Origin: an uncultured Chloroflexia bacterium | Lineage (GTDB): Bacteria; Chloroflexota; Dehalococcoidia; GIF9; UBA5629 | DNA length: 64,000 nucleotides | Reading direction: 5' to 3' | Assembly (NCBI GenBank): GCA_963775935.1 | Contig: CAVZKR010000004.1 | Span: 84,550-148,549 of the forward strand | Part shown: positions 1-64,000 of the stretch, piece after piece | Numbering within the stretch: position 1 is the stretch's first letter | Layout: each line of letters starts with the position of its first letter | Notes under the pieces: generated by a model | Told to the model about the DNA's origin: nothing | Database searches by the model: none | The model's input: the letters and a program-made list of their open reading frames with translations, nothing else | Translations under genes and position numbers: made by a program

Positions 1-505
1 CGCTCTTCGCCAGGGCGCTGTTCACATAAATGCCGGTAATTTTACCTCTAGCTGGAATCATAGTGTCATCAACACGACGCCAGGAAGAGGTACAGCAACG
101 CACCCCTTTCTCAGCATCGAGATAGGCAGGCAAGGTGACGACAATGATGAGAAAGTCGTCTTCGATATCATGAAGGCGGACACCGACTCTCTCAGCACTT
201 TTATATGCCAGCGGACGGACATAAACATCCTCGTGATAACCGCTCTTTTCTACCACTTTCACCGTAAAGTCGCACAGTTCCTTGACAGAGTACGGGAGCT
301 TTATTTTCAGGATACGACAGCCCTGATGAAGGCGTTCATAATGTTCTTTGATTCGAAAAAGAACTACCTGCTCCCGCTCGGCATTCCAGTTACCACGTAT
401 GCCTTCAAAACAGGCAGTGCCATAATGAAGGGCATGGGTTAAAATCCCAATCTTTGCTTCCTCGAGAGGCATATATTGTTTTTTAAAAAACGCATATGGA
501 GGCAT
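1..505 (-). CDS. ilvE: Branched-chain amino acid aminotransferase (5' part; runs off window start; missing from ORF track)
   Basis: Hand translation of minus strand from ATG at 505 (AGGGAGG RBS upstream): MPPYAFFKKQYMPLEEAKIGILTHALHYGTACFEGIRGNWN...YVRPLAY; THALHYG..FEGIR is the class IV aminotransferase signature. Confidence 0.9.
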   Translation of the reverse strand, partial: MPPYAFFKKQYMPLEEAKIGILTHALHYGTACFEGIRGNWNAEREQVVLFRIKEHYERLHQGCRILKIKLPYSVKELCDFTVKVVEKSGYHEDVYVRPLAYKSAERVGVRLHDIEDDFLIIVVTLPAYLDAEKGVRCCTSSWRRVDDTMIPARGKITGIYVNSALAKS

Positions 506-587
506 GTGCCGTCCCTCCCTTCTTTCAACGTTGCTGTAAAGTGGGATTTATTATAGCTGCTGACTGTGACAAAGGCAAGCGTACTGC

Positions 588-1691
588 TCAACCGTTTTTA
601 TGTAAACCTTGTTCCTTCCTGCACTGCACCGGTTCGTCATTTTTTGAATGGCATTTCATGCAGGAAACGCAGTCCGAAGGGACATTGTCGCCCCGCTGCC
701 AGCGGGCAATTAAATCTGGCTCTCGAATTAAGGGACGGCTCATTGCGATCAGGTCAGCATCACCACTATCAACGATGTTCTTCGCCATATCAAGACTTCG
801 GATTCCGCTCACCACCATCACGGGCACAGTAACAAACTGTTTAAGTGCAGCAGCTCTCTCCCTATACGGTACAAACTCTGAATGATCTTTCCTCGCTACC
901 ATGGGAGTCCTGCCAACGCCAGCGCTGACCTCGATGGCAGCGATGCCCCTGGCTACCATTTGCTTCGCCGTCTCCAGGCCTTCGTTTAAGGGAAGGCCGC
1001 CCTCGGTATCATCCTGGATGCCAAACTTGATGAGCAGGGGAAAATCGGCTCCCACCGCTTGGCGCACCGTAGTCACTAACTCAAGGTGAAACCTTCTTCT
1101 CTTTTCGGCACTACCTCCCCATCGGTCGGTACGGAAATTGTACAGGGGAGACAGGAACTGGCTCAATAGATAACCATGAGCCCCATGAAGCTGGACAGCA
1201 TTAAAGCCGGCTTTTCTGGCACGTACTGCCGCCGAGGTGAAATCGGAGACAATCCCCTCTATTTCTTCATCTGTTAATTCTCGATGTGGTGTATCTACTT
1301 CTTGTTTTCTCGATACAGCCAGAGTTTCTATGCCAACCCTGGGCAGATAGGCAGAATTGATACCGGCATGCATTATCTGAAGGGCGATTTTGGCGCCTCC
1401 CTGATGCGCTGCCTGTACCAGCCTGCGCAACCCGGGAATCATATCGTCATGGTGAGCGCCATACTGGGCGGGAAGCGCTTTCCCTGAAGGTGAAATGGAA
1501 GCAAACCCGGTCACTATCAGACCAACGCCCCCGCTCCCCAGTTTCCGGTACATGGCAACCGAATTATCGGTGACAGCGCCGGAGCTGTCTGCCGTGTTAT
1601 CCCATGTCGCTGACCTGACAAAACGATTTTTGAGTTCCAGCCCACCGATTCTGAAGGGCTTAAACAGTTCTACTGACGCTTTATTCTCCAT
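588..1691 (-). CDS. NADH:flavin oxidoreductase (old yellow enzyme family)
   Basis: LKNRFVRSAT, GLIVTG, QLHGAHGYLLSQFLSP..N.RTDRWGGS, DLIAMSRPLIREPDL, C-terminal CxxCxxC. Confidence 0.92.
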   Translation of the reverse strand: MENKASVELFKPFRIGGLELKNRFVRSATWDNTADSSGAVTDNSVAMYRKLGSGGVGLIVTGFASISPSGKALPAQYGAHHDDMIPGLRRLVQAAHQGGAKIALQIMHAGINSAYLPRVGIETLAVSRKQEVDTPHRELTDEEIEGIVSDFTSAAVRARKAGFNAVQLHGAHGYLLSQFLSPLYNFRTDRWGGSAEKRRRFHLELVTTVRQAVGADFPLLIKFGIQDDTEGGLPLNEGLETAKQMVARGIAAIEVSAGVGRTPMVARKDHSEFVPYRERAAALKQFVTVPVMVVSGIRSLDMAKNIVDSGDADLIAMSRPLIREPDLIARWQRGDNVPSDCVSCMKCHSKNDEPVQCRKEQGLHKNG

Positions 1692-1755
1692 TTCCTTTCC
1701 TCTATACACTGGAGATTATGCTACAATAAGACTGCTAAAAAAGAGGTGCAGGAAC

Positions 1756-3684
1756 CTAACCCAATAGACCTCTCTCTTTCAAATCCCCGGCTACGTCTCC
1801 AAGCTCAAGCTCCTTAAGTTTTTGCTCAGTTGGCAAGCCGTTTTCCTTATTCCAGCCACGGAGCTCGTAGTACTCGCTCTTCAGCTTTTCGAAATCGTCT
1901 CTTTCTATCCTGGTTCCCTGTCTGGATACCGGTTCGCCATTCTTGCCCGGAACCAGGAAAGAACGCATACGTTGCAAATCCTGGAGTGGCTCATCATGAA
2001 GATAGTCCATGAGTTTATCTCCCTGCCTCCCTTCCCATCCCTGCCGGAGCAGTACTGCCCTTTGAAGATTGAAAATCCTTTCCCCGATTCTATTCAATCC
2101 CGCCTCGTCAATTGTTCTTCCGGTAATCGCCGATACAACCTGACTTTCCATGGTAGGGTCACCGGTATGGTCTTTGGCATGTTCTTCGGGGAACCGTACC
2201 CACATAATAGGCCACAGAAAGTCGCAGAGAATAAGGCTCTCCTTGGCATAGGTGCGGTCCTGGATTTTTTTGGCAGCCAGCGCCTTTCCTTCGTAGCTGG
2301 AGAAGTCACCGGCGGCAGTGCTGCCCCAGAAATTCCTGGCAACAAACATAAAATCATCGTATGACAGAAAGGCCCCCTCTTTTTTCTGCATCCAATGTAG
2401 CCATGCCTCCAGTGTGTGACTCAATTGATGAATTTCGTTGATGGGCCTCCTGGGCTCAGTGGCATAGAGGAGCGTGCTGGTTAGTATAATCCTGGGCTCA
2501 TAGTCCCTGGCTTCATTACTTCGGGTAAGGATAGAGTTCTGTAACAGCTCCTGCGCTCTATTTCCTATTTTCTCGGCAGCTTTAATCATGCCCGCAGCCA
2601 ATAGATCACCGAAGCCTTCCCTGAACGCTATTTTTTTGATGAGCACTTCAATAAATTCAGCACTGCCCATTTTTGAAAAGGGGAGACCTGTGTCCTCCTC
2701 CCGCAGGATACCCTCCCGATAACACTTGCTAAGCCAGTCAATCATCGGTTGCATCACTATGGTATCCAGCCCGTACCGGTCACATAACCTGGTAGCCATC
2801 AGCGTTACTTCATGCCAGTCACTATTGTATTTTTCTGCTGTTTTCCCGTAGAAGGCGGCTGCCTGGCAGAAAAATTTAAAATGCCGACCGCCCTCAGCCT
2901 GGTATGATTTTCTCCAGCAACCGATACCACAACCATGGCAGGCACGGAGTTTGGTCCTGCCCGGTATATCCAGAAGATAATCTTTCCAGGTATTTTTCCT
3001 CAGTTGAAGTATCCGGGCAGCGAGCTTACTAAGCCTTTCCGGGTCGGCGGCTACCGGTCTTTTATCGCCAGCAACGACAATCGCCTTCAGCTTTTTCGAA
3101 CCCATGACGCTGCCAAAACCGCTGGCTCCAGAGGCTCCGTCATCGGTAAGCATGGTGGCAAAGCAAACCAGGTTCTCGGCAGCAGGACCGATGGTCAGCA
3201 CACTCGCTCCCTTACCCAGTCCCGTTTTCAGAGTATCACCAGTTTCAATAGCAGGCATGCCCCAGAGGGAGGAAGCATCCCTGGTCTCAACGGTGCCGTC
3301 ATGTATATAAAGATAGCATGGCTTGTCGGATTTGCCCTGAACTATCAGCCCGTCGTAACCGGCATATTTCAGCCATGACCCCCATTTTTCACCCAGATTA
3401 GCGTAGGAAAACACCTGCGGGTCCATGGCAGGCGATCTACCGCAGACCTGCCATCTACAGCCAGCCAGTCTAGCGAATCCAGTGGTGGGGCCGGTGGCAT
3501 ATATCAGGCAATTCTCCGGGTCGAAAGCGCTCGCCTGAGGGGAAACCATATCCCAGTAAATTTTGGCTGCCATGCCCCTACCTCCCAGGAACCGGTCGGC
3601 ATAGTCAGCAGTCGATAGCCTAGTCATCTTCCCTGCCGACAAATCAACCTTCAGAACTTCCCCGGCATAGCCAAATTCAGCCAT
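1756..3684 (-). CDS. Aldehyde:ferredoxin oxidoreductase family (W/Mo, AOR-like)
   Basis: GYAGEVLKVDLS, FLGGRG, IGPAAENLV, GSVMGSKKLKAIVV, CxxCxxxC, EYYELRGW..G.PT..KL.ELEL. Confidence 0.92.
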   Translation of the reverse strand: MAEFGYAGEVLKVDLSAGKMTRLSTADYADRFLGGRGMAAKIYWDMVSPQASAFDPENCLIYATGPTTGFARLAGCRWQVCGRSPAMDPQVFSYANLGEKWGSWLKYAGYDGLIVQGKSDKPCYLYIHDGTVETRDASSLWGMPAIETGDTLKTGLGKGASVLTIGPAAENLVCFATMLTDDGASGASGFGSVMGSKKLKAIVVAGDKRPVAADPERLSKLAARILQLRKNTWKDYLLDIPGRTKLRACHGCGIGCWRKSYQAEGGRHFKFFCQAAAFYGKTAEKYNSDWHEVTLMATRLCDRYGLDTIVMQPMIDWLSKCYREGILREEDTGLPFSKMGSAEFIEVLIKKIAFREGFGDLLAAGMIKAAEKIGNRAQELLQNSILTRSNEARDYEPRIILTSTLLYATEPRRPINEIHQLSHTLEAWLHWMQKKEGAFLSYDDFMFVARNFWGSTAAGDFSSYEGKALAAKKIQDRTYAKESLILCDFLWPIMWVRFPEEHAKDHTGDPTMESQVVSAITGRTIDEAGLNRIGERIFNLQRAVLLRQGWEGRQGDKLMDYLHDEPLQDLQRMRSFLVPGKNGEPVSRQGTRIERDDFEKLKSEYYELRGWNKENGLPTEQKLKELELGDVAGDLKERGLLG

Positions 3685-3937
3685 GTTATTTACTACCTCG
3701 CCAATCTTATTAAATCAGGTGGATTAATTACGTATTTTGCTCAATCTGTACCCAGGTGATGCTGGTGTGAGGCATCCCTGGAGATGCCACGGGATTCGAG
3801 AAGTCCCATTCAGCCAAATTATAGCATATCACGACTACCAGTAAGCGTGTAAATATCACAGAGAAGTAAACCAATCCTCAGGACATTCTCGGTTGATAGC
3901 CGTTCTTCATAGTTCTATACTAATGCAGGGAAACGAG

Positions 3938-4627
3938 ATGGGAAATAAAGTCCTGATTGTCGAAGACGACCCCAATTTGCTGGAGACTCTCAAGTATAAT
4001 CTTCGCAAAGAGAGCTATGATGTAGTCACAGCCATTGACGGTGAGCAGGCTCTTGAGGTAGCCCGCAAGGAAAAACCTGACCTGATCATTCTCGATATTA
4101 TGTTGCCGAAACTAAGCGGCTTCGAAGTATGCCGTATCCTCCGGAAGGAGATGACTGCACCAATTTTGATGCTCACCGCAAAAGCCGATGAGACCGATAA
4201 AATAGTAGGGCTTGAAATAGGAGCGGATGACTATGTCACCAAGCCTTTTAGCATGAGAGAGCTGATAGCCCGTGTTAGAGCGATGCTTCGTAGAACCAAG
4301 ATTATGGAAATGCAGCTACCGAAGAGAGAGCCATAGAATTGGGGATATTAAAGTTGATATAGGCCGGCATCAGGTTTTATTGCTGGATTCTGTCCTTGAT
4401 CTGAAACCGAAAGAGTTCGATTTACTTGCCTTTCTTGCCGAGAAACAAGGGGTTGGTGTTCAGTCGAGAGCAGTTATTGGAAAAAGTATGGGGCTATGAT
4501 TATGCTGGCGATACCAGAACTGTGGATGTGCATATCCGCTGGTTAAGGCAAAAAATTGAAACCGACCCGAGTAATCCCAAAATATCTCGTGACTGTCAGG
4601 GGTACGGGTTATAAACTGGAAGGTTAA
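3938..4627 (+). CDS. phoB: PhoB/PhoP OmpR-family response regulator (split by frameshifts, probably sequencing indels)
   Basis: Receiver domain ([27 protein letters not shown]), then [43 protein letters not shown] in successive frames; upstream of phoR/pst. Confidence 0.88.
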
Positions 4628-4629
4628 GA

Positions 4630-6377
4630 TTGTTTAAAAGAATTCAATGGCGCATTGCAGTACCTTTCATACTCCTTATACTGGTCAGCATGGGGGTACT
4701 GGGTGGTTACCTGGTAAGCTTTGTAAGAGACTCCCAGATCGATAATCTGCGTTTTCACCTGGAAGAAGAGGCCAGGATTACTGCTGAAGCCAGTTTGCCT
4801 TTGCTTATTCAGGGTAGCAATGCTGATGTTCTGGCAAAGAAATTAGGTCAGGAAATAGAGGCGAGAGTTACCATCATTGCTCCAGATGGGAAAGTCTTGG
4901 GTGACTCACAAGAGAACCCGGCAACGATGGAAAACCATGCCACCCGTCCCGAAGTAAGAGATGCTCTGGCCTCGGGTTTAGGTGAAAGCACTCGTTACAG
5001 TACCACTCTCGGCGAGCAGATGATGTATGTTGCGGTACCCATATCCAGTCAAGGTATGGTGCTGGGAGTTGCCAGAGTGGCGTTGCCATTAACAGCCGTA
5101 GAAAGATCAGTTAATCATTTGACCGTGACCATCAGTCCTGGCGATGGTGGTGATAACATTGTTAGCAATACTGGCTGCCGGATTTATTGCCCGTGGAACC
5201 ACACGACCTATCAGGCAGCTTACCAAAGCGGCGAATCAAATTACCGCAGGGCAACTGGGTCAAAAGGTTATAGTGCAAACTGGAGACGAGGTTGGACAGC
5301 TTGGCAATGCCTTCAATGAAATGTCGTCAAGTATGAAAAGAATGATTGAAGAAGTCTCAGTAGAAAAAGCCAAACTATCGACGGTTCTCAACAATATGAT
5401 CGATGGCGTCATTGTGACTGATATTGAAGGTAAGGTTTCAGTTGCTAATCGAGCCGCCGGGAAACTATTCGGTTTTGAAGCAGGGAATGCAGCGGGAAAA
5501 TCTCTGATTGAAGTGGTGCGTGACCATGAAGTTGATGCTGTACTGAAGATGTGTTTAAAGACAAATAAGGAGCAATCTGCTCAATTTGAATCCATCGTAA
5601 CGAAAACGCTTTGTAAGAGTAATAGCCGTCCCCGTAGCCAATAGCAAAACAAGCGAAGTGTTATTTCTCTTCCAGGACCTCACCGAAGTTAAGAACCTGC
5701 AAACTATGCGCAAGGAATTGGTGGGTAATATATCTCACGAATTAAGAACACCCATAGCTGGCATTAAAGCTATGGTCGAAACTTTGCGTGACGGAGCAGT
5801 AGCTGATAAGGAAGTCGCCGATGATTTCCTGGCCAGGATTGAGTCTGAAGTCGACCGGTTAGCCCAGACCGTTTCCGAATTGACCGAGCTATCACGCATT
5901 GAAACCGGTAAAGCTGAACTGAGACTAGAGCCGCTGAATCTCAATTTTCTTATTAAAGAGGTTATTGAGCAATTAACGCCGCTGGCTGAAAGGCAGCAGG
6001 TGACCATGTCTGCAAACCTGGCACCGGGTCTGCCGGAAGTTAAGGCTGATATTGGCCGTATCAGGCAAACCATGATTAATCTGGTGCACAATGCCATCAA
6101 ATTTAATAAAGCTGGTGGCAGTATCGTCTTATCCACCAGGACTGATAGTACAGCGGTCACCGTAGATATATCAGATACAGGCACAGGAATTTCAAAAGAT
6201 GATTTACTCCATGTCTTTGAGCGGTTCTATAAAGCCGACAGAGCTCGTTCACAAGGCGGCAGCGGACTGGGTCTGGCTATCGCCAAGCATACAATCCAGG
6301 CACATGGAGGCAATATCTGGGCTACCAGCGAACCGGGCAAAGGTTCCACATTCAGCTTCAGCCTGCCTCTGCATTGA
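4630..6377 (+). CDS. phoR: PhoR sensor histidine kinase (TM-Cache-HAMP-PAS-HisKA-HATPase), split over three ORFs by indels
   Basis: MENHATRPEV sensor motif, HAMP (GDEVGQLGNAFNEM), PAS, ISHELRTP, NLVHNAIKFN, GGSGLGLAI. Confidence 0.88.
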
Positions 6378-6402
6378 GAGCCTTAGTAGATAAACCTGAG
6401 GA

Positions 6403-6442
6403 TTTAACCAGACTTTAACAATGCGTTAAAGTGCCCTTAAAG
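6403..6442 (+). promoter_or_regulatory. Pho-box-like tandem direct repeats upstream of pstS
   Basis: TTTAACC (6403), TTTAACA (6414), GTTAAAG (6425), CTTAAAG (6436): exact 11-bp period, resembling PhoP/PhoB TTNACA boxes. Confidence 0.7.
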
Positions 6443-6523
6443 TCTCCCCTGTATTCTGGTAATAGATGGACAGAAGCGCTTCGAACCCATCTAAATCGAA
6501 TATAATAAGGGAGAAATAATAAT

Positions 6524-7440
6524 TTGCAAACATCCAATAAAAAATGGCTTATACCTTTGGCAGTAATACTGCTATTGGCTTTTTTACTTTCAGGCTGTAG
6601 CAGTACAGCGACTGCCCCAGCCACATCGACAACCTCAACAGTGTCAGGTTCATTTAAAATTATTGGTTCAAACACAGTCACTCCTCTGAGCTCGGTATGG
6701 GCTGAAGACTTTATGAAACTACATCGCGGAGTCAGTATAGCCGTGAGTGGTCCTGGTTCGGGAGCTGGTATTGCAGCGCTTATCGATAGCACTACCGATA
6801 TCTGTCAATCGTCTCGCCTGATAACCTCAAAGGAGATTGAGCAGGCTAAAGCCAAAAATGTTACCCCCTATGAGATCCAGGTAGCCAGCGATGCTCTTTC
6901 TGTGGTGGTTCATCCTTCTAATCCAGTATCGTCTTTAACGATAGCGCAACTATCAGCTATCTACACAAACCAGATAACGAACTGGAAAGAATTAGGTGGC
7001 AAGGATGCTCCCATCCTGGCACTGGCACGAGATACTAACTCAGGTACTCATGTGTTCTTCAAGGAACATGTAGTACAGATGCTGGAGTTGTCCACAGCTG
7101 ATAAGAAGCTGGAATACGGAGCTAAAGTGCTGTTACTGCCCTCAACCGAAGCAGAAGTATCAGAGGTAGAGAAAAATCCCAATGCAATCTTCTATCCGGG
7201 CATTGGCTATGTCACCAAAACTGTGAAGCCACTTGCTATAAAAAAGACGGCAAATGACACGGCAATTTTGCCCAGCGTGAAGACAGCTCTGGATGGTACT
7301 TATCCAATCTCACGACCACTCCTTTTCTATACCAATGGAGTTCCCACTGGCGCAGTGAAGTCGTTTATCGACTATTGCCTGTCCGGGAAGGTCAAAAAAT
7401 AGTAACTGAAGTTGGTTATGTACCACTTGCTGTTAAATAA
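6524..7440 (+). CDS. pstS: Phosphate ABC transporter substrate-binding lipoprotein (indel near 3' end)
   Basis: Lipobox LLSGC, GSNTVTP, GSGAGIAAL, RDTNSGT, YPISRPL; C-terminal GQKIVTEVGYVPL continues in another frame to TAA 7438-7440. Confidence 0.92.
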
Positions 7441-7487
7441 TGGTAGTGTCATGCGTGATAATAGACAATAAAGGTTGGTGAGATAAT

Positions 7488-8426
7488 TTGAAACAATTTT
7501 CGACAACCGCAGTTGCCGCCTCATCTATTGAAAAGAATCTGAGGCGGCGGTTGTGGTTGGGTGAACGTATAATCGAAGGCTGGATTTTCCTGGCAGGACT
7601 GCTGACTATTATTGTACTTGTTGGCGTCCTCTTTGTCCTGCTTCGGGAAGGATTACCGGTATTTGCTACCACTCCTCCATGGGAATTTTTATTTGGTATA
7701 AAATGGTATCCGGTTTCTGACCCACCTACGTTCGGTATCTTACCCTTCTTTTTGTCCACGCTCATTGTTACTGTTATCGCAACGGTAGTGGCAGTGCCCG
7801 TAGGTATTGGCTGCGCTGCTTATCTCGCCGAGGTAGCCTCATCAAAAGTCAGGGAAATAGCAAAACCAATTATTGAGTTGCTGGCTGGCATACCATCAGT
7901 CATGATGGGTTTTATCGGGTTAATGCTTCTGGCCCCATTGGTTCAGAGTGCCTTCAACTTAAACACTGGCTTATGTGGTTTGACTGCTTCAATAATGCTG
8001 TCTCTAATGAGTTTGCCTATCATTGTCAGCGTGTCTGAGGATGCATTACATGCAGTTCCCGATGAATATAAATCAGCTGCCTATGCTTTAGGTGCTACGA
8101 AATGGGAAACGATATGGCATGTATGCATACCGGCGGCACTATCGGGCATTACAGCTGCAATAATGCTGGGCGTCGGACGCGCAATCGGTGAGACTATGAC
8201 AGTTCTCATGGTAGCTGGTGGTGCTCTTGCTGTACCTGTTTCGCCGACTGATCCTATGACCACAATGACTGCGGCTATTGCCTCAGGAATTGGCAATGCC
8301 GTACGTGGTGGACTTCAGTACCAGGCATTATTCGCTATAGGCTTAATTCTATTTGTCATGACACTGACTGTTAATCTCATTGCTGAACGAGTGCTTGAAC
8401 GCCAGAAGAGGAAATTTGCGAGGTAA
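7488..8426 (+). CDS. pstC: Phosphate ABC transporter permease
   Basis: ELLAGIPSV, EAA-like AYALGATKWET, GRAIGETMTV. Confidence 0.95.
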   Translation: MKQFSTTAVAASSIEKNLRRRLWLGERIIEGWIFLAGLLTIIVLVGVLFVLLREGLPVFATTPPWEFLFGIKWYPVSDPPTFGILPFFLSTLIVTVIATVVAVPVGIGCAAYLAEVASSKVREIAKPIIELLAGIPSVMMGFIGLMLLAPLVQSAFNLNTGLCGLTASIMLSLMSLPIIVSVSEDALHAVPDEYKSAAYALGATKWETIWHVCIPAALSGITAAIMLGVGRAIGETMTVLMVAGGALAVPVSPTDPMTTMTAAIASGIGNAVRGGLQYQALFAIGLILFVMTLTVNLIAERVLERQKRKFAR

Positions 8427-8433
8427 TCAGGAA

Positions 8434-9297
8434 ATGGCGACGACATCTCAAACATCGCGACAGTTATCACAACGTACCGCCTTTGTCTTTCTGGCAATAG
8501 CCACGGCGATAGCAATACTGCCAGTGCTGTTTATCATCATCTACACTATTATCAATGGTATCGAGGCAATAAACTGGCAATTTTTAACTCAATTCCCATC
8601 GAAAGCTGGCAAGGCTGGAGGTATTCTCCCGGCAATAGTCGGCACGTTTTATCTCATGATAGGTACTCTGATATTTGCTCTACCGGTGGGAGTACTTGCT
8701 GGTATTTACCTCACTGAATATGCCAAAGATAACTGGCTCACCAGGCTGATTAATATGGCGATTATCAATCTGGCAGGTGTTCCCAGTATTGTCTTTGGCC
8801 TCTTTGGCCTTGGGGTATTCGTTTTAGCTTTTCATCTGGGACTGTCACTACTTGCTGCCAGCCTTACCCTAGCATGTCAGGCCCTGGCAATGGTGGTGAC
8901 GACTTCGCGAGAGGCAGTTCTGGCAGTTCCAAAAGAATATCGGGAAGGCAGTCTGGCAGTTGGAGCTACGAAATGGCAAACAGTGAGATATGCAGTTCTC
9001 CCTCAGGCCCTCCCCGGTATAATCACTGGAGCAGTGCTGGCAATAAGTCGTGCGGCTGGAGAAACCGCTCCAATTTTAGTAGTCGGGGCAGCCTTTATTC
9101 TTCCGGCACTACCACAATCTCCCTTTGACCAGTTCATGGCTTTGCCCTATCATCTCTATACCGTTGCCGCCCATGTTCCGGGGATGCCCAAGACTACGAT
9201 GTGGGGTGTGGCATTAGTCTTATTAGCGGTAGTACTATTCTTTGATGTTCTCGCTGCTATTATCCGGGCACGAACTCGACAAAGGAAATATCAATGA
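8434..9297 (+). CDS. pstA: Phosphate ABC transporter permease
   Basis: [36 protein letters not shown]. Confidence 0.95.
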
Positions 9298-10115
9298 AAG
9301 CAAATTACGAACTGACAGATAACCAGACAATATCTCCACTTAGTTGCGGTGCTAAACTCGAAGCGGAAAAGGTAAATCTCTATTACGGCTCTTTTCAGGC
9401 TCTCAGGGACGTAACTTTAGAAATACCCCAGTGCGCTATTACTGCTATTATTGGGCCATCAGGCTGTGGTAAGTCGTCCCTCCTCCGACTCTTCGACCGC
9501 ATGAATGATTTGATTTCCGGTGCTAGAGTAGAAGGCAGTGTAAAACTGGATGGTATCTCTATCTACGGAGCCGGAATTGATGTCGTAGAATTGAGAAAAA
9601 GAGTGGGTATGGTCTTCCAGAAGCCCAATCCTTTTCCCATGTCCATATTTGAAAACGTAGCATTTGGGCCGAGACGTCATGGTATTAATAACCGCGGTAA
9701 ACTTGAAGTAATCGTCGAAAAGAGCCTTCGAAGTGCTGCATTGTGGGATGAAGTCAATGATAAGCTCGAACAGTCAGGACTGGCCCTCTCTGGTGGACAG
9801 CAACAAAGGCTGTGTATTGCCAGAGTATTAGCAGTAGAGCCGGATGTCATCTTAATGGATGAGCCATGCAGTGCACTTGACCCTATAGCCACACTTAAAA
9901 TCGAGGATTTGATGAGAAATCTGGCTAAAGAATACACGATTGTTATTGTTACCCACAATATGCAACAGGCAGCTCGGGTATCAGATATGACTGCATTTAT
10001 GATGATGGATGAGGACAGGGCAGGAGCATTAGTAGAATATAGTCCTACATCGAAGCTATTTACTAATCCAAAAGATAAACGTACTGAAGATTATATAACT
10101 GGCCGATTCGGATAA
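9294..10115 (+). CDS. pstB: Phosphate ABC transporter ATP-binding protein
   Basis: [55 protein letters not shown]. Confidence 0.97.
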
Positions 10116-10135
10116 TCTTCCCAAGGAGGAATTAT

Positions 10136-10804
10136 ATGGAAATGAGGACAACCTTTCATAAGAAACTGAGAGAGATTCAGGATGACATCCTGGTTATGGG
10201 TAGTATGGTTGGCAAAGCTATACTACGTTCAGTTGACGCCCTGAAGAACAGGGACCTGGAACTAGCTCACCAGATAATTGCCGATGACCAAGCGATAAAT
10301 AATCGAAGATTTTTAATTGAAGAGAAATGTATTGAACTTATAGCTACTCAGCAACCTATGGCTGGAGACCTTCGTACCATTGTTGCTATATTGAATATTA
10401 CCACCGAAATAGAGCGAATTGGTGACTATGCGGTTGGTATCGCCAGAATTACCATAATGATAGGTGATGAGCCACCCCTGAAACCGCTCATTGATATTCC
10501 CCGGATGGCAGAACAAACCGAAAGTATGCTTCGTCGCAGCCTGGAAGCTTTTATAAACCGGGATGCCGAAGCGGCAAAGAAAATCACCAGCGAAGACGAT
10601 TTGGTGGATCAGCTTTATGACCAGGTGTTCCGGGAGCTACTTATATTTATGGCAGAAGACCCGAAGACAATTACACGGGCAACCCGCCTTATCTGGACAG
10701 CTCATAATCTGGAGCGTGCTGCCGATAGAGTCACCAACATCTGCGAACGTGTTGTCTTTATCGTCACCGGAAAGATGGAAGAGGTAAACGCTTCAAAGTA
10801 TTGA
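10136..10804 (+). CDS. phoU: Phosphate signalling complex protein PhoU
   Basis: QQPMAGDLR, ERIGDYA, LERAADRVTNICE. Confidence 0.96.
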   Translation: MEMRTTFHKKLREIQDDILVMGSMVGKAILRSVDALKNRDLELAHQIIADDQAINNRRFLIEEKCIELIATQQPMAGDLRTIVAILNITTEIERIGDYAVGIARITIMIGDEPPLKPLIDIPRMAEQTESMLRRSLEAFINRDAEAAKKITSEDDLVDQLYDQVFRELLIFMAEDPKTITRATRLIWTAHNLERAADRVTNICERVVFIVTGKMEEVNASKY

Positions 10805-10864
10805 TACACAGACATATCGCAGCACTACCAGAGGTAACATTTATACCATTGCTTATTGTAAAAG

Positions 10865-11620
10865 CTACTTATGCGTCACCATATCTCTATCGGCCAGGCG
10901 TCGATGGGTGGCAGTTACCCACGTTCTGGTTTTTCGAATGTAATCGTTCACTTCATCGTCAGTTCTAAAATCGTCTCTGTTACAACGCCCGAAATGTATT
11001 ATTTTTGTTGTTTCTCTCATCAACTTCGGCCTTGGCTTCAAGGCTGGATACCCCAGCACCATCATATCGAAGACCTCCATTTCTGGCGGAATACCAAGGA
11101 GGTCTTTGATCAGGCAGTGTGCTACTGGTGACTGTACGGCAGAGACCCATCGGGAAGCCAGCCCCAATGATGTTGCCGCCAGATGCATATACAGAAAAGC
11201 ATATGCCAGGCTGCAAGTAAAGGTAGTCTGCTCCCGTTGACTATTGTATTGGACGACAAGCGGAAACGCTGCTTTCATCCTGGTATCTCCAAACAATACT
11301 ATAAATACCGGAGCATTGGGAAAATCATATTCTTTCGATACCGTATAGGGATCGCTAAGTGGTGACTTATGAATTGGGTCTCGAGCAAGCTCCATACGGC
11401 CCGCCTGAGCATAGTCTTCCTCGACGTAGTTCACAATCTGCGCTCTCAGTTCCGTCTCCCTAACGACCACGAATTCCCAGGGTTGTGAATTCATCCCCGA
11501 GGGAGCCCAGCGTGCTGCTTCAATTACCTTGAAAATATAATCATCAGGTACAGGATCAAGTTTGAACCGATGGATGCTCCTTCTATTTTTAAGTAGTTCC
11601 AGCAAGCTTGGATAGTCCAT
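10865..11620 (-). CDS. Nitroreductase family protein
   Basis: RRSIHRF..DPVPD, AARWAPSGMNSQPWEFVVV, LAATSLGL, LGYP; ATG at 11620 with GGGAGA RBS. Confidence 0.9.
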   Translation of the reverse strand: MDYPSLLELLKNRRSIHRFKLDPVPDDYIFKVIEAARWAPSGMNSQPWEFVVVRETELRAQIVNYVEEDYAQAGRMELARDPIHKSPLSDPYTVSKEYDFPNAPVFIVLFGDTRMKAAFPLVVQYNSQREQTTFTCSLAYAFLYMHLAATSLGLASRWVSAVQSPVAHCLIKDLLGIPPEMEVFDMMVLGYPALKPRPKLMRETTKIIHFGRCNRDDFRTDDEVNDYIRKTRTWVTATHRRLADRDMVTHK

Positions 11621-11892
11621 ATGAATCTCCCTTCTCAGAATAGTTAGTATGAAACAGGACAACATGCAGACTTCTCTGCAAATCAATAGTATGTAGATAT
11701 TTCAACAGGTCTGATTCCAGTCTAACATTAATACTGGGCTCATTTTAGGTAACTTTGAATTATCAGTTTCGGTAGTCCTGCAGCAAACCTCTAACCGTCG
11801 GTTAATCGAAGCTTCTAAAATATCTCATTTTACTGGCATCAAATATACTCAATATTGAAAAAGGGAATAGTAACGGTAGACTTTGCCTTATG

Positions 11893-12900
11893 TTATAACT
11901 TAAGGAGTTCCTCCGCATTTTTATGATATATTTTCTCCTTATCGGCGTCAGGGATTGCGACTGCATCCATGAAGTTCACCGCATTTATGCTTTTTTCCCA
12001 GGGATGGTCTACGGCAAATAGTATCTTGTCTGCACCTAGCGCCAGTAATGTACATACTAGTGGCGGTTCCCAGAACATACCACTTGTAGTAACAAAAAAG
12101 TTTTCTTTAATATAGTCGCTCGGTCTTTTCTTCAATTTGCTAGTCTTTTCATCAGGTTGGTATCCATCTCTCCATGGTTTATCAATCCGCCATAACCAAA
12201 AAGGCAATGCTTCACCAAGATGCCCAAGAATAATTTTCAGACCAGGGTGTTTATCAAACAGACCACTGCAAATCAAGCGCATAGCATGTAAAGCTGTTTC
12301 TGCGCCATATCCCAGCATTGGCCCTGCTAGAGCTGCATATGTCAAATAAGGCTTCGCCATATCAGGCGGAGGTCCTTTCGGGTGTAAATATATCGGAACC
12401 CCTAACTTTTCGGCCTTTTCAAATATAGGCCAGTATTTCTGATCGTCTAAGAATTCTCCCCTAACATGCGAGTCTAACTTAGCTCCCTTGAGACCAAGTT
12501 CTTTTACCGCTCGTTCCAGTTCATCCGCTGATGCTTTGGGATCCTGGTAGGCGAGAACAGCGAAACCTGAGAACCTTTTTGGGTACTTTTTAATCACCTT
12601 GGATAGTTCATCATTGATACGCCTAGCCATGTTTACACTCTTTGAGTTGTCAAACTTCTCCAAGTCTGTACCATTGAAGCTAAGAACTTGCATATCGATT
12701 CCAGCCTCATCCATATACTTTATTCGGCCGTCACCTAAATCTACAAGCGCTTCGACTATGCCCGGCTCGAGTACGAAATGTTCATGCATATATGTTTTTC
12801 TGCCTTTTGCGTCTTGGACAATCTTTAATCCCCCTGTCGATTTCAAGTATTCTACAATCTCTTCAGTCCAAAAATGCTCTTCAATAGCAATCCTTTTCAT
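11893..12900 (-). CDS. Amidohydrolase_2 family, gamma-resorcylate/2,3-DHB decarboxylase-like
   Basis: IAIEEHF, MDEAGIDMQVLS, IYLHP, ILGHLGEALPF, VTTSG, FAVDHPW. Confidence 0.85.
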   Translation of the reverse strand: MKRIAIEEHFWTEEIVEYLKSTGGLKIVQDAKGRKTYMHEHFVLEPGIVEALVDLGDGRIKYMDEAGIDMQVLSFNGTDLEKFDNSKSVNMARRINDELSKVIKKYPKRFSGFAVLAYQDPKASADELERAVKELGLKGAKLDSHVRGEFLDDQKYWPIFEKAEKLGVPIYLHPKGPPPDMAKPYLTYAALAGPMLGYGAETALHAMRLICSGLFDKHPGLKIILGHLGEALPFWLWRIDKPWRDGYQPDEKTSKLKKRPSDYIKENFFVTTSGMFWEPPLVCTLLALGADKILFAVDHPWEKSINAVNFMDAVAIPDADKEKIYHKNAEELLKL

Positions 12901-12993
12901 TGACTCCTCCTTTTCAATTTTAATTAATAAATTCCCTAAATGTTCAAATAGGTCTTTATTGCTATTTCAGCAACTTATGAGCACTGAGGTTTG

Positions 12994-13995
12994 TCATATA
13001 GGCAAGCGTAGTAAACTTCTGGCGTTATGCTCGAATATTAATTTTTTCTCAGCTTCACTAATCGTCATTTGATTAATTGATTCAATTGTCTCCTTGGTAT
13101 ATCTGAGACCAAGCTGGTTGTCCCAGGGCATATCAGTTCCAAAAAGGACATGGTCCGCCCCGAAGAAATTGTAGCAGCACATTAATCCTGAGGTATGACC
13201 GTATATGGCCGTGTCGGCATAGAACATCTTAAAATAGTCACGTATTGGCTTCCGGAGTTTCTCAGCATCTTTTCTTCCTAGCAGCGTATCGTGAGAATCT
13301 ATCCACCCTGATATTCTTTTTTCGAAGAAGGGAATCATGGATCCGGCATGGTGGGTGATAATCTTCAGACTTTGATATTGTTCCAGAATGCCACTGAAAA
13401 CTAGACGAACCATAGCTACTGATGTTTCGTATGGCCAGCCCAACATACCATGTATAGTATATTTAGATTCCTTTTCGCCGTCGTATTCAGCATAGGTCTG
13501 CGGCCGCTGAGGGTGAAGCCAGATTGGTAGATTATACTGGCACATCTTCTCGAAGAGTGGCATAAACTCTGGTGTGTCCAGCGGTTTGCCATTTGTAGGA
13601 GTAAATACCTGTATACCACGGAACTTCAAATCTTTGATGGCTCTGTCGGTTTCACGAAGGGCGGCATCCATGTTATTCATAGGCAGGCAGGCTACAGCGG
13701 CAGCAAACCGGTCTGGGTATTTCAACACCAGCTCAGCCATTTCATCGTTTGCTTGTTTTGATAAATCTATTGCTATTTTGGGATCACCGAAATTTTCTAC
13801 TGGTGGCATCGATAGAGTTAATACCTGCATAAGGTCATCAAATTTGTCCATTATCCGAAACCGATAGTCGAGATCAAATAGGGTTGGCAAGACTCTTTGT
13901 GTACTATAGAAACCCTTGGAAGCTGCACTCGATATTTTATCGAGTGCTTCCTTATATTTTAGTGGTAAAATATGGGCAAAGATGTCTATTTTCAT
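12994..13995 (-). CDS. Amidohydrolase_2 family (ACMSD-like decarboxylase/hydratase)
   Basis: IDIFAHILP, IWLHP, GWPYETS, IITHHAG, FYADTA, FGTDMP. Confidence 0.85.
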   Translation of the reverse strand: MKIDIFAHILPLKYKEALDKISSAASKGFYSTQRVLPTLFDLDYRFRIMDKFDDLMQVLTLSMPPVENFGDPKIAIDLSKQANDEMAELVLKYPDRFAAAVACLPMNNMDAALRETDRAIKDLKFRGIQVFTPTNGKPLDTPEFMPLFEKMCQYNLPIWLHPQRPQTYAEYDGEKESKYTIHGMLGWPYETSVAMVRLVFSGILEQYQSLKIITHHAGSMIPFFEKRISGWIDSHDTLLGRKDAEKLRKPIRDYFKMFYADTAIYGHTSGLMCCYNFFGADHVLFGTDMPWDNQLGLRYTKETIESINQMTISEAEKKLIFEHNARSLLRLPI

Positions 13996-14361
13996 GTCAT
14001 ACCTCCTTGTATTAGTTCATGTCAGTCTCTTCATTTTTTAATAGGAAATTACAACATTCGGCATAATTACTGAGGTTTTGGAAAAGATTAATAGGTTAAC
14101 TAGGAAGGCTCGAATAACCATGTGACACAGCAAGGATCCAAAAAAAACGGTAAACAGAGGTATGTTTAAGTTCATCCAGTGTTTCCTATATGACCACAGC
14201 AACCCGCTCCGTGTGCTTTTTGAACTTGGAATCATACTATATATCTGATAAATTCGTTTGTCAAACTCACGCATTACGTAAGTATTGACTAATAAAAAAT
14301 AGTCATATATAATATTTTGAACGTAGAAATACACCATAGTTATAGTCATGTGTTATTGAGT

Positions 14362-14430
14362 GGAGGTAATGATGTGGCCCTTGGGATCAAGCACTTAGAT
14401 GCCGCAGAGATAATAGTGAAACCGACAATC
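14362..14430 (+). ncRNA. c-di-GMP-II riboswitch-like element (variant/degenerate) upstream of isochorismatase gene
   Basis: GGAGGTAATGA-TGTGGC-CCTTGGGATCAAGCACTTAGAT-GCCGCA-GAGATAATAGTGAAACCGAC follows the class II c-di-GMP layout (P3 stem, CACT/AGTG pseudoknot, 3' AGTG.AACCGAC). Confidence 0.5.
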
Positions 14431-14464
14431 GTATTCATCGTTTTTTATTTTTAAATAGTCTGAT

Positions 14465-15157
14465 ATGAAATCATCAACACCTGCTATTAAAACCTTTGCG
14501 CTGGCAGCACAACCAGAACCGCTTCAAATAGACATGCAAAAGATAGCAGTAATTGTAATAGACATGCAAAATGCTTTCGTTAGCAAAGGTGGCATATTTG
14601 ATCTAATGGGGATGGATATTTCAGGGACACCTAAAATTGTTGAGGTTATTAATAAATTAATCAGGGCAGCGCGTTCAAGAAAAGTGAAGGTAATATACGT
14701 GGTACATCACCATTCTGCTGATATGCGTGAAACTGGAGGTCTAAATTCAGGGTATGGCTACAAGTTATATCTACATGAACAAATTAAGCACCCGGAATGG
14801 AGAGATAACCGAGTTGTTCGTGGTACTTGGGGTGCTGAACTTGTACAAGGACTAGAGTTTAAAGAAGACGACATATTTGTTGTAAAACCAAGATATAGCG
14901 CCTTCTTTGGTACGAATCTTGACACAATACTGAAGACATTTAATATTAAATATCTAACGTTCACAGGGGTAGCTACTAATATGTGCGTCGAGGCAACGCT
15001 CAGAGATGCTTCAAACCTCGACTATTTTCCAATACTTATTTCGGATGCAACAGCACCTAATGGTCCTCCTTACTTACAGGATGCAACGATCCACAATGTC
15101 ATCAGATGTCTTGGCTGGGTAACAACAAGTAAAAACATTTTAAAAATCATGAAGTAG
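14465..15157 (+). CDS. Isochorismatase-family cysteine hydrolase (RutB-like)
   Basis: VIDMQNAF, GTWGAELV, KPRYSAFFGTNLD, GVATNMCVEAT.RDA (Asp-Lys-Cys triad). Confidence 0.88.
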   Translation: MKSSTPAIKTFALAAQPEPLQIDMQKIAVIVIDMQNAFVSKGGIFDLMGMDISGTPKIVEVINKLIRAARSRKVKVIYVVHHHSADMRETGGLNSGYGYKLYLHEQIKHPEWRDNRVVRGTWGAELVQGLEFKEDDIFVVKPRYSAFFGTNLDTILKTFNIKYLTFTGVATNMCVEATLRDASNLDYFPILISDATAPNGPPYLQDATIHNVIRCLGWVTTSKNILKIMK

Positions 15158-15331
15158 TAAGCAAACAATATTCTGCATGATAGGAGGGATCATAGAAAGT
15201 CAGAAATAAATAAGGGGCATCGCCTGTTTACATATTGAAGATGGAGAGCGATACTCGCGTCAAAATTCGGTATTGTGTTACGCTAGGTTTGTGCCGTTTA
15301 TCAAACGGATAAAGAGGAGGAGGTCATCAAG

Positions 15332-17054
15332 ATGTCACTAAATGAAAACGATAAAAATAAGTCACAGCCAAGATATGGGATTAAGGTGGAGAAAAATGTT
15401 CGCGTTAAGATGCGTGACGGATTATGTTTAGCAGTTGATGTCTTTCGACCTGATGCTGAGGAGAAATTTCCCGCGTTACTTTCCATGAGCCCATACAGCA
15501 AGGATATAGAATCCTTGAAGATTCCGCCCGCACCTATGCCAGGCGCTGCAGAGTATTCTCATATAGAGGCTGGGGATACCGAATACTTCGTGTGCAGGGG
15601 TTATGCCCACATCATCGCCGATGTTAGAGGGACTGGATACTCAGAGGGAAGATACGATATCTGCTCAACAAAGGAACAGGAGGATGGTTATGACCTTGTT
15701 GAATGGATCGCTCAACAGCAGTGGTGCGATGGAAATGTGGGAATGGTCGGAATATCTTACCTTGCCCTCATTCAATATCTTGTCGCCGCTCAACAGCCGC
15801 CACATCTGAAGGCTATATTTGCTCATGACGGCTGGAACGACATGTACAGAGATGTATCACATCATGGTGGCATCTTAATGCACGGCTGGCTACCGGGTTG
15901 GATGGAACATATCGTGGCGTGGGATCCAGTACCGGTATCCACGGTTATGTATAGTAAAGAAGAGCTAAGTCGTCGGGTTGAGAAATGTAAAAACAACGAA
16001 GTAGTTAACAAGTTTCCATTCCTCTATGCCGCACTGGAATTCCCGCAACTTAGGCCTATAGTATTTGATTGGTTTATAAATGAATTTGATGGCCCGTACT
16101 ATTGGGAGCGGTCGGCCTATACGAAATTCGATAAGATAAAAGTCCCAGTCTATTTAGGTTCACAATTCTACAGTTATGCAGTTATGATTCATCTACCTGG
16201 AGCCTTTAGAGCTTATGCTAGTATAAATACACCAAAGAAACTTGTCATACGCAAAACCGCGCCAGGAAGACCGTTCTATGACTTCCACGATGAAATTGTG
16301 AGGTGGTATGACCACTGGCTAAAGGGCATAAACACCGGAATCATGGATGAGCCACCGGTAAAGATCTGGGTTCGGGAAGCCGAGAAGTGGAAATATGGAC
16401 AGGAGTGGCCTCTTGCCGAAACAAAATGGACAGATTATTATCTGGGAGCTAATAATCACTTGATGGAGAAGACTCCTATCAAAGAAGAAGAACCAGACAG
16501 TTTTAATCACAAGCCAGTTCGCGCTATGATCGATAGCTCGGCTCCCACTGGAGCCAATGCCTGAGTACCTTATTTACACTAGTGAACCGCTAAAGCAAGA
16601 TACCGAAATAATAGGCCCTATTGCCTTATACTTATATGCTGCTATCAGTTCTGACGACGCGGATTTTATTGTGAAACTTAAGGATGTAAGTCCAGATGGC
16701 TCTGAGTTCGTACTGACAAGGGGTTTGCTCAGAGCGTCTCACAGAGCACTCGATGAGAAAAAATCGAAGCCATGGCAGCCCTACCATCTGCACACCAGTG
16801 CGACTTCCATTGTTCCAGGAGAAATAAATGAATACGCCATAGAAATTCGACCTATAGCCAATTTGTTTAAAAAGGGGCACCAGATTAAGCTGGAAATCTG
16901 GGGTTGCGATTATCCGGCGGACCGCTTAGACATCAGTCTTTCTTGGCCTATATTCAGTCATGTATCCTATGATAAACCAACTTCCTACAAAATCTATCAC
17001 ACTCCAGAATATCCATCACATCTGGTTCTTCCCATAATACCAGGCGGGTATTAA
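15332..17054 (+). CDS. CocE/NonD family serine hydrolase (one indel near 16555)
   Basis: VKMRDG..LAVDVFRP, DVRGTGYSEG, GMVGISYLA nucleophile elbow, PepX_C-type C-terminal domain in ORF 16557-17054. Confidence 0.9.
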
Positions 17055-17153
17055 TAGCTAAATTTTTTTAAAAAGCTTGACATTGGTGAGTGACATAATG
17101 AAGTCAAGAGTTTACAAGCTAAAGTAAGACTATATTATAAGGAGGAACAAGTC

Positions 17154-18256
17154 ATGAAAAAATTATTTCTAATCCCGCTACTCATTATACTAATGGTTGG
17201 TTTGATTTTTAGCGGTTGCGCTCAGACGGCGCCGGCGCCGACACCAGCACCAGCACCAACTCCAGCTCCAACTCCAACACCAGCACCAGCCCAAACTTAT
17301 CAAATGAAATTCAGCTACTGGGCATCCGCTCAGGCACTTCAGCCCAAAGTAGTGTTCCAACCCTGGGCTGAAGCGATAGAAAAAGCCACCAATGGACGGG
17401 TCAAGATTATCCACTATCCATCAGAGACTCTGGTAAAGCAACAGGACATGTATGATGCGGTGACTTCAGGGCTCACTGAACTTGGCTTTATTGCCACGGA
17501 TTCAACCCCCGGGCGGTTCCCTCTATCCGCATTCGGGAGCTTGCCCAACGTATTCCCGAATGCTGCGATTGCCGCCCGTGTCTATAACGAGCTAATAAAC
17601 AAGTACTGTGCCGATACAGAACTTAAAGATATCAAGATTCTCTTTGTATCTTCGTATCAGCCTATGCAGATATTTTCCACCAAGCAGTACAGAAGCTCGA
17701 GGATATGAAGGGCTTCAGAATGCGTACTGAAGGCAGAATGCAGGATTGGACCATGCAAGCCCTGGGGGCTACGGGTGCAGAGATCTCCATGACGGATACT
17801 TACAGCGCACTGGACAAGAAAGTGGTAGATGGCTGTCTGCTGCAATATGCAAGGTGTGTTGGCTTTCAAAATTCAGGACGTTACTAAATACCGCACTGAG
17901 GTTAACCTTTGCACCCAAAATTTTATCATAGCCATGGGCATGAAGCTTTGGAACAGCCTACCGCCTGATATTCAGAAAGCTTTTAATGATAATAGCGGGG
18001 TGCAAGCTTCAATAACCTATAATACAGCTTTTATGGGGGAGAAGCAGGTGCTAAGAATGCAGTTATAGCCTACGATAAGAAAGTCGGTAATCCGGATATC
18101 ATTGTTCTCTCACAAGACGAAAAAGCAAGATGGCTCAATGCCGTTAAGCCAGTATGGGATAGATGGATAGCAGACATGCAAAGCAAAGGATTACCAGGTA
18201 AAGCGCTATTGGATGAGGCTCTTAGTTTAGTAAATCAGTATTCACAGACGAAGTAA
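17154..18256 (+). CDS. dctP: TRAP transporter substrate-binding lipoprotein DctP (split by indels)
   Basis: Lipobox IFSGC, Pro/Ala/Thr linker, IEKATNGRVKI, TPGRFPL, WNSLPPDIQKA, GLPGKALLD; stop TAA 18254-18256. Confidence 0.85.
17229..17292 (+). repeat. Low-complexity codon repeat encoding APAPTPAPAPTPAPTPTPAPA linker
   Basis: Tandem CCAGCA/CCAACT units after the lipobox. Confidence 0.8.
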
Positions 18257-18282
18257 TACGCAGTAGCTAAAATAAACTGTGC

Positions 18283-18314
18283 TATGGCCAGCTATCAACA
18301 GCTAGCTGGCCATA
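18283..18314 (+). other. Intergenic stem-loop between dctP and dctQ (mRNA stabiliser/attenuator)
   Basis: Perfect 12-bp inverted repeat TATGGCCAGCTA-N8-TAGCTGGCCATA, no U-tract. Confidence 0.6.
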
Positions 18315-18455
18315 CTCCAATAGACAGGTAGTTAGGTCATATACAGCTGTATTCACTGGGAGTACATGAATAAATCCAAGAACTCTCCTGCTAAAGAAGT
18401 CACTATAGCAGCATTATTATCCCTGTCACAAGGTACAGGTAAGAGGCAAATATGA

Positions 18456-18959
18456 ATGATTGATATAGTCGCTAATGGCTTAAAAAGGGCAGTATTCCCG
18501 ATAAGCAGGGGACTCGGCGCTGTCGCTATGGCGATCCTAGTGGTAATGATGGTTTTTACCGTAATAGATGTATTCATGCGCCGCTTTTTAAACTCGCCTA
18601 TCCGGGGTATTCATGAGCTTACTGAGTTAAGCTTTGCTCTCATTGTATTTCTGGCGTTAGCTTATTGCGCTGTTAGAGACGGACACATAACGGTAGATAC
18701 TTTGGTCAAAAAGTTTCCCAAAACTGTAGCCGCAATTATTGACGCAATCATTCTTTTGGCTACTTCAGGTATTCTGGGTTTAGTAAGCTGGCAATTAGTG
18801 GTACATGCGTTGAATCTGCAAAGAATGAATCAAGAAACAGTGTCGCTGGGAGTAATTGTTTATCCTTTTGTTTATTTGGGCGCTGTAGGTACTATGTTAA
18901 TTACCTTGGTATATTTTATTCAGTTCCTTTACTCACTGACCAAATTTAAGGAAGTATAA
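18456..18959 (+). CDS. dctQ: TRAP transporter small permease DctQ
   Basis: 4 TM, DVFMR..LNSPI.G..EL, GHITVD. Confidence 0.9.
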   Translation: MIDIVANGLKRAVFPISRGLGAVAMAILVVMMVFTVIDVFMRRFLNSPIRGIHELTELSFALIVFLALAYCAVRDGHITVDTLVKKFPKTVAAIIDAIILLATSGILGLVSWQLVVHALNLQRMNQETVSLGVIVYPFVYLGAVGTMLITLVYFIQFLYSLTKFKEV

Positions 18960-18960
18960 G

Positions 18961-20277
18961 ATGCATTTATCTCCAGATGCCATTGCCGTTATATGGGTAT
19001 TATTCTTCCTTGTTCTCATGTTCCTACGAATGCCTATTGGTGTGTGTATGATTCTGAGTGGTTTCACCGGTTTGATACTAATGCGCGGTTTATCTGCGGC
19101 AATTCCAGCTCTTGGTACTATCACTTTCAGAACAGTATCTAGCTATGATTTGAGTGTCATCGCCATGTTTGTCTGGATGGGATATCTGGCTTCATATGGA
19201 GGAATGGCCAAAGATGCTTTTTCGGTCATTAATAAGTGGATAGGACATTTTCCAGGCGGTCTGGCTATGGCAACTGTGGGTGCTTGTGCTGCTTTTGGTG
19301 CTGTCTGCGGCAGCAACGTTGCCACGGCCCTTACTGTGTGCTCAATAGCTTTCCCACAGATGAGAGAATATGGGTATAGTGACAAATTCTCGCTCGGATG
19401 CATTGCTGCTTCCGGCAATCTTGGTATTCTTATTCCACCTAGTACGGCCTTCATTGTATATGGCTTTATCACGGAACAATCAATAGGGACGCTGTTCATT
19501 GCAGGTATACTTCCTGGGCTGCTTTTAATGTTTATGTTTTGGATATACATATATACTCTGTGCCGGATTAACCCCAAAATAGCTAAAGTAGCGCCGAAAG
19601 CTAGTTGGAAAGAGAGGCTGCTAAGCATTAAGGGAATATGGGGTGTGGCGTTAGCTTTTATCTTAGTAATGGGTGGGATATACGGGGGACTATTTACACC
19701 TACTGAAGGTGGTGCTGTAGGGGTTTTTATAGTTTTAATCATTAGCTTAATTGGTAGACAACTGAGATGGCAGGGCTTTATTAACTCCCTTATTGAAACC
19801 ATTGTAATTACAGCTATGATTATGCTCTTGATTATTGGTGCTAGGATATTTAGCACTTTTTTAGCAACAACAGATCTTACAACTTCAATGGCCAATTTGG
19901 TTAAGTTATTATCCTTAGATCGCTGGTTCATTATGGCTGCTGTTTTGATTTTTTATTTCCTTGCCGGTTTTATATTGGATGAATGGGCTGTACTCATAGT
20001 TTCTCTACCCATTATCTTTCCTATTATTACTTCCTTAGGCTTCGATCCTATACATTTTGGTGTACTGGCAGTATTGACTATTATGCTGGGATCCATAAGT
20101 CCGCCATTTGGCGTGGTTGTTTTCACCTTGCATGGAATGAATAAAGATGTATCTGTTTTCACCATATTTAATGGAGCCATGCCTTTTATGTGGATCATGG
20201 TGGTTTGCTTGGCTATTCTGACAGCCTTCCCTCAAATATCACTGGCGTTGCCCAATCTTATGATGCCGTACCGATAG
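18961..20277 (+). CDS. dctM: TRAP transporter large permease DctM
   Basis: PGGLAMAT, GNLGILIPPS, FTPTEGG, PPFG. Confidence 0.93.
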   Translation: MHLSPDAIAVIWVLFFLVLMFLRMPIGVCMILSGFTGLILMRGLSAAIPALGTITFRTVSSYDLSVIAMFVWMGYLASYGGMAKDAFSVINKWIGHFPGGLAMATVGACAAFGAVCGSNVATALTVCSIAFPQMREYGYSDKFSLGCIAASGNLGILIPPSTAFIVYGFITEQSIGTLFIAGILPGLLLMFMFWIYIYTLCRINPKIAKVAPKASWKERLLSIKGIWGVALAFILVMGGIYGGLFTPTEGGAVGVFIVLIISLIGRQLRWQGFINSLIETIVITAMIMLLIIGARIFSTFLATTDLTTSMANLVKLLSLDRWFIMAAVLIFYFLAGFILDEWAVLIVSLPIIFPIITSLGFDPIHFGVLAVLTIMLGSISPPFGVVVFTLHGMNKDVSVFTIFNGAMPFMWIMVVCLAILTAFPQISLALPNLMMPYR

Positions 20278-20280
20278 GAA

Positions 20281-20412
20281 CTGGATGCTCCTCCTCTTTT
20301 TTAGTAGTTCCAGCAAGCTTTGGTAATCCATATGAACCTCCCTTCTCAAATAGTTAACCTGAATCAGGAAAATTGAAGAGTCTCTCTGCAAATCTATACT
20401 GAATATCTCAAC
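20281..20412 (-). pseudogene. Truncated paralog of the nitroreductase 5' end plus its upstream region (direct repeat of ~11570-11706)
   Basis: Encodes MDYQSLLELLKKRRSI (cf. MDYPSLLELLKNRRSI); upstream sequence (ccttctca..tagtta..tctctgcaaatc) aligns with 11620-11706. Confidence 0.8.
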
Positions 20413-20564
20413 GAACAGGATATGACCTGCAATTATACCTTCAGTTCCTTCTTTTTATCAGTGTTGGAGCACTATAAGCAGTATGCCTCATTTCTGGTTG
20501 AGAACCTTCCTGCCAGCAGTAACACCTTTGTAACTAATAGTGATACAATTCCACGGTATAGCTT

Positions 20565-21833
20565 ATGACCAATCATATGGTACCTCAGGCTACCAGTAGT
20601 AACTCTCGAATTTACTACGGTTATATCATAGTTGTAGTCGCCTTTCTCATTATGTTAACAGGCTATGGTATACGCACTATCTTCGGCGTTTTTTTCAAGC
20701 CGATGTTAATTGAGTTTGAGTGGACCAGAGCAGTAATATCGGGAGCCGTGACATTGTCTATGGTGACGCAGGGTATATGGGGCATAGTTATGGGCAGGCT
20801 GAATGATAGGATCGGTCCACGGTTAATTATTTCTTTGTGCTGTTTCTTACTGGGACTTGGTTTCATATTGATGTCCCTGATTAATCATATATGGCAGATA
20901 TACCTTTTTTACGGGATTATCATTGGTTTTGGCATGGGTGGTGTCTTTGTTGTCTTGCTCTCGATCACCGCCAGGTGGTTTGCCAAGAGAAGAGGCATCA
21001 TGATTGGCATTGTTCTTACTGGTATTGGTATGAGCTCACTGGTGATGTCTCCAGTTGCTACCTCCTTTATTTCTGCGTATGGATGGCGTCTTGCTTACGC
21101 GATAGTCGGCGGTATGGTTCTCGTTATCGGCATTGTGCTGGCCCAATTTCTTAAACGTGACCCGAGCGTGATGAATCTCAAACCATATGGTCAAGATGAA
21201 CTAAAGATAGCAGAATTTGCGACAGACAAAACAGGGCTATCTCTTTATGAGTCAATCAGGACATGGCAGTTCTGGATGCTCTCATTAATCTTTGTATGTG
21301 TGGGTTACTGCATGTTCGCCATCACAGTACATCTTGTGCCACACGTTACTGATTTGGGAATTACTCCCGCAATTGCAGCTTTTGTTCTGGCACTTACCGG
21401 TGCCGGAAATGTTATTGGCGGAATTTTTTTAGGAGGCATTGCTGACCGGCTTGGCAATAAGCAGGTCCTGGCTATCTGCTTAACTCTGATAGCACTGTCG
21501 ATTTACTTATTAATACCGATTTCTGAGGTATGGATGTTATATGTGGTTGCACTGATATTCGGTTTTGGTGCTGGTGGTGGTGGTGTGGCTGAACCAACAT
21601 TAGTAGCTGAATTATTCGGCTTGAAATCGCACGGATCGATATTTGGTGTCGTCAGTTTTTCATTTACTGTTGGAGGCGCTATCGGTCCCCTGGTTACAGG
21701 TTATCTGTTTGATATAAGTGGTAATTACGAAACAGCTTTCCTGGTTAGTGGTAGTATCGGTGTCTGTGGACTGATACTCACCCTTTTACTAAAGCCAGTG
21801 CACAAGCAAAACACTCAAACCGTTCCCTCGTAA
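20565..21833 (+). CDS. MFS transporter (OFA/MCT-like)
   Basis: 12 TM, YYGYIIV, GRLNDRIGPR, WFAKRRG, ELFGLKSHG. Confidence 0.9.
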   Translation: MTNHMVPQATSSNSRIYYGYIIVVVAFLIMLTGYGIRTIFGVFFKPMLIEFEWTRAVISGAVTLSMVTQGIWGIVMGRLNDRIGPRLIISLCCFLLGLGFILMSLINHIWQIYLFYGIIIGFGMGGVFVVLLSITARWFAKRRGIMIGIVLTGIGMSSLVMSPVATSFISAYGWRLAYAIVGGMVLVIGIVLAQFLKRDPSVMNLKPYGQDELKIAEFATDKTGLSLYESIRTWQFWMLSLIFVCVGYCMFAITVHLVPHVTDLGITPAIAAFVLALTGAGNVIGGIFLGGIADRLGNKQVLAICLTLIALSIYLLIPISEVWMLYVVALIFGFGAGGGGVAEPTLVAELFGLKSHGSIFGVVSFSFTVGGAIGPLVTGYLFDISGNYETAFLVSGSIGVCGLILTLLLKPVHKQNTQTVPS

Positions 21834-22099
21834 GGAATTTGCGAATTAAATAAGTTCTTTCTCTGCCTGTTTCAAATAGCTGCTGGTTAGCTAAAAAGCC
21901 TGCCCTGTTTAATTGTAACACTTCCGTTGACTAATTATTCTTTGATGAGAGACGGCTACTTTGTAAGACTTTTTGCAATCGCACATCGTTATGTAGGCCT
22001 TCGACCTATAGTAATTAACCTTTTGTTCATATTATAAAGCGATGTACCCATTGACACACGTACTTATTTATGCTACTATGATAGTAGTGAGGTGATACC

Positions 22100-22972
22100 A
22101 TGAATAAGTATAGCACAAGAGACTTCGATAGAGACTTTCCCGATGATGATACTTGCCTTGAGTGGCTTAAAAACGTCAAATATCCTAATAGTATTTATTG
22201 CCCGAAATGCCAGGGGATAACAAAGCATTACCGTATTAAAGACAGGGCTTGTTATTCATGTGAATTTTGCGGTAATCATATTTACCCGATGGCTGATACT
22301 ATTTTTGAGGATACGAAGTTAAACCATCTTAGATTATGGTTTAAGGCTGTAGCCTATATGTCTGTTACCCGGTGTGGTATATCGTCAAGGCAATTAAGCC
22401 GTGATCTTGGCGTTACCGTTAAAACAGGCTGGAGAATGTGGAGACAAATCAGGGCTACATTATCCGAAGGCGAAGGAATTAAGTTTGTAGGTAAAGTAGA
22501 GATTGACGAAACCTACATAGGTGGTAAAGCAAAAGGCAAGCGTGGCAGAGGTTCAGAAAACAAAGCCATAGTCTTAGGCATTGTGGAACGCAAAGGCAGA
22601 GCAAGAGGTATTGTAATCTCAGATGTAAAGGCTAAGACTTTGATGCCAGTAATTGAAGTAAACGTATCAAAAGACGCTACGGTTTATACGGATGATTTGC
22701 ATAGCTATGATTGTTTAGGCAATTTAGGCTTTGAACATCAAACCGTTGCCCATTCACAAAAAGTCTATGTATCTGGCAAGGATATTCACACGAACACGAT
22801 AGAAGGTTTTTGGAGTCAACTAAAACGAAGCATTGACGGAACATATCATCATGTAATAGCTAGGCACTTACAAGGCTATGTAGACGAGTATAGTTTTAGA
22901 TACAATCATAGGAACGATGAGCAACCGATGTTTAAGACGATGCTTCGGAAGGCGGCTTGTTTTCGGGCTTAG
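22100..22972 (+). CDS. IS1595-family DDE transposase
   Basis: N-terminal CPKC..CEFC zinc ribbon, HTH, VEIDETYIGG, VYTDD, HTNTIEGFWSQLKR, YVDEYSFRYN. Confidence 0.95.
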   Translation: MNKYSTRDFDRDFPDDDTCLEWLKNVKYPNSIYCPKCQGITKHYRIKDRACYSCEFCGNHIYPMADTIFEDTKLNHLRLWFKAVAYMSVTRCGISSRQLSRDLGVTVKTGWRMWRQIRATLSEGEGIKFVGKVEIDETYIGGKAKGKRGRGSENKAIVLGIVERKGRARGIVISDVKAKTLMPVIEVNVSKDATVYTDDLHSYDCLGNLGFEHQTVAHSQKVYVSGKDIHTNTIEGFWSQLKRSIDGTYHHVIARHLQGYVDEYSFRYNHRNDEQPMFKTMLRKAACFRA

Positions 22973-23081
22973 ACTTTGGGGTTTTACAGACGTGTTTTAG
23001 GTTAGCTATAACTTCGTCTTTGGTTACGTCTGAGTCGTAATCTTCAAGCTCTTTGGGTTCAAGGTTTTTTGGTTTCTTCAT
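22932..23081 (-). CDS. Small 49-aa ORF antisense-overlapping the transposase 3' end
   Basis: MKKPKNLEPKELEDYDSDVTKDEVIANLKHVCKTPKSKPENKPPSEASS*; start overlaps end of 23059-23337 gene. Confidence 0.4.
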   Translation of the reverse strand: MKKPKNLEPKELEDYDSDVTKDEVIANLKHVCKTPKSKPENKPPSEASS

Positions 23082-23337
23082 CTTCACTAATACCTAGCTT
23101 TTTTTCTATACGCTCAAGTCTCTTATTAACATCTAATTGCTTTTTGTCATCTTTCCTAAGAATAAAAAGCATTAAAAGACCGATAATAAAAAAGGTTGCA
23201 GAAATAATAAAGCTACCTGAAATCAATTGTATAGCTCCTGAATTTGGGATAACCCACGAAACAAAATCTTTAACAATACCCAATAAACCATATAGGGTAA
23301 GAGCAAGTGAAGTAAGGAATTTAAAGGAATTCCACAT
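23059..23337 (-). CDS. Small two-TM membrane protein (IS passenger)
   Basis: Two hydrophobic segments then charged coiled tail. Confidence 0.55.
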   Translation of the reverse strand: MWNSFKFLTSLALTLYGLLGIVKDFVSWVIPNSGAIQLISGSFIISATFFIIGLLMLFILRKDDKKQLDVNKRLERIEKKLGISEDEETKKP

Positions 23338-23422
23338 CCTCTAATTCTATCATACATTGTCATGTATTTGTCCTTTTATTTGTGATAGAATAGTTGTAGA
23401 TATTTTCAACAGGATAAGTAAT

Positions 23423-23749
23423 ATGCCAATCCGCAAGAAATGGACTAAATTAACGCCTAAAAATATAAAGAAAGTCCCAAAATCTCCAGGCGTGTATGAA
23501 TTAACAAGTAGAAATAAGAAAGCTCCAATAGATATTGGTAAAAGTGAAAATTTACAGAGACGGCTAAAGGAAAAGAAGAAATTACGCAAAACAGCAACAC
23601 ATTTCAGATTTGAATTTCCTTCTATGCTTGGTACAGCAACGGAATCAGAAGCAAAGCACAGTAAGAAATTCCAAAAGAAACATGGCCACAAACCAAAACA
23701 GACTAAGCGTTCTCCTAAGAACATACTGGATGCCCTATTCAACTTATAG
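23423..23749 (+). CDS. GIY-YIG nuclease-like small basic protein (IS passenger)
   Basis: VPKSPGVYEL...IDIGKSENLQRRL...E pattern resembles the UvrC N-terminal GIY-YIG domain (YIG appears as DIG). Confidence 0.65.
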   Translation: MPIRKKWTKLTPKNIKKVPKSPGVYELTSRNKKAPIDIGKSENLQRRLKEKKKLRKTATHFRFEFPSMLGTATESEAKHSKKFQKKHGHKPKQTKRSPKNILDALFNL

Positions 23750-23939
23750 ATATTTCGTTTCCATTACGAGATACTCTCATTTTACTGTCTATTCTCTTTA
23801 GCTCTTTCTTATTCTTGTATTTGAGTCCACTTAACAAGAGATTTCTCGTCATTGGAACGGCTTTTTGAGCTTTATGAGTTATAGATTCTATTAACTCATT
23901 TTTGGTCATATCCTTTTGGTTACGTACTTTTAATGTCAT
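23739..23939 (-). CDS. Small basic hypothetical protein (IS passenger)
   Basis: 66-aa ORF with GGAGAG RBS. Confidence 0.55.
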   Translation of the reverse strand: MTLKVRNQKDMTKNELIESITHKAQKAVPMTRNLLLSGLKYKNKKELKRIDSKMRVSRNGNEISIS

Positions 23940-23998
23940 ATATTTACTCTCCTATCTTATGTTAAAATAGACATATCTTTTGTTGTTGGAGGTGGAAG

Positions 23999-24166
23999 AT
24001 GCCCGGATTGTATATACAAATCAGGTTTATTTGTCCTCATTGTGGTCATAGTAAATTCCATATGCGAAAAGGCTTTCATATTTATGCACGTTTTATATGT
24101 CATAATTGTACTGGAACATTTTTCAGGGCTAGGGAAATAAGACAAAAACCACTTAGAAAACATTAA
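23999..24166 (+). CDS. Small zinc-ribbon protein, 55 aa (IS passenger; not in ORF track)
   Basis: GGAGGT RBS; MPGLYIQIRFICPHCGHSKFHMRKGFHIYARFICHNCTGTFF... with CPHCG and CHNC pairs. Confidence 0.6.
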   Translation: MPGLYIQIRFICPHCGHSKFHMRKGFHIYARFICHNCTGTFFRAREIRQKPLRKH

Positions 24167-24203
24167 TGTAATAGTCGTAATTAATTTCTTGGAGGTATGC
24201 AGA

Positions 24204-24458
24204 ATGAGAACTAAATACGTATACCAAATTAGCACAACTCTTTTTGAGTTGGATAATGACAAAAGAATAGAGAGTATTGCCCCCGATGAATGGGCTAGAA
24301 TCACAGATGGCAAGTTAAAGAATTTAATTAGTGAATGTGAAAAAGAATGGAGTGAGTCAGATTTTGAAGCGATTTCGCACGATATATTACCAGTTGGCAA
24401 CAAATTATTACTATCCATTTTATTTCGCATTACATTGAGTAATAAGAAGATACTCTAA
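24204..24458 (+). CDS. Hypothetical protein (IS passenger)
   Basis: GGAGGT RBS at 24191, 84-aa ORF. Confidence 0.55.
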   Translation: MRTKYVYQISTTLFELDNDKRIESIAPDEWARITDGKLKNLISECEKEWSESDFEAISHDILPVGNKLLLSILFRITLSNKKIL

Positions 24459-24707
24459 TTACTTTTTAGCAGCACGAACCATTTCATATTCAGTCCATGA
24501 CCTATAATGTCCATCTCTAGTAGGAATAGTATGTGTTATTTTCAACCTAATCATTTTAGGCTTACGTGTGTCAACGGGTACATCGCTTATTATAATGTCT
24601 CTCAATTATACTTCCACATCTGGGAATGAGAGGAGGTGAATATCGGGGAATAGTACCTAGCTGTTATACATTATCCACATAAGCTGCTTTTTCAATGATA
24701 AGGAGGT

Positions 24708-25802
24708 ATGCAGGTGAAACACTATAAGTCTTTAATGATTACAACTACCGTATGTCTTATTCTAATTGCTTTCGTATTGATTTCTTTAGCGGGTTGTACC
24801 GCACCAACTTCTACATCCAAGCCTGGCACAGCGACATCAGGAACAATAGAACTGAAATGGGCATGTTTTGATCCGCCACAGGCTTTCCCAGTCGGCGGAA
24901 TTATGAAACCATGGGCAGAAACCCTGGCAAAGGAAAGCAATGGCCGAATTAAGATAACCATTTATCCCGGTGAGAGCCTGGGCAAGGGTGCAGACCAGTA
25001 TCAAATGGTGAAGAACCGCGTCTGCGATATAAGTAATATAATAGCCGGTTTTACCCCTGGTCTCTTTCCTTTAGCCGAAGCACTTGAGCTGCCGCACTTG
25101 TTTCCTTCTGCTGAGATTAACGGTAGGGTAAGTACCGAAATATTGAATAAATATGCTGCTAAAACTGAACTGAAGGACGTAAAATTGCTCTGGGTCCTGG
25201 GCATGACCAGTCAAAATCCCCAATCTTCCAGAGAGCTTAAGAAACTCGAGGACTACAAAGGTTTAAAGACGCTGGCCGAGGGGAAAATCGATGCTCAGAT
25301 TATAGAGGCTATTGGTGGCTCTCCAGTACCTATGCCTATGCCCGAGGTCTTCACTGGACTCCAGACTGGGTTAATACAGTGTGTTAATATGTCCTGGGAA
25401 GGAACTATGGCTTTTAAGATTCATGAAGCTACCAAATACCGGGTGAAGTACGACATGTACAGTAAATCATTTTTAGTGATCATGAACCTAGCCGTCTGGA
25501 ACAGCCTGCCCAAGGATATTCAAGCAATCTTCGAGAAAAACGGTGGTCCTGACCAGGGGGCACTCTCTGGAAAAGCTTTTGAAGATGCTTGTAATGGTAT
25601 TTTAATGGGGCCAATAGGTGAATACGATAAAAAGATGGGAAATCCTGGGCTTTATGTCCTGCCACCAGACGAAGCCGCGAGATGGACAAAGGCTACTGCT
25701 CCCGTGATTGATAGATGGATAAAAGAAAAGCAAGATAAAGGTCTCCCGGGCAAGGCAGTAGTTGATGACATAAAGAGTCTGGTACAAAAATATTCCAAAT
25801 AG
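24708..25802 (+). CDS. dctP: TRAP transporter substrate-binding lipoprotein DctP
   Basis: Lipobox LAGC, ESNGRIKITIYPGESL, TPGLFPL, WNSLPKDIQ. Confidence 0.92.
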   Translation: MQVKHYKSLMITTTVCLILIAFVLISLAGCTAPTSTSKPGTATSGTIELKWACFDPPQAFPVGGIMKPWAETLAKESNGRIKITIYPGESLGKGADQYQMVKNRVCDISNIIAGFTPGLFPLAEALELPHLFPSAEINGRVSTEILNKYAAKTELKDVKLLWVLGMTSQNPQSSRELKKLEDYKGLKTLAEGKIDAQIIEAIGGSPVPMPMPEVFTGLQTGLIQCVNMSWEGTMAFKIHEATKYRVKYDMYSKSFLVIMNLAVWNSLPKDIQAIFEKNGGPDQGALSGKAFEDACNGILMGPIGEYDKKMGNPGLYVLPPDEAARWTKATAPVIDRWIKEKQDKGLPGKAVVDDIKSLVQKYSK

Positions 25803-25819
25803 TTAATGGGAGTTGGCGT

Positions 25820-26320
25820 ATGCTCAGTAGAATAGCTGACTGGCTGGAGCATTTACTTGCTCCAGCCAGTCGAATAGCTAACAACATCGGTATATCCATG
25901 CTCATCGTACTGACAATTTTGACAGTGTTTAACGTACTTATGCGCTTTATTACTGGTATGTCATTTACACCGATGAAGGAACTGTCAGAATATGCCCTCA
26001 GCATACTGGTATTCCTCACAATTCCCTATTGTGCCATCCGTGGAGCTCACGTGGTCGTGGACCTCGTTACCATGCATTTATCTCGCCGTACCCAGGCGAG
26101 AGTAGAAGCTGTAATTTGTTTATTATCGGTGGTGCTATGTGGCCTAATAACCTGGCAGTTATTTGTTCGTGGGATAGCAGCAATGAATAGCGGTGAGGAA
26201 TCTACCATGCTAAGAATCTGGCTCGCCCCATTCGTTTTTATTGCCGGTATTGGGTTTCTGATGCTTGCTTTGATATACCTGATGCAGTGGCTTCGTGTTC
26301 TTAAGGAGACAAGGAAATGA
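25820..26320 (+). CDS. dctQ: TRAP transporter small permease DctQ
   Basis: 4 TM, NVLMRF, AHVVVD. Confidence 0.9.
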   Translation: MLSRIADWLEHLLAPASRIANNIGISMLIVLTILTVFNVLMRFITGMSFTPMKELSEYALSILVFLTIPYCAIRGAHVVVDLVTMHLSRRTQARVEAVICLLSVVLCGLITWQLFVRGIAAMNSGEESTMLRIWLAPFVFIAGIGFLMLALIYLMQWLRVLKETRK

Positions 26321-27627
26321 GTTTTACCGGACTGGCTATCCTGGTACTTGTCATTGTTCTAGTACTTATGTTTTTGCGGATGCCTATTGGTCTGGCTATG
26401 GCACTTGGAGGTTTTGTCGGCCTGTGCTTGATTCGTGGCGTGCCCGCATCTCTGTCAAACATTGCTGTTGTTGCTTTCCGACAGGGAAGTTTTTATATGA
26501 TGACCGTTATTCCCCTCTTCATCTTCATGGGCATACTCGCTTCTTATGGAGGGCTCAGTGAACGTGCTTTCTTTTGCATTAACAAGTGGATTGGACACCT
26601 TCCCGGTGGTTTAGCCATGGCAGTTTCTGGAGCCTGTGCTGCTTTTGGTGCCGTATGCGGCGATCATATTGCTACCGCAGGTACTCTATTGCAGGTGGCC
26701 TTACCTCAAATGCGGAAATGTAAGTACAAAGATGTGCTCTCCCTGGGCTGCATAGCCAGTAGCGGTAATCTGGGTATTCTTATCCCTCCCAGTTCAGCCT
26801 TTATTATCTATGGCATCGTCACCCAGGAATCTATCGGCAAGCTTTTTCTGGCTGGCATACTTCCCGGTATCCTCATGATGTTATTGTTCTGGGTGGCAAT
26901 TTACATCTGGGTTAAATTGGATCCACAGGTTGCCCCCACCAGCCCCAGGGTAAGCTGGCCGGAGAGATTGCGCTCTCTTAGTGGTTTGTGGGAAATACTG
27001 GTAGTTTTTCTCCTGGTAATGGGGGGCATCTATACAGGGGTTTTTACCCCCACAGAGGGAGCTGCCTGTGGAGCAGCCGTAGTACTTATTTTTTGTATAG
27101 CACACAGGAGCCTTAGCTGGCATAATTTCAAAGCTGCTCTAAACGAGACAGGCCAACTAAGCGCTTTGATTTTCCTCCTGATCATCGGGGCTATGATTTT
27201 CAGCACGTTTCTGACTGCAACTGAAGTTGGCATGAGGATGGCTGAGTTTATTGAAAGCTCACACGTTACTCCCCTGGTTGTTCTCATAATCATCCTGGTA
27301 ATATACCTTATCCTGGGCTGTATAATGGATATTTTTGCAGCCATTCTGGTTACCTTACCCATCTTCTATCCTTTGATACTGGCTCTGGGATACGATTCCA
27401 TCTGGTTTGGCGTCCAGATAGTAATTATGGTATGTATCGGCTCGGTGACACCTCCCGTAGGCTTCCTTGTTTTTGCAGTGAAAGGCATGGTTAAAGACGT
27501 ACCTTTGTTCACCATATTTAAAGGTACGGTACCCTTTATTATAGCCATGGTAGTCTGCGATATTATCCTGATAGCTTTCCCCATAATCTCGGTAATCTTA
27601 CCCAAACTTATGATGGGGCAATTGTAG
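26317..27627 (+). CDS. dctM: TRAP transporter large permease DctM
   Basis: PGGLAMA, GNLGILIPPS, FTPTEGA, TPPVG. Confidence 0.93.
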   Translation: MSFTGLAILVLVIVLVLMFLRMPIGLAMALGGFVGLCLIRGVPASLSNIAVVAFRQGSFYMMTVIPLFIFMGILASYGGLSERAFFCINKWIGHLPGGLAMAVSGACAAFGAVCGDHIATAGTLLQVALPQMRKCKYKDVLSLGCIASSGNLGILIPPSSAFIIYGIVTQESIGKLFLAGILPGILMMLLFWVAIYIWVKLDPQVAPTSPRVSWPERLRSLSGLWEILVVFLLVMGGIYTGVFTPTEGAACGAAVVLIFCIAHRSLSWHNFKAALNETGQLSALIFLLIIGAMIFSTFLTATEVGMRMAEFIESSHVTPLVVLIIILVIYLILGCIMDIFAAILVTLPIFYPLILALGYDSIWFGVQIVIMVCIGSVTPPVGFLVFAVKGMVKDVPLFTIFKGTVPFIIAMVVCDIILIAFPIISVILPKLMMGQL

Positions 27628-27807
27628 AGAGCAAGAAAGAGTACACAAAGGGCAAAGTGCCTCAGGGCGAATATACAAACCACATCTAAGTCAAGAGTGA
27701 TAAGATTTGTTTTGTGTCCAATCTCATAAGCATTTGGATATTAGTGCCTGTATAGCTTGAGGGACAAACTGATCCAGTGATAACACTATGCCTGAAATAG
27801 TAAACCC

Positions 27808-28021
27808 ATTGGTTTGAATGGATTTTTAACACTATCTTATGACGCCATAAAGGAGACAGTAGCTGCGATGCAAGCGGCTGGCCTTCGCGATAAGGCAAAA
27901 ATCATGATTGGCGGTGGCCTGGTCGATGATGAAATAAGGAAATACACTAGAATCTGATGCTTATGGTCGAGATGCCATGGCTGCCGTTACCCTTGCTAAT
28001 CAGTGGCTTAAAATCAAGTAA
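27808..28021 (+). pseudogene. C-terminal fragment of a cobalamin-binding corrinoid protein
   Basis: IGLNGFLTLSYDAIKETVAAMQAAGLRDKAKIMIGGGLVDDEIRKYT/(frameshift)DAYGRDAMAAVTLANQW; no N-terminus or DxHxxG motif upstream. Confidence 0.75.
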
Positions 28022-28056
28022 CAATTCTCACAGCAGACTGGGAAGGAGCAAGCAAA

Positions 28057-28185
28057 ATGGTAAATGCTACTGATAAAACACATGAACAACTGGAATTATG
28101 GTGTTCAGCAGTGGGTATTGAGTTCATCAATAAGGAAGCAGAGGAAAACTATAAGAGAAGAACAAAAAGAATTGCCGATGCTGAC
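28057..28185 (+). pseudogene. N-terminal fragment of a UroD-family (MtaA/CmuA-like) methyltransferase
   Basis: AGGAG RBS; MVNATDKTHEQLELWCSAVGIEFINKEAEENYKRRTKRIADA, truncated before the expected PDRVP motif; follows the corrinoid protein fragment. Confidence 0.55.
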
Positions 28186-28258
28186 CCCACCCCGCAATTT
28201 AGTCCATGTATAATTAGATTCTTCCGGTGATGGATAAGTATTAGTCACCAGAAATACG

Positions 28259-28678
28259 CTAGAATTTAATATAATCATAATAACCGAGTATCCCTACTAT
28301 AATCAGTATTATCCCAATAATAAGGACAAGGGGTGCTAGTAAGGATGCAATACCCCAGTACATCCAGGTGCGCTGTGTTCGCCGAAACTGCTCTATACTG
28401 TCCCATTTTTTAGACTGCCAGGCCCATTCATTGCCTTTCACTCCAAGAACTATCGCCACGGCCAGTCCCGCTATTGGGATTGGTATCAATGCCAATAGCG
28501 CCAGCCATACTTTGTTACCTATACCCCAGATCCATGTCAATAAGAAAGCTCCCCAATTCCAGCCTTGAAGTTCAGGAGGTACTATAGCTGAGAACCCTTG
28601 CCCTGATGTATTTAGCAGAGCGGTATCGGTTTTTGCGCTGGGCGAATATTGCTGTGTAACGCTGTCGTTATATATCAT
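28259..28678 (-). CDS. Membrane protein with WNWGAF..WIWGIGN motif
   Basis: NTSGQG..VPPEL.GWNWGAFLLTWIWGIGNKVW, GNEWAWQSKKWDSIEQF. Confidence 0.8.
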   Translation of the reverse strand: MIYNDSVTQQYSPSAKTDTALLNTSGQGFSAIVPPELQGWNWGAFLLTWIWGIGNKVWLALLALIPIPIAGLAVAIVLGVKGNEWAWQSKKWDSIEQFRRTQRTWMYWGIASLLAPLVLIIGIILIIVGILGYYDYIKF

Positions 28679-28742
28679 TTGCTTCTTTCTGATTTAACAT
28701 AGTCCGATTCGATGCAAGGGATAATTGCATAAATATAGAACT

Positions 28743-30497
28743 TTATGGAAGTTTGAACCAATCAATCTGATCTATTCTCGTTGCGCCTTCAGCTATGGCA
28801 CAGCGAATGTTTATCCTGGAGGGAATCCCATATTCTTTTCTCGGCATCTTAATTTCTATAGTGTCTTTTAACGAAGCAATAACTACCCACCATGCGTCCT
28901 CTGTCTTTGAGTTATTTTTATCAATGGTTTTATCGAGTACCCAGCAATAGCCGCCCGGCCTGAATCCGAACTCGTATTCAAAAACCCTGTCATTATCAAA
29001 ATCAATATCCACAAAGTACATCTTTTTTAGAGCCGAATCTACATTGTCGGTTACCTGGATTGAGCTGTAGACATACTGGTTATCCATATAGCCTTTTACC
29101 GTCTTGATGTCACCGGCTCTCTTGTCTTTCGCTTGTGGCAATATGTCACCCACCGGGTCCTGGATCAGTACAGTCGTGGCTGGCCATTCATTGAGCACTT
29201 TGTCCTGCAGCACATTGCTTACCTTAACCGAGTCTGCGGTTATGCGTTTCATGCTCTCGCGGATAGTAAGGTCTTTCTTTATATCTATATCGTAAAGACT
29301 ACACGTCCAATTGCGCATGCCAGCTATAAGGGCACTGGTATTTATGGCTGTTTCAATATTAGGGAAGGGACCGCGCAGCGTGCCATTATCAATAGTGAAA
29401 ACCATGTCGTTTTCCCGAACCAGGCATACGGCATGGCCAACTGCAGTATCAGCAGCGTTCATGGCTATAAAACCAGCCCCGAAACCATCAGTAAATAGAT
29501 TCTCATACCGGTATCCGTTTATTATGAGACAATGTTGAGCGAAGACTGTCATGTCATTGCAGATCCCTTTTTTGGATGCAAACGTCTCAGAAGCGGGAAC
29601 TAGCTGGGCATGTCCTGCACTTCTTAACCCTGCTGCTTCTGATTGATCATACTTGATGTTATTCGTCATAAAAAGGCTTAGTAGCCTGGGGCTGCTTAGC
29701 CTGTAGGCAACAGTATTGAAATCCTGCCACTTATCTGACTTGAAGTCATTGGACATGGTGGTGGTTTTCCAGGCAGTAGTGACCAGTCTCCTGATATTGT
29801 AGTTAGCCAGAGGATCTTCTTTATCAAAATCCTTATCGTAGGCTATCCAGAGCAAAGCTTCCAGCGCTCCAGCGTACTTTCTCTTCTCTTTTATGCCCTC
29901 GTTTAGTAGCTGGTCAAATGTTTCCCTATTCCTTGGATTTAAGGCGAGAAAAGCGATATCCCTAATAGCTTCATCGTCTCTGCTGTCAATTGCAGCCAAG
30001 TCAGGCAATTTCAGCAATTCTTTATGCAATTCAGGATAAGAGCTGGCCAGTACATCGAGCAATTTTTTACCGCGTTCCGTCACGATAACGTAGCCTGACC
30101 AAGGGCTTATCTGAATCTGGTAAACTCCCGGAGTTTCTCGGGTAAAAGTGAACGTCAGTCTTTCTGTCGCTCGAGAGCTCAGTTTCAATTTTTTGGACTC
30201 TATCGCGGCACTATTGATTATTAAGGCAACTGAACTTGTCCCAGATATATCTGCGGGGTTGGTCACGTCAACCGTAACCGTGATCGGTTGCTTTACTTCA
30301 ACAACGGCTGGACTAATAGACATGTTTGCAACAGCGAAATTGGCTGTTTCCTGTACCTGAGGAACGCCAGGCTTAGCAGTGATTTTGACGCAGGCACATG
30401 CCAGTAAAATAATAATAACCAGGATAATGATGATAGAAGAGGATTCCCTTACTCGTCTTTTCACAGAACCACCGCATCCTTCCAAAATATGCTGCAA
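28743..30497 (-). CDS. Exported CARDB/Ig-like plus transglutaminase-like domain protein
   Basis: Hydrophobic N-terminus with LACAC, Ig-like TVTVDVTN..G, then KGICNDMTVF...GHAVCLV..DNG Cys-His-Asp pattern. Confidence 0.7.
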   Translation of the reverse strand: MQHILEGCGGSVKRRVRESSSIIIILVIIILLACACVKITAKPGVPQVQETANFAVANMSISPAVVEVKQPITVTVDVTNPADISGTSSVALIINSAAIESKKLKLSSRATERLTFTFTRETPGVYQIQISPWSGYVIVTERGKKLLDVLASSYPELHKELLKLPDLAAIDSRDDEAIRDIAFLALNPRNRETFDQLLNEGIKEKRKYAGALEALLWIAYDKDFDKEDPLANYNIRRLVTTAWKTTTMSNDFKSDKWQDFNTVAYRLSSPRLLSLFMTNNIKYDQSEAAGLRSAGHAQLVPASETFASKKGICNDMTVFAQHCLIINGYRYENLFTDGFGAGFIAMNAADTAVGHAVCLVRENDMVFTIDNGTLRGPFPNIETAINTSALIAGMRNWTCSLYDIDIKKDLTIRESMKRITADSVKVSNVLQDKVLNEWPATTVLIQDPVGDILPQAKDKRAGDIKTVKGYMDNQYVYSSIQVTDNVDSALKKMYFVDIDFDNDRVFEYEFGFRPGGYCWVLDKTIDKNNSKTEDAWWVVIASLKDTIEIKMPRKEYGIPSRINIRCAIAEGATRIDQIDWFKLP

Positions 30498-30603
30498 AGT
30501 TATTCACTTACGTGTCAGTTGGCTCACGGCAATACAGCACCTATCTTGACCCATTTGTCTGGCGGTGTCAAACCGTTTTTTGAAGCATTCATATGGTACC
30601 GCT

Positions 30604-30675
30604 GCACCAAATACAAAATTCTGCGATCTTAATTAATAATTCACGGGATTGGGTGCAGGGTATTCCTTTGCGAAA
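30604..30675. repeat. Repeat family C copy 1 (related to family A)
   Basis: GCACCAAATACAAAATTCTGCG..AATTAATAATTCACGGGATTGGGTGCAGGGTATTCCTTTGC; homologs at ~44990-45062 and ~50352-50425. Confidence 0.7.
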
Positions 30676-30690
30676 TACCGAGTAATACAC

Positions 30691-31464
30691 TTACTTCTGG
30701 CAGGTCCCTTGATTGCATAATTTTGCAGGTGGTTTGCATATTGTGCAGGGTTTATAACCACGGGCTAAAGCACTGGCTACTGAAGCAAATGCGAGCCTAT
30801 ATTGATCACTGATCAGAACAACCAATGCGCACGATGAGTAATGATAGGTTTTTGACTTAATGTTGCCAATGAATGTTCCCGGAATTGGTGCTGTGTTATC
30901 TAATTCATCTTCCAGTGACCATAACCCTTTTCCTTCATGTTGTGCCTCAATTTGTAGTTTTACAAAGAGATTATAATACTTTCGGTCTGGTGGACATGGT
31001 ATGACTTGGGCATAGCCTTGCCTAATAAGTTCAGCATTTATCATGGTATCATTTACCCATACATACCTGAGTAAGCTACCTCTTTTATCTGTCTCCGACA
31101 CATCTTTCTCGAGGTAGATAGTCTTACCATTAACGAGGTCATAGTTTTTCTTATAGGCTTCTTTAGAATAATACTCTTTCGCATCATCAAGATGAAAGGG
31201 CGCAGGTACGGCAACACCTATATAACGGATTACGTGTAACTGTCCATTTATATTTGCCTCGATGGCGGTTTCGTCCAGAACCCGAGTAACATTACCCTCT
31301 GCTAAAGCAGCTATTGATGTTTCTTCTGAGGCTGTTAGCGATTTTAAGTCGGTTGATGTAGCGGTGGTCTCATCTGGAGAAACAGCAGTAGGTGAACAAG
31401 CTGCACCAAAACAAAGCACCAAAAGTACATAACAAATGACTACGGCACAATAATATTTACTCAT
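30691..31464 (-). CDS. Thermonuclease (SNase) lipoprotein with C-terminal Ada-type metal-binding domain
   Basis: VTRVLD, IRYIGV, LEKDVSETDKRGSLLRYVW, INAELIRQGYA, GKGLW; tail GNIKSKTYH..C...GYKPCTICKP. Confidence 0.85.
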   Translation of the reverse strand: MSKYYCAVVICYVLLVLCFGAACSPTAVSPDETTATSTDLKSLTASEETSIAALAEGNVTRVLDETAIEANINGQLHVIRYIGVAVPAPFHLDDAKEYYSKEAYKKNYDLVNGKTIYLEKDVSETDKRGSLLRYVWVNDTMINAELIRQGYAQVIPCPPDRKYYNLFVKLQIEAQHEGKGLWSLEDELDNTAPIPGTFIGNIKSKTYHYSSCALVVLISDQYRLAFASVASALARGYKPCTICKPPAKLCNQGTCQK

Positions 31465-31619
31465 TTTTATATGTATTGCAGATATAGTATAGGCATAGCG
31501 CAAAGCCAATGTAAATAGGAATAAAGTACCAGTTATGTGCACTGAATGGTTTCATCCACCTCTTATGTTAGGGTTATTAGAATAAAAGATTGCAGAATCA
31601 GATTGAAATGGCTTTATCT

Positions 31620-31647
31620 AAATCCGATAACATCTGTTATATCACTG
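31620..31647 (+). other. dif-like (Xer) site candidate
   Basis: AAATCCGATAA-CATCTG-TTATATCACTG: 11-6-11 architecture with GATAA/TTAT inner arms; XerD arm deviates from TTATGTYAA. Confidence 0.35.
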
Positions 31648-31905
31648 TGTTAAATTTATAATTTTTGTGGAGCTATTTATCGATTGAGGAAGTGGCCTCA
31701 ACCATATATATTTTGTAGTAACGTATGCTAACCTGGCTAACCTATCGTATTTAAGGGATGAATAAGAGTGGTTTGGACAGATCGCGAGTGGCAATTAGCG
31801 TTGTTGTATTTCGCCCTTGATTGGAAATTTGAGGTCTTAATTTGGTTCAGAGTGTAAATCTAGTTTTATTATTTAAGGTTGAAACCTGTAAACCTCCGTA
31901 GGTAA

Positions 31906-33215
31906 TCACAGTAGTGGATGGATTACTTTGCCTCTTGTGGCGGATATAAAGAGACAGCAGAAAGAAGCTACGGCGAAGATCACCAATGCTATCCTGATAC
32001 TTTCCACAAACACCCCATAGTATTCAGGCGTTATCTGTGCCGTGCCCATATACAATGAAAACAAGAGCATCAGTATCCCCATACCGACCGTTATGCCCAC
32101 ATCCCTTGCTGTTGTCTGGATTAACCAATCAAACCTTGGCTTACTATAAAAGGTAAAAGAGCAGTATCTCCGGTTGCACTGAGCAAAAGCAAAATGCCGA
32201 CCAGCGTTATAGCAAGGCCACCTGAGGCAAGTATTCGTGGTTGAATTTTATCCGAAATTCTGCCGGTAAAAGGTGAAAAGACTGCCTGCACAATGGGTTG
32301 TGCTAACAGAACAAAGCCAGCATCTTGTGGACTGAGTCCTTTAATGTATTGTAAATAAAGACTCAAAATGAAAGCTACGGGGAATACAGCACTGTGAAAC
32401 AGCAATTGGCAAGGCTTGAAAACGCAAATAGCCTGTTTCGCGTTAACAGATGTACATTGAGTATGGGGCTATCAACCTCCATCTCCCATATGACGAACGC
32501 AGCCAGCCCCACAACACCGATGGCAATAAGCCATATACCAGTGGTCGCTGGCAATGAGGAAAATCCATACATTAGGCCAAGATCATAATACCGAAGAGTA
32601 CTGAGCCTATGATATCGTATTTTTCTCCCTTTGCCTCTGCCCATTCAGATCGGACCTTGGTGAACAGTAATACTAGTGCTGGTATCTGCAGGATGAGGCT
32701 AAATAGAAAATGCTTCGCCAGCCTAAATTCTGCGTCAGTATCCCACCAATACTAGGACCGATCGACATTCCTAGAAAGACTGCAGCCACATTCCAGCCCA
32801 GCACTTTGCCTCGTTCACTATAAGGGTATGCAGCAGTCAATAGTGCTATTGCGGTACCCCACACCATGGCCATGCTTATCCCTTGTACCACTCGCAAAGA
32901 AATGAGCATAAGCGCAGAAGTAGATAATGCCGACAGGAGCGTCGACACTGCAAACGAGAGTAGTCCTAAAGTATATATTCCCCCCCTTCCTGTGATATCA
33001 GCTAACCGCCCCAGCGGGAGGGTACAAACTACCAAGGCCAAAGTAAATGATTGTGTTACCCAGCCCAATTGAACCGCATTCATAGACAATTCGTTCCCTA
33101 TTGTGGGTAAGGCAACAGTGACAGCAGTCAACATTATCGGGCCTGATACTGATGTCAGTAATACGGTAAAAAAAAGATATTGTTTATCTTGGGTTTTAGA
33201 CATCGCTGCCTTCAT
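31906..33215 (-). CDS. MFS transporter, DHA2/EmrB-like (split by several indels)
   Basis: VALPTIG, GRLADITGR, ERGKVLGWN, GRISDKIQPR in consecutive ORF fragments. Confidence 0.8.
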
Positions 33216-33404
33216 TTATGACTAGCCTAGGATGGAGCTTCCTTTCAAGGGATAAAACAGGTATAAGTCATATTGCCACGGCATTGTATCACAACAAAGC
33301 AGAGACGTCTTTTTTGAATTGCCTTAGTAATCGCGTTAGTTCTAAGAAGATATCTGTCTGTATTATTAAAAATTATATGTCCTGCTAGATTTTGATTTTG
33401 GATA

Positions 33405-34241
33405 TCACTCTTGTTTTACAACCACAAGCAATGTCCCAGGCCCCCCGTGTACCCCAAGTGCCGCACCGAGTCTTGCCATATGAATTTTTTCCTCGACGAC
33501 AATAGAACTCAAGCGTTTCTTTAATAAGTAGGCCTCTTCTGCAGCAGTGCTATTAACTATGGCTACTTCCTTTACGTTTTTGGCTTTCTTCACAAACTCA
33601 TAGAGCTTGTCTATTCCCTTTGCGTAGGAACGTGCCAAGCCAGCCTGAATAATCTCCCCTTCATGCATGGTCAATAGAGGTTTGACATGGAGGAGGCTTC
33701 CTATAGTCGCTCTGGCCTTGGTGATGCGACCACCCGCAAGCAAGTATTTTAGGGTATCCAGGACGCCTAAAAATTGTGTTTGCTTAATAGCTTTATTAAT
33801 TTCCTCTACAACCTGCTGCAGAGTTCCCCCAGCCTGAGCTATCCTCGCAGCAGCTAGAGTTACCAACCCAAGACTCATTGAGAGGGAAGTTGAATCGATT
33901 ACTTCTATGTGGCATTTATCCTTTAATAATTCTTTACCCTGCATTGCTGAGTTATAAGTGCCGCTGACCTTTGAACTGAGATGAATAGATACAATTTCGT
34001 TAGTTTCCTTTGAAATTTCCTGATAGGCGTTAGTGAAATCTGCCGGTATAGGTTGGGTAGTTGTTGGGTGTATTGGCCCATCAACTAACCTCTTATATAG
34101 TTCATCCGGTCCTATATCTACCCCGTCCTTGTAGACCTTCTGACCAAAGTAGATATAAAGTGGAACAGTAGTAATATTCAGATCCTTCAGTAAATCTGTT
34201 GGGATATCCGCCCCTGTATCTGTGACAATCCTAACCGTCAT
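33405..34241 (-). CDS. DegV family fatty-acid binding protein
   Basis: IVTDTGADIP, TTTQP, SIHLSSKVSGTYNSA, IDS.SLS, GGRI, GVHGGPG. Confidence 0.95.
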   Translation of the reverse strand: MTVRIVTDTGADIPTDLLKDLNITTVPLYIYFGQKVYKDGVDIGPDELYKRLVDGPIHPTTTQPIPADFTNAYQEISKETNEIVSIHLSSKVSGTYNSAMQGKELLKDKCHIEVIDSTSLSMSLGLVTLAAARIAQAGGTLQQVVEEINKAIKQTQFLGVLDTLKYLLAGGRITKARATIGSLLHVKPLLTMHEGEIIQAGLARSYAKGIDKLYEFVKKAKNVKEVAIVNSTAAEEAYLLKKRLSSIVVEEKIHMARLGAALGVHGGPGTLLVVVKQE

Positions 34242-34419
34242 TTAAATACCTCCAGTTTAAATTTTTCGTCCTCGACAAGTTTGATTATATATTACTATCA
34301 ACAGCTTGCCTAGTACCTTGTATATCGAGGTATATTTAGGACTGCCTATAAAAAGGTGATACGTTTTTCAAATATTTACCTGTAGGCTAGAATATGGAAA
34401 TAATGCTCTGGCCAAGTCC

Positions 34420-34515
34420 TTGCGGGACTAACTTAAAAAGTGGTACAACTATTGGGGGAAGGTTAAAGCCATTTGTGCTATTATTTCGTCAATTGTAATT
34501 TCCTCAAGGTAAAGC
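34420..34515 (+). promoter_or_regulatory. Shared promoter module (repeat D) copy 1
   Basis: TTGCGG-N17-TACAAC with TG extension (cttgcgggactaacttaaaaagtggtacaactattgggg..ggttaaagccatttgtgctatt); homologs at ~37760-37852, ~39152-39190, ~48074-48105. Confidence 0.7.
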
Positions 34516-34548
34516 AGGCTTATTGATAGATTATGATTATTAGACATC

Positions 34549-35796
34549 ATGGCTAGGAAACTATTAAATATAAAAACTGTTTTTTCGTGGGGCTGGTTAG
34601 TAGTTGCCGCGTCAATCATTGTGATGTTTGGTTTTTATGGAACATCAGGATCGTTTGGTCTTTTCCTTAAGCCTCTAGAGGCAACGCTTGAATCGACACG
34701 AGTTGCGGCTTCAGGTGCCATGTCAACGTTTATGGGATTGAGCGGCATTATCGGCGTAATAGCTGGACGATTAACTGACAGATATGGTGCCAGAGTTATT
34801 ATAGGCATTGGTGCTTTTTTAGGAGGTCTGGGGTATCTATTGATGTCCCAGGTTAGTTCCCTGTGGCAGCTACATTTATACTTTGGCATTATGGCGGGAG
34901 CCTCCATGGGCACTTGCTTCACACCTATCGTAGCCACTGTCTCAAAGTGGTTTACCGAAAAAAGAGTGTTAGTGGTTGGACTAACGACTGTTGGTATTGC
35001 GACAGGGCAGATGATTCTACCACCAATTGTCGCCTTTTTTATGGCAGACCATGGATGGCGTTCCGCTTATGTATTGCTGGCCATAGTACTCTGGATTACA
35101 GCTGTACCAGCGGTGATATTGTTAAGGAAAAAACCTCCACAGAATAGTGCAGTTTCCTTGAGTCAGCAAATTGATAGAAGTACAGCAAACAATAAGGTCG
35201 CAATATCAAACCAATCGAGGCAATGGTCAGCCAGAGAAGCTATTAGAACGGTATCGTTCTGGATGTTTCTTATTATTGGTTTTGTGACTGCCGCCAGTTT
35301 CTATGTTGTGCTGGTCCATGTAGTTGCCTATGCCATCGATACAGGGATAAAACCGACTGATGCGGCTTTAATTCTTACTTTTATAAATGTTGGCCTTGTT
35401 GCTGCTCAGTTTTTAGTATGGGTCCTCACTACGAGATTAAGCAGCAGGTTTACGATAATCATACTTCTTGCCATACAAGCGCTCGCTCTTTTTTTGCTGA
35501 TGGGAGCTAACGGTTTTACTATGCTTATTGGGTTGGGATTACTCTATGGCTTTGGCTTTGGTGGCAGTAACACAGTACGCCTATCGATGGTATCGGAAAT
35601 TTTTGGTACGCGTTCAGCAGGCGCTATCTTAGGACTTGTCACAGTGGCCTGGGCTGCCGGTGGCATATTTGGTCCGATACTGGCTGGTTATATTTTCGAC
35701 ATTAGTCGGAGTTATGATATAGCTTTCTTGGTTGGCGGGTTGCTACTTACAATGGGTGGAGTATCTGGATTCTTTCTAAAAGCTCCAAGCCGCTAG
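34549..35796 (+). CDS. MFS transporter (OFA/MCT-like), paralog of 37902-39134
   Basis: 12 TM, GRLTDRYGAR, EIFGTRSAG. Confidence 0.9.
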   Translation: MARKLLNIKTVFSWGWLVVAASIIVMFGFYGTSGSFGLFLKPLEATLESTRVAASGAMSTFMGLSGIIGVIAGRLTDRYGARVIIGIGAFLGGLGYLLMSQVSSLWQLHLYFGIMAGASMGTCFTPIVATVSKWFTEKRVLVVGLTTVGIATGQMILPPIVAFFMADHGWRSAYVLLAIVLWITAVPAVILLRKKPPQNSAVSLSQQIDRSTANNKVAISNQSRQWSAREAIRTVSFWMFLIIGFVTAASFYVVLVHVVAYAIDTGIKPTDAALILTFINVGLVAAQFLVWVLTTRLSSRFTIIILLAIQALALFLLMGANGFTMLIGLGLLYGFGFGGSNTVRLSMVSEIFGTRSAGAILGLVTVAWAAGGIFGPILAGYIFDISRSYDIAFLVGGLLLTMGGVSGFFLKAPSR

Positions 35797-35912
35797 CTAT
35801 CATACGTATGAGAACATTAAGCCAGAGTGTTCGACTGCACAAATAAGTATATATATTAGCAATACTAACTTTGTGGTGGTAGTATTTATTTTGGACAGAG
35901 AGTAACGAGTTC

Positions 35913-36306
35913 ATGGGCATTATTTCCAAGATTACGGATTGGGTCACCACGCCATATACTATTTATCTTATTCTCAAAGACCCGACAATTTCGCAGTCGG
36001 TGAAATTGCGCTCGGTCATAGGGCTGGTGCTCATCTTCGCCTACATAGTCAGTCCGATAGATATAATCCCGGACTTTATTCCAATGTCAGGCTGGCTGGA
36101 TGACCTCGTCGTTGTCCCTCTCGGGCTGGCTTTAATGAGGAAATTCATCCCGGACATTGGCGTTTTAGAAAGGAGAGGAGAGGGCACAGGTAAGCGTCAG
36201 GCGAATTCTCCTCAGGGCTATATTTTCGATAGCGATAGCTGTTTTTCTGGTGGTTATCTGGCTCGGTATTCTAATTTACATCATCGTGAGGTTAATTACA
36301 GGCTAA
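35913..36306 (+). CDS. YkvA/DUF1232 membrane protein (indel near 36180)
   Basis: AYIVSPIDIIPDFIP..GWLDDLVVVPLG. Confidence 0.8.
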
Positions 36307-36374
36307 GTCGTCTTTGCCTAAAATCACCTGGTAAATGGCCATCAGAATGCAGATTTAATATATTTCATCTGGAA

Positions 36375-37580
36375 TCAGACAATATTTAACGTAGCGGGTG
36401 TTTTCTGCAGGCGTTCCACCTTACCATCTTTGGCAATTCGCACTGTATCTCCAAACTTGGCACCCTTGGAAAAGTCCTGGTTTGCCATATTCGGATGAAC
36501 GGTAAAATAATCTCCAGGTTGTGCTGGACTATTCATTGGCATCACCCCGGACATATTGTAAATGTGTATCTGGGGCGTCATCGGTTCATAGCCAGCTCTG
36601 TGGATACGAGCGGATAAGTCCTGTTCAATATCAATGAATGGTCTCTTCTTTTCCAGCTCTGCCAGCGAAAACTTATATAATTCATCGCAGCGCTCATACA
36701 TTCTAAGGACTTCTGGCTCTGGCTTACCCAGGCTGAGAGCAAAGCATATTTGTGCAGAAACACCGCCATAAATCACATTTAATTCAAATATGACAACGTC
36801 TCCTTTTTTCAGAACGTTATGAGCGGGTGGTGCTTTGGGGAATGTAGGACCAGGCCCGGATGTTCCCAGCATGAAATGACCTGCCCAACCGCCATTACCA
36901 ACAATTGCCTCCTCAGCAGCACCCCATAGTTTGTATTCAGGCACCCCGGGTTTTAACGCTTTTTTTACCGCTTCATAGGAGAGGTCTAAAATTTCACAAG
37001 TTTTTTTTAAAAACTGTAGCTCCTCTTCACTCTCTCTCGATATTGCATTCATAACTTCGTTCACTACTTGGGAGACATCTTCTATCTTTGCCTGAGGGAA
37101 GCTTTCCGCCAGGGCATTATAGATGAGAGCAGGAAACCACCCCTGCTTATATCCGATAATTCCCAGTTTACTGTTCCCAAGTTTAAGTTGCCGTATCTTC
37201 TTCACAATATCTTTGCAAATGTCGAAGCTACCAACAATCTCCCTTATCCACGATGTTTGTGATGCGGTATGTAAAAACTGGGAGCCTATATTATTGTGGA
37301 CTACCATCCATGGTTCTCCCTGGAGAGGGAAAATAACGTAGTGTCCACTGTTGGAGAATGGTACATAATTCGAAACATAATAGAGATAGGTACTCGGCAT
37401 AGGCATAAAAATATTTACCGGCGCTCCGATAATAAGGCAATCAATCTTATGCTCATTCATTGCTTGACGTATTGCAGACCACCTCCCGTCACGTTCTTTG
37501 ACAGACGGCATGGGGAATGTCCAGGGATACTCTAACTTAGGTGGTTTGGTTTGGTAGATATAAGGACAGAATTCACTCAT
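36375..37580 (-). CDS. M24 (pita-bread fold) peptidase/creatinase-like protein with atypical active site
   Basis: Creatinase_N-like start (RW.AIRQAM...IDCLII), SEEELQFL, PGVPEY, GDVVIFE, FTVHP, FGDTV.I. Confidence 0.8.
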   Translation of the reverse strand: MSEFCPYIYQTKPPKLEYPWTFPMPSVKERDGRWSAIRQAMNEHKIDCLIIGAPVNIFMPMPSTYLYYVSNYVPFSNSGHYVIFPLQGEPWMVVHNNIGSQFLHTASQTSWIREIVGSFDICKDIVKKIRQLKLGNSKLGIIGYKQGWFPALIYNALAESFPQAKIEDVSQVVNEVMNAISRESEEELQFLKKTCEILDLSYEAVKKALKPGVPEYKLWGAAEEAIVGNGGWAGHFMLGTSGPGPTFPKAPPAHNVLKKGDVVIFELNVIYGGVSAQICFALSLGKPEPEVLRMYERCDELYKFSLAELEKKRPFIDIEQDLSARIHRAGYEPMTPQIHIYNMSGVMPMNSPAQPGDYFTVHPNMANQDFSKGAKFGDTVRIAKDGKVERLQKTPATLNIV

Positions 37581-37661
37581 AATTCTCCTTCCTGATATTC
37601 ACCACATGATACACAACAATAATAGAGCATAGCATACAAGCACTATCATAGCATAGTGGAC

Positions 37662-37750
37662 TCAACTACCGACCGCCTGACAATACCTGTCAATCTATCT
37701 ACCTGAGTGGCAATCATATGTCTCTTAAACACAATATCAAATCCTGAGGC
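37662..37750 (-). pseudogene. Two fused tyrosine-recombinase 3'-end fragments (type II then type I)
   Basis: ASGFDIVFKRHMIATQVDRL (like 47985 copy) joined to AGG TAT TGT CAG GCG GTC GGT = RYCQAVG (like 55-64 kb copies). Confidence 0.7.
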
Positions 37751-37759
37751 TCCAGCGCC

Positions 37760-37852
37760 TCGTGGGAATAACTTAAGAAGTGGTATAACTATCGGGGCAG
37801 GTTAAAGCCATTTGTGCTATTATTACGTCAATTGTAATTTCCTCAAGGTAAA
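37760..37852 (+). promoter_or_regulatory. Shared promoter module (repeat D) copy 2
   Basis: taacttaagaagtggtataactatcggggcaggttaaagccatttgtgctattattacgtcaattgtaatttcctcaaggtaaa, near-identical to 34430-34513. Confidence 0.75.
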
Positions 37853-37901
37853 TCAGATTTGTCGATAGATTTATTTGTTAAGCCTCATATTTAGGTGACT
37901 A

Positions 37902-39134
37902 TTGAGCATGAAAACTAATTTTCCCCGAGGCTGGGTAGTGGTTGCCGCGTCAGTCATTATAATGTTTGGGTATTATGGAGCATCTGGATCTTATGGTCTC
38001 TTCCTTAAGCCTCTAGAGGCAACGTTTGAATCAACACGAACCGTGGTGTCAGCCGCTATGTCAACATTTATGGCAGCAGGCGGTATTGTTGGCATAATAA
38101 CTGGCCGATTATCTGATAGATATGATGCGAGGGTGATCATAGGGATTGGTGCGCTGATAGGGGGTCTGGGGTATTTATTAATGTCCCAGGTTAATTCCCT
38201 TTGGCAGCTACATGCATACTACGGTGTTATGGCTGGAGTCTCTACTGGCACTTGTTTTACGCCTATTGTAGCCACTGTCTCGAAGCTGTTTACCGAAAAA
38301 AGAGTATTAGCGGTTGGGCTTACATCTCTTGGCATGGCCGTTGGACAGATGATTGGACCACCAATCGTCGCCTTTTTTATGATAGACCATGGATGGCGTT
38401 CCGCTTATATATTGCTGGCCATCGTGCTCTGGATTACGGCTATACCAGCGGTTGTATTATTAGGGAAAAAGCCTGCAGAGGATATTGCCGTTTCCTTAAA
38501 TAAGCAAATTAATAGAAGCACGACAAGAGATGAGGTGTCAATATCAAAACGGTCACAGCAATGGTCAGCTGGAGCAGCTATGAGGACGGTGCCGTTCTGG
38601 ATTTTTATCATTATTAATTTTGTGACCGCTGCTGGTTTCTATATTGTACTTGTTCATGTAATTGCTTTTGCCATCGGTACCGGGATAAAGTCAACTGATG
38701 CAGCCCTGATTCTCACATTTTTAAATGTGGGAACAATCGCTGCTCAAATTGTCGCATGGTTCCTCACTATGAGATTAGGCAGCAGGTTTACAATAATTAT
38801 TCTTCTTGCTATACAGGCGCTTCCTCTTTTTTTGCTGATGGGAGCAAGAGGTTTTGCTGTGTTGATTGCACTGGGGTTCGTCTATGGTTTTGGCTTCGGT
38901 GGCACTAACACAGTACGCCTGTCAATGGTATCGGAAATTTTTAGCGCGCATTCGGCAGGTACCATCATAGGAATGATAGGTGTAGCATGGGCTGTCGGCG
39001 GTATCTTTGGACCGATACTGGCTGGTTATATATTTGACCTCAGTAAAAGCTATGAGATAGCTTTCCTGGTTGGTGGGTTGCTCTTGACAATGGGTGCGGC
39101 ATCCGGATTCTTTCTCAAAGCTCCCAGCCGCTGA
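37902..39134 (+). CDS. MFS transporter (OFA/MCT-like), paralog of 34549-35796
   Basis: Collinear with high identity to the 34549 gene, same C-terminal GFFLKAPSR*. Confidence 0.9.
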   Translation: MSMKTNFPRGWVVVAASVIIMFGYYGASGSYGLFLKPLEATFESTRTVVSAAMSTFMAAGGIVGIITGRLSDRYDARVIIGIGALIGGLGYLLMSQVNSLWQLHAYYGVMAGVSTGTCFTPIVATVSKLFTEKRVLAVGLTSLGMAVGQMIGPPIVAFFMIDHGWRSAYILLAIVLWITAIPAVVLLGKKPAEDIAVSLNKQINRSTTRDEVSISKRSQQWSAGAAMRTVPFWIFIIINFVTAAGFYIVLVHVIAFAIGTGIKSTDAALILTFLNVGTIAAQIVAWFLTMRLGSRFTIIILLAIQALPLFLLMGARGFAVLIALGFVYGFGFGGTNTVRLSMVSEIFSAHSAGTIIGMIGVAWAVGGIFGPILAGYIFDLSKSYEIAFLVGGLLLTMGAASGFFLKAPSR

Positions 39135-39337
39135 CTATTGTGCTTATCGGCTTAACTTAAAAAATGATATAACTATTGGGGCAGGTTAGAATTGCTTACT
39201 AAGTCGCAAGCTGCCTCATGGAATATTAGGACTCACTGATTTGTGAAGCATAGGTATTTACATCTTGCATTGTGATCTAACTTTGGAAATTTGTTCTTAT
39301 TGTCTTTTTCAAGTTAGTATATATACAAGGAATTCAC

Positions 39338-39853
39338 ATGTACTGGCGTTATTTCGTGGGATCCATACTCATAGTATTAGCGATATGTAGCTGCGCCCCC
39401 CCAACGTCAGAACCCGTACCTCCTCCACCTGCAACTTCGCCTCCGCCACTTCCAACAACGCTACCAACACCAGAATCTTCAGCACTACCATCACCTTCAG
39501 CAATGGTACCTCGTATAACCATAGCAGAGTTATTACAGAAGGTTGAGAGCAATGCGGACATCCTCATAGTTGATTCCAGAGTAGATGTAGAGCAAGAGTT
39601 CGACAAGGGTCACATCAGAGGAGCAATACCAGTGCCTCTTTCTCAAATTACATCAGGACAATGGATACCACCCGTTGGCAAAGATAAAGAGATTATTTTC
39701 TATTGCACCTGACCGGATGAGAAAACCAGTGCCCGTGCGGCACTAGAGTTAGTCGATAAGGGCTATACTAATGTGAAGGCTCTAAAAGGCGGCTATAATG
39801 CCTGGAAAGACGCAGGTTACCCGTTAGAGACAGGACCAGCAAAAAGTAGTTAA
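39338..39853 (+). CDS. Rhodanese-domain lipoprotein, predicted selenoprotein (in-frame UGA at 39710-39712, CxU motif), 171 aa
   Basis: IVDSR..F.KGHIRGAI.VP...IIFYCT-TGA-PDEKTSARAALELVDKGYTNVKALKGGYNAWKDAGYPLE: the rhodanese fold continues in frame past TGA to TAA 39851-39853. Confidence 0.85.
39728..39744 (+). promoter_or_regulatory. Putative bacterial SECIS hairpin
   Basis: AGTGCC-CGTGC-GGCACT stem-loop starting 16 nt after the UGA, G in the apical loop. Confidence 0.65.
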
Positions 39854-39873
39854 CCTATAAGGAGGAAAGTGGT

Positions 39874-40668
39874 TTGGCAAAAGTCAGGAATCATCTGACC
39901 ATTCTTTTGATGTTGGCACTGATTTTGATGATTGTTCTTACTCTTGCGTGTAGCTCTGCACCAACCGCAACACCAACGGCGCCTTCGAAGCCAGCATCCT
40001 CACCACTGGCACCAGTGGCTCCTACCAAAGTCCAATTTCTGGGACAATCTTGCTTTATGATTACCTCGAGCACTGGTTTAAAGGTAATTATAGATCCTTA
40101 CACGACTAATGAAAAGACTTATTCAGCTATTGATGAGACTGCTGACATTGTCACAGTAAGTCATGAACATGCCGACCATAATAATGTTGCGGGAGTTAAG
40201 GGCAATCCTGAGGTAATCAAGGGTAGCGGCATTAAAAATATTAAGGGCGTTAGCTTTAAAGGTGTCGCTACATTCCACGACAACGCTCAGGGTGCCCAAC
40301 GGGGAACCAATACTATATTTTGTTTCTCCTTAGACGGAGTGAAGTTCTGCCATGCTGGCGATCTAGGTCACCGGCTTAGTCCTGAACAGATTGCTGAGAT
40401 TGGCGCAGTCGATGTGTTCTTTGTTCCGGTCGGTGGCTTTTTCACCATTGATGCCAAGGTTGCAACTGACGTCTGCAACGATTTGAAGCCGAAAGTCATC
40501 ATTCCCATGCATTACAAAACGCCAAAATCGAACCCAAATCTGGCTGGTGTGGAAGACTTCCTGACAGGAAAGGAAAATGTAAAGCAGTTAAACACCAGCA
40601 TTTTTGAATTTAATCCGAAGGAGTTACCCGCAGGTATTGAGATTATTGTTCTTCAAATGGCAAGGTAA
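39874..40668 (+). CDS. MBL-fold metallo-hydrolase lipoprotein
   Basis: Lipobox TLAC, GQSCF, IIDPY, VSHEHADHN, HAGDLGH, IIPMHY. Confidence 0.88.
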   Translation: MAKVRNHLTILLMLALILMIVLTLACSSAPTATPTAPSKPASSPLAPVAPTKVQFLGQSCFMITSSTGLKVIIDPYTTNEKTYSAIDETADIVTVSHEHADHNNVAGVKGNPEVIKGSGIKNIKGVSFKGVATFHDNAQGAQRGTNTIFCFSLDGVKFCHAGDLGHRLSPEQIAEIGAVDVFFVPVGGFFTIDAKVATDVCNDLKPKVIIPMHYKTPKSNPNLAGVEDFLTGKENVKQLNTSIFEFNPKELPAGIEIIVLQMAR

Positions 40669-40832
40669 AATAATTGTATTTTCCCATTAGTATTTCAATC
40701 TATTCTAAATTTGCCACTAGTAATTGGGTAAACGTATAACTTGCCCTCCGCTTACAAAGAAAGAATAAACCGTCAGGAGGTTATACAGGCTTTTAAAAGC
40801 AATTTGGAATATACAAGCCAGACCTGTATCAC

Positions 40833-42071
40833 ATGCTTAGCGAAAAGAGCTCAACAGAATCAAAATATTGGCGGAAAAACCTTTACGTCATAGCTTTTGC
40901 TGAGTTTTTAGCTCTAGCTGGTTTTACCATTATCAATCCCTTTTTGCCTCTCTATCTGCAGCAGTTTGGGAGTTTTACCAGCATGGAAGCCGCATTCTGG
41001 TCGGGTATTGCCATAGGTGGCGGCAGTATAGCCATGTTCTTGAGCGCACCTATTTGGGGGATAATAGCAGATCGTATGGGTCGTAAGCCCATGCTGCTTC
41101 GCTCTTTACTTGGTGGAGCCGTAATTATTGGGTTATATATTCTGGTATCAAATGTGTATGTCTTTATCGGATTACGGATCATACAAGGTATTTTTACCGG
41201 AACCGTGCCAGCTGCTGCAGCTTTGATAGCAACAGTTACTCCCAGAGATAAGATACCTTTTGCGATGGGTATTCTCATGGGTGCAGTGTATGCCGGGAAC
41301 AGCTTCGGTCCTCTGATAGGTGGCTTTCTGGCGGATAGTTTTGGCTTCACTACTACGTTTATGGTTACAAGTGGCCTTCTTTTAATCGGGGGATTGCTGG
41401 TTCTATTCTCAACCCAGGAAAACTTCGTACCTCCCGCCAAAGAACAGCGAGCTTCACTTATGAGCACATTACGCCTAGCTATTTCACCTGAATTATTGCC
41501 TTTATTGGTGGTTATTGTAGCCATAAATATGGGCCCGCAGATGGTATCGCCCGTTATTACGCTTATTATCGGTGATATAAATCCGGGTGGAGATGTGGCG
41601 AGTGCTGCAGGTTTAGCTTTCGCTTTAATGGGTATAATTGCCTCTGTCTCGTCTTTTGTAATCAGTCGGATAAACAAACGTTTTTCTCTGAAAAATATCC
41701 TGGTTTTTTCCTGCTTAGTTACCGGTCTACTCTATCTGCCTCCTATTTGGTCCAACACTTTAACCCAGATTATCATCACAGCCGGTCTTACCGGACTCCT
41801 TATTGGAGGCACAATCATTTCGTCGAACTCGCTTATTAGCTTCTCAGTACCTATCGAACAGCAAGGAATAGCCTATGGGCTGTCACAAAGTGCTACTGCT
41901 TTAGGTAGAGGGTTGGGACCCATAATCGGGGGAGGATTAGCCCCTTTAATTGGCCTCAGACCAGTCTTCGGTGCGGCAGCTGGGATTTTTGTCCTCGTTG
42001 GCTCATTAAGTGCAATTCTGTTATTCAGACGATCTTCCCCTGTAGTAAAGCCAAGTCAGATTGAAAAATAA
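40833..42071 (+). CDS. MFS transporter DHA1 (MdtG-like), paralog of 48237-49454
   Basis: WRKNLY, PFLPLYL, WGIIADRMGRKPMLLRS, GPLIGG. Confidence 0.9.
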   Translation: MLSEKSSTESKYWRKNLYVIAFAEFLALAGFTIINPFLPLYLQQFGSFTSMEAAFWSGIAIGGGSIAMFLSAPIWGIIADRMGRKPMLLRSLLGGAVIIGLYILVSNVYVFIGLRIIQGIFTGTVPAAAALIATVTPRDKIPFAMGILMGAVYAGNSFGPLIGGFLADSFGFTTTFMVTSGLLLIGGLLVLFSTQENFVPPAKEQRASLMSTLRLAISPELLPLLVVIVAINMGPQMVSPVITLIIGDINPGGDVASAAGLAFALMGIIASVSSFVISRINKRFSLKNILVFSCLVTGLLYLPPIWSNTLTQIIITAGLTGLLIGGTIISSNSLISFSVPIEQQGIAYGLSQSATALGRGLGPIIGGGLAPLIGLRPVFGAAAGIFVLVGSLSAILLFRRSSPVVKPSQIEK

Positions 42072-42299
42072 TTGGATTGCACCGATCAAAAACTCTAAGC
42101 CAAAGTGGTGATCACGCACGCTTTACTAAATACATATATTATTTCGTTAGCTGAATAGGGGATCTTCTTCGGGGGCTCCCACTTCTTTTTTTAACCCCTA
42201 CTTACTAAAATGATACAATATCTACAAAGACTCGTTTGATTCCCATTAGTCCATTACAGCACAACCCACTACATCGAACGCTAAAAACAAGGAGATATC

Positions 42300-44921
42300 A
42301 TGAAAAAAGTTGGAGAGTCACAAAAAAGGACCCTGATTAAAGGCACCGGTTTAAGCTCGTGGAGCTTTGGCTCACACATGGCAGCAGTAGATGTTAAAGA
42401 CGGTAAAATTATCAGGATCAGAAATTTCCATTATGATTGGAAATATAAACCGGAGGAAGTCGCACCCTGGACAATGGAGGCACGGGGGATAAAATTACAA
42501 CTACCATTAAAATCGGCATTGGGGCCTTTTGGTTTGGGCTACAAGAAGCGCATCTATTCGCCAAACAGGATTTTATATCCCTTAAAGCGGGTTGACTGGG
42601 ATCCGAAAGGAGAAAGGAACCCTCAGAACCGGGGCAAGAGCAAGTACGTAAGAATATCCTGGGATGAAGCCCTGGATATAATCGTAAGCGAAATACGGAG
42701 AATCCGGAAACAGTACGGGCCGCAGGCTATCTACCTCCAGGGAGAGGGCCATGGTGAAACCAAAGCAGTCCATGGACCACACGGTTGTTTCAACCGGCTT
42801 ATGGGCCTGCTTGGCGGCGGCTACACGCTGCAGATGAGGAACCCAGACAGCTGGGAAGGCTGGTACTGGGGTGCCAAACATGTATGGTGCGGCGAGCCCT
42901 TCGGGATGATGCCGAACCCCACAAATCTTCTTTCCGATATCGCTGAAAACTCTGGTATGATTCTTTTCTGGGGCTGCGACACTACTACCACCACCCGAGG
43001 ATTTAACGGCGGCGATACCGTCAGTTTGGTATGCTACTGGTTCCGGGAACTGGGTATCAAGCAGATATACGTTTGCCCCGATTTGAACTACGGGGCGGCC
43101 GTTTTCGCTGATAAATGGATACCGGTGCTACCGGGCACCGACGCCGCCCTGCACCTGGCTATTGCCTATACCTGGATTACTGAAGGTACCTATGACAAAG
43201 AGTACCTGGAAACCCACGCCGTCGGCTTTGATAAGTTCAAGGACTATGTGCTCGGAAAGGAAGATGGCGTTGCCAAGACTCCTATCTGGGCAGCGGAGAA
43301 ATGTGGTGTACCCTCCAGGACGATAAAAGCGCTGGCCCGGGCCTGGGGATCGATAACGACGAGTATAATGCACGGGCTGGGTGGGCCCTATATCAGGGGG
43401 CCATTCTCCCATGAACCTGCCAGGCTCGAAGCCGTGTTACTTGCCATGCAGGGACTGGGCAAGCCGGGCACGCACCAGTTCTGCACGCATAACAAGGGGG
43501 TTTTCGGTTGCGAGGATCATCCCGAGTACCCGCCTCATCCCGGCAGCCTCATCAGCAATCCGCCGATAAATGTATTAGGTGCTTATCGCGGCTATAATCC
43601 TTTCCCCTACCTGGGACTGCCGAAGCAGATTATCCCCAAGACGATTCTTCATGATGCCATCTTGAAAGGCTCTTTCACGGTTCATGGCAGCTCGCTGCAG
43701 AGCACCCCGGTTGAAGAGCAGTTCATCAGGTACGATTACCCCGCCAAAGGCTGCTCGCCGATACACATGATGTGGGCCGATACCCCCTGCCTGATGACGT
43801 GCTGGAACGACAGCAATAGAAATGCCGAGGCGTACAACCATCCTTCTATAGAGTTCGTCCTCATCCAGCACCCGTGGATGGAAAATGACTGCCGATTTGC
43901 CGATATCCTGCTCCCGGTCAACACCAAGTTCGAGGAGAACGACATCGGGGTGGATACCGAAAGCTGGAATTGCGATACTCTCTTCCTTGAGGAAAAATGT
44001 ATCGAACCGATCGGGGAATCCAGGAGCGATTATGAAATTGTCTGCGCCATCGCCGAGAAGATGGGATTACTTAAAGAGTATACCGAGGGCAAGTCCATAG
44101 AGGAATGGATAAGGAACGGCTTTGATAAGTCCGGCATACCTGAACGGGGGCTAACGAGCTGGGAGAAGTTCAAGGAAAAGAAATACTACGTTGTTCCCCG
44201 TGACCCGAACTGGAAATCACGCCCGGCTGGCATGTATCAGTTCTATAAAGATTCAGAGAAAAACCCCTTGCCAACCCCGACGGGCAAACTGGAAATCTAT
44301 TCCCAAAGGCTGGCGGAAAAATTCCCCGATGATAAAGAAAGAGGCCCGTTACCACGCTGGATAGAGAAGAGCGATTTACACGACGAGAGAATCTCCGGCG
44401 AGCGCGCCAGGAGCTACCCGTTGCTCTGTATGTCCAACCACCCGAGGTGGAGGATGCATGCCCAGTTCGACGATGTCAACTGGTTTCACGAGATAGTGAC
44501 CTGCAAGGTCAAGGGCCCCGACGGCTACCTCTACGAGCCGGCATGGATTCATCCCAGCACTGCTGGGGAGAGAGGCATCCGCAGCGGTGACGTGGTGGAT
44601 GTTTACAACGAGCGCGGCCACGTGCTCTGCGGTGCCTACGTTACTGAGCGCATCATGCCCGGTGTAGTCTACGTGGACCACGGTGCGCGTTACGATCCCA
44701 TTGTACCCGGCGTAATCGAACGCGGCGGCGCTATCAACACCATCACCCCACATAACACCACCTCCAGGAATTGCGCTGGCATGGTTACCAGCGGCTTCCT
44801 GATAGAGTGCAAGCCGGCCGACCTGGACGGGCTGAGGAGAGAATATCCCGAGGCATTCGGCAGGCCTTACCACTACGCCTCCGGTCAGAAGTTTGAAGGA
44901 GTCTTAGTTGAAGGTAAATAG
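42300..44921 (+). CDS. Molybdopterin oxidoreductase (DMSO reductase family), pyrogallol transhydroxylase large-subunit-like
   Basis: VDVKDGKIIRIR, YSPNRILYPLKRVDWDP.GERNPQNRG, NPDSWEGWYWGAKHVW (Ser ligand), TPTGKLE, SNHPRWRMHAQ, molydopterin-binding C-terminal domain. Confidence 0.88.
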   Translation: MKKVGESQKRTLIKGTGLSSWSFGSHMAAVDVKDGKIIRIRNFHYDWKYKPEEVAPWTMEARGIKLQLPLKSALGPFGLGYKKRIYSPNRILYPLKRVDWDPKGERNPQNRGKSKYVRISWDEALDIIVSEIRRIRKQYGPQAIYLQGEGHGETKAVHGPHGCFNRLMGLLGGGYTLQMRNPDSWEGWYWGAKHVWCGEPFGMMPNPTNLLSDIAENSGMILFWGCDTTTTTRGFNGGDTVSLVCYWFRELGIKQIYVCPDLNYGAAVFADKWIPVLPGTDAALHLAIAYTWITEGTYDKEYLETHAVGFDKFKDYVLGKEDGVAKTPIWAAEKCGVPSRTIKALARAWGSITTSIMHGLGGPYIRGPFSHEPARLEAVLLAMQGLGKPGTHQFCTHNKGVFGCEDHPEYPPHPGSLISNPPINVLGAYRGYNPFPYLGLPKQIIPKTILHDAILKGSFTVHGSSLQSTPVEEQFIRYDYPAKGCSPIHMMWADTPCLMTCWNDSNRNAEAYNHPSIEFVLIQHPWMENDCRFADILLPVNTKFEENDIGVDTESWNCDTLFLEEKCIEPIGESRSDYEIVCAIAEKMGLLKEYTEGKSIEEWIRNGFDKSGIPERGLTSWEKFKEKKYYVVPRDPNWKSRPAGMYQFYKDSEKNPLPTPTGKLEIYSQRLAEKFPDDKERGPLPRWIEKSDLHDERISGERARSYPLLCMSNHPRWRMHAQFDDVNWFHEIVTCKVKGPDGYLYEPAWIHPSTAGERGIRSGDVVDVYNERGHVLCGAYVTERIMPGVVYVDHGARYDPIVPGVIERGGAINTITPHNTTSRNCAGMVTSGFLIECKPADLDGLRREYPEAFGRPYHYASGQKFEGVLVEGK

Positions 44922-44989
44922 TTATGTATCTTAAATTTTCATATTTTGTAGGTTTAATCGAAACTGGTTCTACGAAGTACTATATTTGA

Positions 44990-45062
44990 TAATCTGCCAG
45001 AATCTTCGATCTAAATTTATAATTCGCGAAATTGGGCGTATACGGGTATTCCTTTGCAGAAT
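44990..45062. repeat. Repeat family C copy 2
   Basis: AATCTGCCAGAATCTTCGATCTAAATTTATAATTCGCGAAATTGGGCGTATACGGGTATTCCTTTGCAGAA. Confidence 0.7.
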
Positions 45063-45176
45063 ATGGAGATATGTAATTGGGCTAGTTGTACCCGAACTTC
45101 AATATTCGGAGTATAGATAAGAGCTGCCCTGAGATATCCCCGTGCTCATGTTGAAAGATTTCAGAAAAGGTTAGAA

Positions 45177-46820
45177 TTATTCAGTTGATTCCTGATCTAC
45201 ACTCTGGTCGGCCAAAACGTGCTGTTTGCGCAGTGGGATTTCTTGAAGGAACCAGTTAATAATAAAAACCAAAATTGTTATAAAAAAGATAATCAAAAAT
45301 ACTGTGGTTAGACTTGAATTAAGAGCCTGACGCAGGAAAACAAGTACTTGTGCAGTAACAGCAGTATCTTGTAGTCCCAATTGGCTGGATAATATTCGCA
45401 GTTGTGTCTGCGGATCTGCACTAAGCAGAGGTTGCAAGTTACTTGCCAATGAAGATACTATATTCGGCGCTATACTGTCTTTTAGAGTTTCGGGTAACCT
45501 GAAAATAAAATCGGAGGCAAATCTATTGGTCAGTATTGATCCTAAAACTGCCAAACCTACAGCGCCGCCCATAGAGCGAAAGAAAGGCACCAGGGAAGTG
45601 GATACCCCAAGAAGGTTGTAGGGGACCGCATTCTGAATTGCAATAGTATAAAGTGGCATGGTCATGCCCAAACCGAAGCCCATAAAAATGATACTGATTA
45701 AAGCACTGGTAAAGCTGGTTTCGGTAGTCCATCTGGTAATAAAGAATAAGCCGATTACCATGATCCCCAGCCCTACAGCCCCCTGAAGCCGGTAATGTCC
45801 CCCTGTGCGGGAAAGAATTATGCCTGAAATAAAACTTCCCCCTACCTGGCCAAGTATCATAGGCGTTAAAAAGCTTCCACTCGCCGCAGCTGATAATCTC
45901 AATACCCCTTGAAAATAAAGGGGTATAAATATAATACCGCCAAACATAGCAACACCGATAAAGAAGATAATGGGAATTGATATAGCTATTACAGGGATAC
46001 TGAATATTCCCAAAGGTAGTATCGGCTCCTTGCTTCCTCTCTCTATAATTGGCAATAGAATGAGTGACAGTGCTGATACTACAAACAGGCTGATAATAGG
46101 AAAGGAAAACCATGGATACTCGCTACCACCCCAGGATAAGGCGAGTAACAATGGTATAACCGCAAATATGATTGCTGCAATGCCGGCATAGTCAATTTTG
46201 TGTTTTATATTATCTGTACGATAATTGGGGAAGAAAAAGATGAATAAAATGATATTCAGCACACCAAGCGGTATGTTGATATAAAAGATCCAGTGCCATG
46301 AAAAAGCATCGGTAATATATCCGCCAAGCACAGGCCCGATTACTGCTGACACTCCAAAAACGCTACTTATCAGACCCTGGAACTTGCCTCGTTCGGAAGG
46401 TGGGAACAGGTCACCAATTACGGTAAACGCATTGGCCATCATAATGCCTCCGCCAATTCCCTGGAAACCACGAAAGATGATAATCTGCAGCATAGTCTGG
46501 CTTAAACCTGAAAGGAAAGAACCGATAATAAAAATTGCGATCCCGGTCGTATAGAAATACTTTCGTCCGTACATATCGGTGAGCTTGCCGACTATTGGTA
46601 ATACAACGGTTGAAGTTACTAGGTAGCTGGTGGTAAGCCACGCATAATGATTAAGCCCACCCAGGTCGGCAACAATACGCGGCATAGCTGTACTGACTAT
46701 GGTCTGGTCCAGTGAACTTAGGAACATTGCCAGTAGTACACCAGCCAGGGTAATAAAAACCTGTTTCCGGGGTAACGAACGAAGCCCTATAACCTCTCTA
46801 TTTTCAACTTCAGTACTCAT
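45177..46820 (-). CDS. MDR MFS transporter DHA2 (14 TM)
   Basis: LDQTIVSTAMPRI, GKLTDMYGRK, ERGKFQG, WHWIFYINIP. Confidence 0.93.
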   Translation of the reverse strand: MSTEVENREVIGLRSLPRKQVFITLAGVLLAMFLSSLDQTIVSTAMPRIVADLGGLNHYAWLTTSYLVTSTVVLPIVGKLTDMYGRKYFYTTGIAIFIIGSFLSGLSQTMLQIIIFRGFQGIGGGIMMANAFTVIGDLFPPSERGKFQGLISSVFGVSAVIGPVLGGYITDAFSWHWIFYINIPLGVLNIILFIFFFPNYRTDNIKHKIDYAGIAAIIFAVIPLLLALSWGGSEYPWFSFPIISLFVVSALSLILLPIIERGSKEPILPLGIFSIPVIAISIPIIFFIGVAMFGGIIFIPLYFQGVLRLSAAASGSFLTPMILGQVGGSFISGIILSRTGGHYRLQGAVGLGIMVIGLFFITRWTTETSFTSALISIIFMGFGLGMTMPLYTIAIQNAVPYNLLGVSTSLVPFFRSMGGAVGLAVLGSILTNRFASDFIFRLPETLKDSIAPNIVSSLASNLQPLLSADPQTQLRILSSQLGLQDTAVTAQVLVFLRQALNSSLTTVFLIIFFITILVFIINWFLQEIPLRKQHVLADQSVDQESTE

Positions 46821-46850
46821 TTTTCATTATCAAAAGTTCCTTGTATTTAC

Positions 46851-47723
46851 TTAACGCACTATCAACAGAGCAGTTTGCCCTGCATGAAGTATTTTCTCAG
46901 TAACACTGCCAAATACCCAGCGGCTGACGTTTGACCGCCCGTGCGCGGATAGAGCAATAAGATCGATCTTTTGTTTTTCCGTGTAATCTATGATGGTCTC
47001 TGCCGCAGAACCCCAGATTACCTCAATTGAAACCCGGGTAGTTTTATTTTTTAGACGCTTTGCCTGATTCTTCAGGTATGAAACAGTTGCGTCCTTAATA
47101 TCCTCGTTCCTGGGAATAGCCAGAGACGCAAAAGTATCATAGCCTGCTACAAATTTAACAGGTTCAATGGCTTGAAATAGTATCAGCTCAGCATCCATTG
47201 CCAAGGCTAATGATTCTGCATATTCAATAGCTGCTTCTCCTGCGCTGGAACCATCCAGCGGTATCAGTATTTTCTTTATCAGTTTCGAATCATCAATGGC
47301 CTTGTCATTCAACGGTGCTCTTATAAGCAGAACCGGCTTTTTAGTAGCCCAGAGAATCTTGACCGCGACACCACCCAGAAGGGGCAATCTCTGCCCTGAA
47401 AAACCCCGACTTGCCATGGCGATCAAATCTGCGTTTATATTGTCGGCATAGTGCAAGATTTCTTTAAATGGATTGCCTTCAAGTACGTCATTTCGTACGC
47501 TGGATGCTGCACCTTTATGGGAATCCTTGAATAGCTGCTGCATCTGTTCAGTCATATGGTCTAAATAGGCATGATGGAGTTGGTCAACATCACTTATACG
47601 CCGATCGGCAACACTAACCAGGTTAATTTCAGTGCTTAAATGAATCCCAATAGACTCTACATAGGGAATTGTAATTTCTGCATTAGTCGATCCATCCAAT
47701 GGAACTACTATCTTCTTAAACAT
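46851..47723 (-). CDS. Tandem universal stress protein
   Basis: Two USP domains: KIVVPLDGS, DLIAMASRG; KILIPLDGS, DLIALSAHGRS..WVFGSVTEKIL. Confidence 0.93.
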   Translation of the reverse strand: MFKKIVVPLDGSTNAEITIPYVESIGIHLSTEINLVSVADRRISDVDQLHHAYLDHMTEQMQQLFKDSHKGAASSVRNDVLEGNPFKEILHYADNINADLIAMASRGFSGQRLPLLGGVAVKILWATKKPVLLIRAPLNDKAIDDSKLIKKILIPLDGSSAGEAAIEYAESLALAMDAELILFQAIEPVKFVAGYDTFASLAIPRNEDIKDATVSYLKNQAKRLKNKTTRVSIEVIWGSAAETIIDYTEKQKIDLIALSAHGRSNVSRWVFGSVTEKILHAGQTALLIVR

Positions 47724-47919
47724 TTCAAACTACCTCGTTTCAGTTGGCTAATATTAGTGTTATTTAGTGGGAGGATATAGTGAATTGGCCAGCCAGGGAT
47801 AATTGTAACACGCTCTATGTTAAAGTTGCTATGGTTATGACAAAACAGACAATTGTTACCCGTCGTTTCTCATTACTTTTCTCACTGTAAACAAAGGATA
47901 CTCTAACCACCTCGCTCCC

Positions 47920-47987
47920 TTTTCATCCCTTTGGGCGTACCCTTTCCTTAATCGCCCAATTCTTTCATTTGGCAAACAAATAAACTA
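47920..47987. repeat. Repeat family A copy 1 (TTGGGCG inverted-repeat element)
   Basis: TTTCAT..TTGGGCGTAC(47931)...CGCCCAA..TCATTTGGCAAACAAATAAACTA; abuts the stop codon of an integrase fragment. Confidence 0.75.
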
Positions 47988-48067
47988 TCTTACCAACCTA
48001 TCCACCGGACTTGCCAACACATGTCTCTTGAACACATCATCAAATCCCAATGCCTGAGTATATCTCC
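47985..48067 (-). pseudogene. Tyrosine recombinase 3'-end fragment (type II)
   Basis: RYTQALGFDDVFKRHVLASPVDRLVR*: starts at the catalytic-Tyr helix of a Xer/Int-type C-terminus. Confidence 0.75.
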
Positions 48068-48236
48068 ATTATGCTTGCGGGACTAACTTAAGTAGTGTAT
48101 AACTGTTGCTTGTAGTTTAATCAGCCGTGTAGCAATAAAAGCTATTTCGTTACACGTTATGTGAATTTGGTTCTTTTATAACCGTTCTTGGATTTATACT
48201 GGAAGTACGTATCACATGCTTTAGGAAAAGAGCTCA

Positions 48237-49454
48237 ATGGAATCAAAATATTGGCGGAAAAACCTTTACGTCATAGCTTTTGCTGAGTTTTTAGCTATAG
48301 CTGGTTTTACCATTATCAATCCTTTTTTGCCTCTCTATCTGCAACAATTTGGGAGTTTTACCAGCAAGGAAGCCGCATTCTGGTCGGGTATTGCTATAGG
48401 TGGCGGCAGTATAGCCATGTTCCTGAGCGCACCTATTTGGGGGATAGTAGCGGATCGCTTGGGACGTAAGCCCATGCTGCTTCGCTCTTTACTTGGTGGA
48501 GCTATTATTGTTGGGTTATACATTCTGGTATCAAATGTGTATGTCTTTATCGGATTACGGGTCATCCAGGGTATTTTTACCGGAACCGTGGCAGCTGCTT
48601 CAGCTTTGGTGGCAACAGTTACTCCCAGAGACAAAATACCTTTTGCGATGGGTATTCTCATGGGTGCAGTGTATGCCGGGAACAGCTTCGGTCCTCTGAT
48701 GGGTGGCTTTCTGGCAGATAGTTTTGGCTTCACTACTACTTTTATGGTTACAAGTGGTCTTCTTTTAACTGGGGGATTGCTGGTTCTATTCTCAACACAG
48801 GAACACTTTGTACCTCCCGCTAAGGAACAGCGAGTTTCACTTGTGAGCACATTACGCTTAGCTATTTCACCTGAATTATTGCCTTTACTTGTGGTTATTA
48901 TAGCTATAAATATGGGCCCACAGATGATATCGCCTATTATTACTCTTGTAATCAGTGAAATAAATCCGGGTGGAGATGTAGCAAGTGCTGCTGGTATGGC
49001 CTTCGCGTTGATGGGTGTAATTGCCTCTGTCTCGTCTTTTGTAATCAGTCGGATAAACAAACGTTTTTCTCTGAAAAATATTCTGATTTTTTCCTGCTTA
49101 GTTACCGGTCTACTCTATCTGCCTCCTATGTGGTCGCATACTATAACCCAGATTATCATCACAGTAGGTATTACCGGACTCCTTGTTGGAGGCACAATCA
49201 TTTCGTCGAACTCGCTTATTAGCTTTTCAGTACCTATCGAAAAGCAAGGAATAGCCTATGGATTATCACAAAGTGCTACCGCTTTAGGCAGAGGGTTGGG
49301 ACCCATAATCGGAGGAGGATTAGCCCCTTTAATTGGCCTCAGACCAGTTTTCGGTGTGATAGCGGGGATTTTTGTCCTCGTTGGCTCATTAAGTGCAATT
49401 CTATTATTCAGACGATCTTCCCTTGCAGTAAAGCAAAGTCAGATTGAAAAATAA
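48237..49454 (+). CDS. MFS transporter DHA1 (MdtG-like), paralog of 40833-42071
   Basis: Near-identical, collinear with the 40833 gene. Confidence 0.9.
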   Translation: MESKYWRKNLYVIAFAEFLAIAGFTIINPFLPLYLQQFGSFTSKEAAFWSGIAIGGGSIAMFLSAPIWGIVADRLGRKPMLLRSLLGGAIIVGLYILVSNVYVFIGLRVIQGIFTGTVAAASALVATVTPRDKIPFAMGILMGAVYAGNSFGPLMGGFLADSFGFTTTFMVTSGLLLTGGLLVLFSTQEHFVPPAKEQRVSLVSTLRLAISPELLPLLVVIIAINMGPQMISPIITLVISEINPGGDVASAAGMAFALMGVIASVSSFVISRINKRFSLKNILIFSCLVTGLLYLPPMWSHTITQIIITVGITGLLVGGTIISSNSLISFSVPIEKQGIAYGLSQSATALGRGLGPIIGGGLAPLIGLRPVFGVIAGIFVLVGSLSAILLFRRSSLAVKQSQIEK

Positions 49455-49828
49455 TTGGTTTACATTGATCAACTATAGATAGAACTGAGCTTTTATCCAT
49501 ATCTTTGTCGTAGCTTACAGCTATGCGCACTGTCGAGGTATGACCAAAACCTTGGGCACAATAAGTATAGTTCCATTATAACTTTCCGAACTTTATCACC
49601 CTCGAAAAAAGAGGTACAGTGTCTTCTTCGCATATTTTAAGCAAAACACGTGAACTTTTTGAAGTTGTGATTCTTGAAAATTTAGTAATACGAGTAATTG
49701 TATCGTCTGATTGTGAATCAAAAGGGTTAAATTCAGTACAATGGCGATTAATGCACATCAGCTAGAGTGATATAATAAAAGACGGAATGAGTGACCTATC
49801 GTGTTTTTCTGGATAGAGGAGTAAGACG

Positions 49829-49942
49829 ATGAGTAAGCGTGATAAGAAAAAGCATGCCAAGAAGGAGCATATTAATAAGTATGCCGACGGGCATAAGGGG
49901 AAGGGCAAAGGAGACAAAAAGCAGGGAAGTAAGAAGGATTAA
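49829..49942 (+). CDS. Small Lys-rich peptide, 37 aa (not in ORF track)
   Basis: AGAGGAG RBS; MSKRDKKKHAKKEHINKYADGHKGKGKGDKKQGSKKD*. Confidence 0.5.
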   Translation: MSKRDKKKHAKKEHINKYADGHKGKGKGDKKQGSKKD

Positions 49943-50086
49943 GAGAACTTTGTAAAGGAACAAGCAAATTGTGGTTTACTAAATAAGGCTCAGCAAGTCA
50001 CGCCACAAGATTACTTGATACTCAGCTTTCCCCAAAGAACCCCGCCTATCGTGTAAATAACCAGCAGCATTGACCCGGCAAACACC

Positions 50087-50225
50087 TAAATATAAAATGG
50101 CCTTTCTTTCTAAAATTCTATTGTATGATAAGGGGAAATCTGCTCAGACAATTCAGTTTTCATCAGATTGGGCGTACGACTTATTTGATGCGTGGATTTC
50201 CGCATTGTAGCAACGAATAGCTATA
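50087..50225. repeat. Repeat family A copy 2 (with extended upstream homology to 53548-53617)
   Basis: ctaaatata..tggcctttctt..atgataagg..atct..gttttcat..TTGGGCGTAC(50168)..GCATTG(50202). Confidence 0.75.
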
Positions 50226-50351
50226 TCAAAGCGGCCGGGAGCATGAAAAAGTTAGAAAATCTTGAGCAATGGATATTATGTAATGCGTATGGCATAAATT
50301 TGGATTTGATAGGTTGAATACACTAGCCTGGTCTATTTATAGTTTGAAGTG

Positions 50352-50425
50352 ATAATCCGCAAAATTCTGGGGTTCAAATTAATAGGTCATGGGATTGGGC
50401 GCAGGACACACCTTCGATGTAGAAT
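50352..50425. repeat. Repeat family C copy 3
   Basis: ATAATCCGCAAAATTCTGGGGTTCAAATTAATAGGTCATGGGATTGGGCGCAGG. Confidence 0.65.
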
Positions 50426-50499
50426 TCATTGATATTAAACAGACAAGAACAAGAAAGAATGCAAGGTAAATAACTGACTTGAGTAAAATCAGTTGGTTT

Positions 50500-51245
50500 T
50501 CAAGCATGAGTTATATTCAATTTAGCTATCCTTTTATTTACAGATGAATGGGTAACATATTCAACATTCCATCTAGTATTTGGTTCTAGTTTCCGTAAAG
50601 CTGAGACATATATTTCTGGGTTAACCTTTTTGGATGCCACATAATCTGCTTCGTATTCATTATGATGGCTTATGCTCATATATGCGAGTAGGCACGCCGA
50701 CAACATTATCAATGCAGTTACCGCATTATCAGGTGGTCTTGGGATTATCCGCGCCAACAATATTATTGTAATAGCAATGCAAAATATCTTTCTCACATAA
50801 TGCCAATCTGGAATCACATAACACTTTTTGGCATGTACGAATTCATGAGCAACAAAAGCAAATTGCTCTTGTTCCGAAAGCTGATTAAACAAATGTTCGC
50901 CTAATAACAATTGCTTCCCAAAGCCATTCCATCCGATATTGTTCAAGCCTTTGACCTTTTTGAAAGGATTTTTTTATTCAATTCAATTCCCATATTATCA
51001 GCCAGTCGTCTGAACTCAGGAAATTCTACATAAGTGTATGGCCTTTTCCGAAAAATTTCTTTACTATTCCAGATTACTGCTAGAGCTTGCCATACTACGA
51101 TAATGGCAGAAACTATAATTAAGCCTAAGGATATAGTATTAACCGGGTTAAAAGGAACAAAAGAATATATGTATCCAAAAACAAGTGATACAGCACACGA
51201 AACTAGTACAATTTTATAGGTATTATTATAAATATTTATCTTCAT
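50500..51245 (-). CDS. M48/HtpX-like membrane zinc metalloprotease (one indel near 50950)
   Basis: Two N-terminal TMs, AFVAHEFVH (HExxH), NEYEADY, THSS..KRI. Confidence 0.75.
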
Positions 51246-51391
51246 TTATTTGCCTGTCGCCATTATGGTAAATCATGGAATTGCCTCAATGAACAACTAA
51301 CCTGATATTGCTTTTGGTTCAGTATTCCATCAGGTTATCACTGGGTGTATAATCAATGCAACTTGGTATTAAGAATTCCCTGGAGGTGCAT

Positions 51392-52195
51392 ATGGCTGAA
51401 AATGCCATAGTAATGTGCAAATACTGTAGAAAAGCATTGCCTCTTGATTATGAAGGTAATTGTCCTTATTGTGGGAAAGCAGGTAAGCAAGTGATAGCTT
51501 CATTCCGAGCAACCGTGGGCTTAAAAGCTACAGAAGAATATGAAGGCATTTACGAAGTGCCCGAAGCTGCTCGTTATATTGCAGCGACCACTACTTTGTT
51601 TTCACGGCAATTAAAACACATTAGCTCACGCAATTTGTTATTGTGGATTAAGACTGGCTTAGCATTGCCAACTTTGTCTAACATTCCCGCGAGAGAAATG
51701 GTTATTACCTTTGAAGATATGATTTCAATGAGGATCATAGCGTTATTAAGAGCAGCAGGGATCAGTTTTCCAAAAATAAAAGAGGCGGAAAAATATCTCA
51801 GAAAGTTAACAGGGAATCCTCGCCCTTTTGCGACTGAGCAAATATGGATTGGATACACGCATATTTTCTCCGAGTTTGAAGCATTTATAGTTGCAGCCAG
51901 CAAATCTGGACAAATGGGCATGGATTTTATCAAGGAAGATTTGAAATCTGTTCATGGTTTGACTTTTAATGAAAGACACGTCGCTTCAACTTGGGCTCCT
52001 TATAGGGATATACTTTTAAGTCCCTCAATACAATTTGGTAGACCATGTATAGCTGGGACGAGAATTCCAACCAAAACATTAGCTAATATGGTTAGAGCTG
52101 GAGACGCGATAGAATTTGTAGCTGAATCCTATGGGTTAGAAATGAACAAAGTAAAGCATGCTTTTGAATGGGAAAATATTTTAGTCACTAAATGA
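51392..52195 (+). CDS. DUF433/HTH antitoxin (VapB45-like) with extra N-terminal zinc ribbon
   Basis: CKYC..CPYCG, Y.VPEAARY HTH, ITFEDMISMRIIALLRAAGIS, IQFGRPCIAGTRIPT. Confidence 0.8.
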   Translation: MAENAIVMCKYCRKALPLDYEGNCPYCGKAGKQVIASFRATVGLKATEEYEGIYEVPEAARYIAATTTLFSRQLKHISSRNLLLWIKTGLALPTLSNIPAREMVITFEDMISMRIIALLRAAGISFPKIKEAEKYLRKLTGNPRPFATEQIWIGYTHIFSEFEAFIVAASKSGQMGMDFIKEDLKSVHGLTFNERHVASTWAPYRDILLSPSIQFGRPCIAGTRIPTKTLANMVRAGDAIEFVAESYGLEMNKVKHAFEWENILVTK

Positions 52196-52205
52196 AAATG
52201 TAACC

Positions 52206-52592
52206 ATGTATCTTCTAGATGAAAATCTTAGCCCTAAAATAGCGCAGGCGTTAAGACTATTTAGTTTGGACATTAAAACCATAGAAGAGGCGTTTGGACG
52301 TTGGGCTGTAAGTGATAAGGATATTGTAGATTGGCTTGAAAAAACTGGAGCTATTTGGCTTACAGAGGATGTATCGGCTAGAAAACAACATGAACATCTG
52401 TTAAAGACAAAGCGTATTAGTGCGATTTGGATTAGACAACCTAAACAAGGCTTGGTTTTATGGGAACAATTTAAGATTATTGTTAGGGAAATTGATCGAA
52501 TCGCTGAAATCGTTAAGCATTGTCACGGAGCAGTACATATCCAGATCGGTAAAAAGACTAAGGCTACGATAACTTGGGATGAAAAACCCTGA
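52206..52592 (+). CDS. DUF5615/VapC45-like PIN-domain toxin
   Basis: MYLLDENLS, SDKDI, WLTED; directly after the DUF433 gene. Confidence 0.8.
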   Translation: MYLLDENLSPKIAQALRLFSLDIKTIEEAFGRWAVSDKDIVDWLEKTGAIWLTEDVSARKQHEHLLKTKRISAIWIRQPKQGLVLWEQFKIIVREIDRIAEIVKHCHGAVHIQIGKKTKATITWDEKP

Positions 52593-52777
52593 TCATAACA
52601 TATTTAAGACTAAAGGGGCCGGCTTTGGCTTAACCGGTATCGCATGCTGTTTAATTCCTTCTACTTACATGTAAACCTGTAATGCTTCCTTTTAGCATTC
52701 CCTTCCAAAATACCGAGTGGTATAATTCTTCGTAAATAGAGAAAAATTCCAAAAGAGCCTTGATTTCGGGGGATAAA

Positions 52778-53494
52778 ATGGGTTTATTTGGGAAAAAGCA
52801 AAAAGTTACAACTGAAGAATTTTGTAAAAAATGGTATGACGAAGGTATTTTCAATCCTATGTTGGGTTTAAGTGAAAATTATATGCAAATTTATTGTGAA
52901 CAAGCACTTAAATCCCTAATTGAAGTAGATAAGTCTTTTTTATCTATTAATAAGGACGAGTTTACTCGTGAAATGACGGCTATCCGGATAGAATTATTTG
53001 GTCTTGCTTGGGGGCAGCTGGTTAAAAAAGATAAATTTATTATGGAACAGGCTCTTTTTACGAAGAATTATTTAATCAATAACAATAGACATGATATTTA
53101 TGATATTTTAATTGAATATAATAATGCTGTCGCAAAGTCAACTACGAGAGATAAGGATTTCAAAGAAAAAAGTGATTTACAAAATGCATTATCTAATAAA
53201 GCTAGAATGGATCGGTACTCCGAATTGGCAACAAAATTGAATCTCTCATCTGCATCAAAAACTAATGAAGATGCCAATCTTTTTGAATGTATCGGACGTA
53301 TTGGAAACCGTACCGGAGTGGAAGAAATACGGCATCTATATTCTCCCGTTGTGGCATTTTTGGGCATACAGCTTCGCATGCGACTGGGATTACCCTCGGA
53401 TATTCAAACGGATGCTCTTGGTAGGCTAAGCGCTATTATATTCGGCTTTTATAAAGGTGCGAAAGAATCCATAGAGAAAATCACTCTACAATAA
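52778..53494 (+). CDS. Hypothetical helical protein
   Basis: Long open frame, GGGGA RBS, MGLFGKK start. Confidence 0.7.
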   Translation: MGLFGKKQKVTTEEFCKKWYDEGIFNPMLGLSENYMQIYCEQALKSLIEVDKSFLSINKDEFTREMTAIRIELFGLAWGQLVKKDKFIMEQALFTKNYLINNNRHDIYDILIEYNNAVAKSTTRDKDFKEKSDLQNALSNKARMDRYSELATKLNLSSASKTNEDANLFECIGRIGNRTGVEEIRHLYSPVVAFLGIQLRMRLGLPSDIQTDALGRLSAIIFGFYKGAKESIEKITLQ

Positions 53495-53547
53495 TTTGTA
53501 TACTTTTTATCTAATCACCCATTGTATTACATTTACAGCTAAATATA

Positions 53548-53668
53548 TTGGCCTTCTTTTTGTAATATTCATCAATGATAAGGTAAGATCTCCGGATATC
53601 TTTTCGTTTTCATAACATTGGGCGTACCTATATTCTAATGCCGAGATTCTTGCATTTGGTGCACAAAT
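53548..53668. repeat. Repeat family A copy 3
   Basis: GTTTTCATAACA-TTGGGCGTAC(53618)..ATGCCGAGATTCTT-GCATTTGG(53652)TGCACAAATTGGCCTAT. Confidence 0.8.
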
Positions 53669-53852
53669 TGGCCTATGACCATAGCTCGCTCGACCGAAAG
53701 ACCACAGAAAGGCAAATTAACTCGTGGTTCGAATGAGCATTTTGAATCGACGCTCATCTAGAGTAATACAATCAGATTAACAAAGCGATCGACACTGGGA
53801 TGATATTATCAGTATGATATAATATTTCTGACAAAAGCAAGGAGATGGAGAA

Positions 53853-54008
53853 GTGAGCGATGAAACGTATCAAGAAGCTGTAGTTTGCGGGAACTGTGAT
53901 TTTAAAGGCAAAGTTACTATTCCTAAGGGGAAATTAGTGAGAGAAGCCCCTTGCCCAAAATGTGGAAATAAGACATTGCGCGTGGCACTCTCAGGCGAGG
54001 TGAGTTAA
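53853..54008 (+). CDS. Small CPxCG zinc-finger protein, 51 aa (not in ORF track)
   Basis: GGAG RBS, GTG start; MSDETYQEAVVCGNCDFKGKVTIPKGKLVREAPCPKCGNKTLRVALSGEVS*. Confidence 0.65.
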   Translation: MSDETYQEAVVCGNCDFKGKVTIPKGKLVREAPCPKCGNKTLRVALSGEVS

Positions 54009-54159
54009 TTCCAGGGCGATCGATTGCAGTTCTCATACACTTACGCCAGTAGTCAAGAATACAACATGCTTGCTGTGGATGCGTAGCTAATACGAAGGCT
54101 CTGAACTTAAGCGGAGGTGGCAATAGTAATCACTATAATGCAAGATTCTACGGTCAAAT

Positions 54160-54270
54160 TTGGGCATATCCTTGTCCCAACGCTCAGAATTTCGCATTTG
54201 GTAAACAAGGAAGCCTATTAAAAATAGCTGGCGCTAAACAAATTGGAGTCTGAAGGTGGTACAATTGTTA
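54160..54270. repeat. Repeat family A copy 4
   Basis: TTGGGCATATC(54160)..CGCTCAGAATTTC-GCATTTGG(54194)TAAACAAGGAAGCCTAT...AAACAAATTGGAGTCTGAAGGTGGTACAATT. Confidence 0.8.
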
Positions 54271-54332
54271 GGGGCAGGTCACAGATGCTTCCCTTCGCTC
54301 AATTTCCGCTAGGCAGTGACTTCCCTAGGTAA

Positions 54333-54725
54333 CTAGCTACCTTTTGCCGCACGCCAGGGATATAGAGCCATTAAAGCCACGAAGAAGACGGCATCAATGA
54401 TAATCCCCGTCCCCACCTGTTCAAAGGTAACGAAACCCCGCATCATTGAGTACACCTCGACGGCTAGAGCAAGAATAGCCCCCACTATGGCAAACTGTAC
54501 CCACATAATGTGCTTCAGCGGGTCCCGTACTGCTGCGACTATGACAAAGGCACCACCCGCAATGTAGCAGACGCCAAGCAGCGCGTGAAGGTATGGCGAC
54601 CATTCAGGCCCCTTTGCAAAACCCATCATCGCACCTAATTGCTCAGGAGCAAAAACCAACGCCAGACCAAGTAAAATCCATATCGCCGCCCCAATAATCA
54701 TCACTACCTTTAGAGCTCGTATCAT
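54333..54725 (-). CDS. Four-TM membrane protein
   Basis: 130 aa, four hydrophobic helices, GGAGA RBS. Confidence 0.75.
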   Translation of the reverse strand: MIRALKVVMIIGAAIWILLGLALVFAPEQLGAMMGFAKGPEWSPYLHALLGVCYIAGGAFVIVAAVRDPLKHIMWVQFAIVGAILALAVEVYSMMRGFVTFEQVGTGIIIDAVFFVALMALYPWRAAKGS

Positions 54726-54776
54726 TACTCATCTCCTGTAATAAGATTGACTAGAAAAAACTAAGCTAGTTGCTGA

Positions 54777-55121
54777 TTAGCTATACTGAGGTAGCTTAAA
54801 AGCCTTGGTCGCTATCGTCTCAATTAAGAAACCCCAGATGATCACAATGATAAAAGCCACCCAAGGGTCTAGACCAGTTCCGATGAGGCCTATCGCTGTG
54901 AACAGACCGAACAAAGCACCCCAGAACGCCCCATGAGCTGCCCAGTTCATTCTTATAGAACTCGCTCCAATTGCCACACCCATAACCGTGTGATTGAGCA
55001 AAAGGGAGATACCCATAGGCCAAAAATCAATCTGGGCAGTATACTTCGACAATAGCATGCATATGATGCCAAAGACTGCCCCAAAGATTGTGGTAATAGC
55101 CAGCCGAGATAATTTATTCAC
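54777..55121 (-). CDS. Four-TM membrane protein
   Basis: 114 aa, AGGAGG RBS, GTG start. Confidence 0.75.
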   Translation of the reverse strand: MNKLSRLAITTIFGAVFGIICMLLSKYTAQIDFWPMGISLLLNHTVMGVAIGASSIRMNWAAHGAFWGALFGLFTAIGLIGTGLDPWVAFIIVIIWGFLIETIATKAFKLPQYS

Positions 55122-55334
55122 CTTGATACTCCTCCTTCTCTAAACAAAATACTTTATAATCAAAAAGGGCACTGGCAACCGCAACTAAATTGCGAATCCA
55201 GTGCCCTTACCAAATTCCCAACTTCCTTCAAATAAACCTATTTGTTTATGTGATTATTATGTTGATCTGTATAGTCCTACTATATAGTTGCCTGGAGGTT
55301 TGTCAATACGATAAAGCTACTGACACGAGCCAAG

Positions 55335-55424
55335 TTATACCTTTATATTATCCACCCGCCCAAACCTTTTATAACTTTCTACTGCATCCAAACATCCCAC
55401 AGCATGACAATATCGATTAGTCGT
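55335..55424 (-). pseudogene. Tyrosine recombinase 3'-end fragment (type I) #1
   Basis: TTNRYCHAVGCLDAVESYKRFGRVDNIKV*. Confidence 0.8.
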
Positions 55425-55465
55425 GCTTATAATAGTTCAGACAATTCTAAATAAGGGGGTAAATT

Positions 55466-56119
55466 ATGCCTAATTCAGAACAGCGCATGATAAAAACCGC
55501 ATTATCTCCAAATAGACTCGAGGCTCTAACCGATGGGGTCTTCGCTATCGCAATGACACTATTGGTATTGGGGCTCGGTGAACCCATGCTAAAAGGAAGC
55601 TCAATGCACCAGGAATTTACGCAGTTACTTGATATGTGGCCAAAATTCACAAGCTACGTCGTTACGTTCTTAATGCTAGGCTATATGTGGTCCATGCATC
55701 ATTGGCAGTTCAGTTTCATTAAACGTTCAGATAGCGTGTTGATCTGGATAAACATTCTCTTTCTGATGTTTACATCGCTACTACCCTTTTCAACGTTTCT
55801 TCTAGGTGAGTATATAGGACAGCAGTTGCCGGTCCTAGTATATGGGGGCAATTATATGGCGTGTATGCTTATGTGCTTTATGAAGTGGTCATATGCCACG
55901 GGAAAATATCGACTAGTAGATACAAATATTGACTGGCATGAAGTAAGAATACGTAATATGGCAGTAATGATTGGTATAGCCCTTTTCGCGATTGCTATGG
56001 GCATATCATACCTAAATCCTATTGTGTCAATTGGTCTTTTTGCCGCGACTATTATTTCCGCTATGATATTCTCAACGCTTCGATTTCGTATACGCGTTGC
56101 TGAACAAGTAGCAAAATAG
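55466..56119 (+). CDS. TMEM175-family potassium channel
   Basis: RLEALTDGVFAIAMTLLVL, W..HH..F, SLLPFST. Confidence 0.9.
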   Translation: MPNSEQRMIKTALSPNRLEALTDGVFAIAMTLLVLGLGEPMLKGSSMHQEFTQLLDMWPKFTSYVVTFLMLGYMWSMHHWQFSFIKRSDSVLIWINILFLMFTSLLPFSTFLLGEYIGQQLPVLVYGGNYMACMLMCFMKWSYATGKYRLVDTNIDWHEVRIRNMAVMIGIALFAIAMGISYLNPIVSIGLFAATIISAMIFSTLRFRIRVAEQVAK

Positions 56120-56188
56120 GTGAAAATATCAAGTACGTTAATTCACTCTGGTAACTGACCTGCTCCTATACCTAGTCCCGGTATAATT

Positions 56189-56287
56189 TCATACTTTTAT
56201 ATTATCAATCGGCGAATACCTCTTATGTGCCTCCACTGCATACAAGCATCCTACAGCCCGACAATATCTATTAGTCATCATCAATGT
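56189..56287 (-). pseudogene. Tyrosine recombinase 3'-end fragment (type I) #2
   Basis: TLMMTNRYCRAVGCLYAVEAHKRYSPIDNIKV*. Confidence 0.85.
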
Positions 56288-56321
56288 AAGGTAAAATTAA
56301 GTAAAGTGAGGTTTGATTGCA

Positions 56322-56350
56322 TTGACAATTTGTATTTTTAGGTATAGATT
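56322..56350 (+). promoter_or_regulatory. sigma70-type promoter (homologous to 57773-57801)
   Basis: TTGACA-N17-TAGATT, preceded by tgaggtttg as in the 57.77-kb copy. Confidence 0.65.
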
Positions 56351-56375
56351 ATGCATGTCGAAAGTGAATATTCAC

Positions 56376-56467
56376 AGGGGACGTTGAAGTACTACTTTAA
56401 TTTGGTCACTTGAGTGGTAGGGAGTCAATAGTGAAACCGGCCTGAAAAGGTCGGTTTTTATATTTTT
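56376..56467 (+). ncRNA. c-di-GMP-II riboswitch with overlapping intrinsic terminator
   Basis: GGGACGTTGAAGTACTACTTTAATTTGGTCACTTGAGTGGTAGGGAGTCAATAGTGAAACCGGCC matches the class II layout (TTGG.CACT / AGTG.AACCGG pseudoknot); AAACCGGCCT-GAAA-AGGTCGGTTT followed by T-rich run. Confidence 0.8.
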
Positions 56468-56545
56468 AAAGGGGAGGTGGTTCTATGACCTAGCAAGGCG
56501 GATGACAAATCGGTACGTTAATTTCTTAAGGGGAGGTTTTTAAAG

Positions 56546-57517
56546 ATGAAAACAAAGATTTTGCACTCTGTGACATGCACACTTGCCGCAGCTATATTAG
56601 TATTGACTTTTTTGCTGTTTCCTGTAGGACCTATGCCAATAGCCAATGCACAAAGTATTCCTATTCATTTGAATGCTGACTGCACATTGGATTCCGATAT
56701 GACGTTTAGTGGCACGGGGTTCTTTATTGAGGCAGACAATATTACCCTAAACCTAAATGGTCACACGATAACCGGAAGCTACTCTGGTCCTCTGCCGTAT
56801 TACGGTGTTCTTGTTAGTGGCCATTCTGGAGTGACCATTAAGAATGGCACGATTCAAGGTTTTGTCTACGGAGTTGCACTTGTTAATTCCAATGGGAATG
56901 TTATTAAAAATATTGTCTCAAATGATAACTACCACGATGGGTGTCTTTTCAACAATTCCAACAATAACGCAGTCAACGACTGTACGTGTGTCAACAATGG
57001 TTCTGTCGGGATAATAATGTGCAACGGCTCAGATGGCAATATTGTAAACGGTTGCACGGCCAACAATAATGGTACAGGAGTCAGTATAATAGATGGGGAA
57101 ACCCCAGGCATTGGCAGCAATAGCAATACGATAAAGAATACCGTCTGCAATAAGAACAGCCTTGGTGGCATATTCATTCAAAATTCTGATGACAACATCA
57201 TAATGGACAACACAACAATCAAGAACGGTGCCTCCGGTATCTCTGTTGTTGCAGGGTCGGATTCCAATGAAATCAGGGGTAATCACTCTTCGAATAATGG
57301 AACGATTGGAATCGTCGTTGGTTGGATTCCCACAGCTCCTGAAAATCGACAAGTCACATCGGTGGACAATTCAATAGTTGGCAATAAGCTGTCTAATAAT
57401 ACTTTGTGGGATATACGGGATAACACCCCTTTAGGCGGCCCTGGCACAGCGGGAACTTGGAATTCCTATGAGGATAATAAAGGCCGAACAAGTAACCCAG
57501 AAGGTTTAGTCGAGTAG
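56546..57517 (+). CDS. Secreted right-handed parallel beta-helix (NosD/pectin-lyase-like) protein
   Basis: Signal peptide, ITLNLNGHTITG, repeated Asn-rich G(I/V).l..S..N.I..N....N units. Confidence 0.85.
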   Translation: MKTKILHSVTCTLAAAILVLTFLLFPVGPMPIANAQSIPIHLNADCTLDSDMTFSGTGFFIEADNITLNLNGHTITGSYSGPLPYYGVLVSGHSGVTIKNGTIQGFVYGVALVNSNGNVIKNIVSNDNYHDGCLFNNSNNNAVNDCTCVNNGSVGIIMCNGSDGNIVNGCTANNNGTGVSIIDGETPGIGSNSNTIKNTVCNKNSLGGIFIQNSDDNIIMDNTTIKNGASGISVVAGSDSNEIRGNHSSNNGTIGIVVGWIPTAPENRQVTSVDNSIVGNKLSNNTLWDIRDNTPLGGPGTAGTWNSYEDNKGRTSNPEGLVE

Positions 57518-57644
57518 AGCGCAGAACCTATTTGTTTGTCACGGAAGTTACATACGCAGTAGCCAAAGAAGTGCGCTGAGGAGAACAATAGGCTTGTGGT
57601 TGATTGGGGTGGCAATCTGCCTCCGAAAATCATTCCACGAGGGG

Positions 57645-57740
57645 TTACACCCTTATATTATCCACTGGCCCAAACCTTTTATGGCTCTCTATTGCATTCT
57701 CACATCCTACTGCTTGGCAATACCTGTTAGTCATCATTAA
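57645..57740 (-). pseudogene. Tyrosine recombinase 3'-end fragment (type I) #3
   Basis: LMMTNRYCQAVGCENAIESHKRFGPVDNIRV*. Confidence 0.85.
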
Positions 57741-57885
57741 TTAATAGTGAGGTAAATTGAGGTTTGGTGGTATTGACATGAGGTGATTCAAGGTGTAGAT
57801 TACTTTAACAAGATTGGTTTTTCTTTAATACTATCGAGGGACAAGTAGAGAATTTAACTAAGAAAAGAGAAGTAGGAGGACTGCA

Positions 57886-58779
57886 ATGCGTAAATATATT
57901 GTCTTGGCGGCAATAACCATTTTATTATTACTGGTAGCTAACCCCGTCTTAGCCGCTCCCTCTAAAAACAGCCACAAGCCAGTTAGTGCCACTAATATCG
58001 AGATCGTTAAGAAGGTTACCCTCAAGGGCCCTGCAGCTAAGGGCGGGAAGCCATCTGCCTTCGCTGCCACCGGAATACTGGGAGATCCACTTCCGGCTAG
58101 GGGAAATAGATACGCCATAGTCATCGGTATAAATAACTACCCAGGCAGCAGCAACGACTTACAGTATGCTGTAAACGATGCTAACGAGATGGCATCTGTT
58201 TTAACAAACCTCTACTGTTTCGATACAGTCGATACCCTTACCGATTCTGCAGCTACTTATGAAAAGATACAAGGTAAAATTGAGACTCTGGAAACTATGG
58301 CCGGTACTAGTGATGAGGTGGTATTTTTCTTCAGCGGTCATGGGGCAAAGGGTAAGGCCAATGACGGCGATAGGAATAATACTGACCAGTCTATTGTAGT
58401 TAATAAGGCGGATGGTTCCTGGGGATATATATGGGATGGAGAATTGAAATCCTGGTTTAGCGGATTTACTGTAAACCGTATTGTGTTCATTTTCGACAGC
58501 TGTCTCTCCGGCGGGATGGCAGTACTGAATGCTCCAGGTAGAGTGGTCAATATGGCCTGTAGTATTAACGGTCTATCTTATGAAGGGGATGGTTGGGGTG
58601 GTGGTCATGGTCAGTTCACCTATTATTTCGCCGAGGAGGGGATGCAAGATAACAGTGCTGATGTACGGCCTCAGGATAGTAAAGTGACCGTCGAAGAGGC
58701 ATTTGATTACGCGAAGGTTAACTGCCGGTTCCAGACGCCCACCATAGCCGATGGGTTTACAAAAGATATGTTACCATAA
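57886..58779 (+). CDS. Secreted caspase-like (peptidase C14) protein
   Basis: Signal peptide, YAIVIGINNY, L.YAVNDA, FFFSGHG, FDSCLSGG (His-Cys dyad). Confidence 0.88.
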   Translation: MRKYIVLAAITILLLLVANPVLAAPSKNSHKPVSATNIEIVKKVTLKGPAAKGGKPSAFAATGILGDPLPARGNRYAIVIGINNYPGSSNDLQYAVNDANEMASVLTNLYCFDTVDTLTDSAATYEKIQGKIETLETMAGTSDEVVFFFSGHGAKGKANDGDRNNTDQSIVVNKADGSWGYIWDGELKSWFSGFTVNRIVFIFDSCLSGGMAVLNAPGRVVNMACSINGLSYEGDGWGGGHGQFTYYFAEEGMQDNSADVRPQDSKVTVEEAFDYAKVNCRFQTPTIADGFTKDMLP

Positions 58780-58835
58780 CAATGAGCACACGCACGGAGC
58801 TTTAAACTGCCACCACAAATAGTTTAGGGACAACT

Positions 58836-58954
58836 TCATACCTTGATATTGTCTATCGGTGAATATCTCTTATGAGCTTCAACCACATCCAAGCACCCTA
58901 TTGCCTGACAATCCCTATTAGTCATCATTAACGTTGTATGTCCTAGTAGCCTCA
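58836..58954 (-). pseudogene. Tyrosine recombinase 3'-end fragment (type I) #4, catalytic Tyr changed to Asp
   Basis: RLLGHTTLMMTNRDCQAIGCLDVVEAHKRYSPIDNIKV*. Confidence 0.85.
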
Positions 58955-59105
58955 GTCATTCCCAAGACGTATATGAATCGGTGGTTATATTATTTTATCT
59001 AATGGGGAACTGCTACTTTCCAAGTGATGTTGTATAATACAAACATAGTCGTGAAATGAAGTATTGGGTATCTTTGCAGAACTTGCAGGGATAAAGGAGG
59101 CTTAT

Positions 59106-59327
59106 ATGAAGACCGGTGAACTATTCGGTAAGGAAGTCTTAGATATTAGTGCCAACAAGATAGGCAAAGTTGTTGACCTTGATTTTGATATGCAGAAGGG
59201 ATTAATTGACCATATCGTAGTAAAGGCAGGGTTAACTAAGAGATATGCCGTCAGCCTGGACAAAATAGACAAAATCGGCGATAGAATCGTTCTAAAAATT
59301 GCACAAAGCGAGCTTCAGAAGAAATAA
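59106..59327 (+). CDS. PRC-barrel domain protein
   Basis: ELFGKEVLD..ANKIGKVVDLDFD, IDKIGDRIVL; AAGGAGG RBS. Confidence 0.88.
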   Translation: MKTGELFGKEVLDISANKIGKVVDLDFDMQKGLIDHIVVKAGLTKRYAVSLDKIDKIGDRIVLKIAQSELQKK

Positions 59328-59398
59328 CCTTCGCTCACCGATGGCCTGCCCCCCAATAAGTGTATCACTTCCAAGTTAGATTTGGCGCTACAATAGAT

Positions 59399-59542
59399 TT
59401 AAAGTCTGATGCAATCCATCGGTGAGTATAACTTGTGTGCCTCCACTGCATCCAGGCATCCTACTGCCTGACAATACCTGTTAGTCATCATCAATGTCGT
59501 ATGTCCCAATAGCCTCTGTAACATCAAGCTATCCCCACCAAG
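59399..59542 (-). pseudogene. Tyrosine recombinase 3'-end fragment (type I) #5 (longest)
   Basis: LGGDSLMLQRLLGHTTLMMTNRYCQAVGCLDAVEAHKLYSPMDCIRL*: box II LGH...T..Y of the Int/Xer family. Confidence 0.9.
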
Positions 59543-59599
59543 GGATAATTGGGAATTACTAATATTTCATTTACATTTTAGTAGTATAATTATAAATAT

Positions 59600-60472
59600 A
59601 TGCAGCATATGAATTCCTGCCCCAGTTGCGGTGCCAAAGTTGAGTATGGCGACAAGTTTTGTGGATATTGTGGAAAACCGCTACAGTTGGAAGCGCCAGC
59701 ACCATCTCCTCAACATGGCTATCAATACCCCAATCAACAACCACTAGGCGATCAGCCTTTGGATAAACAACTGGGGGGGCAGCAACAAGCACATGTAAGT
59801 CAACAACGACCACTATATTATCAGCAGTCTGAATCGAATCAACCCACTCTAAATAATCAACCAGCGGCATGGGGAAATCGCAATCGTGTGCAACAGCGGA
59901 TCAGGACTGAGGATCAGAGAACTAAGCCACTAAAGAAAAGGCCTTCTCGTGTCTTTTTATGGCTAGTGATTTTAATAGTGGTAATATTCATTATTGGCGG
60001 AATTGCTTTAGTGATAACAGGAAGTTTTTCCTCAACTACTAGCAAACCTGCCAGCGACACACCAGCACCAACAGCCCCTACGCAATCAGCAGCGACGCCA
60101 CCATCCAGCACTCCTGCATCACCACAACCACCCCCATCTCAAGCGCCGGTATTGCCAACATCACAGGCTACTCCAATTACTGCCACAGAGCTAATTAAAG
60201 CCTTTGCAGATGATCCTAATGGCTCACGCGCCAAATATAACGGTAATGTATATGTAATTTCAGGCACGGTATCCAGAGTTGGGGAGGTAGCACTACCAAT
60301 TCTTTATCTCTATGATAAAGCAGTAGGTCCCTTGGAAATAGAATGTATTTTCTTACAGGGTCAAGAATCGGATATTGCATTGGTGAACCCCGAACAGTCA
60401 GTAAAAGTGGAAGGTAGAGTATTAAATTTCACCAGTATCATTGTTGTTGATAACTGTAGACTAGTACAGTAA
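59600..60472 (+). CDS. Zinc-ribbon, single-TM, C-terminal OB-fold (tRNA_anti-like) protein
   Basis: CPSCG..FCGYCG, Gln/Pro-rich linker, TM, ITATELIKAF..D..G...KY.G...ISGTV. Confidence 0.8.
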   Translation: MQHMNSCPSCGAKVEYGDKFCGYCGKPLQLEAPAPSPQHGYQYPNQQPLGDQPLDKQLGGQQQAHVSQQRPLYYQQSESNQPTLNNQPAAWGNRNRVQQRIRTEDQRTKPLKKRPSRVFLWLVILIVVIFIIGGIALVITGSFSSTTSKPASDTPAPTAPTQSAATPPSSTPASPQPPPSQAPVLPTSQATPITATELIKAFADDPNGSRAKYNGNVYVISGTVSRVGEVALPILYLYDKAVGPLEIECIFLQGQESDIALVNPEQSVKVEGRVLNFTSIIVVDNCRLVQ

Positions 60473-60580
60473 AACCTCCGATACGGCAGAATAAAACTGA
60501 AACAGAGTAATTTAGTAATTAACTCGGCAAACTAGCCTTATCATTTTCGTCCTTCATACTACAGTAAAATTTCACCACCT

Positions 60581-60705
60581 TTTTCCGTTTTCATAACATT
60601 GGGCGTCCCGATAATCACCTGGCCTGATTCTCGCGTTTGGTGAACGAATAAGCTAGTATTAAGCCAGCACTTCAGCAATTTAGAATCGAAAGGTTGTAAA
60701 ATAAT
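60581..60705. repeat. Repeat family A copy 5
   Basis: CCGTTTTCATAACA-TTGGGCGTCC(60599)..GATTCTC-GCGTTTGG(60633)TGAACGAATAAGCTA...GGTTGTAAAAT. Confidence 0.8.
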
Positions 60706-60786
60706 TGATAGCAAGTTATATTTTTACGGTTACGTATGAATTTAAGAATTGGTCGACTTGGAGAATGATCAAGCGAGAGGGTAATC

Positions 60787-61743
60787 ATGTATAAAAAATG
60801 TTTCGTTATTATGCCTATATCAGATACGAAATCAGCTAGAGCCCAAGACTGGTCTTGGATTTATAACAGCATGATTAAGCCAGCGGTTACAGGTAGCAGG
60901 CTGGGTTTTAGCTGCGAACGCGCTAAACCAAGGACTGGCAGTTTCATTAGGGATATTTTGAACCAATTAAATACCTCAGATGTAGTTATAGCTGAACTAA
61001 CTGATCAGAATGCCAATGTTTTTTATGAATTGGGAGTTCGACATACACTGAGAAGAAGGACAATCCTTATTGCACAACATATGAAATACGTCCCTTCGGA
61101 CTTGCAGTCATATTGGGTTGTCCTCTATAAATATAAAAAAACACGAGATTCCATTTATGATTTTAGGAGGAAAATAAGAGAGGTGCTACGTGGGATAATT
61201 TCAAATCCCGATAAACCTGATAGCCCTGTGGCAGATTTTTTAACTGATAGGAATGTAGCACTACTATCAATAGAGAAGTCGGCTAGTATCAAGAAATTGA
61301 CGGCGTTGGTTTCCGAGTTATCCTATAACATCAGTTCTGTTGATAAGATCCTCGAACTAGCGAAGCAAAATAGAGAAAAGAGGGAGAAGAAAGAGGCTGC
61401 TTCGGTATCAGTATTACGTTTTAACGATTCCTGTCTCAACTTACTCCTTTCCACATACTATATTGCTCCTTCCGAAGATGTGCAGAACTTACTCAGGGAT
61501 GTAGCTCATGAATACACGAAAGAGAATTGTAGGCTAGAACTTTGGTCTCAACCTGCTTTTGCGAAAGGAGTTGAAAGCAGCGCAGTATCCACACTACCAC
61601 AGCTCAAGATTAAATTGATCGAGTTGCTTAAGATGATAGGTAAAGTAAGAGCTGACTACATAAGTGACAATTATCCAGAACAACCGTTACCAGCTCCTAT
61701 ATTAAGCGATGAAAGTCATGAAAAGTATATATTAGCAACTTAA
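60787..61743 (+). CDS. Nucleoside 2-deoxyribosyltransferase/TIR-like N-terminal domain protein with helical C-terminus
   Basis: KKCFVIMP, IKPAV, SDVVIAELTDQNANVFYELGVRH, VPSDL, SPVADF. Confidence 0.75.
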   Translation: MYKKCFVIMPISDTKSARAQDWSWIYNSMIKPAVTGSRLGFSCERAKPRTGSFIRDILNQLNTSDVVIAELTDQNANVFYELGVRHTLRRRTILIAQHMKYVPSDLQSYWVVLYKYKKTRDSIYDFRRKIREVLRGIISNPDKPDSPVADFLTDRNVALLSIEKSASIKKLTALVSELSYNISSVDKILELAKQNREKREKKEAASVSVLRFNDSCLNLLLSTYYIAPSEDVQNLLRDVAHEYTKENCRLELWSQPAFAKGVESSAVSTLPQLKIKLIELLKMIGKVRADYISDNYPEQPLPAPILSDESHEKYILAT

Positions 61744-61766
61744 ACAATATCTGCAACCTAATTGAT

Positions 61767-61833
61767 TTAATAATTATCTACTGGCCTATATCTCTTATGA
61801 CTTTCCACTGCATCCTCACACCCTACTGCCTGG
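61767..61833 (-). pseudogene. Tyrosine recombinase 3'-end fragment (type I) #6
   Basis: QAVGCEDAVESHKRYRPVDNY*. Confidence 0.8.
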
Positions 61834-61961
61834 CCCTAGAGCAATTTTATAATTTTGAAATTTTGACCGGTTCCTGGGGATCCTCATTCAAGTTTAAGGC
61901 GACTATTGTGAGGCGATAATTTAAAAAAATTAATTACTCAATTCACATTTCGGGGTGACTA

Positions 61962-63079
61962 TATGTAACGTCTTAAATATTTGCGCATAATACTTTAAGA
62001 GTGCCATTAGGCTGCTCCCATCTCGTAAATTGAGATACTAAAGCGATTCTCAATTTTTCGACGGATGTGAAATAACGGTTGTGAGTTACCTGTCGTCGAG
62101 TGATTCGCCAGACCCGTTCCACCGGATTGAGTTCGGGTGAATATGACGGCAGGAAGATTCGTATCAGTCGGTCTTGATTGGACGCGAACAAGTCTTTCAA
62201 ACCTTTCGCCCTGTGCCATTTGGCATTGTCCAGGATAAGATATATTTTCCCTTGTGTAGATTCGAGGAGATACCGGATAAAGTCGCCAAAGGTCTCGGAA
62301 TTGAAGGTAGGCGCCTCTTTTGTAAGGAGACTGCCTGTTTTCAGATTGAGTGCCCCGAAGAAACCCACGTTGTGACGGACTGAAGGCGAAACTACGCGAG
62401 GTTGTTGTCCTTTCGGAGCCCACATCCTTATCAGGCTGCTGTGTCGCTGGAAATGGACTTCGTCCTCGCACCAAAGCTGCATCGTAGGGTCTTTCATCCA
62501 CTCGTAGAAGTTTTTTTAAAGGCCTCCTGCCGGAGAGGATCGGCTTCGCTTGCCTGACGGCGAGGTCTCTGGAGGCTGAATCCCATCTGATGGAATAGTC
62601 TTTGGCATTGCCGTACACTGAGCGATATAGCGTAGTTCTTTCCCAGGTGGTGTGACAATAACACGCCGTCCCACAGGTTTTGATCATAACCCGTATCTCT
62701 GGGAGAACGCCGTAATTCTTTTCGCACTCTTTGCTTTTGCGAAGCTGAAAGACGGCCAGGTCGGCCAGGATGCTTTCCGTCCCAAAGTCCGCTAAGCCCG
62801 TGAGAAGCCAGTCTTTTAACCCAGTATTCGATAGTTCTGGAGGAGAATCCGAAAGCACGTGATGCCTCATAGGCACTAGCTCCACGCAACACATACAAGA
62901 CAACGGCAAGCCGATGAAAGTATCGTCCTTCCCTGGTTCGTGATAATTCATCTTGAATCGCCGCAATAAAGATTTCGGCATCCGGAATGGTTATCCTTTT
63001 CATGGGAGCAACCTCCTACAGCTTTGCTCCCATTATATAGTATTAACAAAATATACGCAATATATTATGTCGCTTCATA
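61962..63079 (-). mobile_element. IS630-family insertion sequence
   Basis: Imperfect IRs TATGTAACGTCTTAAATATTTGCG and revcomp TATGAAGCGACATAATATATTGCG; TA duplicated at 61960-61961 and 63080-63081 within a CTAG target. Confidence 0.88.
61973..63003 (-). CDS. IS630 transposase, two ORFs joined by a -1 frameshift at TTTAAAAAAAC
   Basis: ORF1 HTH (GRPGRLS, W....L), ORF2 DDE (EDEVHF, LILDNAKWH, LPSYSPELNPVERVW); A7 slippery run at plus-strand 62511-62517. Confidence 0.92.
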
Positions 63080-63244
63080 TAGATACAAGCATTGTGATAA
63101 CATGTTATACGTAAATATATAAATCGATTTAATATTTTTTACGAACTGGTAGGTTTAACACCGACCAATACAGTTTGAAATATTTAAGAAATGGTAGAGA
63201 TTGCTTTCTGAACAGGAAATGGTTACAGGTAAAGGAGGTCAAGA

Positions 63245-63721
63245 ATGAAAAGCAGTTATCTTAAACACATTTCACTGGCTATTTTAGTAATGGTTCTGAG
63301 CATTATGTCATTATCCACAGGATGTGCTACTGGCGTGTCTGCGACTGATTATAATGTTATAAAAAGCGAATTGGACAGTACAAAGGCCGAACTTGAAACC
63401 CTTAAGGCACAGGCTTCCAGTTCTTCCACCAGTTCTGCTGACTTTGCCAAAGTGGGCATGTACGCAGAGATAAACGACAGATGTATGGACGCATGGCGTG
63501 TGCTTTATGGAGAGCCTAGTAAATATGGCTATACTAAAAATGATGTAGTCAAATGGGCAGCAGATTTGGATGCAAAAATTGCTGCCGTAAATGATGCTGC
63601 ATTGATAATTCTGTGGAAATCTTATGTAGCCGCAACACCGGGCGCAGATCAATTCAAGAAGGGTGTTACTATGCTCAGCTATCTCTCTGATAAGCTAAGA
63701 TCTCTAACCGCAGGTAAATAA
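63245..63721 (+). CDS. Hypothetical lipoprotein with coiled-coil
   Basis: AAGGAGG RBS, lipobox STGC, GVSATDY...coiled coil. Confidence 0.8.
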   Translation: MKSSYLKHISLAILVMVLSIMSLSTGCATGVSATDYNVIKSELDSTKAELETLKAQASSSSTSSADFAKVGMYAEINDRCMDAWRVLYGEPSKYGYTKNDVVKWAADLDAKIAAVNDAALIILWKSYVAATPGADQFKKGVTMLSYLSDKLRSLTAGK

Positions 63722-63742
63722 AGTCATCTCTCGTATTGGCGG

Positions 63743-63810
63743 TTATGCCCTACCCATATTATCCACTTGCCCATATCTTTTATGACTTTCCACCGAATCT
63801 TCAAAATCTC
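63743..63810 (-). pseudogene. Tyrosine recombinase 3'-end fragment (type I) #7
   Basis: FEDSVESHKRYGQVDNMGRA*. Confidence 0.75.
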
Positions 63811-63840
63811 ATTAACAACAAAGAGAAATTTGATCAGACT

Positions 63841-63970
63841 TTTCCATTTCCATAACCCTTTGGGCGTACCAATTTTTATATGCCCAGAATATCGCATTTG
63901 GTGAACAAATAAGCCTATAGCAGCTAGTCTTTACGTAAAACAAATTAGAGTCTGATAGTGGTACAATTAT
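63841..63970. repeat. Repeat family A copy 6, ending in an extended -10-like motif before the next gene (ATG 63985)
   Basis: TTGGGCGTAC(63860)..TATGCCCAGAATATC-GCATTTGG(63894)TGAACAAATAAGCCTAT...AAACAAATTAGAGTCTGATAGTGGTACAATT. Confidence 0.8.
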
Positions 63971-64000
63971 TGAGGTAGTTCAATATGAGATTCACTTTTT

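Follow-up and report, generated by a model that had tools for sequence, protein, structure and literature searches.

A lineage-restricted repeat beside integrase tails divides cassette-like gene modules downstream of tRNA genes in a wetland Dehalococcoidia bacterium

The cores of tyrosine recombinase sites have an overlap of 6-8 bp. CIMEs are integrase-less, cis-mobilisable derivatives of integrative elements, pdif sites alternate in orientation, and the boundaries of tycheposons are partial tRNA genes. Integrons, in the part of Cury et al. (2016, PMC4889954) available to us, consist of IntI, attI and attC arrays, are accompanied by CALIN clusters, and include representatives from Chloroflexi. 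Archaeal SSV-type 'suicidal' integrases carry the att site within the integrase gene, according to the accessible portion of Badel et al. (2020, PMC7253208).

Here, we describe a repeat of 100-165 bases, family A, in the genome of an uncultured wetland Dehalococcoidia bacterium (2.75 Mb, 88% complete), where, together with leftover integrase gene ends, it divides dozens of mostly single-gene modules. Coordinates without a contig label refer to the window, the whole stretch of 64,000 nucleotides that was analysed. With about even confidence, we interpret family A as the att-type junction site for a lineage-restricted family of small integrase-associated modules, which are stacked, all oriented alike, downstream of tRNA genes within one Dehalococcoidia family.

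Modular architecture of family A

Sequence comparison of the copies resolves family A into three modules. M1 (~76 bp) comprises a conserved flank, ..ACCACCTTTT.CATTTTCATAACA, and an imperfect inverted repeat, TTGGGCGTACC-N7-TAATGCCCAGA on the window + strand, with 11-7-11 geometry. M2, a 24-bp box (GCATTTGGTGAACAA..AGCCTAT), is the sole part present in every variant. It is usually followed by a third module of ~65 bp, M3 or M3', which ends in an extended -10 (TGGTAYAAY) and GGGGCAGGTCA and faces the next gene. On the opposite strand, Xer-like tyrosine integrase genes, or the tails that remain of them, have the element at their 3' end. Some copies have inverted ends of the AAGGTGGT type.

The six TTGGGCG-like starts reported by the first-pass annotation all lie on the + strand, at 47931, 50168, 53618, 54160 (TTGGGCA), 60599 and 63860. 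As it had stated, a GCATTTGG-like box follows each of the six at a fixed 34 nt in gapless register, with no indels, the three TG-extended -10-like motifs (GGTGGTACAAT, GGTTGTAAAAT and AGTGGTACAAT) are present, and several copies have stops in the aligned frames. Copy 1 (47889..47988, +; M1 inverted repeat and M2 box, with perfect 7-bp arms TTGGGCG/CGCCCAA) is the outermost unit of the array and adjoins the core gene Usp (46851-47723, -). Its M2 end overlaps the stop codon of a 26-codon integrase 3' tail (47988..48065, -) that exactly reproduces the terminal residues of the full-length integrase encoded at C3:367268-368311; it matches, at 100% identity, residues 215-240 of a 240-residue C-terminal query from that protein. 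Next comes an M3' promoter-like module of repeat family D8 (48071..48112, +; ..GGGACTAACTTAAG.AGTG.TATAAC..), which precedes an MFS gene (48237-49454) and which is fused straight to M2 in seven metagenome loci. Copies 2 (50126..50225, +; right arm and box degenerate, with a close relative at C3:371041-371168) and 3 (53576..53675, +; right partner unique) consist of M1 and M2, and M3 is added in copies 4 (54118..54281, +; with GGTGGTACAAT and GGGGCAGGTCA), 5 (60557..60706, +; GGTTGTAAAAT; the gene at 60787-61743 starts 84 nt further on) and 6 (63818..63984, +; AGTGGTACAAT). Directly left of copy 6, a partial B-type integrase tail (63745..63803, -) makes a composite tail plus A site; both tails that had been noted beside copies, this one and that at 47988-48065, are real. 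Additional B-type tails on the - strand mark module boundaries at 55306..55433 (ending ..TNRYCHAVGCLDAVESYKRFGRVDNIKV and stop), 56160..56287 and 57644..57739. Three others, also on the - strand, lie at 58807..58962 (extending back to ..LRLLGHTTL.., with the catalytic Tyr codon reading Asp), 59370..59525 (a 66-residue match to a fragment on C7) and 61773..61832 (short, its 5' side cut, beside an IS630 insertion).

Pairing was analysed in 34 distinct copies from this genome, its relatives and metagenomes. The imperfect inverted repeat is borne out, with 233 of 340 pair cells complementary as against 66-169 when the partner was slid by 1-3 columns; at least 8 of 10 pairs are retained in only 13 of the 34 copies, the repeat being degenerate in the other 21. 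Among these 34 copies no covariation was detected, and 79 of 1000 shuffles reached the observed pairing. The repeat centre, said to differ in every copy, does so among the six window copies but not family-wide, where GTTATTT occurs in at least six copies and TTATTTC in two; it is passed on with subfamilies rather than being unique to each copy. The proposal that the 28-bp inverted repeat is a recombinase core with a variable overlap finds no support in the mapped breaks, which flank M2 and not the repeat centre.

These breakpoints fall at TTCTCG/CATTTGG and after GCCTAT, on both sides of the 24-bp M2. Ten copy pairs share 90% identity or more over M1 but no more than 65% on the right, homology ending directly after GCCTAT. 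Conversely, M2-M3 is fused to B-type tails in place of M1 in five copies here and two in a congener, always at ..GCCTGAC/ATTTGG, and to C3-type tails in L025 and L057. Such sharp breaks between mosaic partners point to recombination at the element, and family A is most likely a recombination site with its own putative outward promoter. With 24 bp between them, more than the known 6-8 bp core overlap, the two breakpoints cannot both be crossovers of one simple core. Contigs from four sequencing runs revealed neither a recombination product nor a circle or an empty site; apart from the IS630 joint, they gave just cross-mapping of repeat copies.

Arrays, tRNA genes and integrase tails

The 7-mer TTGGGCG by itself is not enriched (106 matches with at most one mismatch, 146 expected). 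The whole element is: a six-copy profile recovers its own copies at E 1e-22 to 3.5e-31 and yields 30 matches genome-wide (2.75 Mb, E<0.01). These are confined to four island regions, and no core gene has one upstream. Family B has 25 matches; it codes for the C-terminal 17-59 residues of a tyrosine integrase, with the catalytic RY motif among them. Fifty of the 55 A and B matches fall in three arrays, one strand per array, with 41 merged boundaries at a median spacing of 1156-1213 bp; many boundaries are B-only and have no A element. The longest ORF runs with the repeat in 26 of 38 intervals, and on the opposite strand in 11. The first-pass annotation was right to assign the repeat to the integrase tails, as both are arrayed together in a single orientation. 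The repeat marks hypervariable islands beside tRNA genes.

The arrays begin downstream of tRNA-Ala(GGC), tRNA-Ala(TGC) and tRNA-Met, and their tails share the orientation of the tRNA gene. The order tRNA-Ala followed by integrase is kept in three genera. Full-length integrases in relatives are then followed by co-oriented tails, nine in L025 and two in L028, and on two more MAG contigs co-oriented tails lie downstream of a B-type integrase of full length. Direct repeats of the 3' part of tRNA-Ala occur at C3:381155-381201 (47 nt) and C4:154227-154262 (36 nt), and also in L025 and L028.

In at least four distinct truncated cases and one full-length case, 0-22 nt separate the stop codon of an integrase from M2. 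The C3-type tails at the window copy starting at 47931, at C5:40364 and at L025:11547 have their stop 0-3 nt from M2 or an M2 remnant, a B-type tail in L051/L060 has its stop inside M2, and on the metagenome contig L037 a full-length integrase that shares 79% identity with the G010 protein (residues 2-310 of 310) has its stop 19 nt from M2. Among ten full-length integrases examined (three C3-type, seven B-type), one has M2-M1 directly behind the stop, but the other nine do not. The earlier suggestion that family A is the att or end site of the element family that left the tails is supported in part, by the link to tails, the islands and the mosaic breaks, but not as regards a crossover at the repeat centre or adjacency to intact integrases.

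The M2 box is present in 9 of the 77 genomes of the family, with 21 copies in this genome (reversed control pattern, one match). Across the class it was found in 3 of 301 genomes, namely this one, the same-family G005 and one doubtful match with three mismatches (reversed control, two), and it is essentially absent from the 293 class genomes outside the family. This distribution is patchy, like that of a mobile element. Twenty-six metagenome loci contain M2, and in 21 of these M1 accompanies it in matching register. The module content is variable as well: one cassette gene occurs in 4 of the 77 family genomes, and 12 of the 20 ORFs that a congener carries at the orthologous tRNA-Met site lack a match in this genome.

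We propose that an integrase of this clade recombines sites containing M2, and that integrase-less promoter-plus-gene modules could be inserted, exchanged or lost beside the integrase 3' end when mobilised in trans. M3 would supply each module with its own transcription start; the combined motif of -10 plus GGCAGGT occurs seven times in island DNA, which makes up 5.7% of the genome, and twice elsewhere. The M1 dyad may be a recombinase-binding site or a terminator of the preceding gene.

Alternative explanations

A less probable but serious alternative is that the modules are fossils of tandem accretion, that is, decayed autonomous tRNA-targeting islands, each once with its own integrase, in which A is a former attP arm, nothing is mobile now, and the cassette-like appearance arose by deletion. 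The start of the arrays at tRNA genes and the tRNA-Ala 3'-part repeats fit this history, as do the variable lengths of the tails, whose starts are scattered over residues 20 to 62 of a 79-residue reference, a heterogeneity that is a misfit with a single fixed crossover, and some of which are longer fragments (79-91 residues on C7, 83 on C4 and 140 in L028). In truncated tails most differences fall on the third base of codons (826/593/1700 for positions 1/2/3; pN/pS 0.27 versus 1.07 and 1.56 in shifted frames), as expected from once-functional, separately evolving integrases, and this genome, at 88% completeness, yielded no B-type integrase of full length. Set against the 41 merged boundaries of the three arrays, however, just two tRNA-fragment repeats were found in this genome's island regions on C3 and C4. 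Under random decay, N-terminal and middle pieces should survive equally often, yet the fragments are nearly all 3' ends, with few others (C5:46935-47195 and C2:306603-306677), and 33 of 34 tails are stop-free over the 29 codons compared. Furthermore, near-identical M1-M2 segments with unrelated right partners, and identical junctions (M2/M3, M2/M3' and tail/M2) that recur across genomes and metagenomes, need recombination or the spread of integrase-less units, not independent deletions.

It is improbable that family A serves only to punctuate expression, with an M1 hairpin terminating the upstream gene and M3 starting the next, the element spreading by homologous recombination or in a MITE-like manner and the nearby tails merely hitch-hiking. 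The inverted repeat does fold as a hairpin, with z <= -1.6 for 8 of the 15 copies, and T-rich sequence comes after it; copy C5:41889 has a double change that preserves pairing, most M3 copies carry an extended -10 with conserved A2/T6, and the inverted ends of some copies would suit such a role. The co-orientation of 26 of 38 modules with the repeat fits as well. Nevertheless, covariation beyond column make-up is absent, a consensus terminator scan did not pick family A sites, and M2, the best conserved part, is neither hairpin nor promoter. Integrase stop codons abut M2, the breaks are sharp and located there, and pairwise alignments show no target-site duplications at the element ends.

It is very unlikely that A, alone or together with B, represents the attC site of either a chromosomal integron or an integrase-less attC cluster. 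Co-oriented arrays of mostly single genes ~1.2 kb apart invite the comparison, as does the presence of integrons in Chloroflexi (in the available part of PMC4889954), but the integrases score best on Xer models and reach 57-63 bits, in two separate stretches, on the integron-integrase model, whose cut-off is 265. An attC-like fold was found on neither strand (consensus fold energies -0.1 to -6.5, without terminal pairing or an end-to-end imperfect hairpin), the cassettes carry promoter-like modules, the boundaries include integrase tails, and the 3' rather than the 5' end of the integrase faces the array. Equally remote is an ordinary transcription factor operator regulating neighbouring genes, which dyad symmetry and a fixed spacing to a promoter-like motif might suggest, but which is already contradicted by the distribution, with 30 of 30 matches in islands and patchiness among relatives; in addition, the neighbouring genes are functionally unrelated, and no regulator gene is common to the arrays.

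Comparison with described systems

Unlike pdif sites, the A sites within an array all point one way. To our knowledge, which covers part of the tycheposon description, no junction element of integrase tail plus A type has been described for tycheposons. Prochlorococcus tycheposons (bioRxiv 10.1101/2020.12.28.424599) are similar to the present system in being lineage-specific integrative elements at few tRNA genes, with hypervariable islands that hold cargo-only units. The SSV-type systems, in the available portion of PMC7253208, share integrase pieces at element borders, hybrid integrases from pieces of differing origin and tRNA hot spots; they leave N- and C-terminal pieces, whereas the pieces here are almost solely short C-terminal tails, from Xer-like integrases in bacterial hosts.

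The plasmid dif modules of Acinetobacter (pdif, XerC/XerD), in the parts of PMC6449649 and PMC13141974 at hand, are likewise small accessory-gene modules with short dyad sites for Xer-type recombinases, and the A dyad has a Xer-like geometry of 11-bp arms and a 6-7 bp centre. The sites described here are longer (100-165 bp), chromosomal and beside tRNA genes, with a dedicated integrase family and its tails. Tandem accretion at tRNA genes, CIMEs and Islander-type islands (the last in PMC4383910) share the order of tRNA, integrase and cargo, some ends with direct repeats of the tRNA 3' part, and many integrase-less units that could be moved in trans by an integrase; the inner boundaries here are integrase tails plus the A element instead of tRNA fragments, and the units are ~1.2 kb, one gene each and dozens per site.

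Finally, the arrays are similar to integrons, in the available part of PMC4889954, in having co-oriented, mostly single-gene units split by a repeated site, highly variable content, a tyrosine recombinase gene heading the arrays in relatives, and many arrays without an intact recombinase. They differ in a recombinase that is Xer-like and without the IntI hallmark, in a site without an attC-type fold, in an array at the integrase 3' end with units running towards the integrase, in units with their own promoter-like module, in integrase 3' tails within the boundaries and in location at tRNA genes. The system is best read as cassette-like and lineage-restricted.

Modular organization of the family A repeat

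The family A repeat, a junction repeat of 100-165 bp, is present on the forward strand of the window in six copies, whose TTGGGCG-like starts lie at 47931, 50168, 53618, 54160, 60599 and 63860 as the first-pass annotation had claimed, and in all six a GCATTTGG-like box begins exactly 34 nt past that start. The TTGGGCG heptamer by itself is not enriched (106 matches with at most one mismatch vs 146 expected); the whole element is far from chance. A profile search, which the first-pass annotation had proposed as a check, was run with nhmmer on the six copies; it recovers all of them (E values of 1e-22 to 3.5e-31) and yields 30 matches at E<0.01 in the 2.75 Mb and eight contigs of the source MAG, which is 88% complete and in which the window corresponds to C4:84550-148549.

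An alignment of fifteen copies, drawn from this genome and two relatives, is free of gaps between 45 nt ahead of the repeat and 57 nt inside it, and comparison of the copies divides family A into three modules on the forward strand of the window. M1 (about column -42 to +34) comprises a conserved flank, ..ACCACCTTTT.CATTTTCATAACA, followed by an imperfect inverted repeat, the dyad, TTGGGCGTACC-N7-TAATGCCCAGA-TTCTC. M2 (columns +35 to +58) reads GCATTTGGTGAACAA..AGCCTAT, and M3 (columns +59 to about +125) reads ..AACAAATTAGAGTCTGAAGGTGGTACAAT..GGGGCAGGTCA, its terminal part being what had been described as a TG-extended -10 motif. M3', an alternative to M3 with the sequence TGGAATATGGTTGTGGGACTAACTTAAGAAGTGGTATAACTATTGGGG, is the window repeat family D8, which has copies at 34416, 37756, 39140 and 48071 and weaker ones at 27753 and 40094. 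M2 is the sole module shared by all variants: neither M1 nor M3 ever occurs without it, and both M2-M3 without M1 and M1-M2 without M3 are found.

The dyad is real at the level of the consensus. Among 34 distinct copies, 233 of 340 pair cells are complementary, as against 66-169 with the partner slid; it lacks covariation, because 79 of 1000 column shuffles attain the observed pairing. At least eight of the ten dyad pairs are kept in only 13 of the 34 copies, and folds with z <= -1.6 occur in 8 of 15. The 11-7-11 geometry of the dyad matches the 11-bp arms and 6-8 bp centre of a ~28-bp Xer/dif-type site, and the mapped breakpoints lie outside it. Its centre, said to be unique to each copy, is so in the six window copies; elsewhere it is inherited within subfamilies, and the centre GTTATTT recurs in at least six copies. 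As to the hallmarks of a MITE, inverted ends of the AAGGTGGT type are present in some copies only, and pairwise alignments reveal no target-site duplication at the ends.

Several other identities were considered and dropped. A riboswitch or leader RNA on the reverse strand was rejected, as no Rfam family matches any copy of family A or of the integrase-tail family B, and a degenerate coding sequence was rejected on account of in-frame stops in several copies. ARAGORN finds no tRNA in the window or in the A copies, and comparison with tRNA-Ala by eye did not support a tRNA-derived site convincingly. The A element is similar in length (~100 nt) to a decayed integrase tail, with no significant sequence likeness by eye. 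Finally, the variation of family B is not, by eye, confined to particular bases as expected of DGR-type variable repeats.

Integrase tails and the position of the junctions

Family B consists of integrase 3' tails. Its window copies, at 55306, 56160, 57644, 58807, 59370, 61773 and 63758, are read on the reverse strand, where they correspond to the 3' end of a tyrosine integrase gene (..LLGHTTLMMTNRYCQAVGCEDAVEAHKRYSPVDNI..*). Contig C7 of this genome carries longer fragments (C7:119178-119453 and C7:114309-114548), and a full-length relative of 310 residues is found in a related genome, G010. A second integrase type is represented at 47988-48065 (reverse strand) by a tail identical to the last 26 residues of the full-length integrase at C3:367268-368311 (C3-type). 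As judged from three full-length integrases, both types score best on Xer models (XerA, XerC, XerD), yet under the cut-offs, and on the integron-integrase model TIGR02249, whose cut-off is 265, they attain 56.6-62.8 bits, split over two stretches.

Across the 29 codons compared, 33 of 34 tails are free of stops. Differences among 16 distinct truncated B-type tails number 826, 593 and 1700 at the three codon positions, and their pN/pS is 0.27, compared with 1.07 and 1.56 when the frame is shifted; synonymous sites are close to saturation. The third-position bias and low pN/pS indicate that B-type tails diverged within working integrase genes, not by decay in place. A catalytic residue of the RY motif has been lost from three tails in which the frame is open, by Y to D (position 58835, in the tail at 58835-58930, reverse strand), R to G and Y to H changes, the other two tails being at C7:121689 and in L018. 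The tails start anywhere from residue 20 to residue 62 of a 79-residue reference, with clusters near 29, 40-48 and 54-56. In tblastn searches with six integrase queries, the pieces recovered almost all end at the natural C-terminus, apart from two small internal pieces; no N-terminal series was found, and N-terminal pieces are nearly absent.

The breakpoints between modules are sharp on both sides and speak for recombination at the element. In ten pairs, the copies share at least 90% identity in M1 but no more than 65% over 81 nt on the right. In alignments, homology of 94-97% over 100-200 nt ends directly past GCCTAT, beyond which M3, M3', a tail or unique DNA is found instead, and two adjacent copies on one metagenome contig likewise differ just past GCCTAT. 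The converse, a right side identical to at least 90% with M1 at or below 70%, is not seen in any pair among the 34 copies. On the other side, a B-type tail replaces M1 before M2-M3 in five copies on C7 and two in the congener G003, always at ..GCCTGAC/ATTTGG (the slash marks the joint), just past the catalytic tyrosine codon; C3-type tails are joined to M2-M3 in L025 and L057. The end of homology past GCCTAT and the tail joint at GCCTGAC/ATTTGG thus place the breakpoints on either side of M2, 24 bp apart, and not in the dyad centre, which the first-pass annotation had taken for the recombinase overlap. Additionally, one M1 subfamily with a single dyad centre is combined with various M2 variants, and small inverted repeats, at most candidate cores, surround both breaks, CACCAAAT-N6-ATTCTGGG (reverse strand) and GCCTAT-N5-ATAGCC.

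In the direction of the integrase, the tail stop lies 0-3 nt from M2 or its remnant at the 47931 copy, C5:40364 and L025:11547, and inside M2 (the TAG of ATAGGC) at L051/L060. On the metagenome contig L037, 19 nt separate M2, with M1 after it, from the end of a full-length integrase that shares 79% identity with the G010 protein (residues 2-310 of 310). Immediately past the stop, no A element is found in the three full-length C3-type genes or in six further full-length B-type genes, so that this arrangement occurs in one of ten full-length genes. At L074 an A match lies ~840 nt downstream of a full-length integrase, in the integrase orientation. We also noted that at L062 (PLME01000004.1) an M2/M3-like promoter module comes right after the stop of a full-length B-type integrase, in the same direction as the integrase, which is the reverse of the array arrangement. 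The notion that M2 is a duplicated core, with copies on both sides of integrase remnants, was abandoned as not general: such copies are clear only at C7:121.2-121.4 kb and partly so at C5:40.2 kb.

Arrays, cargo and tRNA setting

Of 55 A and B matches (25 of them B), 50 fall within three arrays, at C4 132-159 kb (forward strand), C5 39-53 kb (reverse) and C7 107-132 kb (reverse), and three more in a 14-kb island on C3. Every array is confined to a single strand, with a median boundary spacing of 1156-1213 bp, and merging the A and B boundaries gives 41 in the three arrays, beside the smaller C3 island, per 2.75 Mb. Of 38 intervals, 26 have a longest ORF co-oriented with the repeat, which places it antisense to the tails; 11 have it in the opposite direction, and one has no ORF of 50 residues. 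Genes carried by the window modules are unrelated to one another and encode an MFS transporter, a DUF433-PIN pair, a TMEM175-like channel, a beta-helix protein, a caspase-domain protein, a PRC-barrel protein, a zinc-ribbon protein and proteins without assignment.

The only Rfam match in the window, a c-di-GMP-II riboswitch at 56368-56451 (forward strand; 65.9 bits, gathering score 53.5), lies within one module, between a B-type tail and a beta-helix/NosD-like gene (56546-57517), and is thus carried on a cassette-like unit. The DUF433 protein and the neighbouring PIN-like (DUF5615/PIN_10) protein, encoded in one module at 51356-52592 (forward strand), are likely a toxin-antitoxin pair. MFS paralogues lie at 34549, 37902, 40833 and 48237, and the 5' parts of two of these genes are 93% identical (40826-41125 vs 48209-48508). 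M3' also precedes MFS and other genes upstream of 47920, and two further integrase-tail scars at 37669-37750, one B-type and one C3-type, lie before an M3' copy; the D8 copies and these scars indicate that the island structure reaches left of 47920.

Fifteen DNA sequencing runs cover part of the stretch, and contigs of runs X1-X4 were compared with 47800-64000. Their joints trace to other repeat copies that cross-map, with short sides and 90% likeness, and one alone is clean, the empty site of an IS630-family element. This polymorphic element occupies 61960-63079, carries HTH transposase ORFs at 62007-63003 (reverse strand) that are apparently frameshifted, and is missing from an X1 contig in which 61959 abuts 63080 and a TA stands at either end.

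The arrays lie downstream of tRNA genes, and their tails point in the direction of the tRNA. A tRNA-Ala(GGC) at C3:367253-367328 is directly followed by a full-length integrase, and a 47-nt stretch from the 3' part of this tRNA recurs at C3:381155; the window's array has at its far end a tRNA-Ala(TGC) (C4:159895-159970, reverse strand), of whose 3' part 36 nt are repeated at C4:154227; and a tRNA-Met lies at C7:96722. The island pattern of an integrase beside a tRNA gene and a far-end repeat of the tRNA 3' part is also found in L025 and L028, where nine and two co-oriented tails, respectively, follow the integrase, and two public MAG contigs have a full-length B-type integrase with co-oriented tails ~10-27 kb downstream. 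Pairing of tRNA-Ala with an integrase is kept in three genera. In these and in a metagenome contig of 48.5 kb, a Xer-like integrase directly follows tRNA-Ala(GGC) (C3:367253-381201, L025, L028, L057), and islands of 5-14 kb are bounded by 40-47 nt repeats of the tRNA-Ala 3' part. Within the C3 island, two copies of a pair of 90-aa and 258-aa ORFs (C3:369394-370207 and 374289-375102) probably represent an insertion sequence. A tRNA fragment does not accompany every unit boundary: the C3 and C4 island regions hold only two tRNA-Ala fragments, as against 41 merged boundaries of A and B for the three arrays together.

At the orthologous tRNA-Met site of G003, where a flanking gene is 82.5% identical, 12 of 20 array ORFs have no match in this genome, and the sole match to the C7 array is weak (44%); for the left flank of the window, G003 offers paralogue-level matches only (~65%). 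With up to three mismatches allowed, 9 of 77 family genomes contain the M2 box, with 21 copies here and 7 in G003, against one match for a reversed control pattern. Across the class it occurs in 3 of 301 sampled genomes (reversed control, two matches); of these three, one is this genome, one is G005, from the same family, and one has a doubtful three-mismatch match. The exact degenerate M2 pattern is found at 26 metagenome loci, 21 of which have M1 in the same register and three of which are chance-like; M2 has no match in viral contigs (pattern scan) or plasmids (blastn). In G005, the homologue of the cassette gene at 60787-61743 has no A or B profile match within 1.5 kb.

Interpretation and comparison with known systems

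We read family A, from sequence comparison, as an att-type junction of integrase-less promoter-gene modules, and the recombinase site and portable promoter of tail-leaving elements that had been proposed for it appears to be right in kind. Xer-like integrases resident at tRNA hot spots may move or exchange such modules at M2, and for boundaries with B alone the best explanation is that modules bring integrase 3' ends with them or displace those already there. A more far-reaching proposal, which we consider rather improbable, is an undescribed integron-like capture platform of independent origin, in which a Xer-like integrase by a tRNA gene would stack promoter-bearing single-gene modules at its own 3' end via double-stranded M2-type sites, B-type modules bringing replacement tails and the displaced, codon-intact tails piling up as boundaries.

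The main rival to these readings is purely historical and holds that autonomous islands accreted in tandem and then lost their integrases. Such accretion accounts for the tRNA fragments, for tails of heterogeneous length and for their selection signature, but offers a poor explanation of why N-terminal relics are lacking, why tRNA fragments are nearly absent from inner boundaries and why sharp junctions recur and are shared between genomes. A terminator-promoter element without a role in recombination is less likely; a scan for consensus promoters and terminators gave shuffle-level counts (55 vs 45.2 +/- 6.5, and 13 vs 12.4) and did not pick out the A sites. An integron attC is also less likely, in that only local 10-bp dyad folds form, in some copies only, and no attC-type end-to-end fold was found, the ends being unpaired in consensus folds of 15 (and 8) copies on both strands. 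Nor is an operator a likely identity for a repeat so concentrated in arrays.

If the modules really move, they would constitute a second, independently evolved route to gene-cassette arrays, one that relies on a Xer-like recombinase, on sites located at the 3' end of the integrase and on cassettes that provide for their own expression. The arrays would then explain a sizeable share of the accessory genome in these wetland polyphenol degraders, and the compact site, the promoter and matching integrases would be tool candidates in a phylum whose mobile-element biology is almost unexplored and for which there are no genetic tools. If the arrays are fossils, they still form an unusually clean record of tRNA-linked islands decaying into integrase-less units.

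A limited search of the open-access literature, main texts only, found no description of arrays of integrase tails and repeats in Dehalococcoidia. Acinetobacter dif modules are likewise small and bounded by dyads of Xer-type geometry. The pdif modules are bounded by sites of alternating orientation, whereas here all sites of one array are co-oriented. Archaeal SSV-type integrases leave integrase pieces at element borders (PMC7253208), as is the case here; in the split (suicidal) integrases of this type, N- and C-terminal pieces flank the element, whereas here the C-terminal pieces stand nearly alone. With integrons the arrays share the co-oriented arrangement of short, mostly single-gene units. 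They differ in that the integrases fall below the cut-off of the IntI subfamily and score best on Xer models, and in that the consensus folds lack the attC hairpin with paired inverse-core and core boxes; by IntI score and attC fold, therefore, they fail the defining tests of integrons. In the way they would work, the arrays nonetheless come closest to an integron, or to cis-mobilisable derivatives of tRNA islands.
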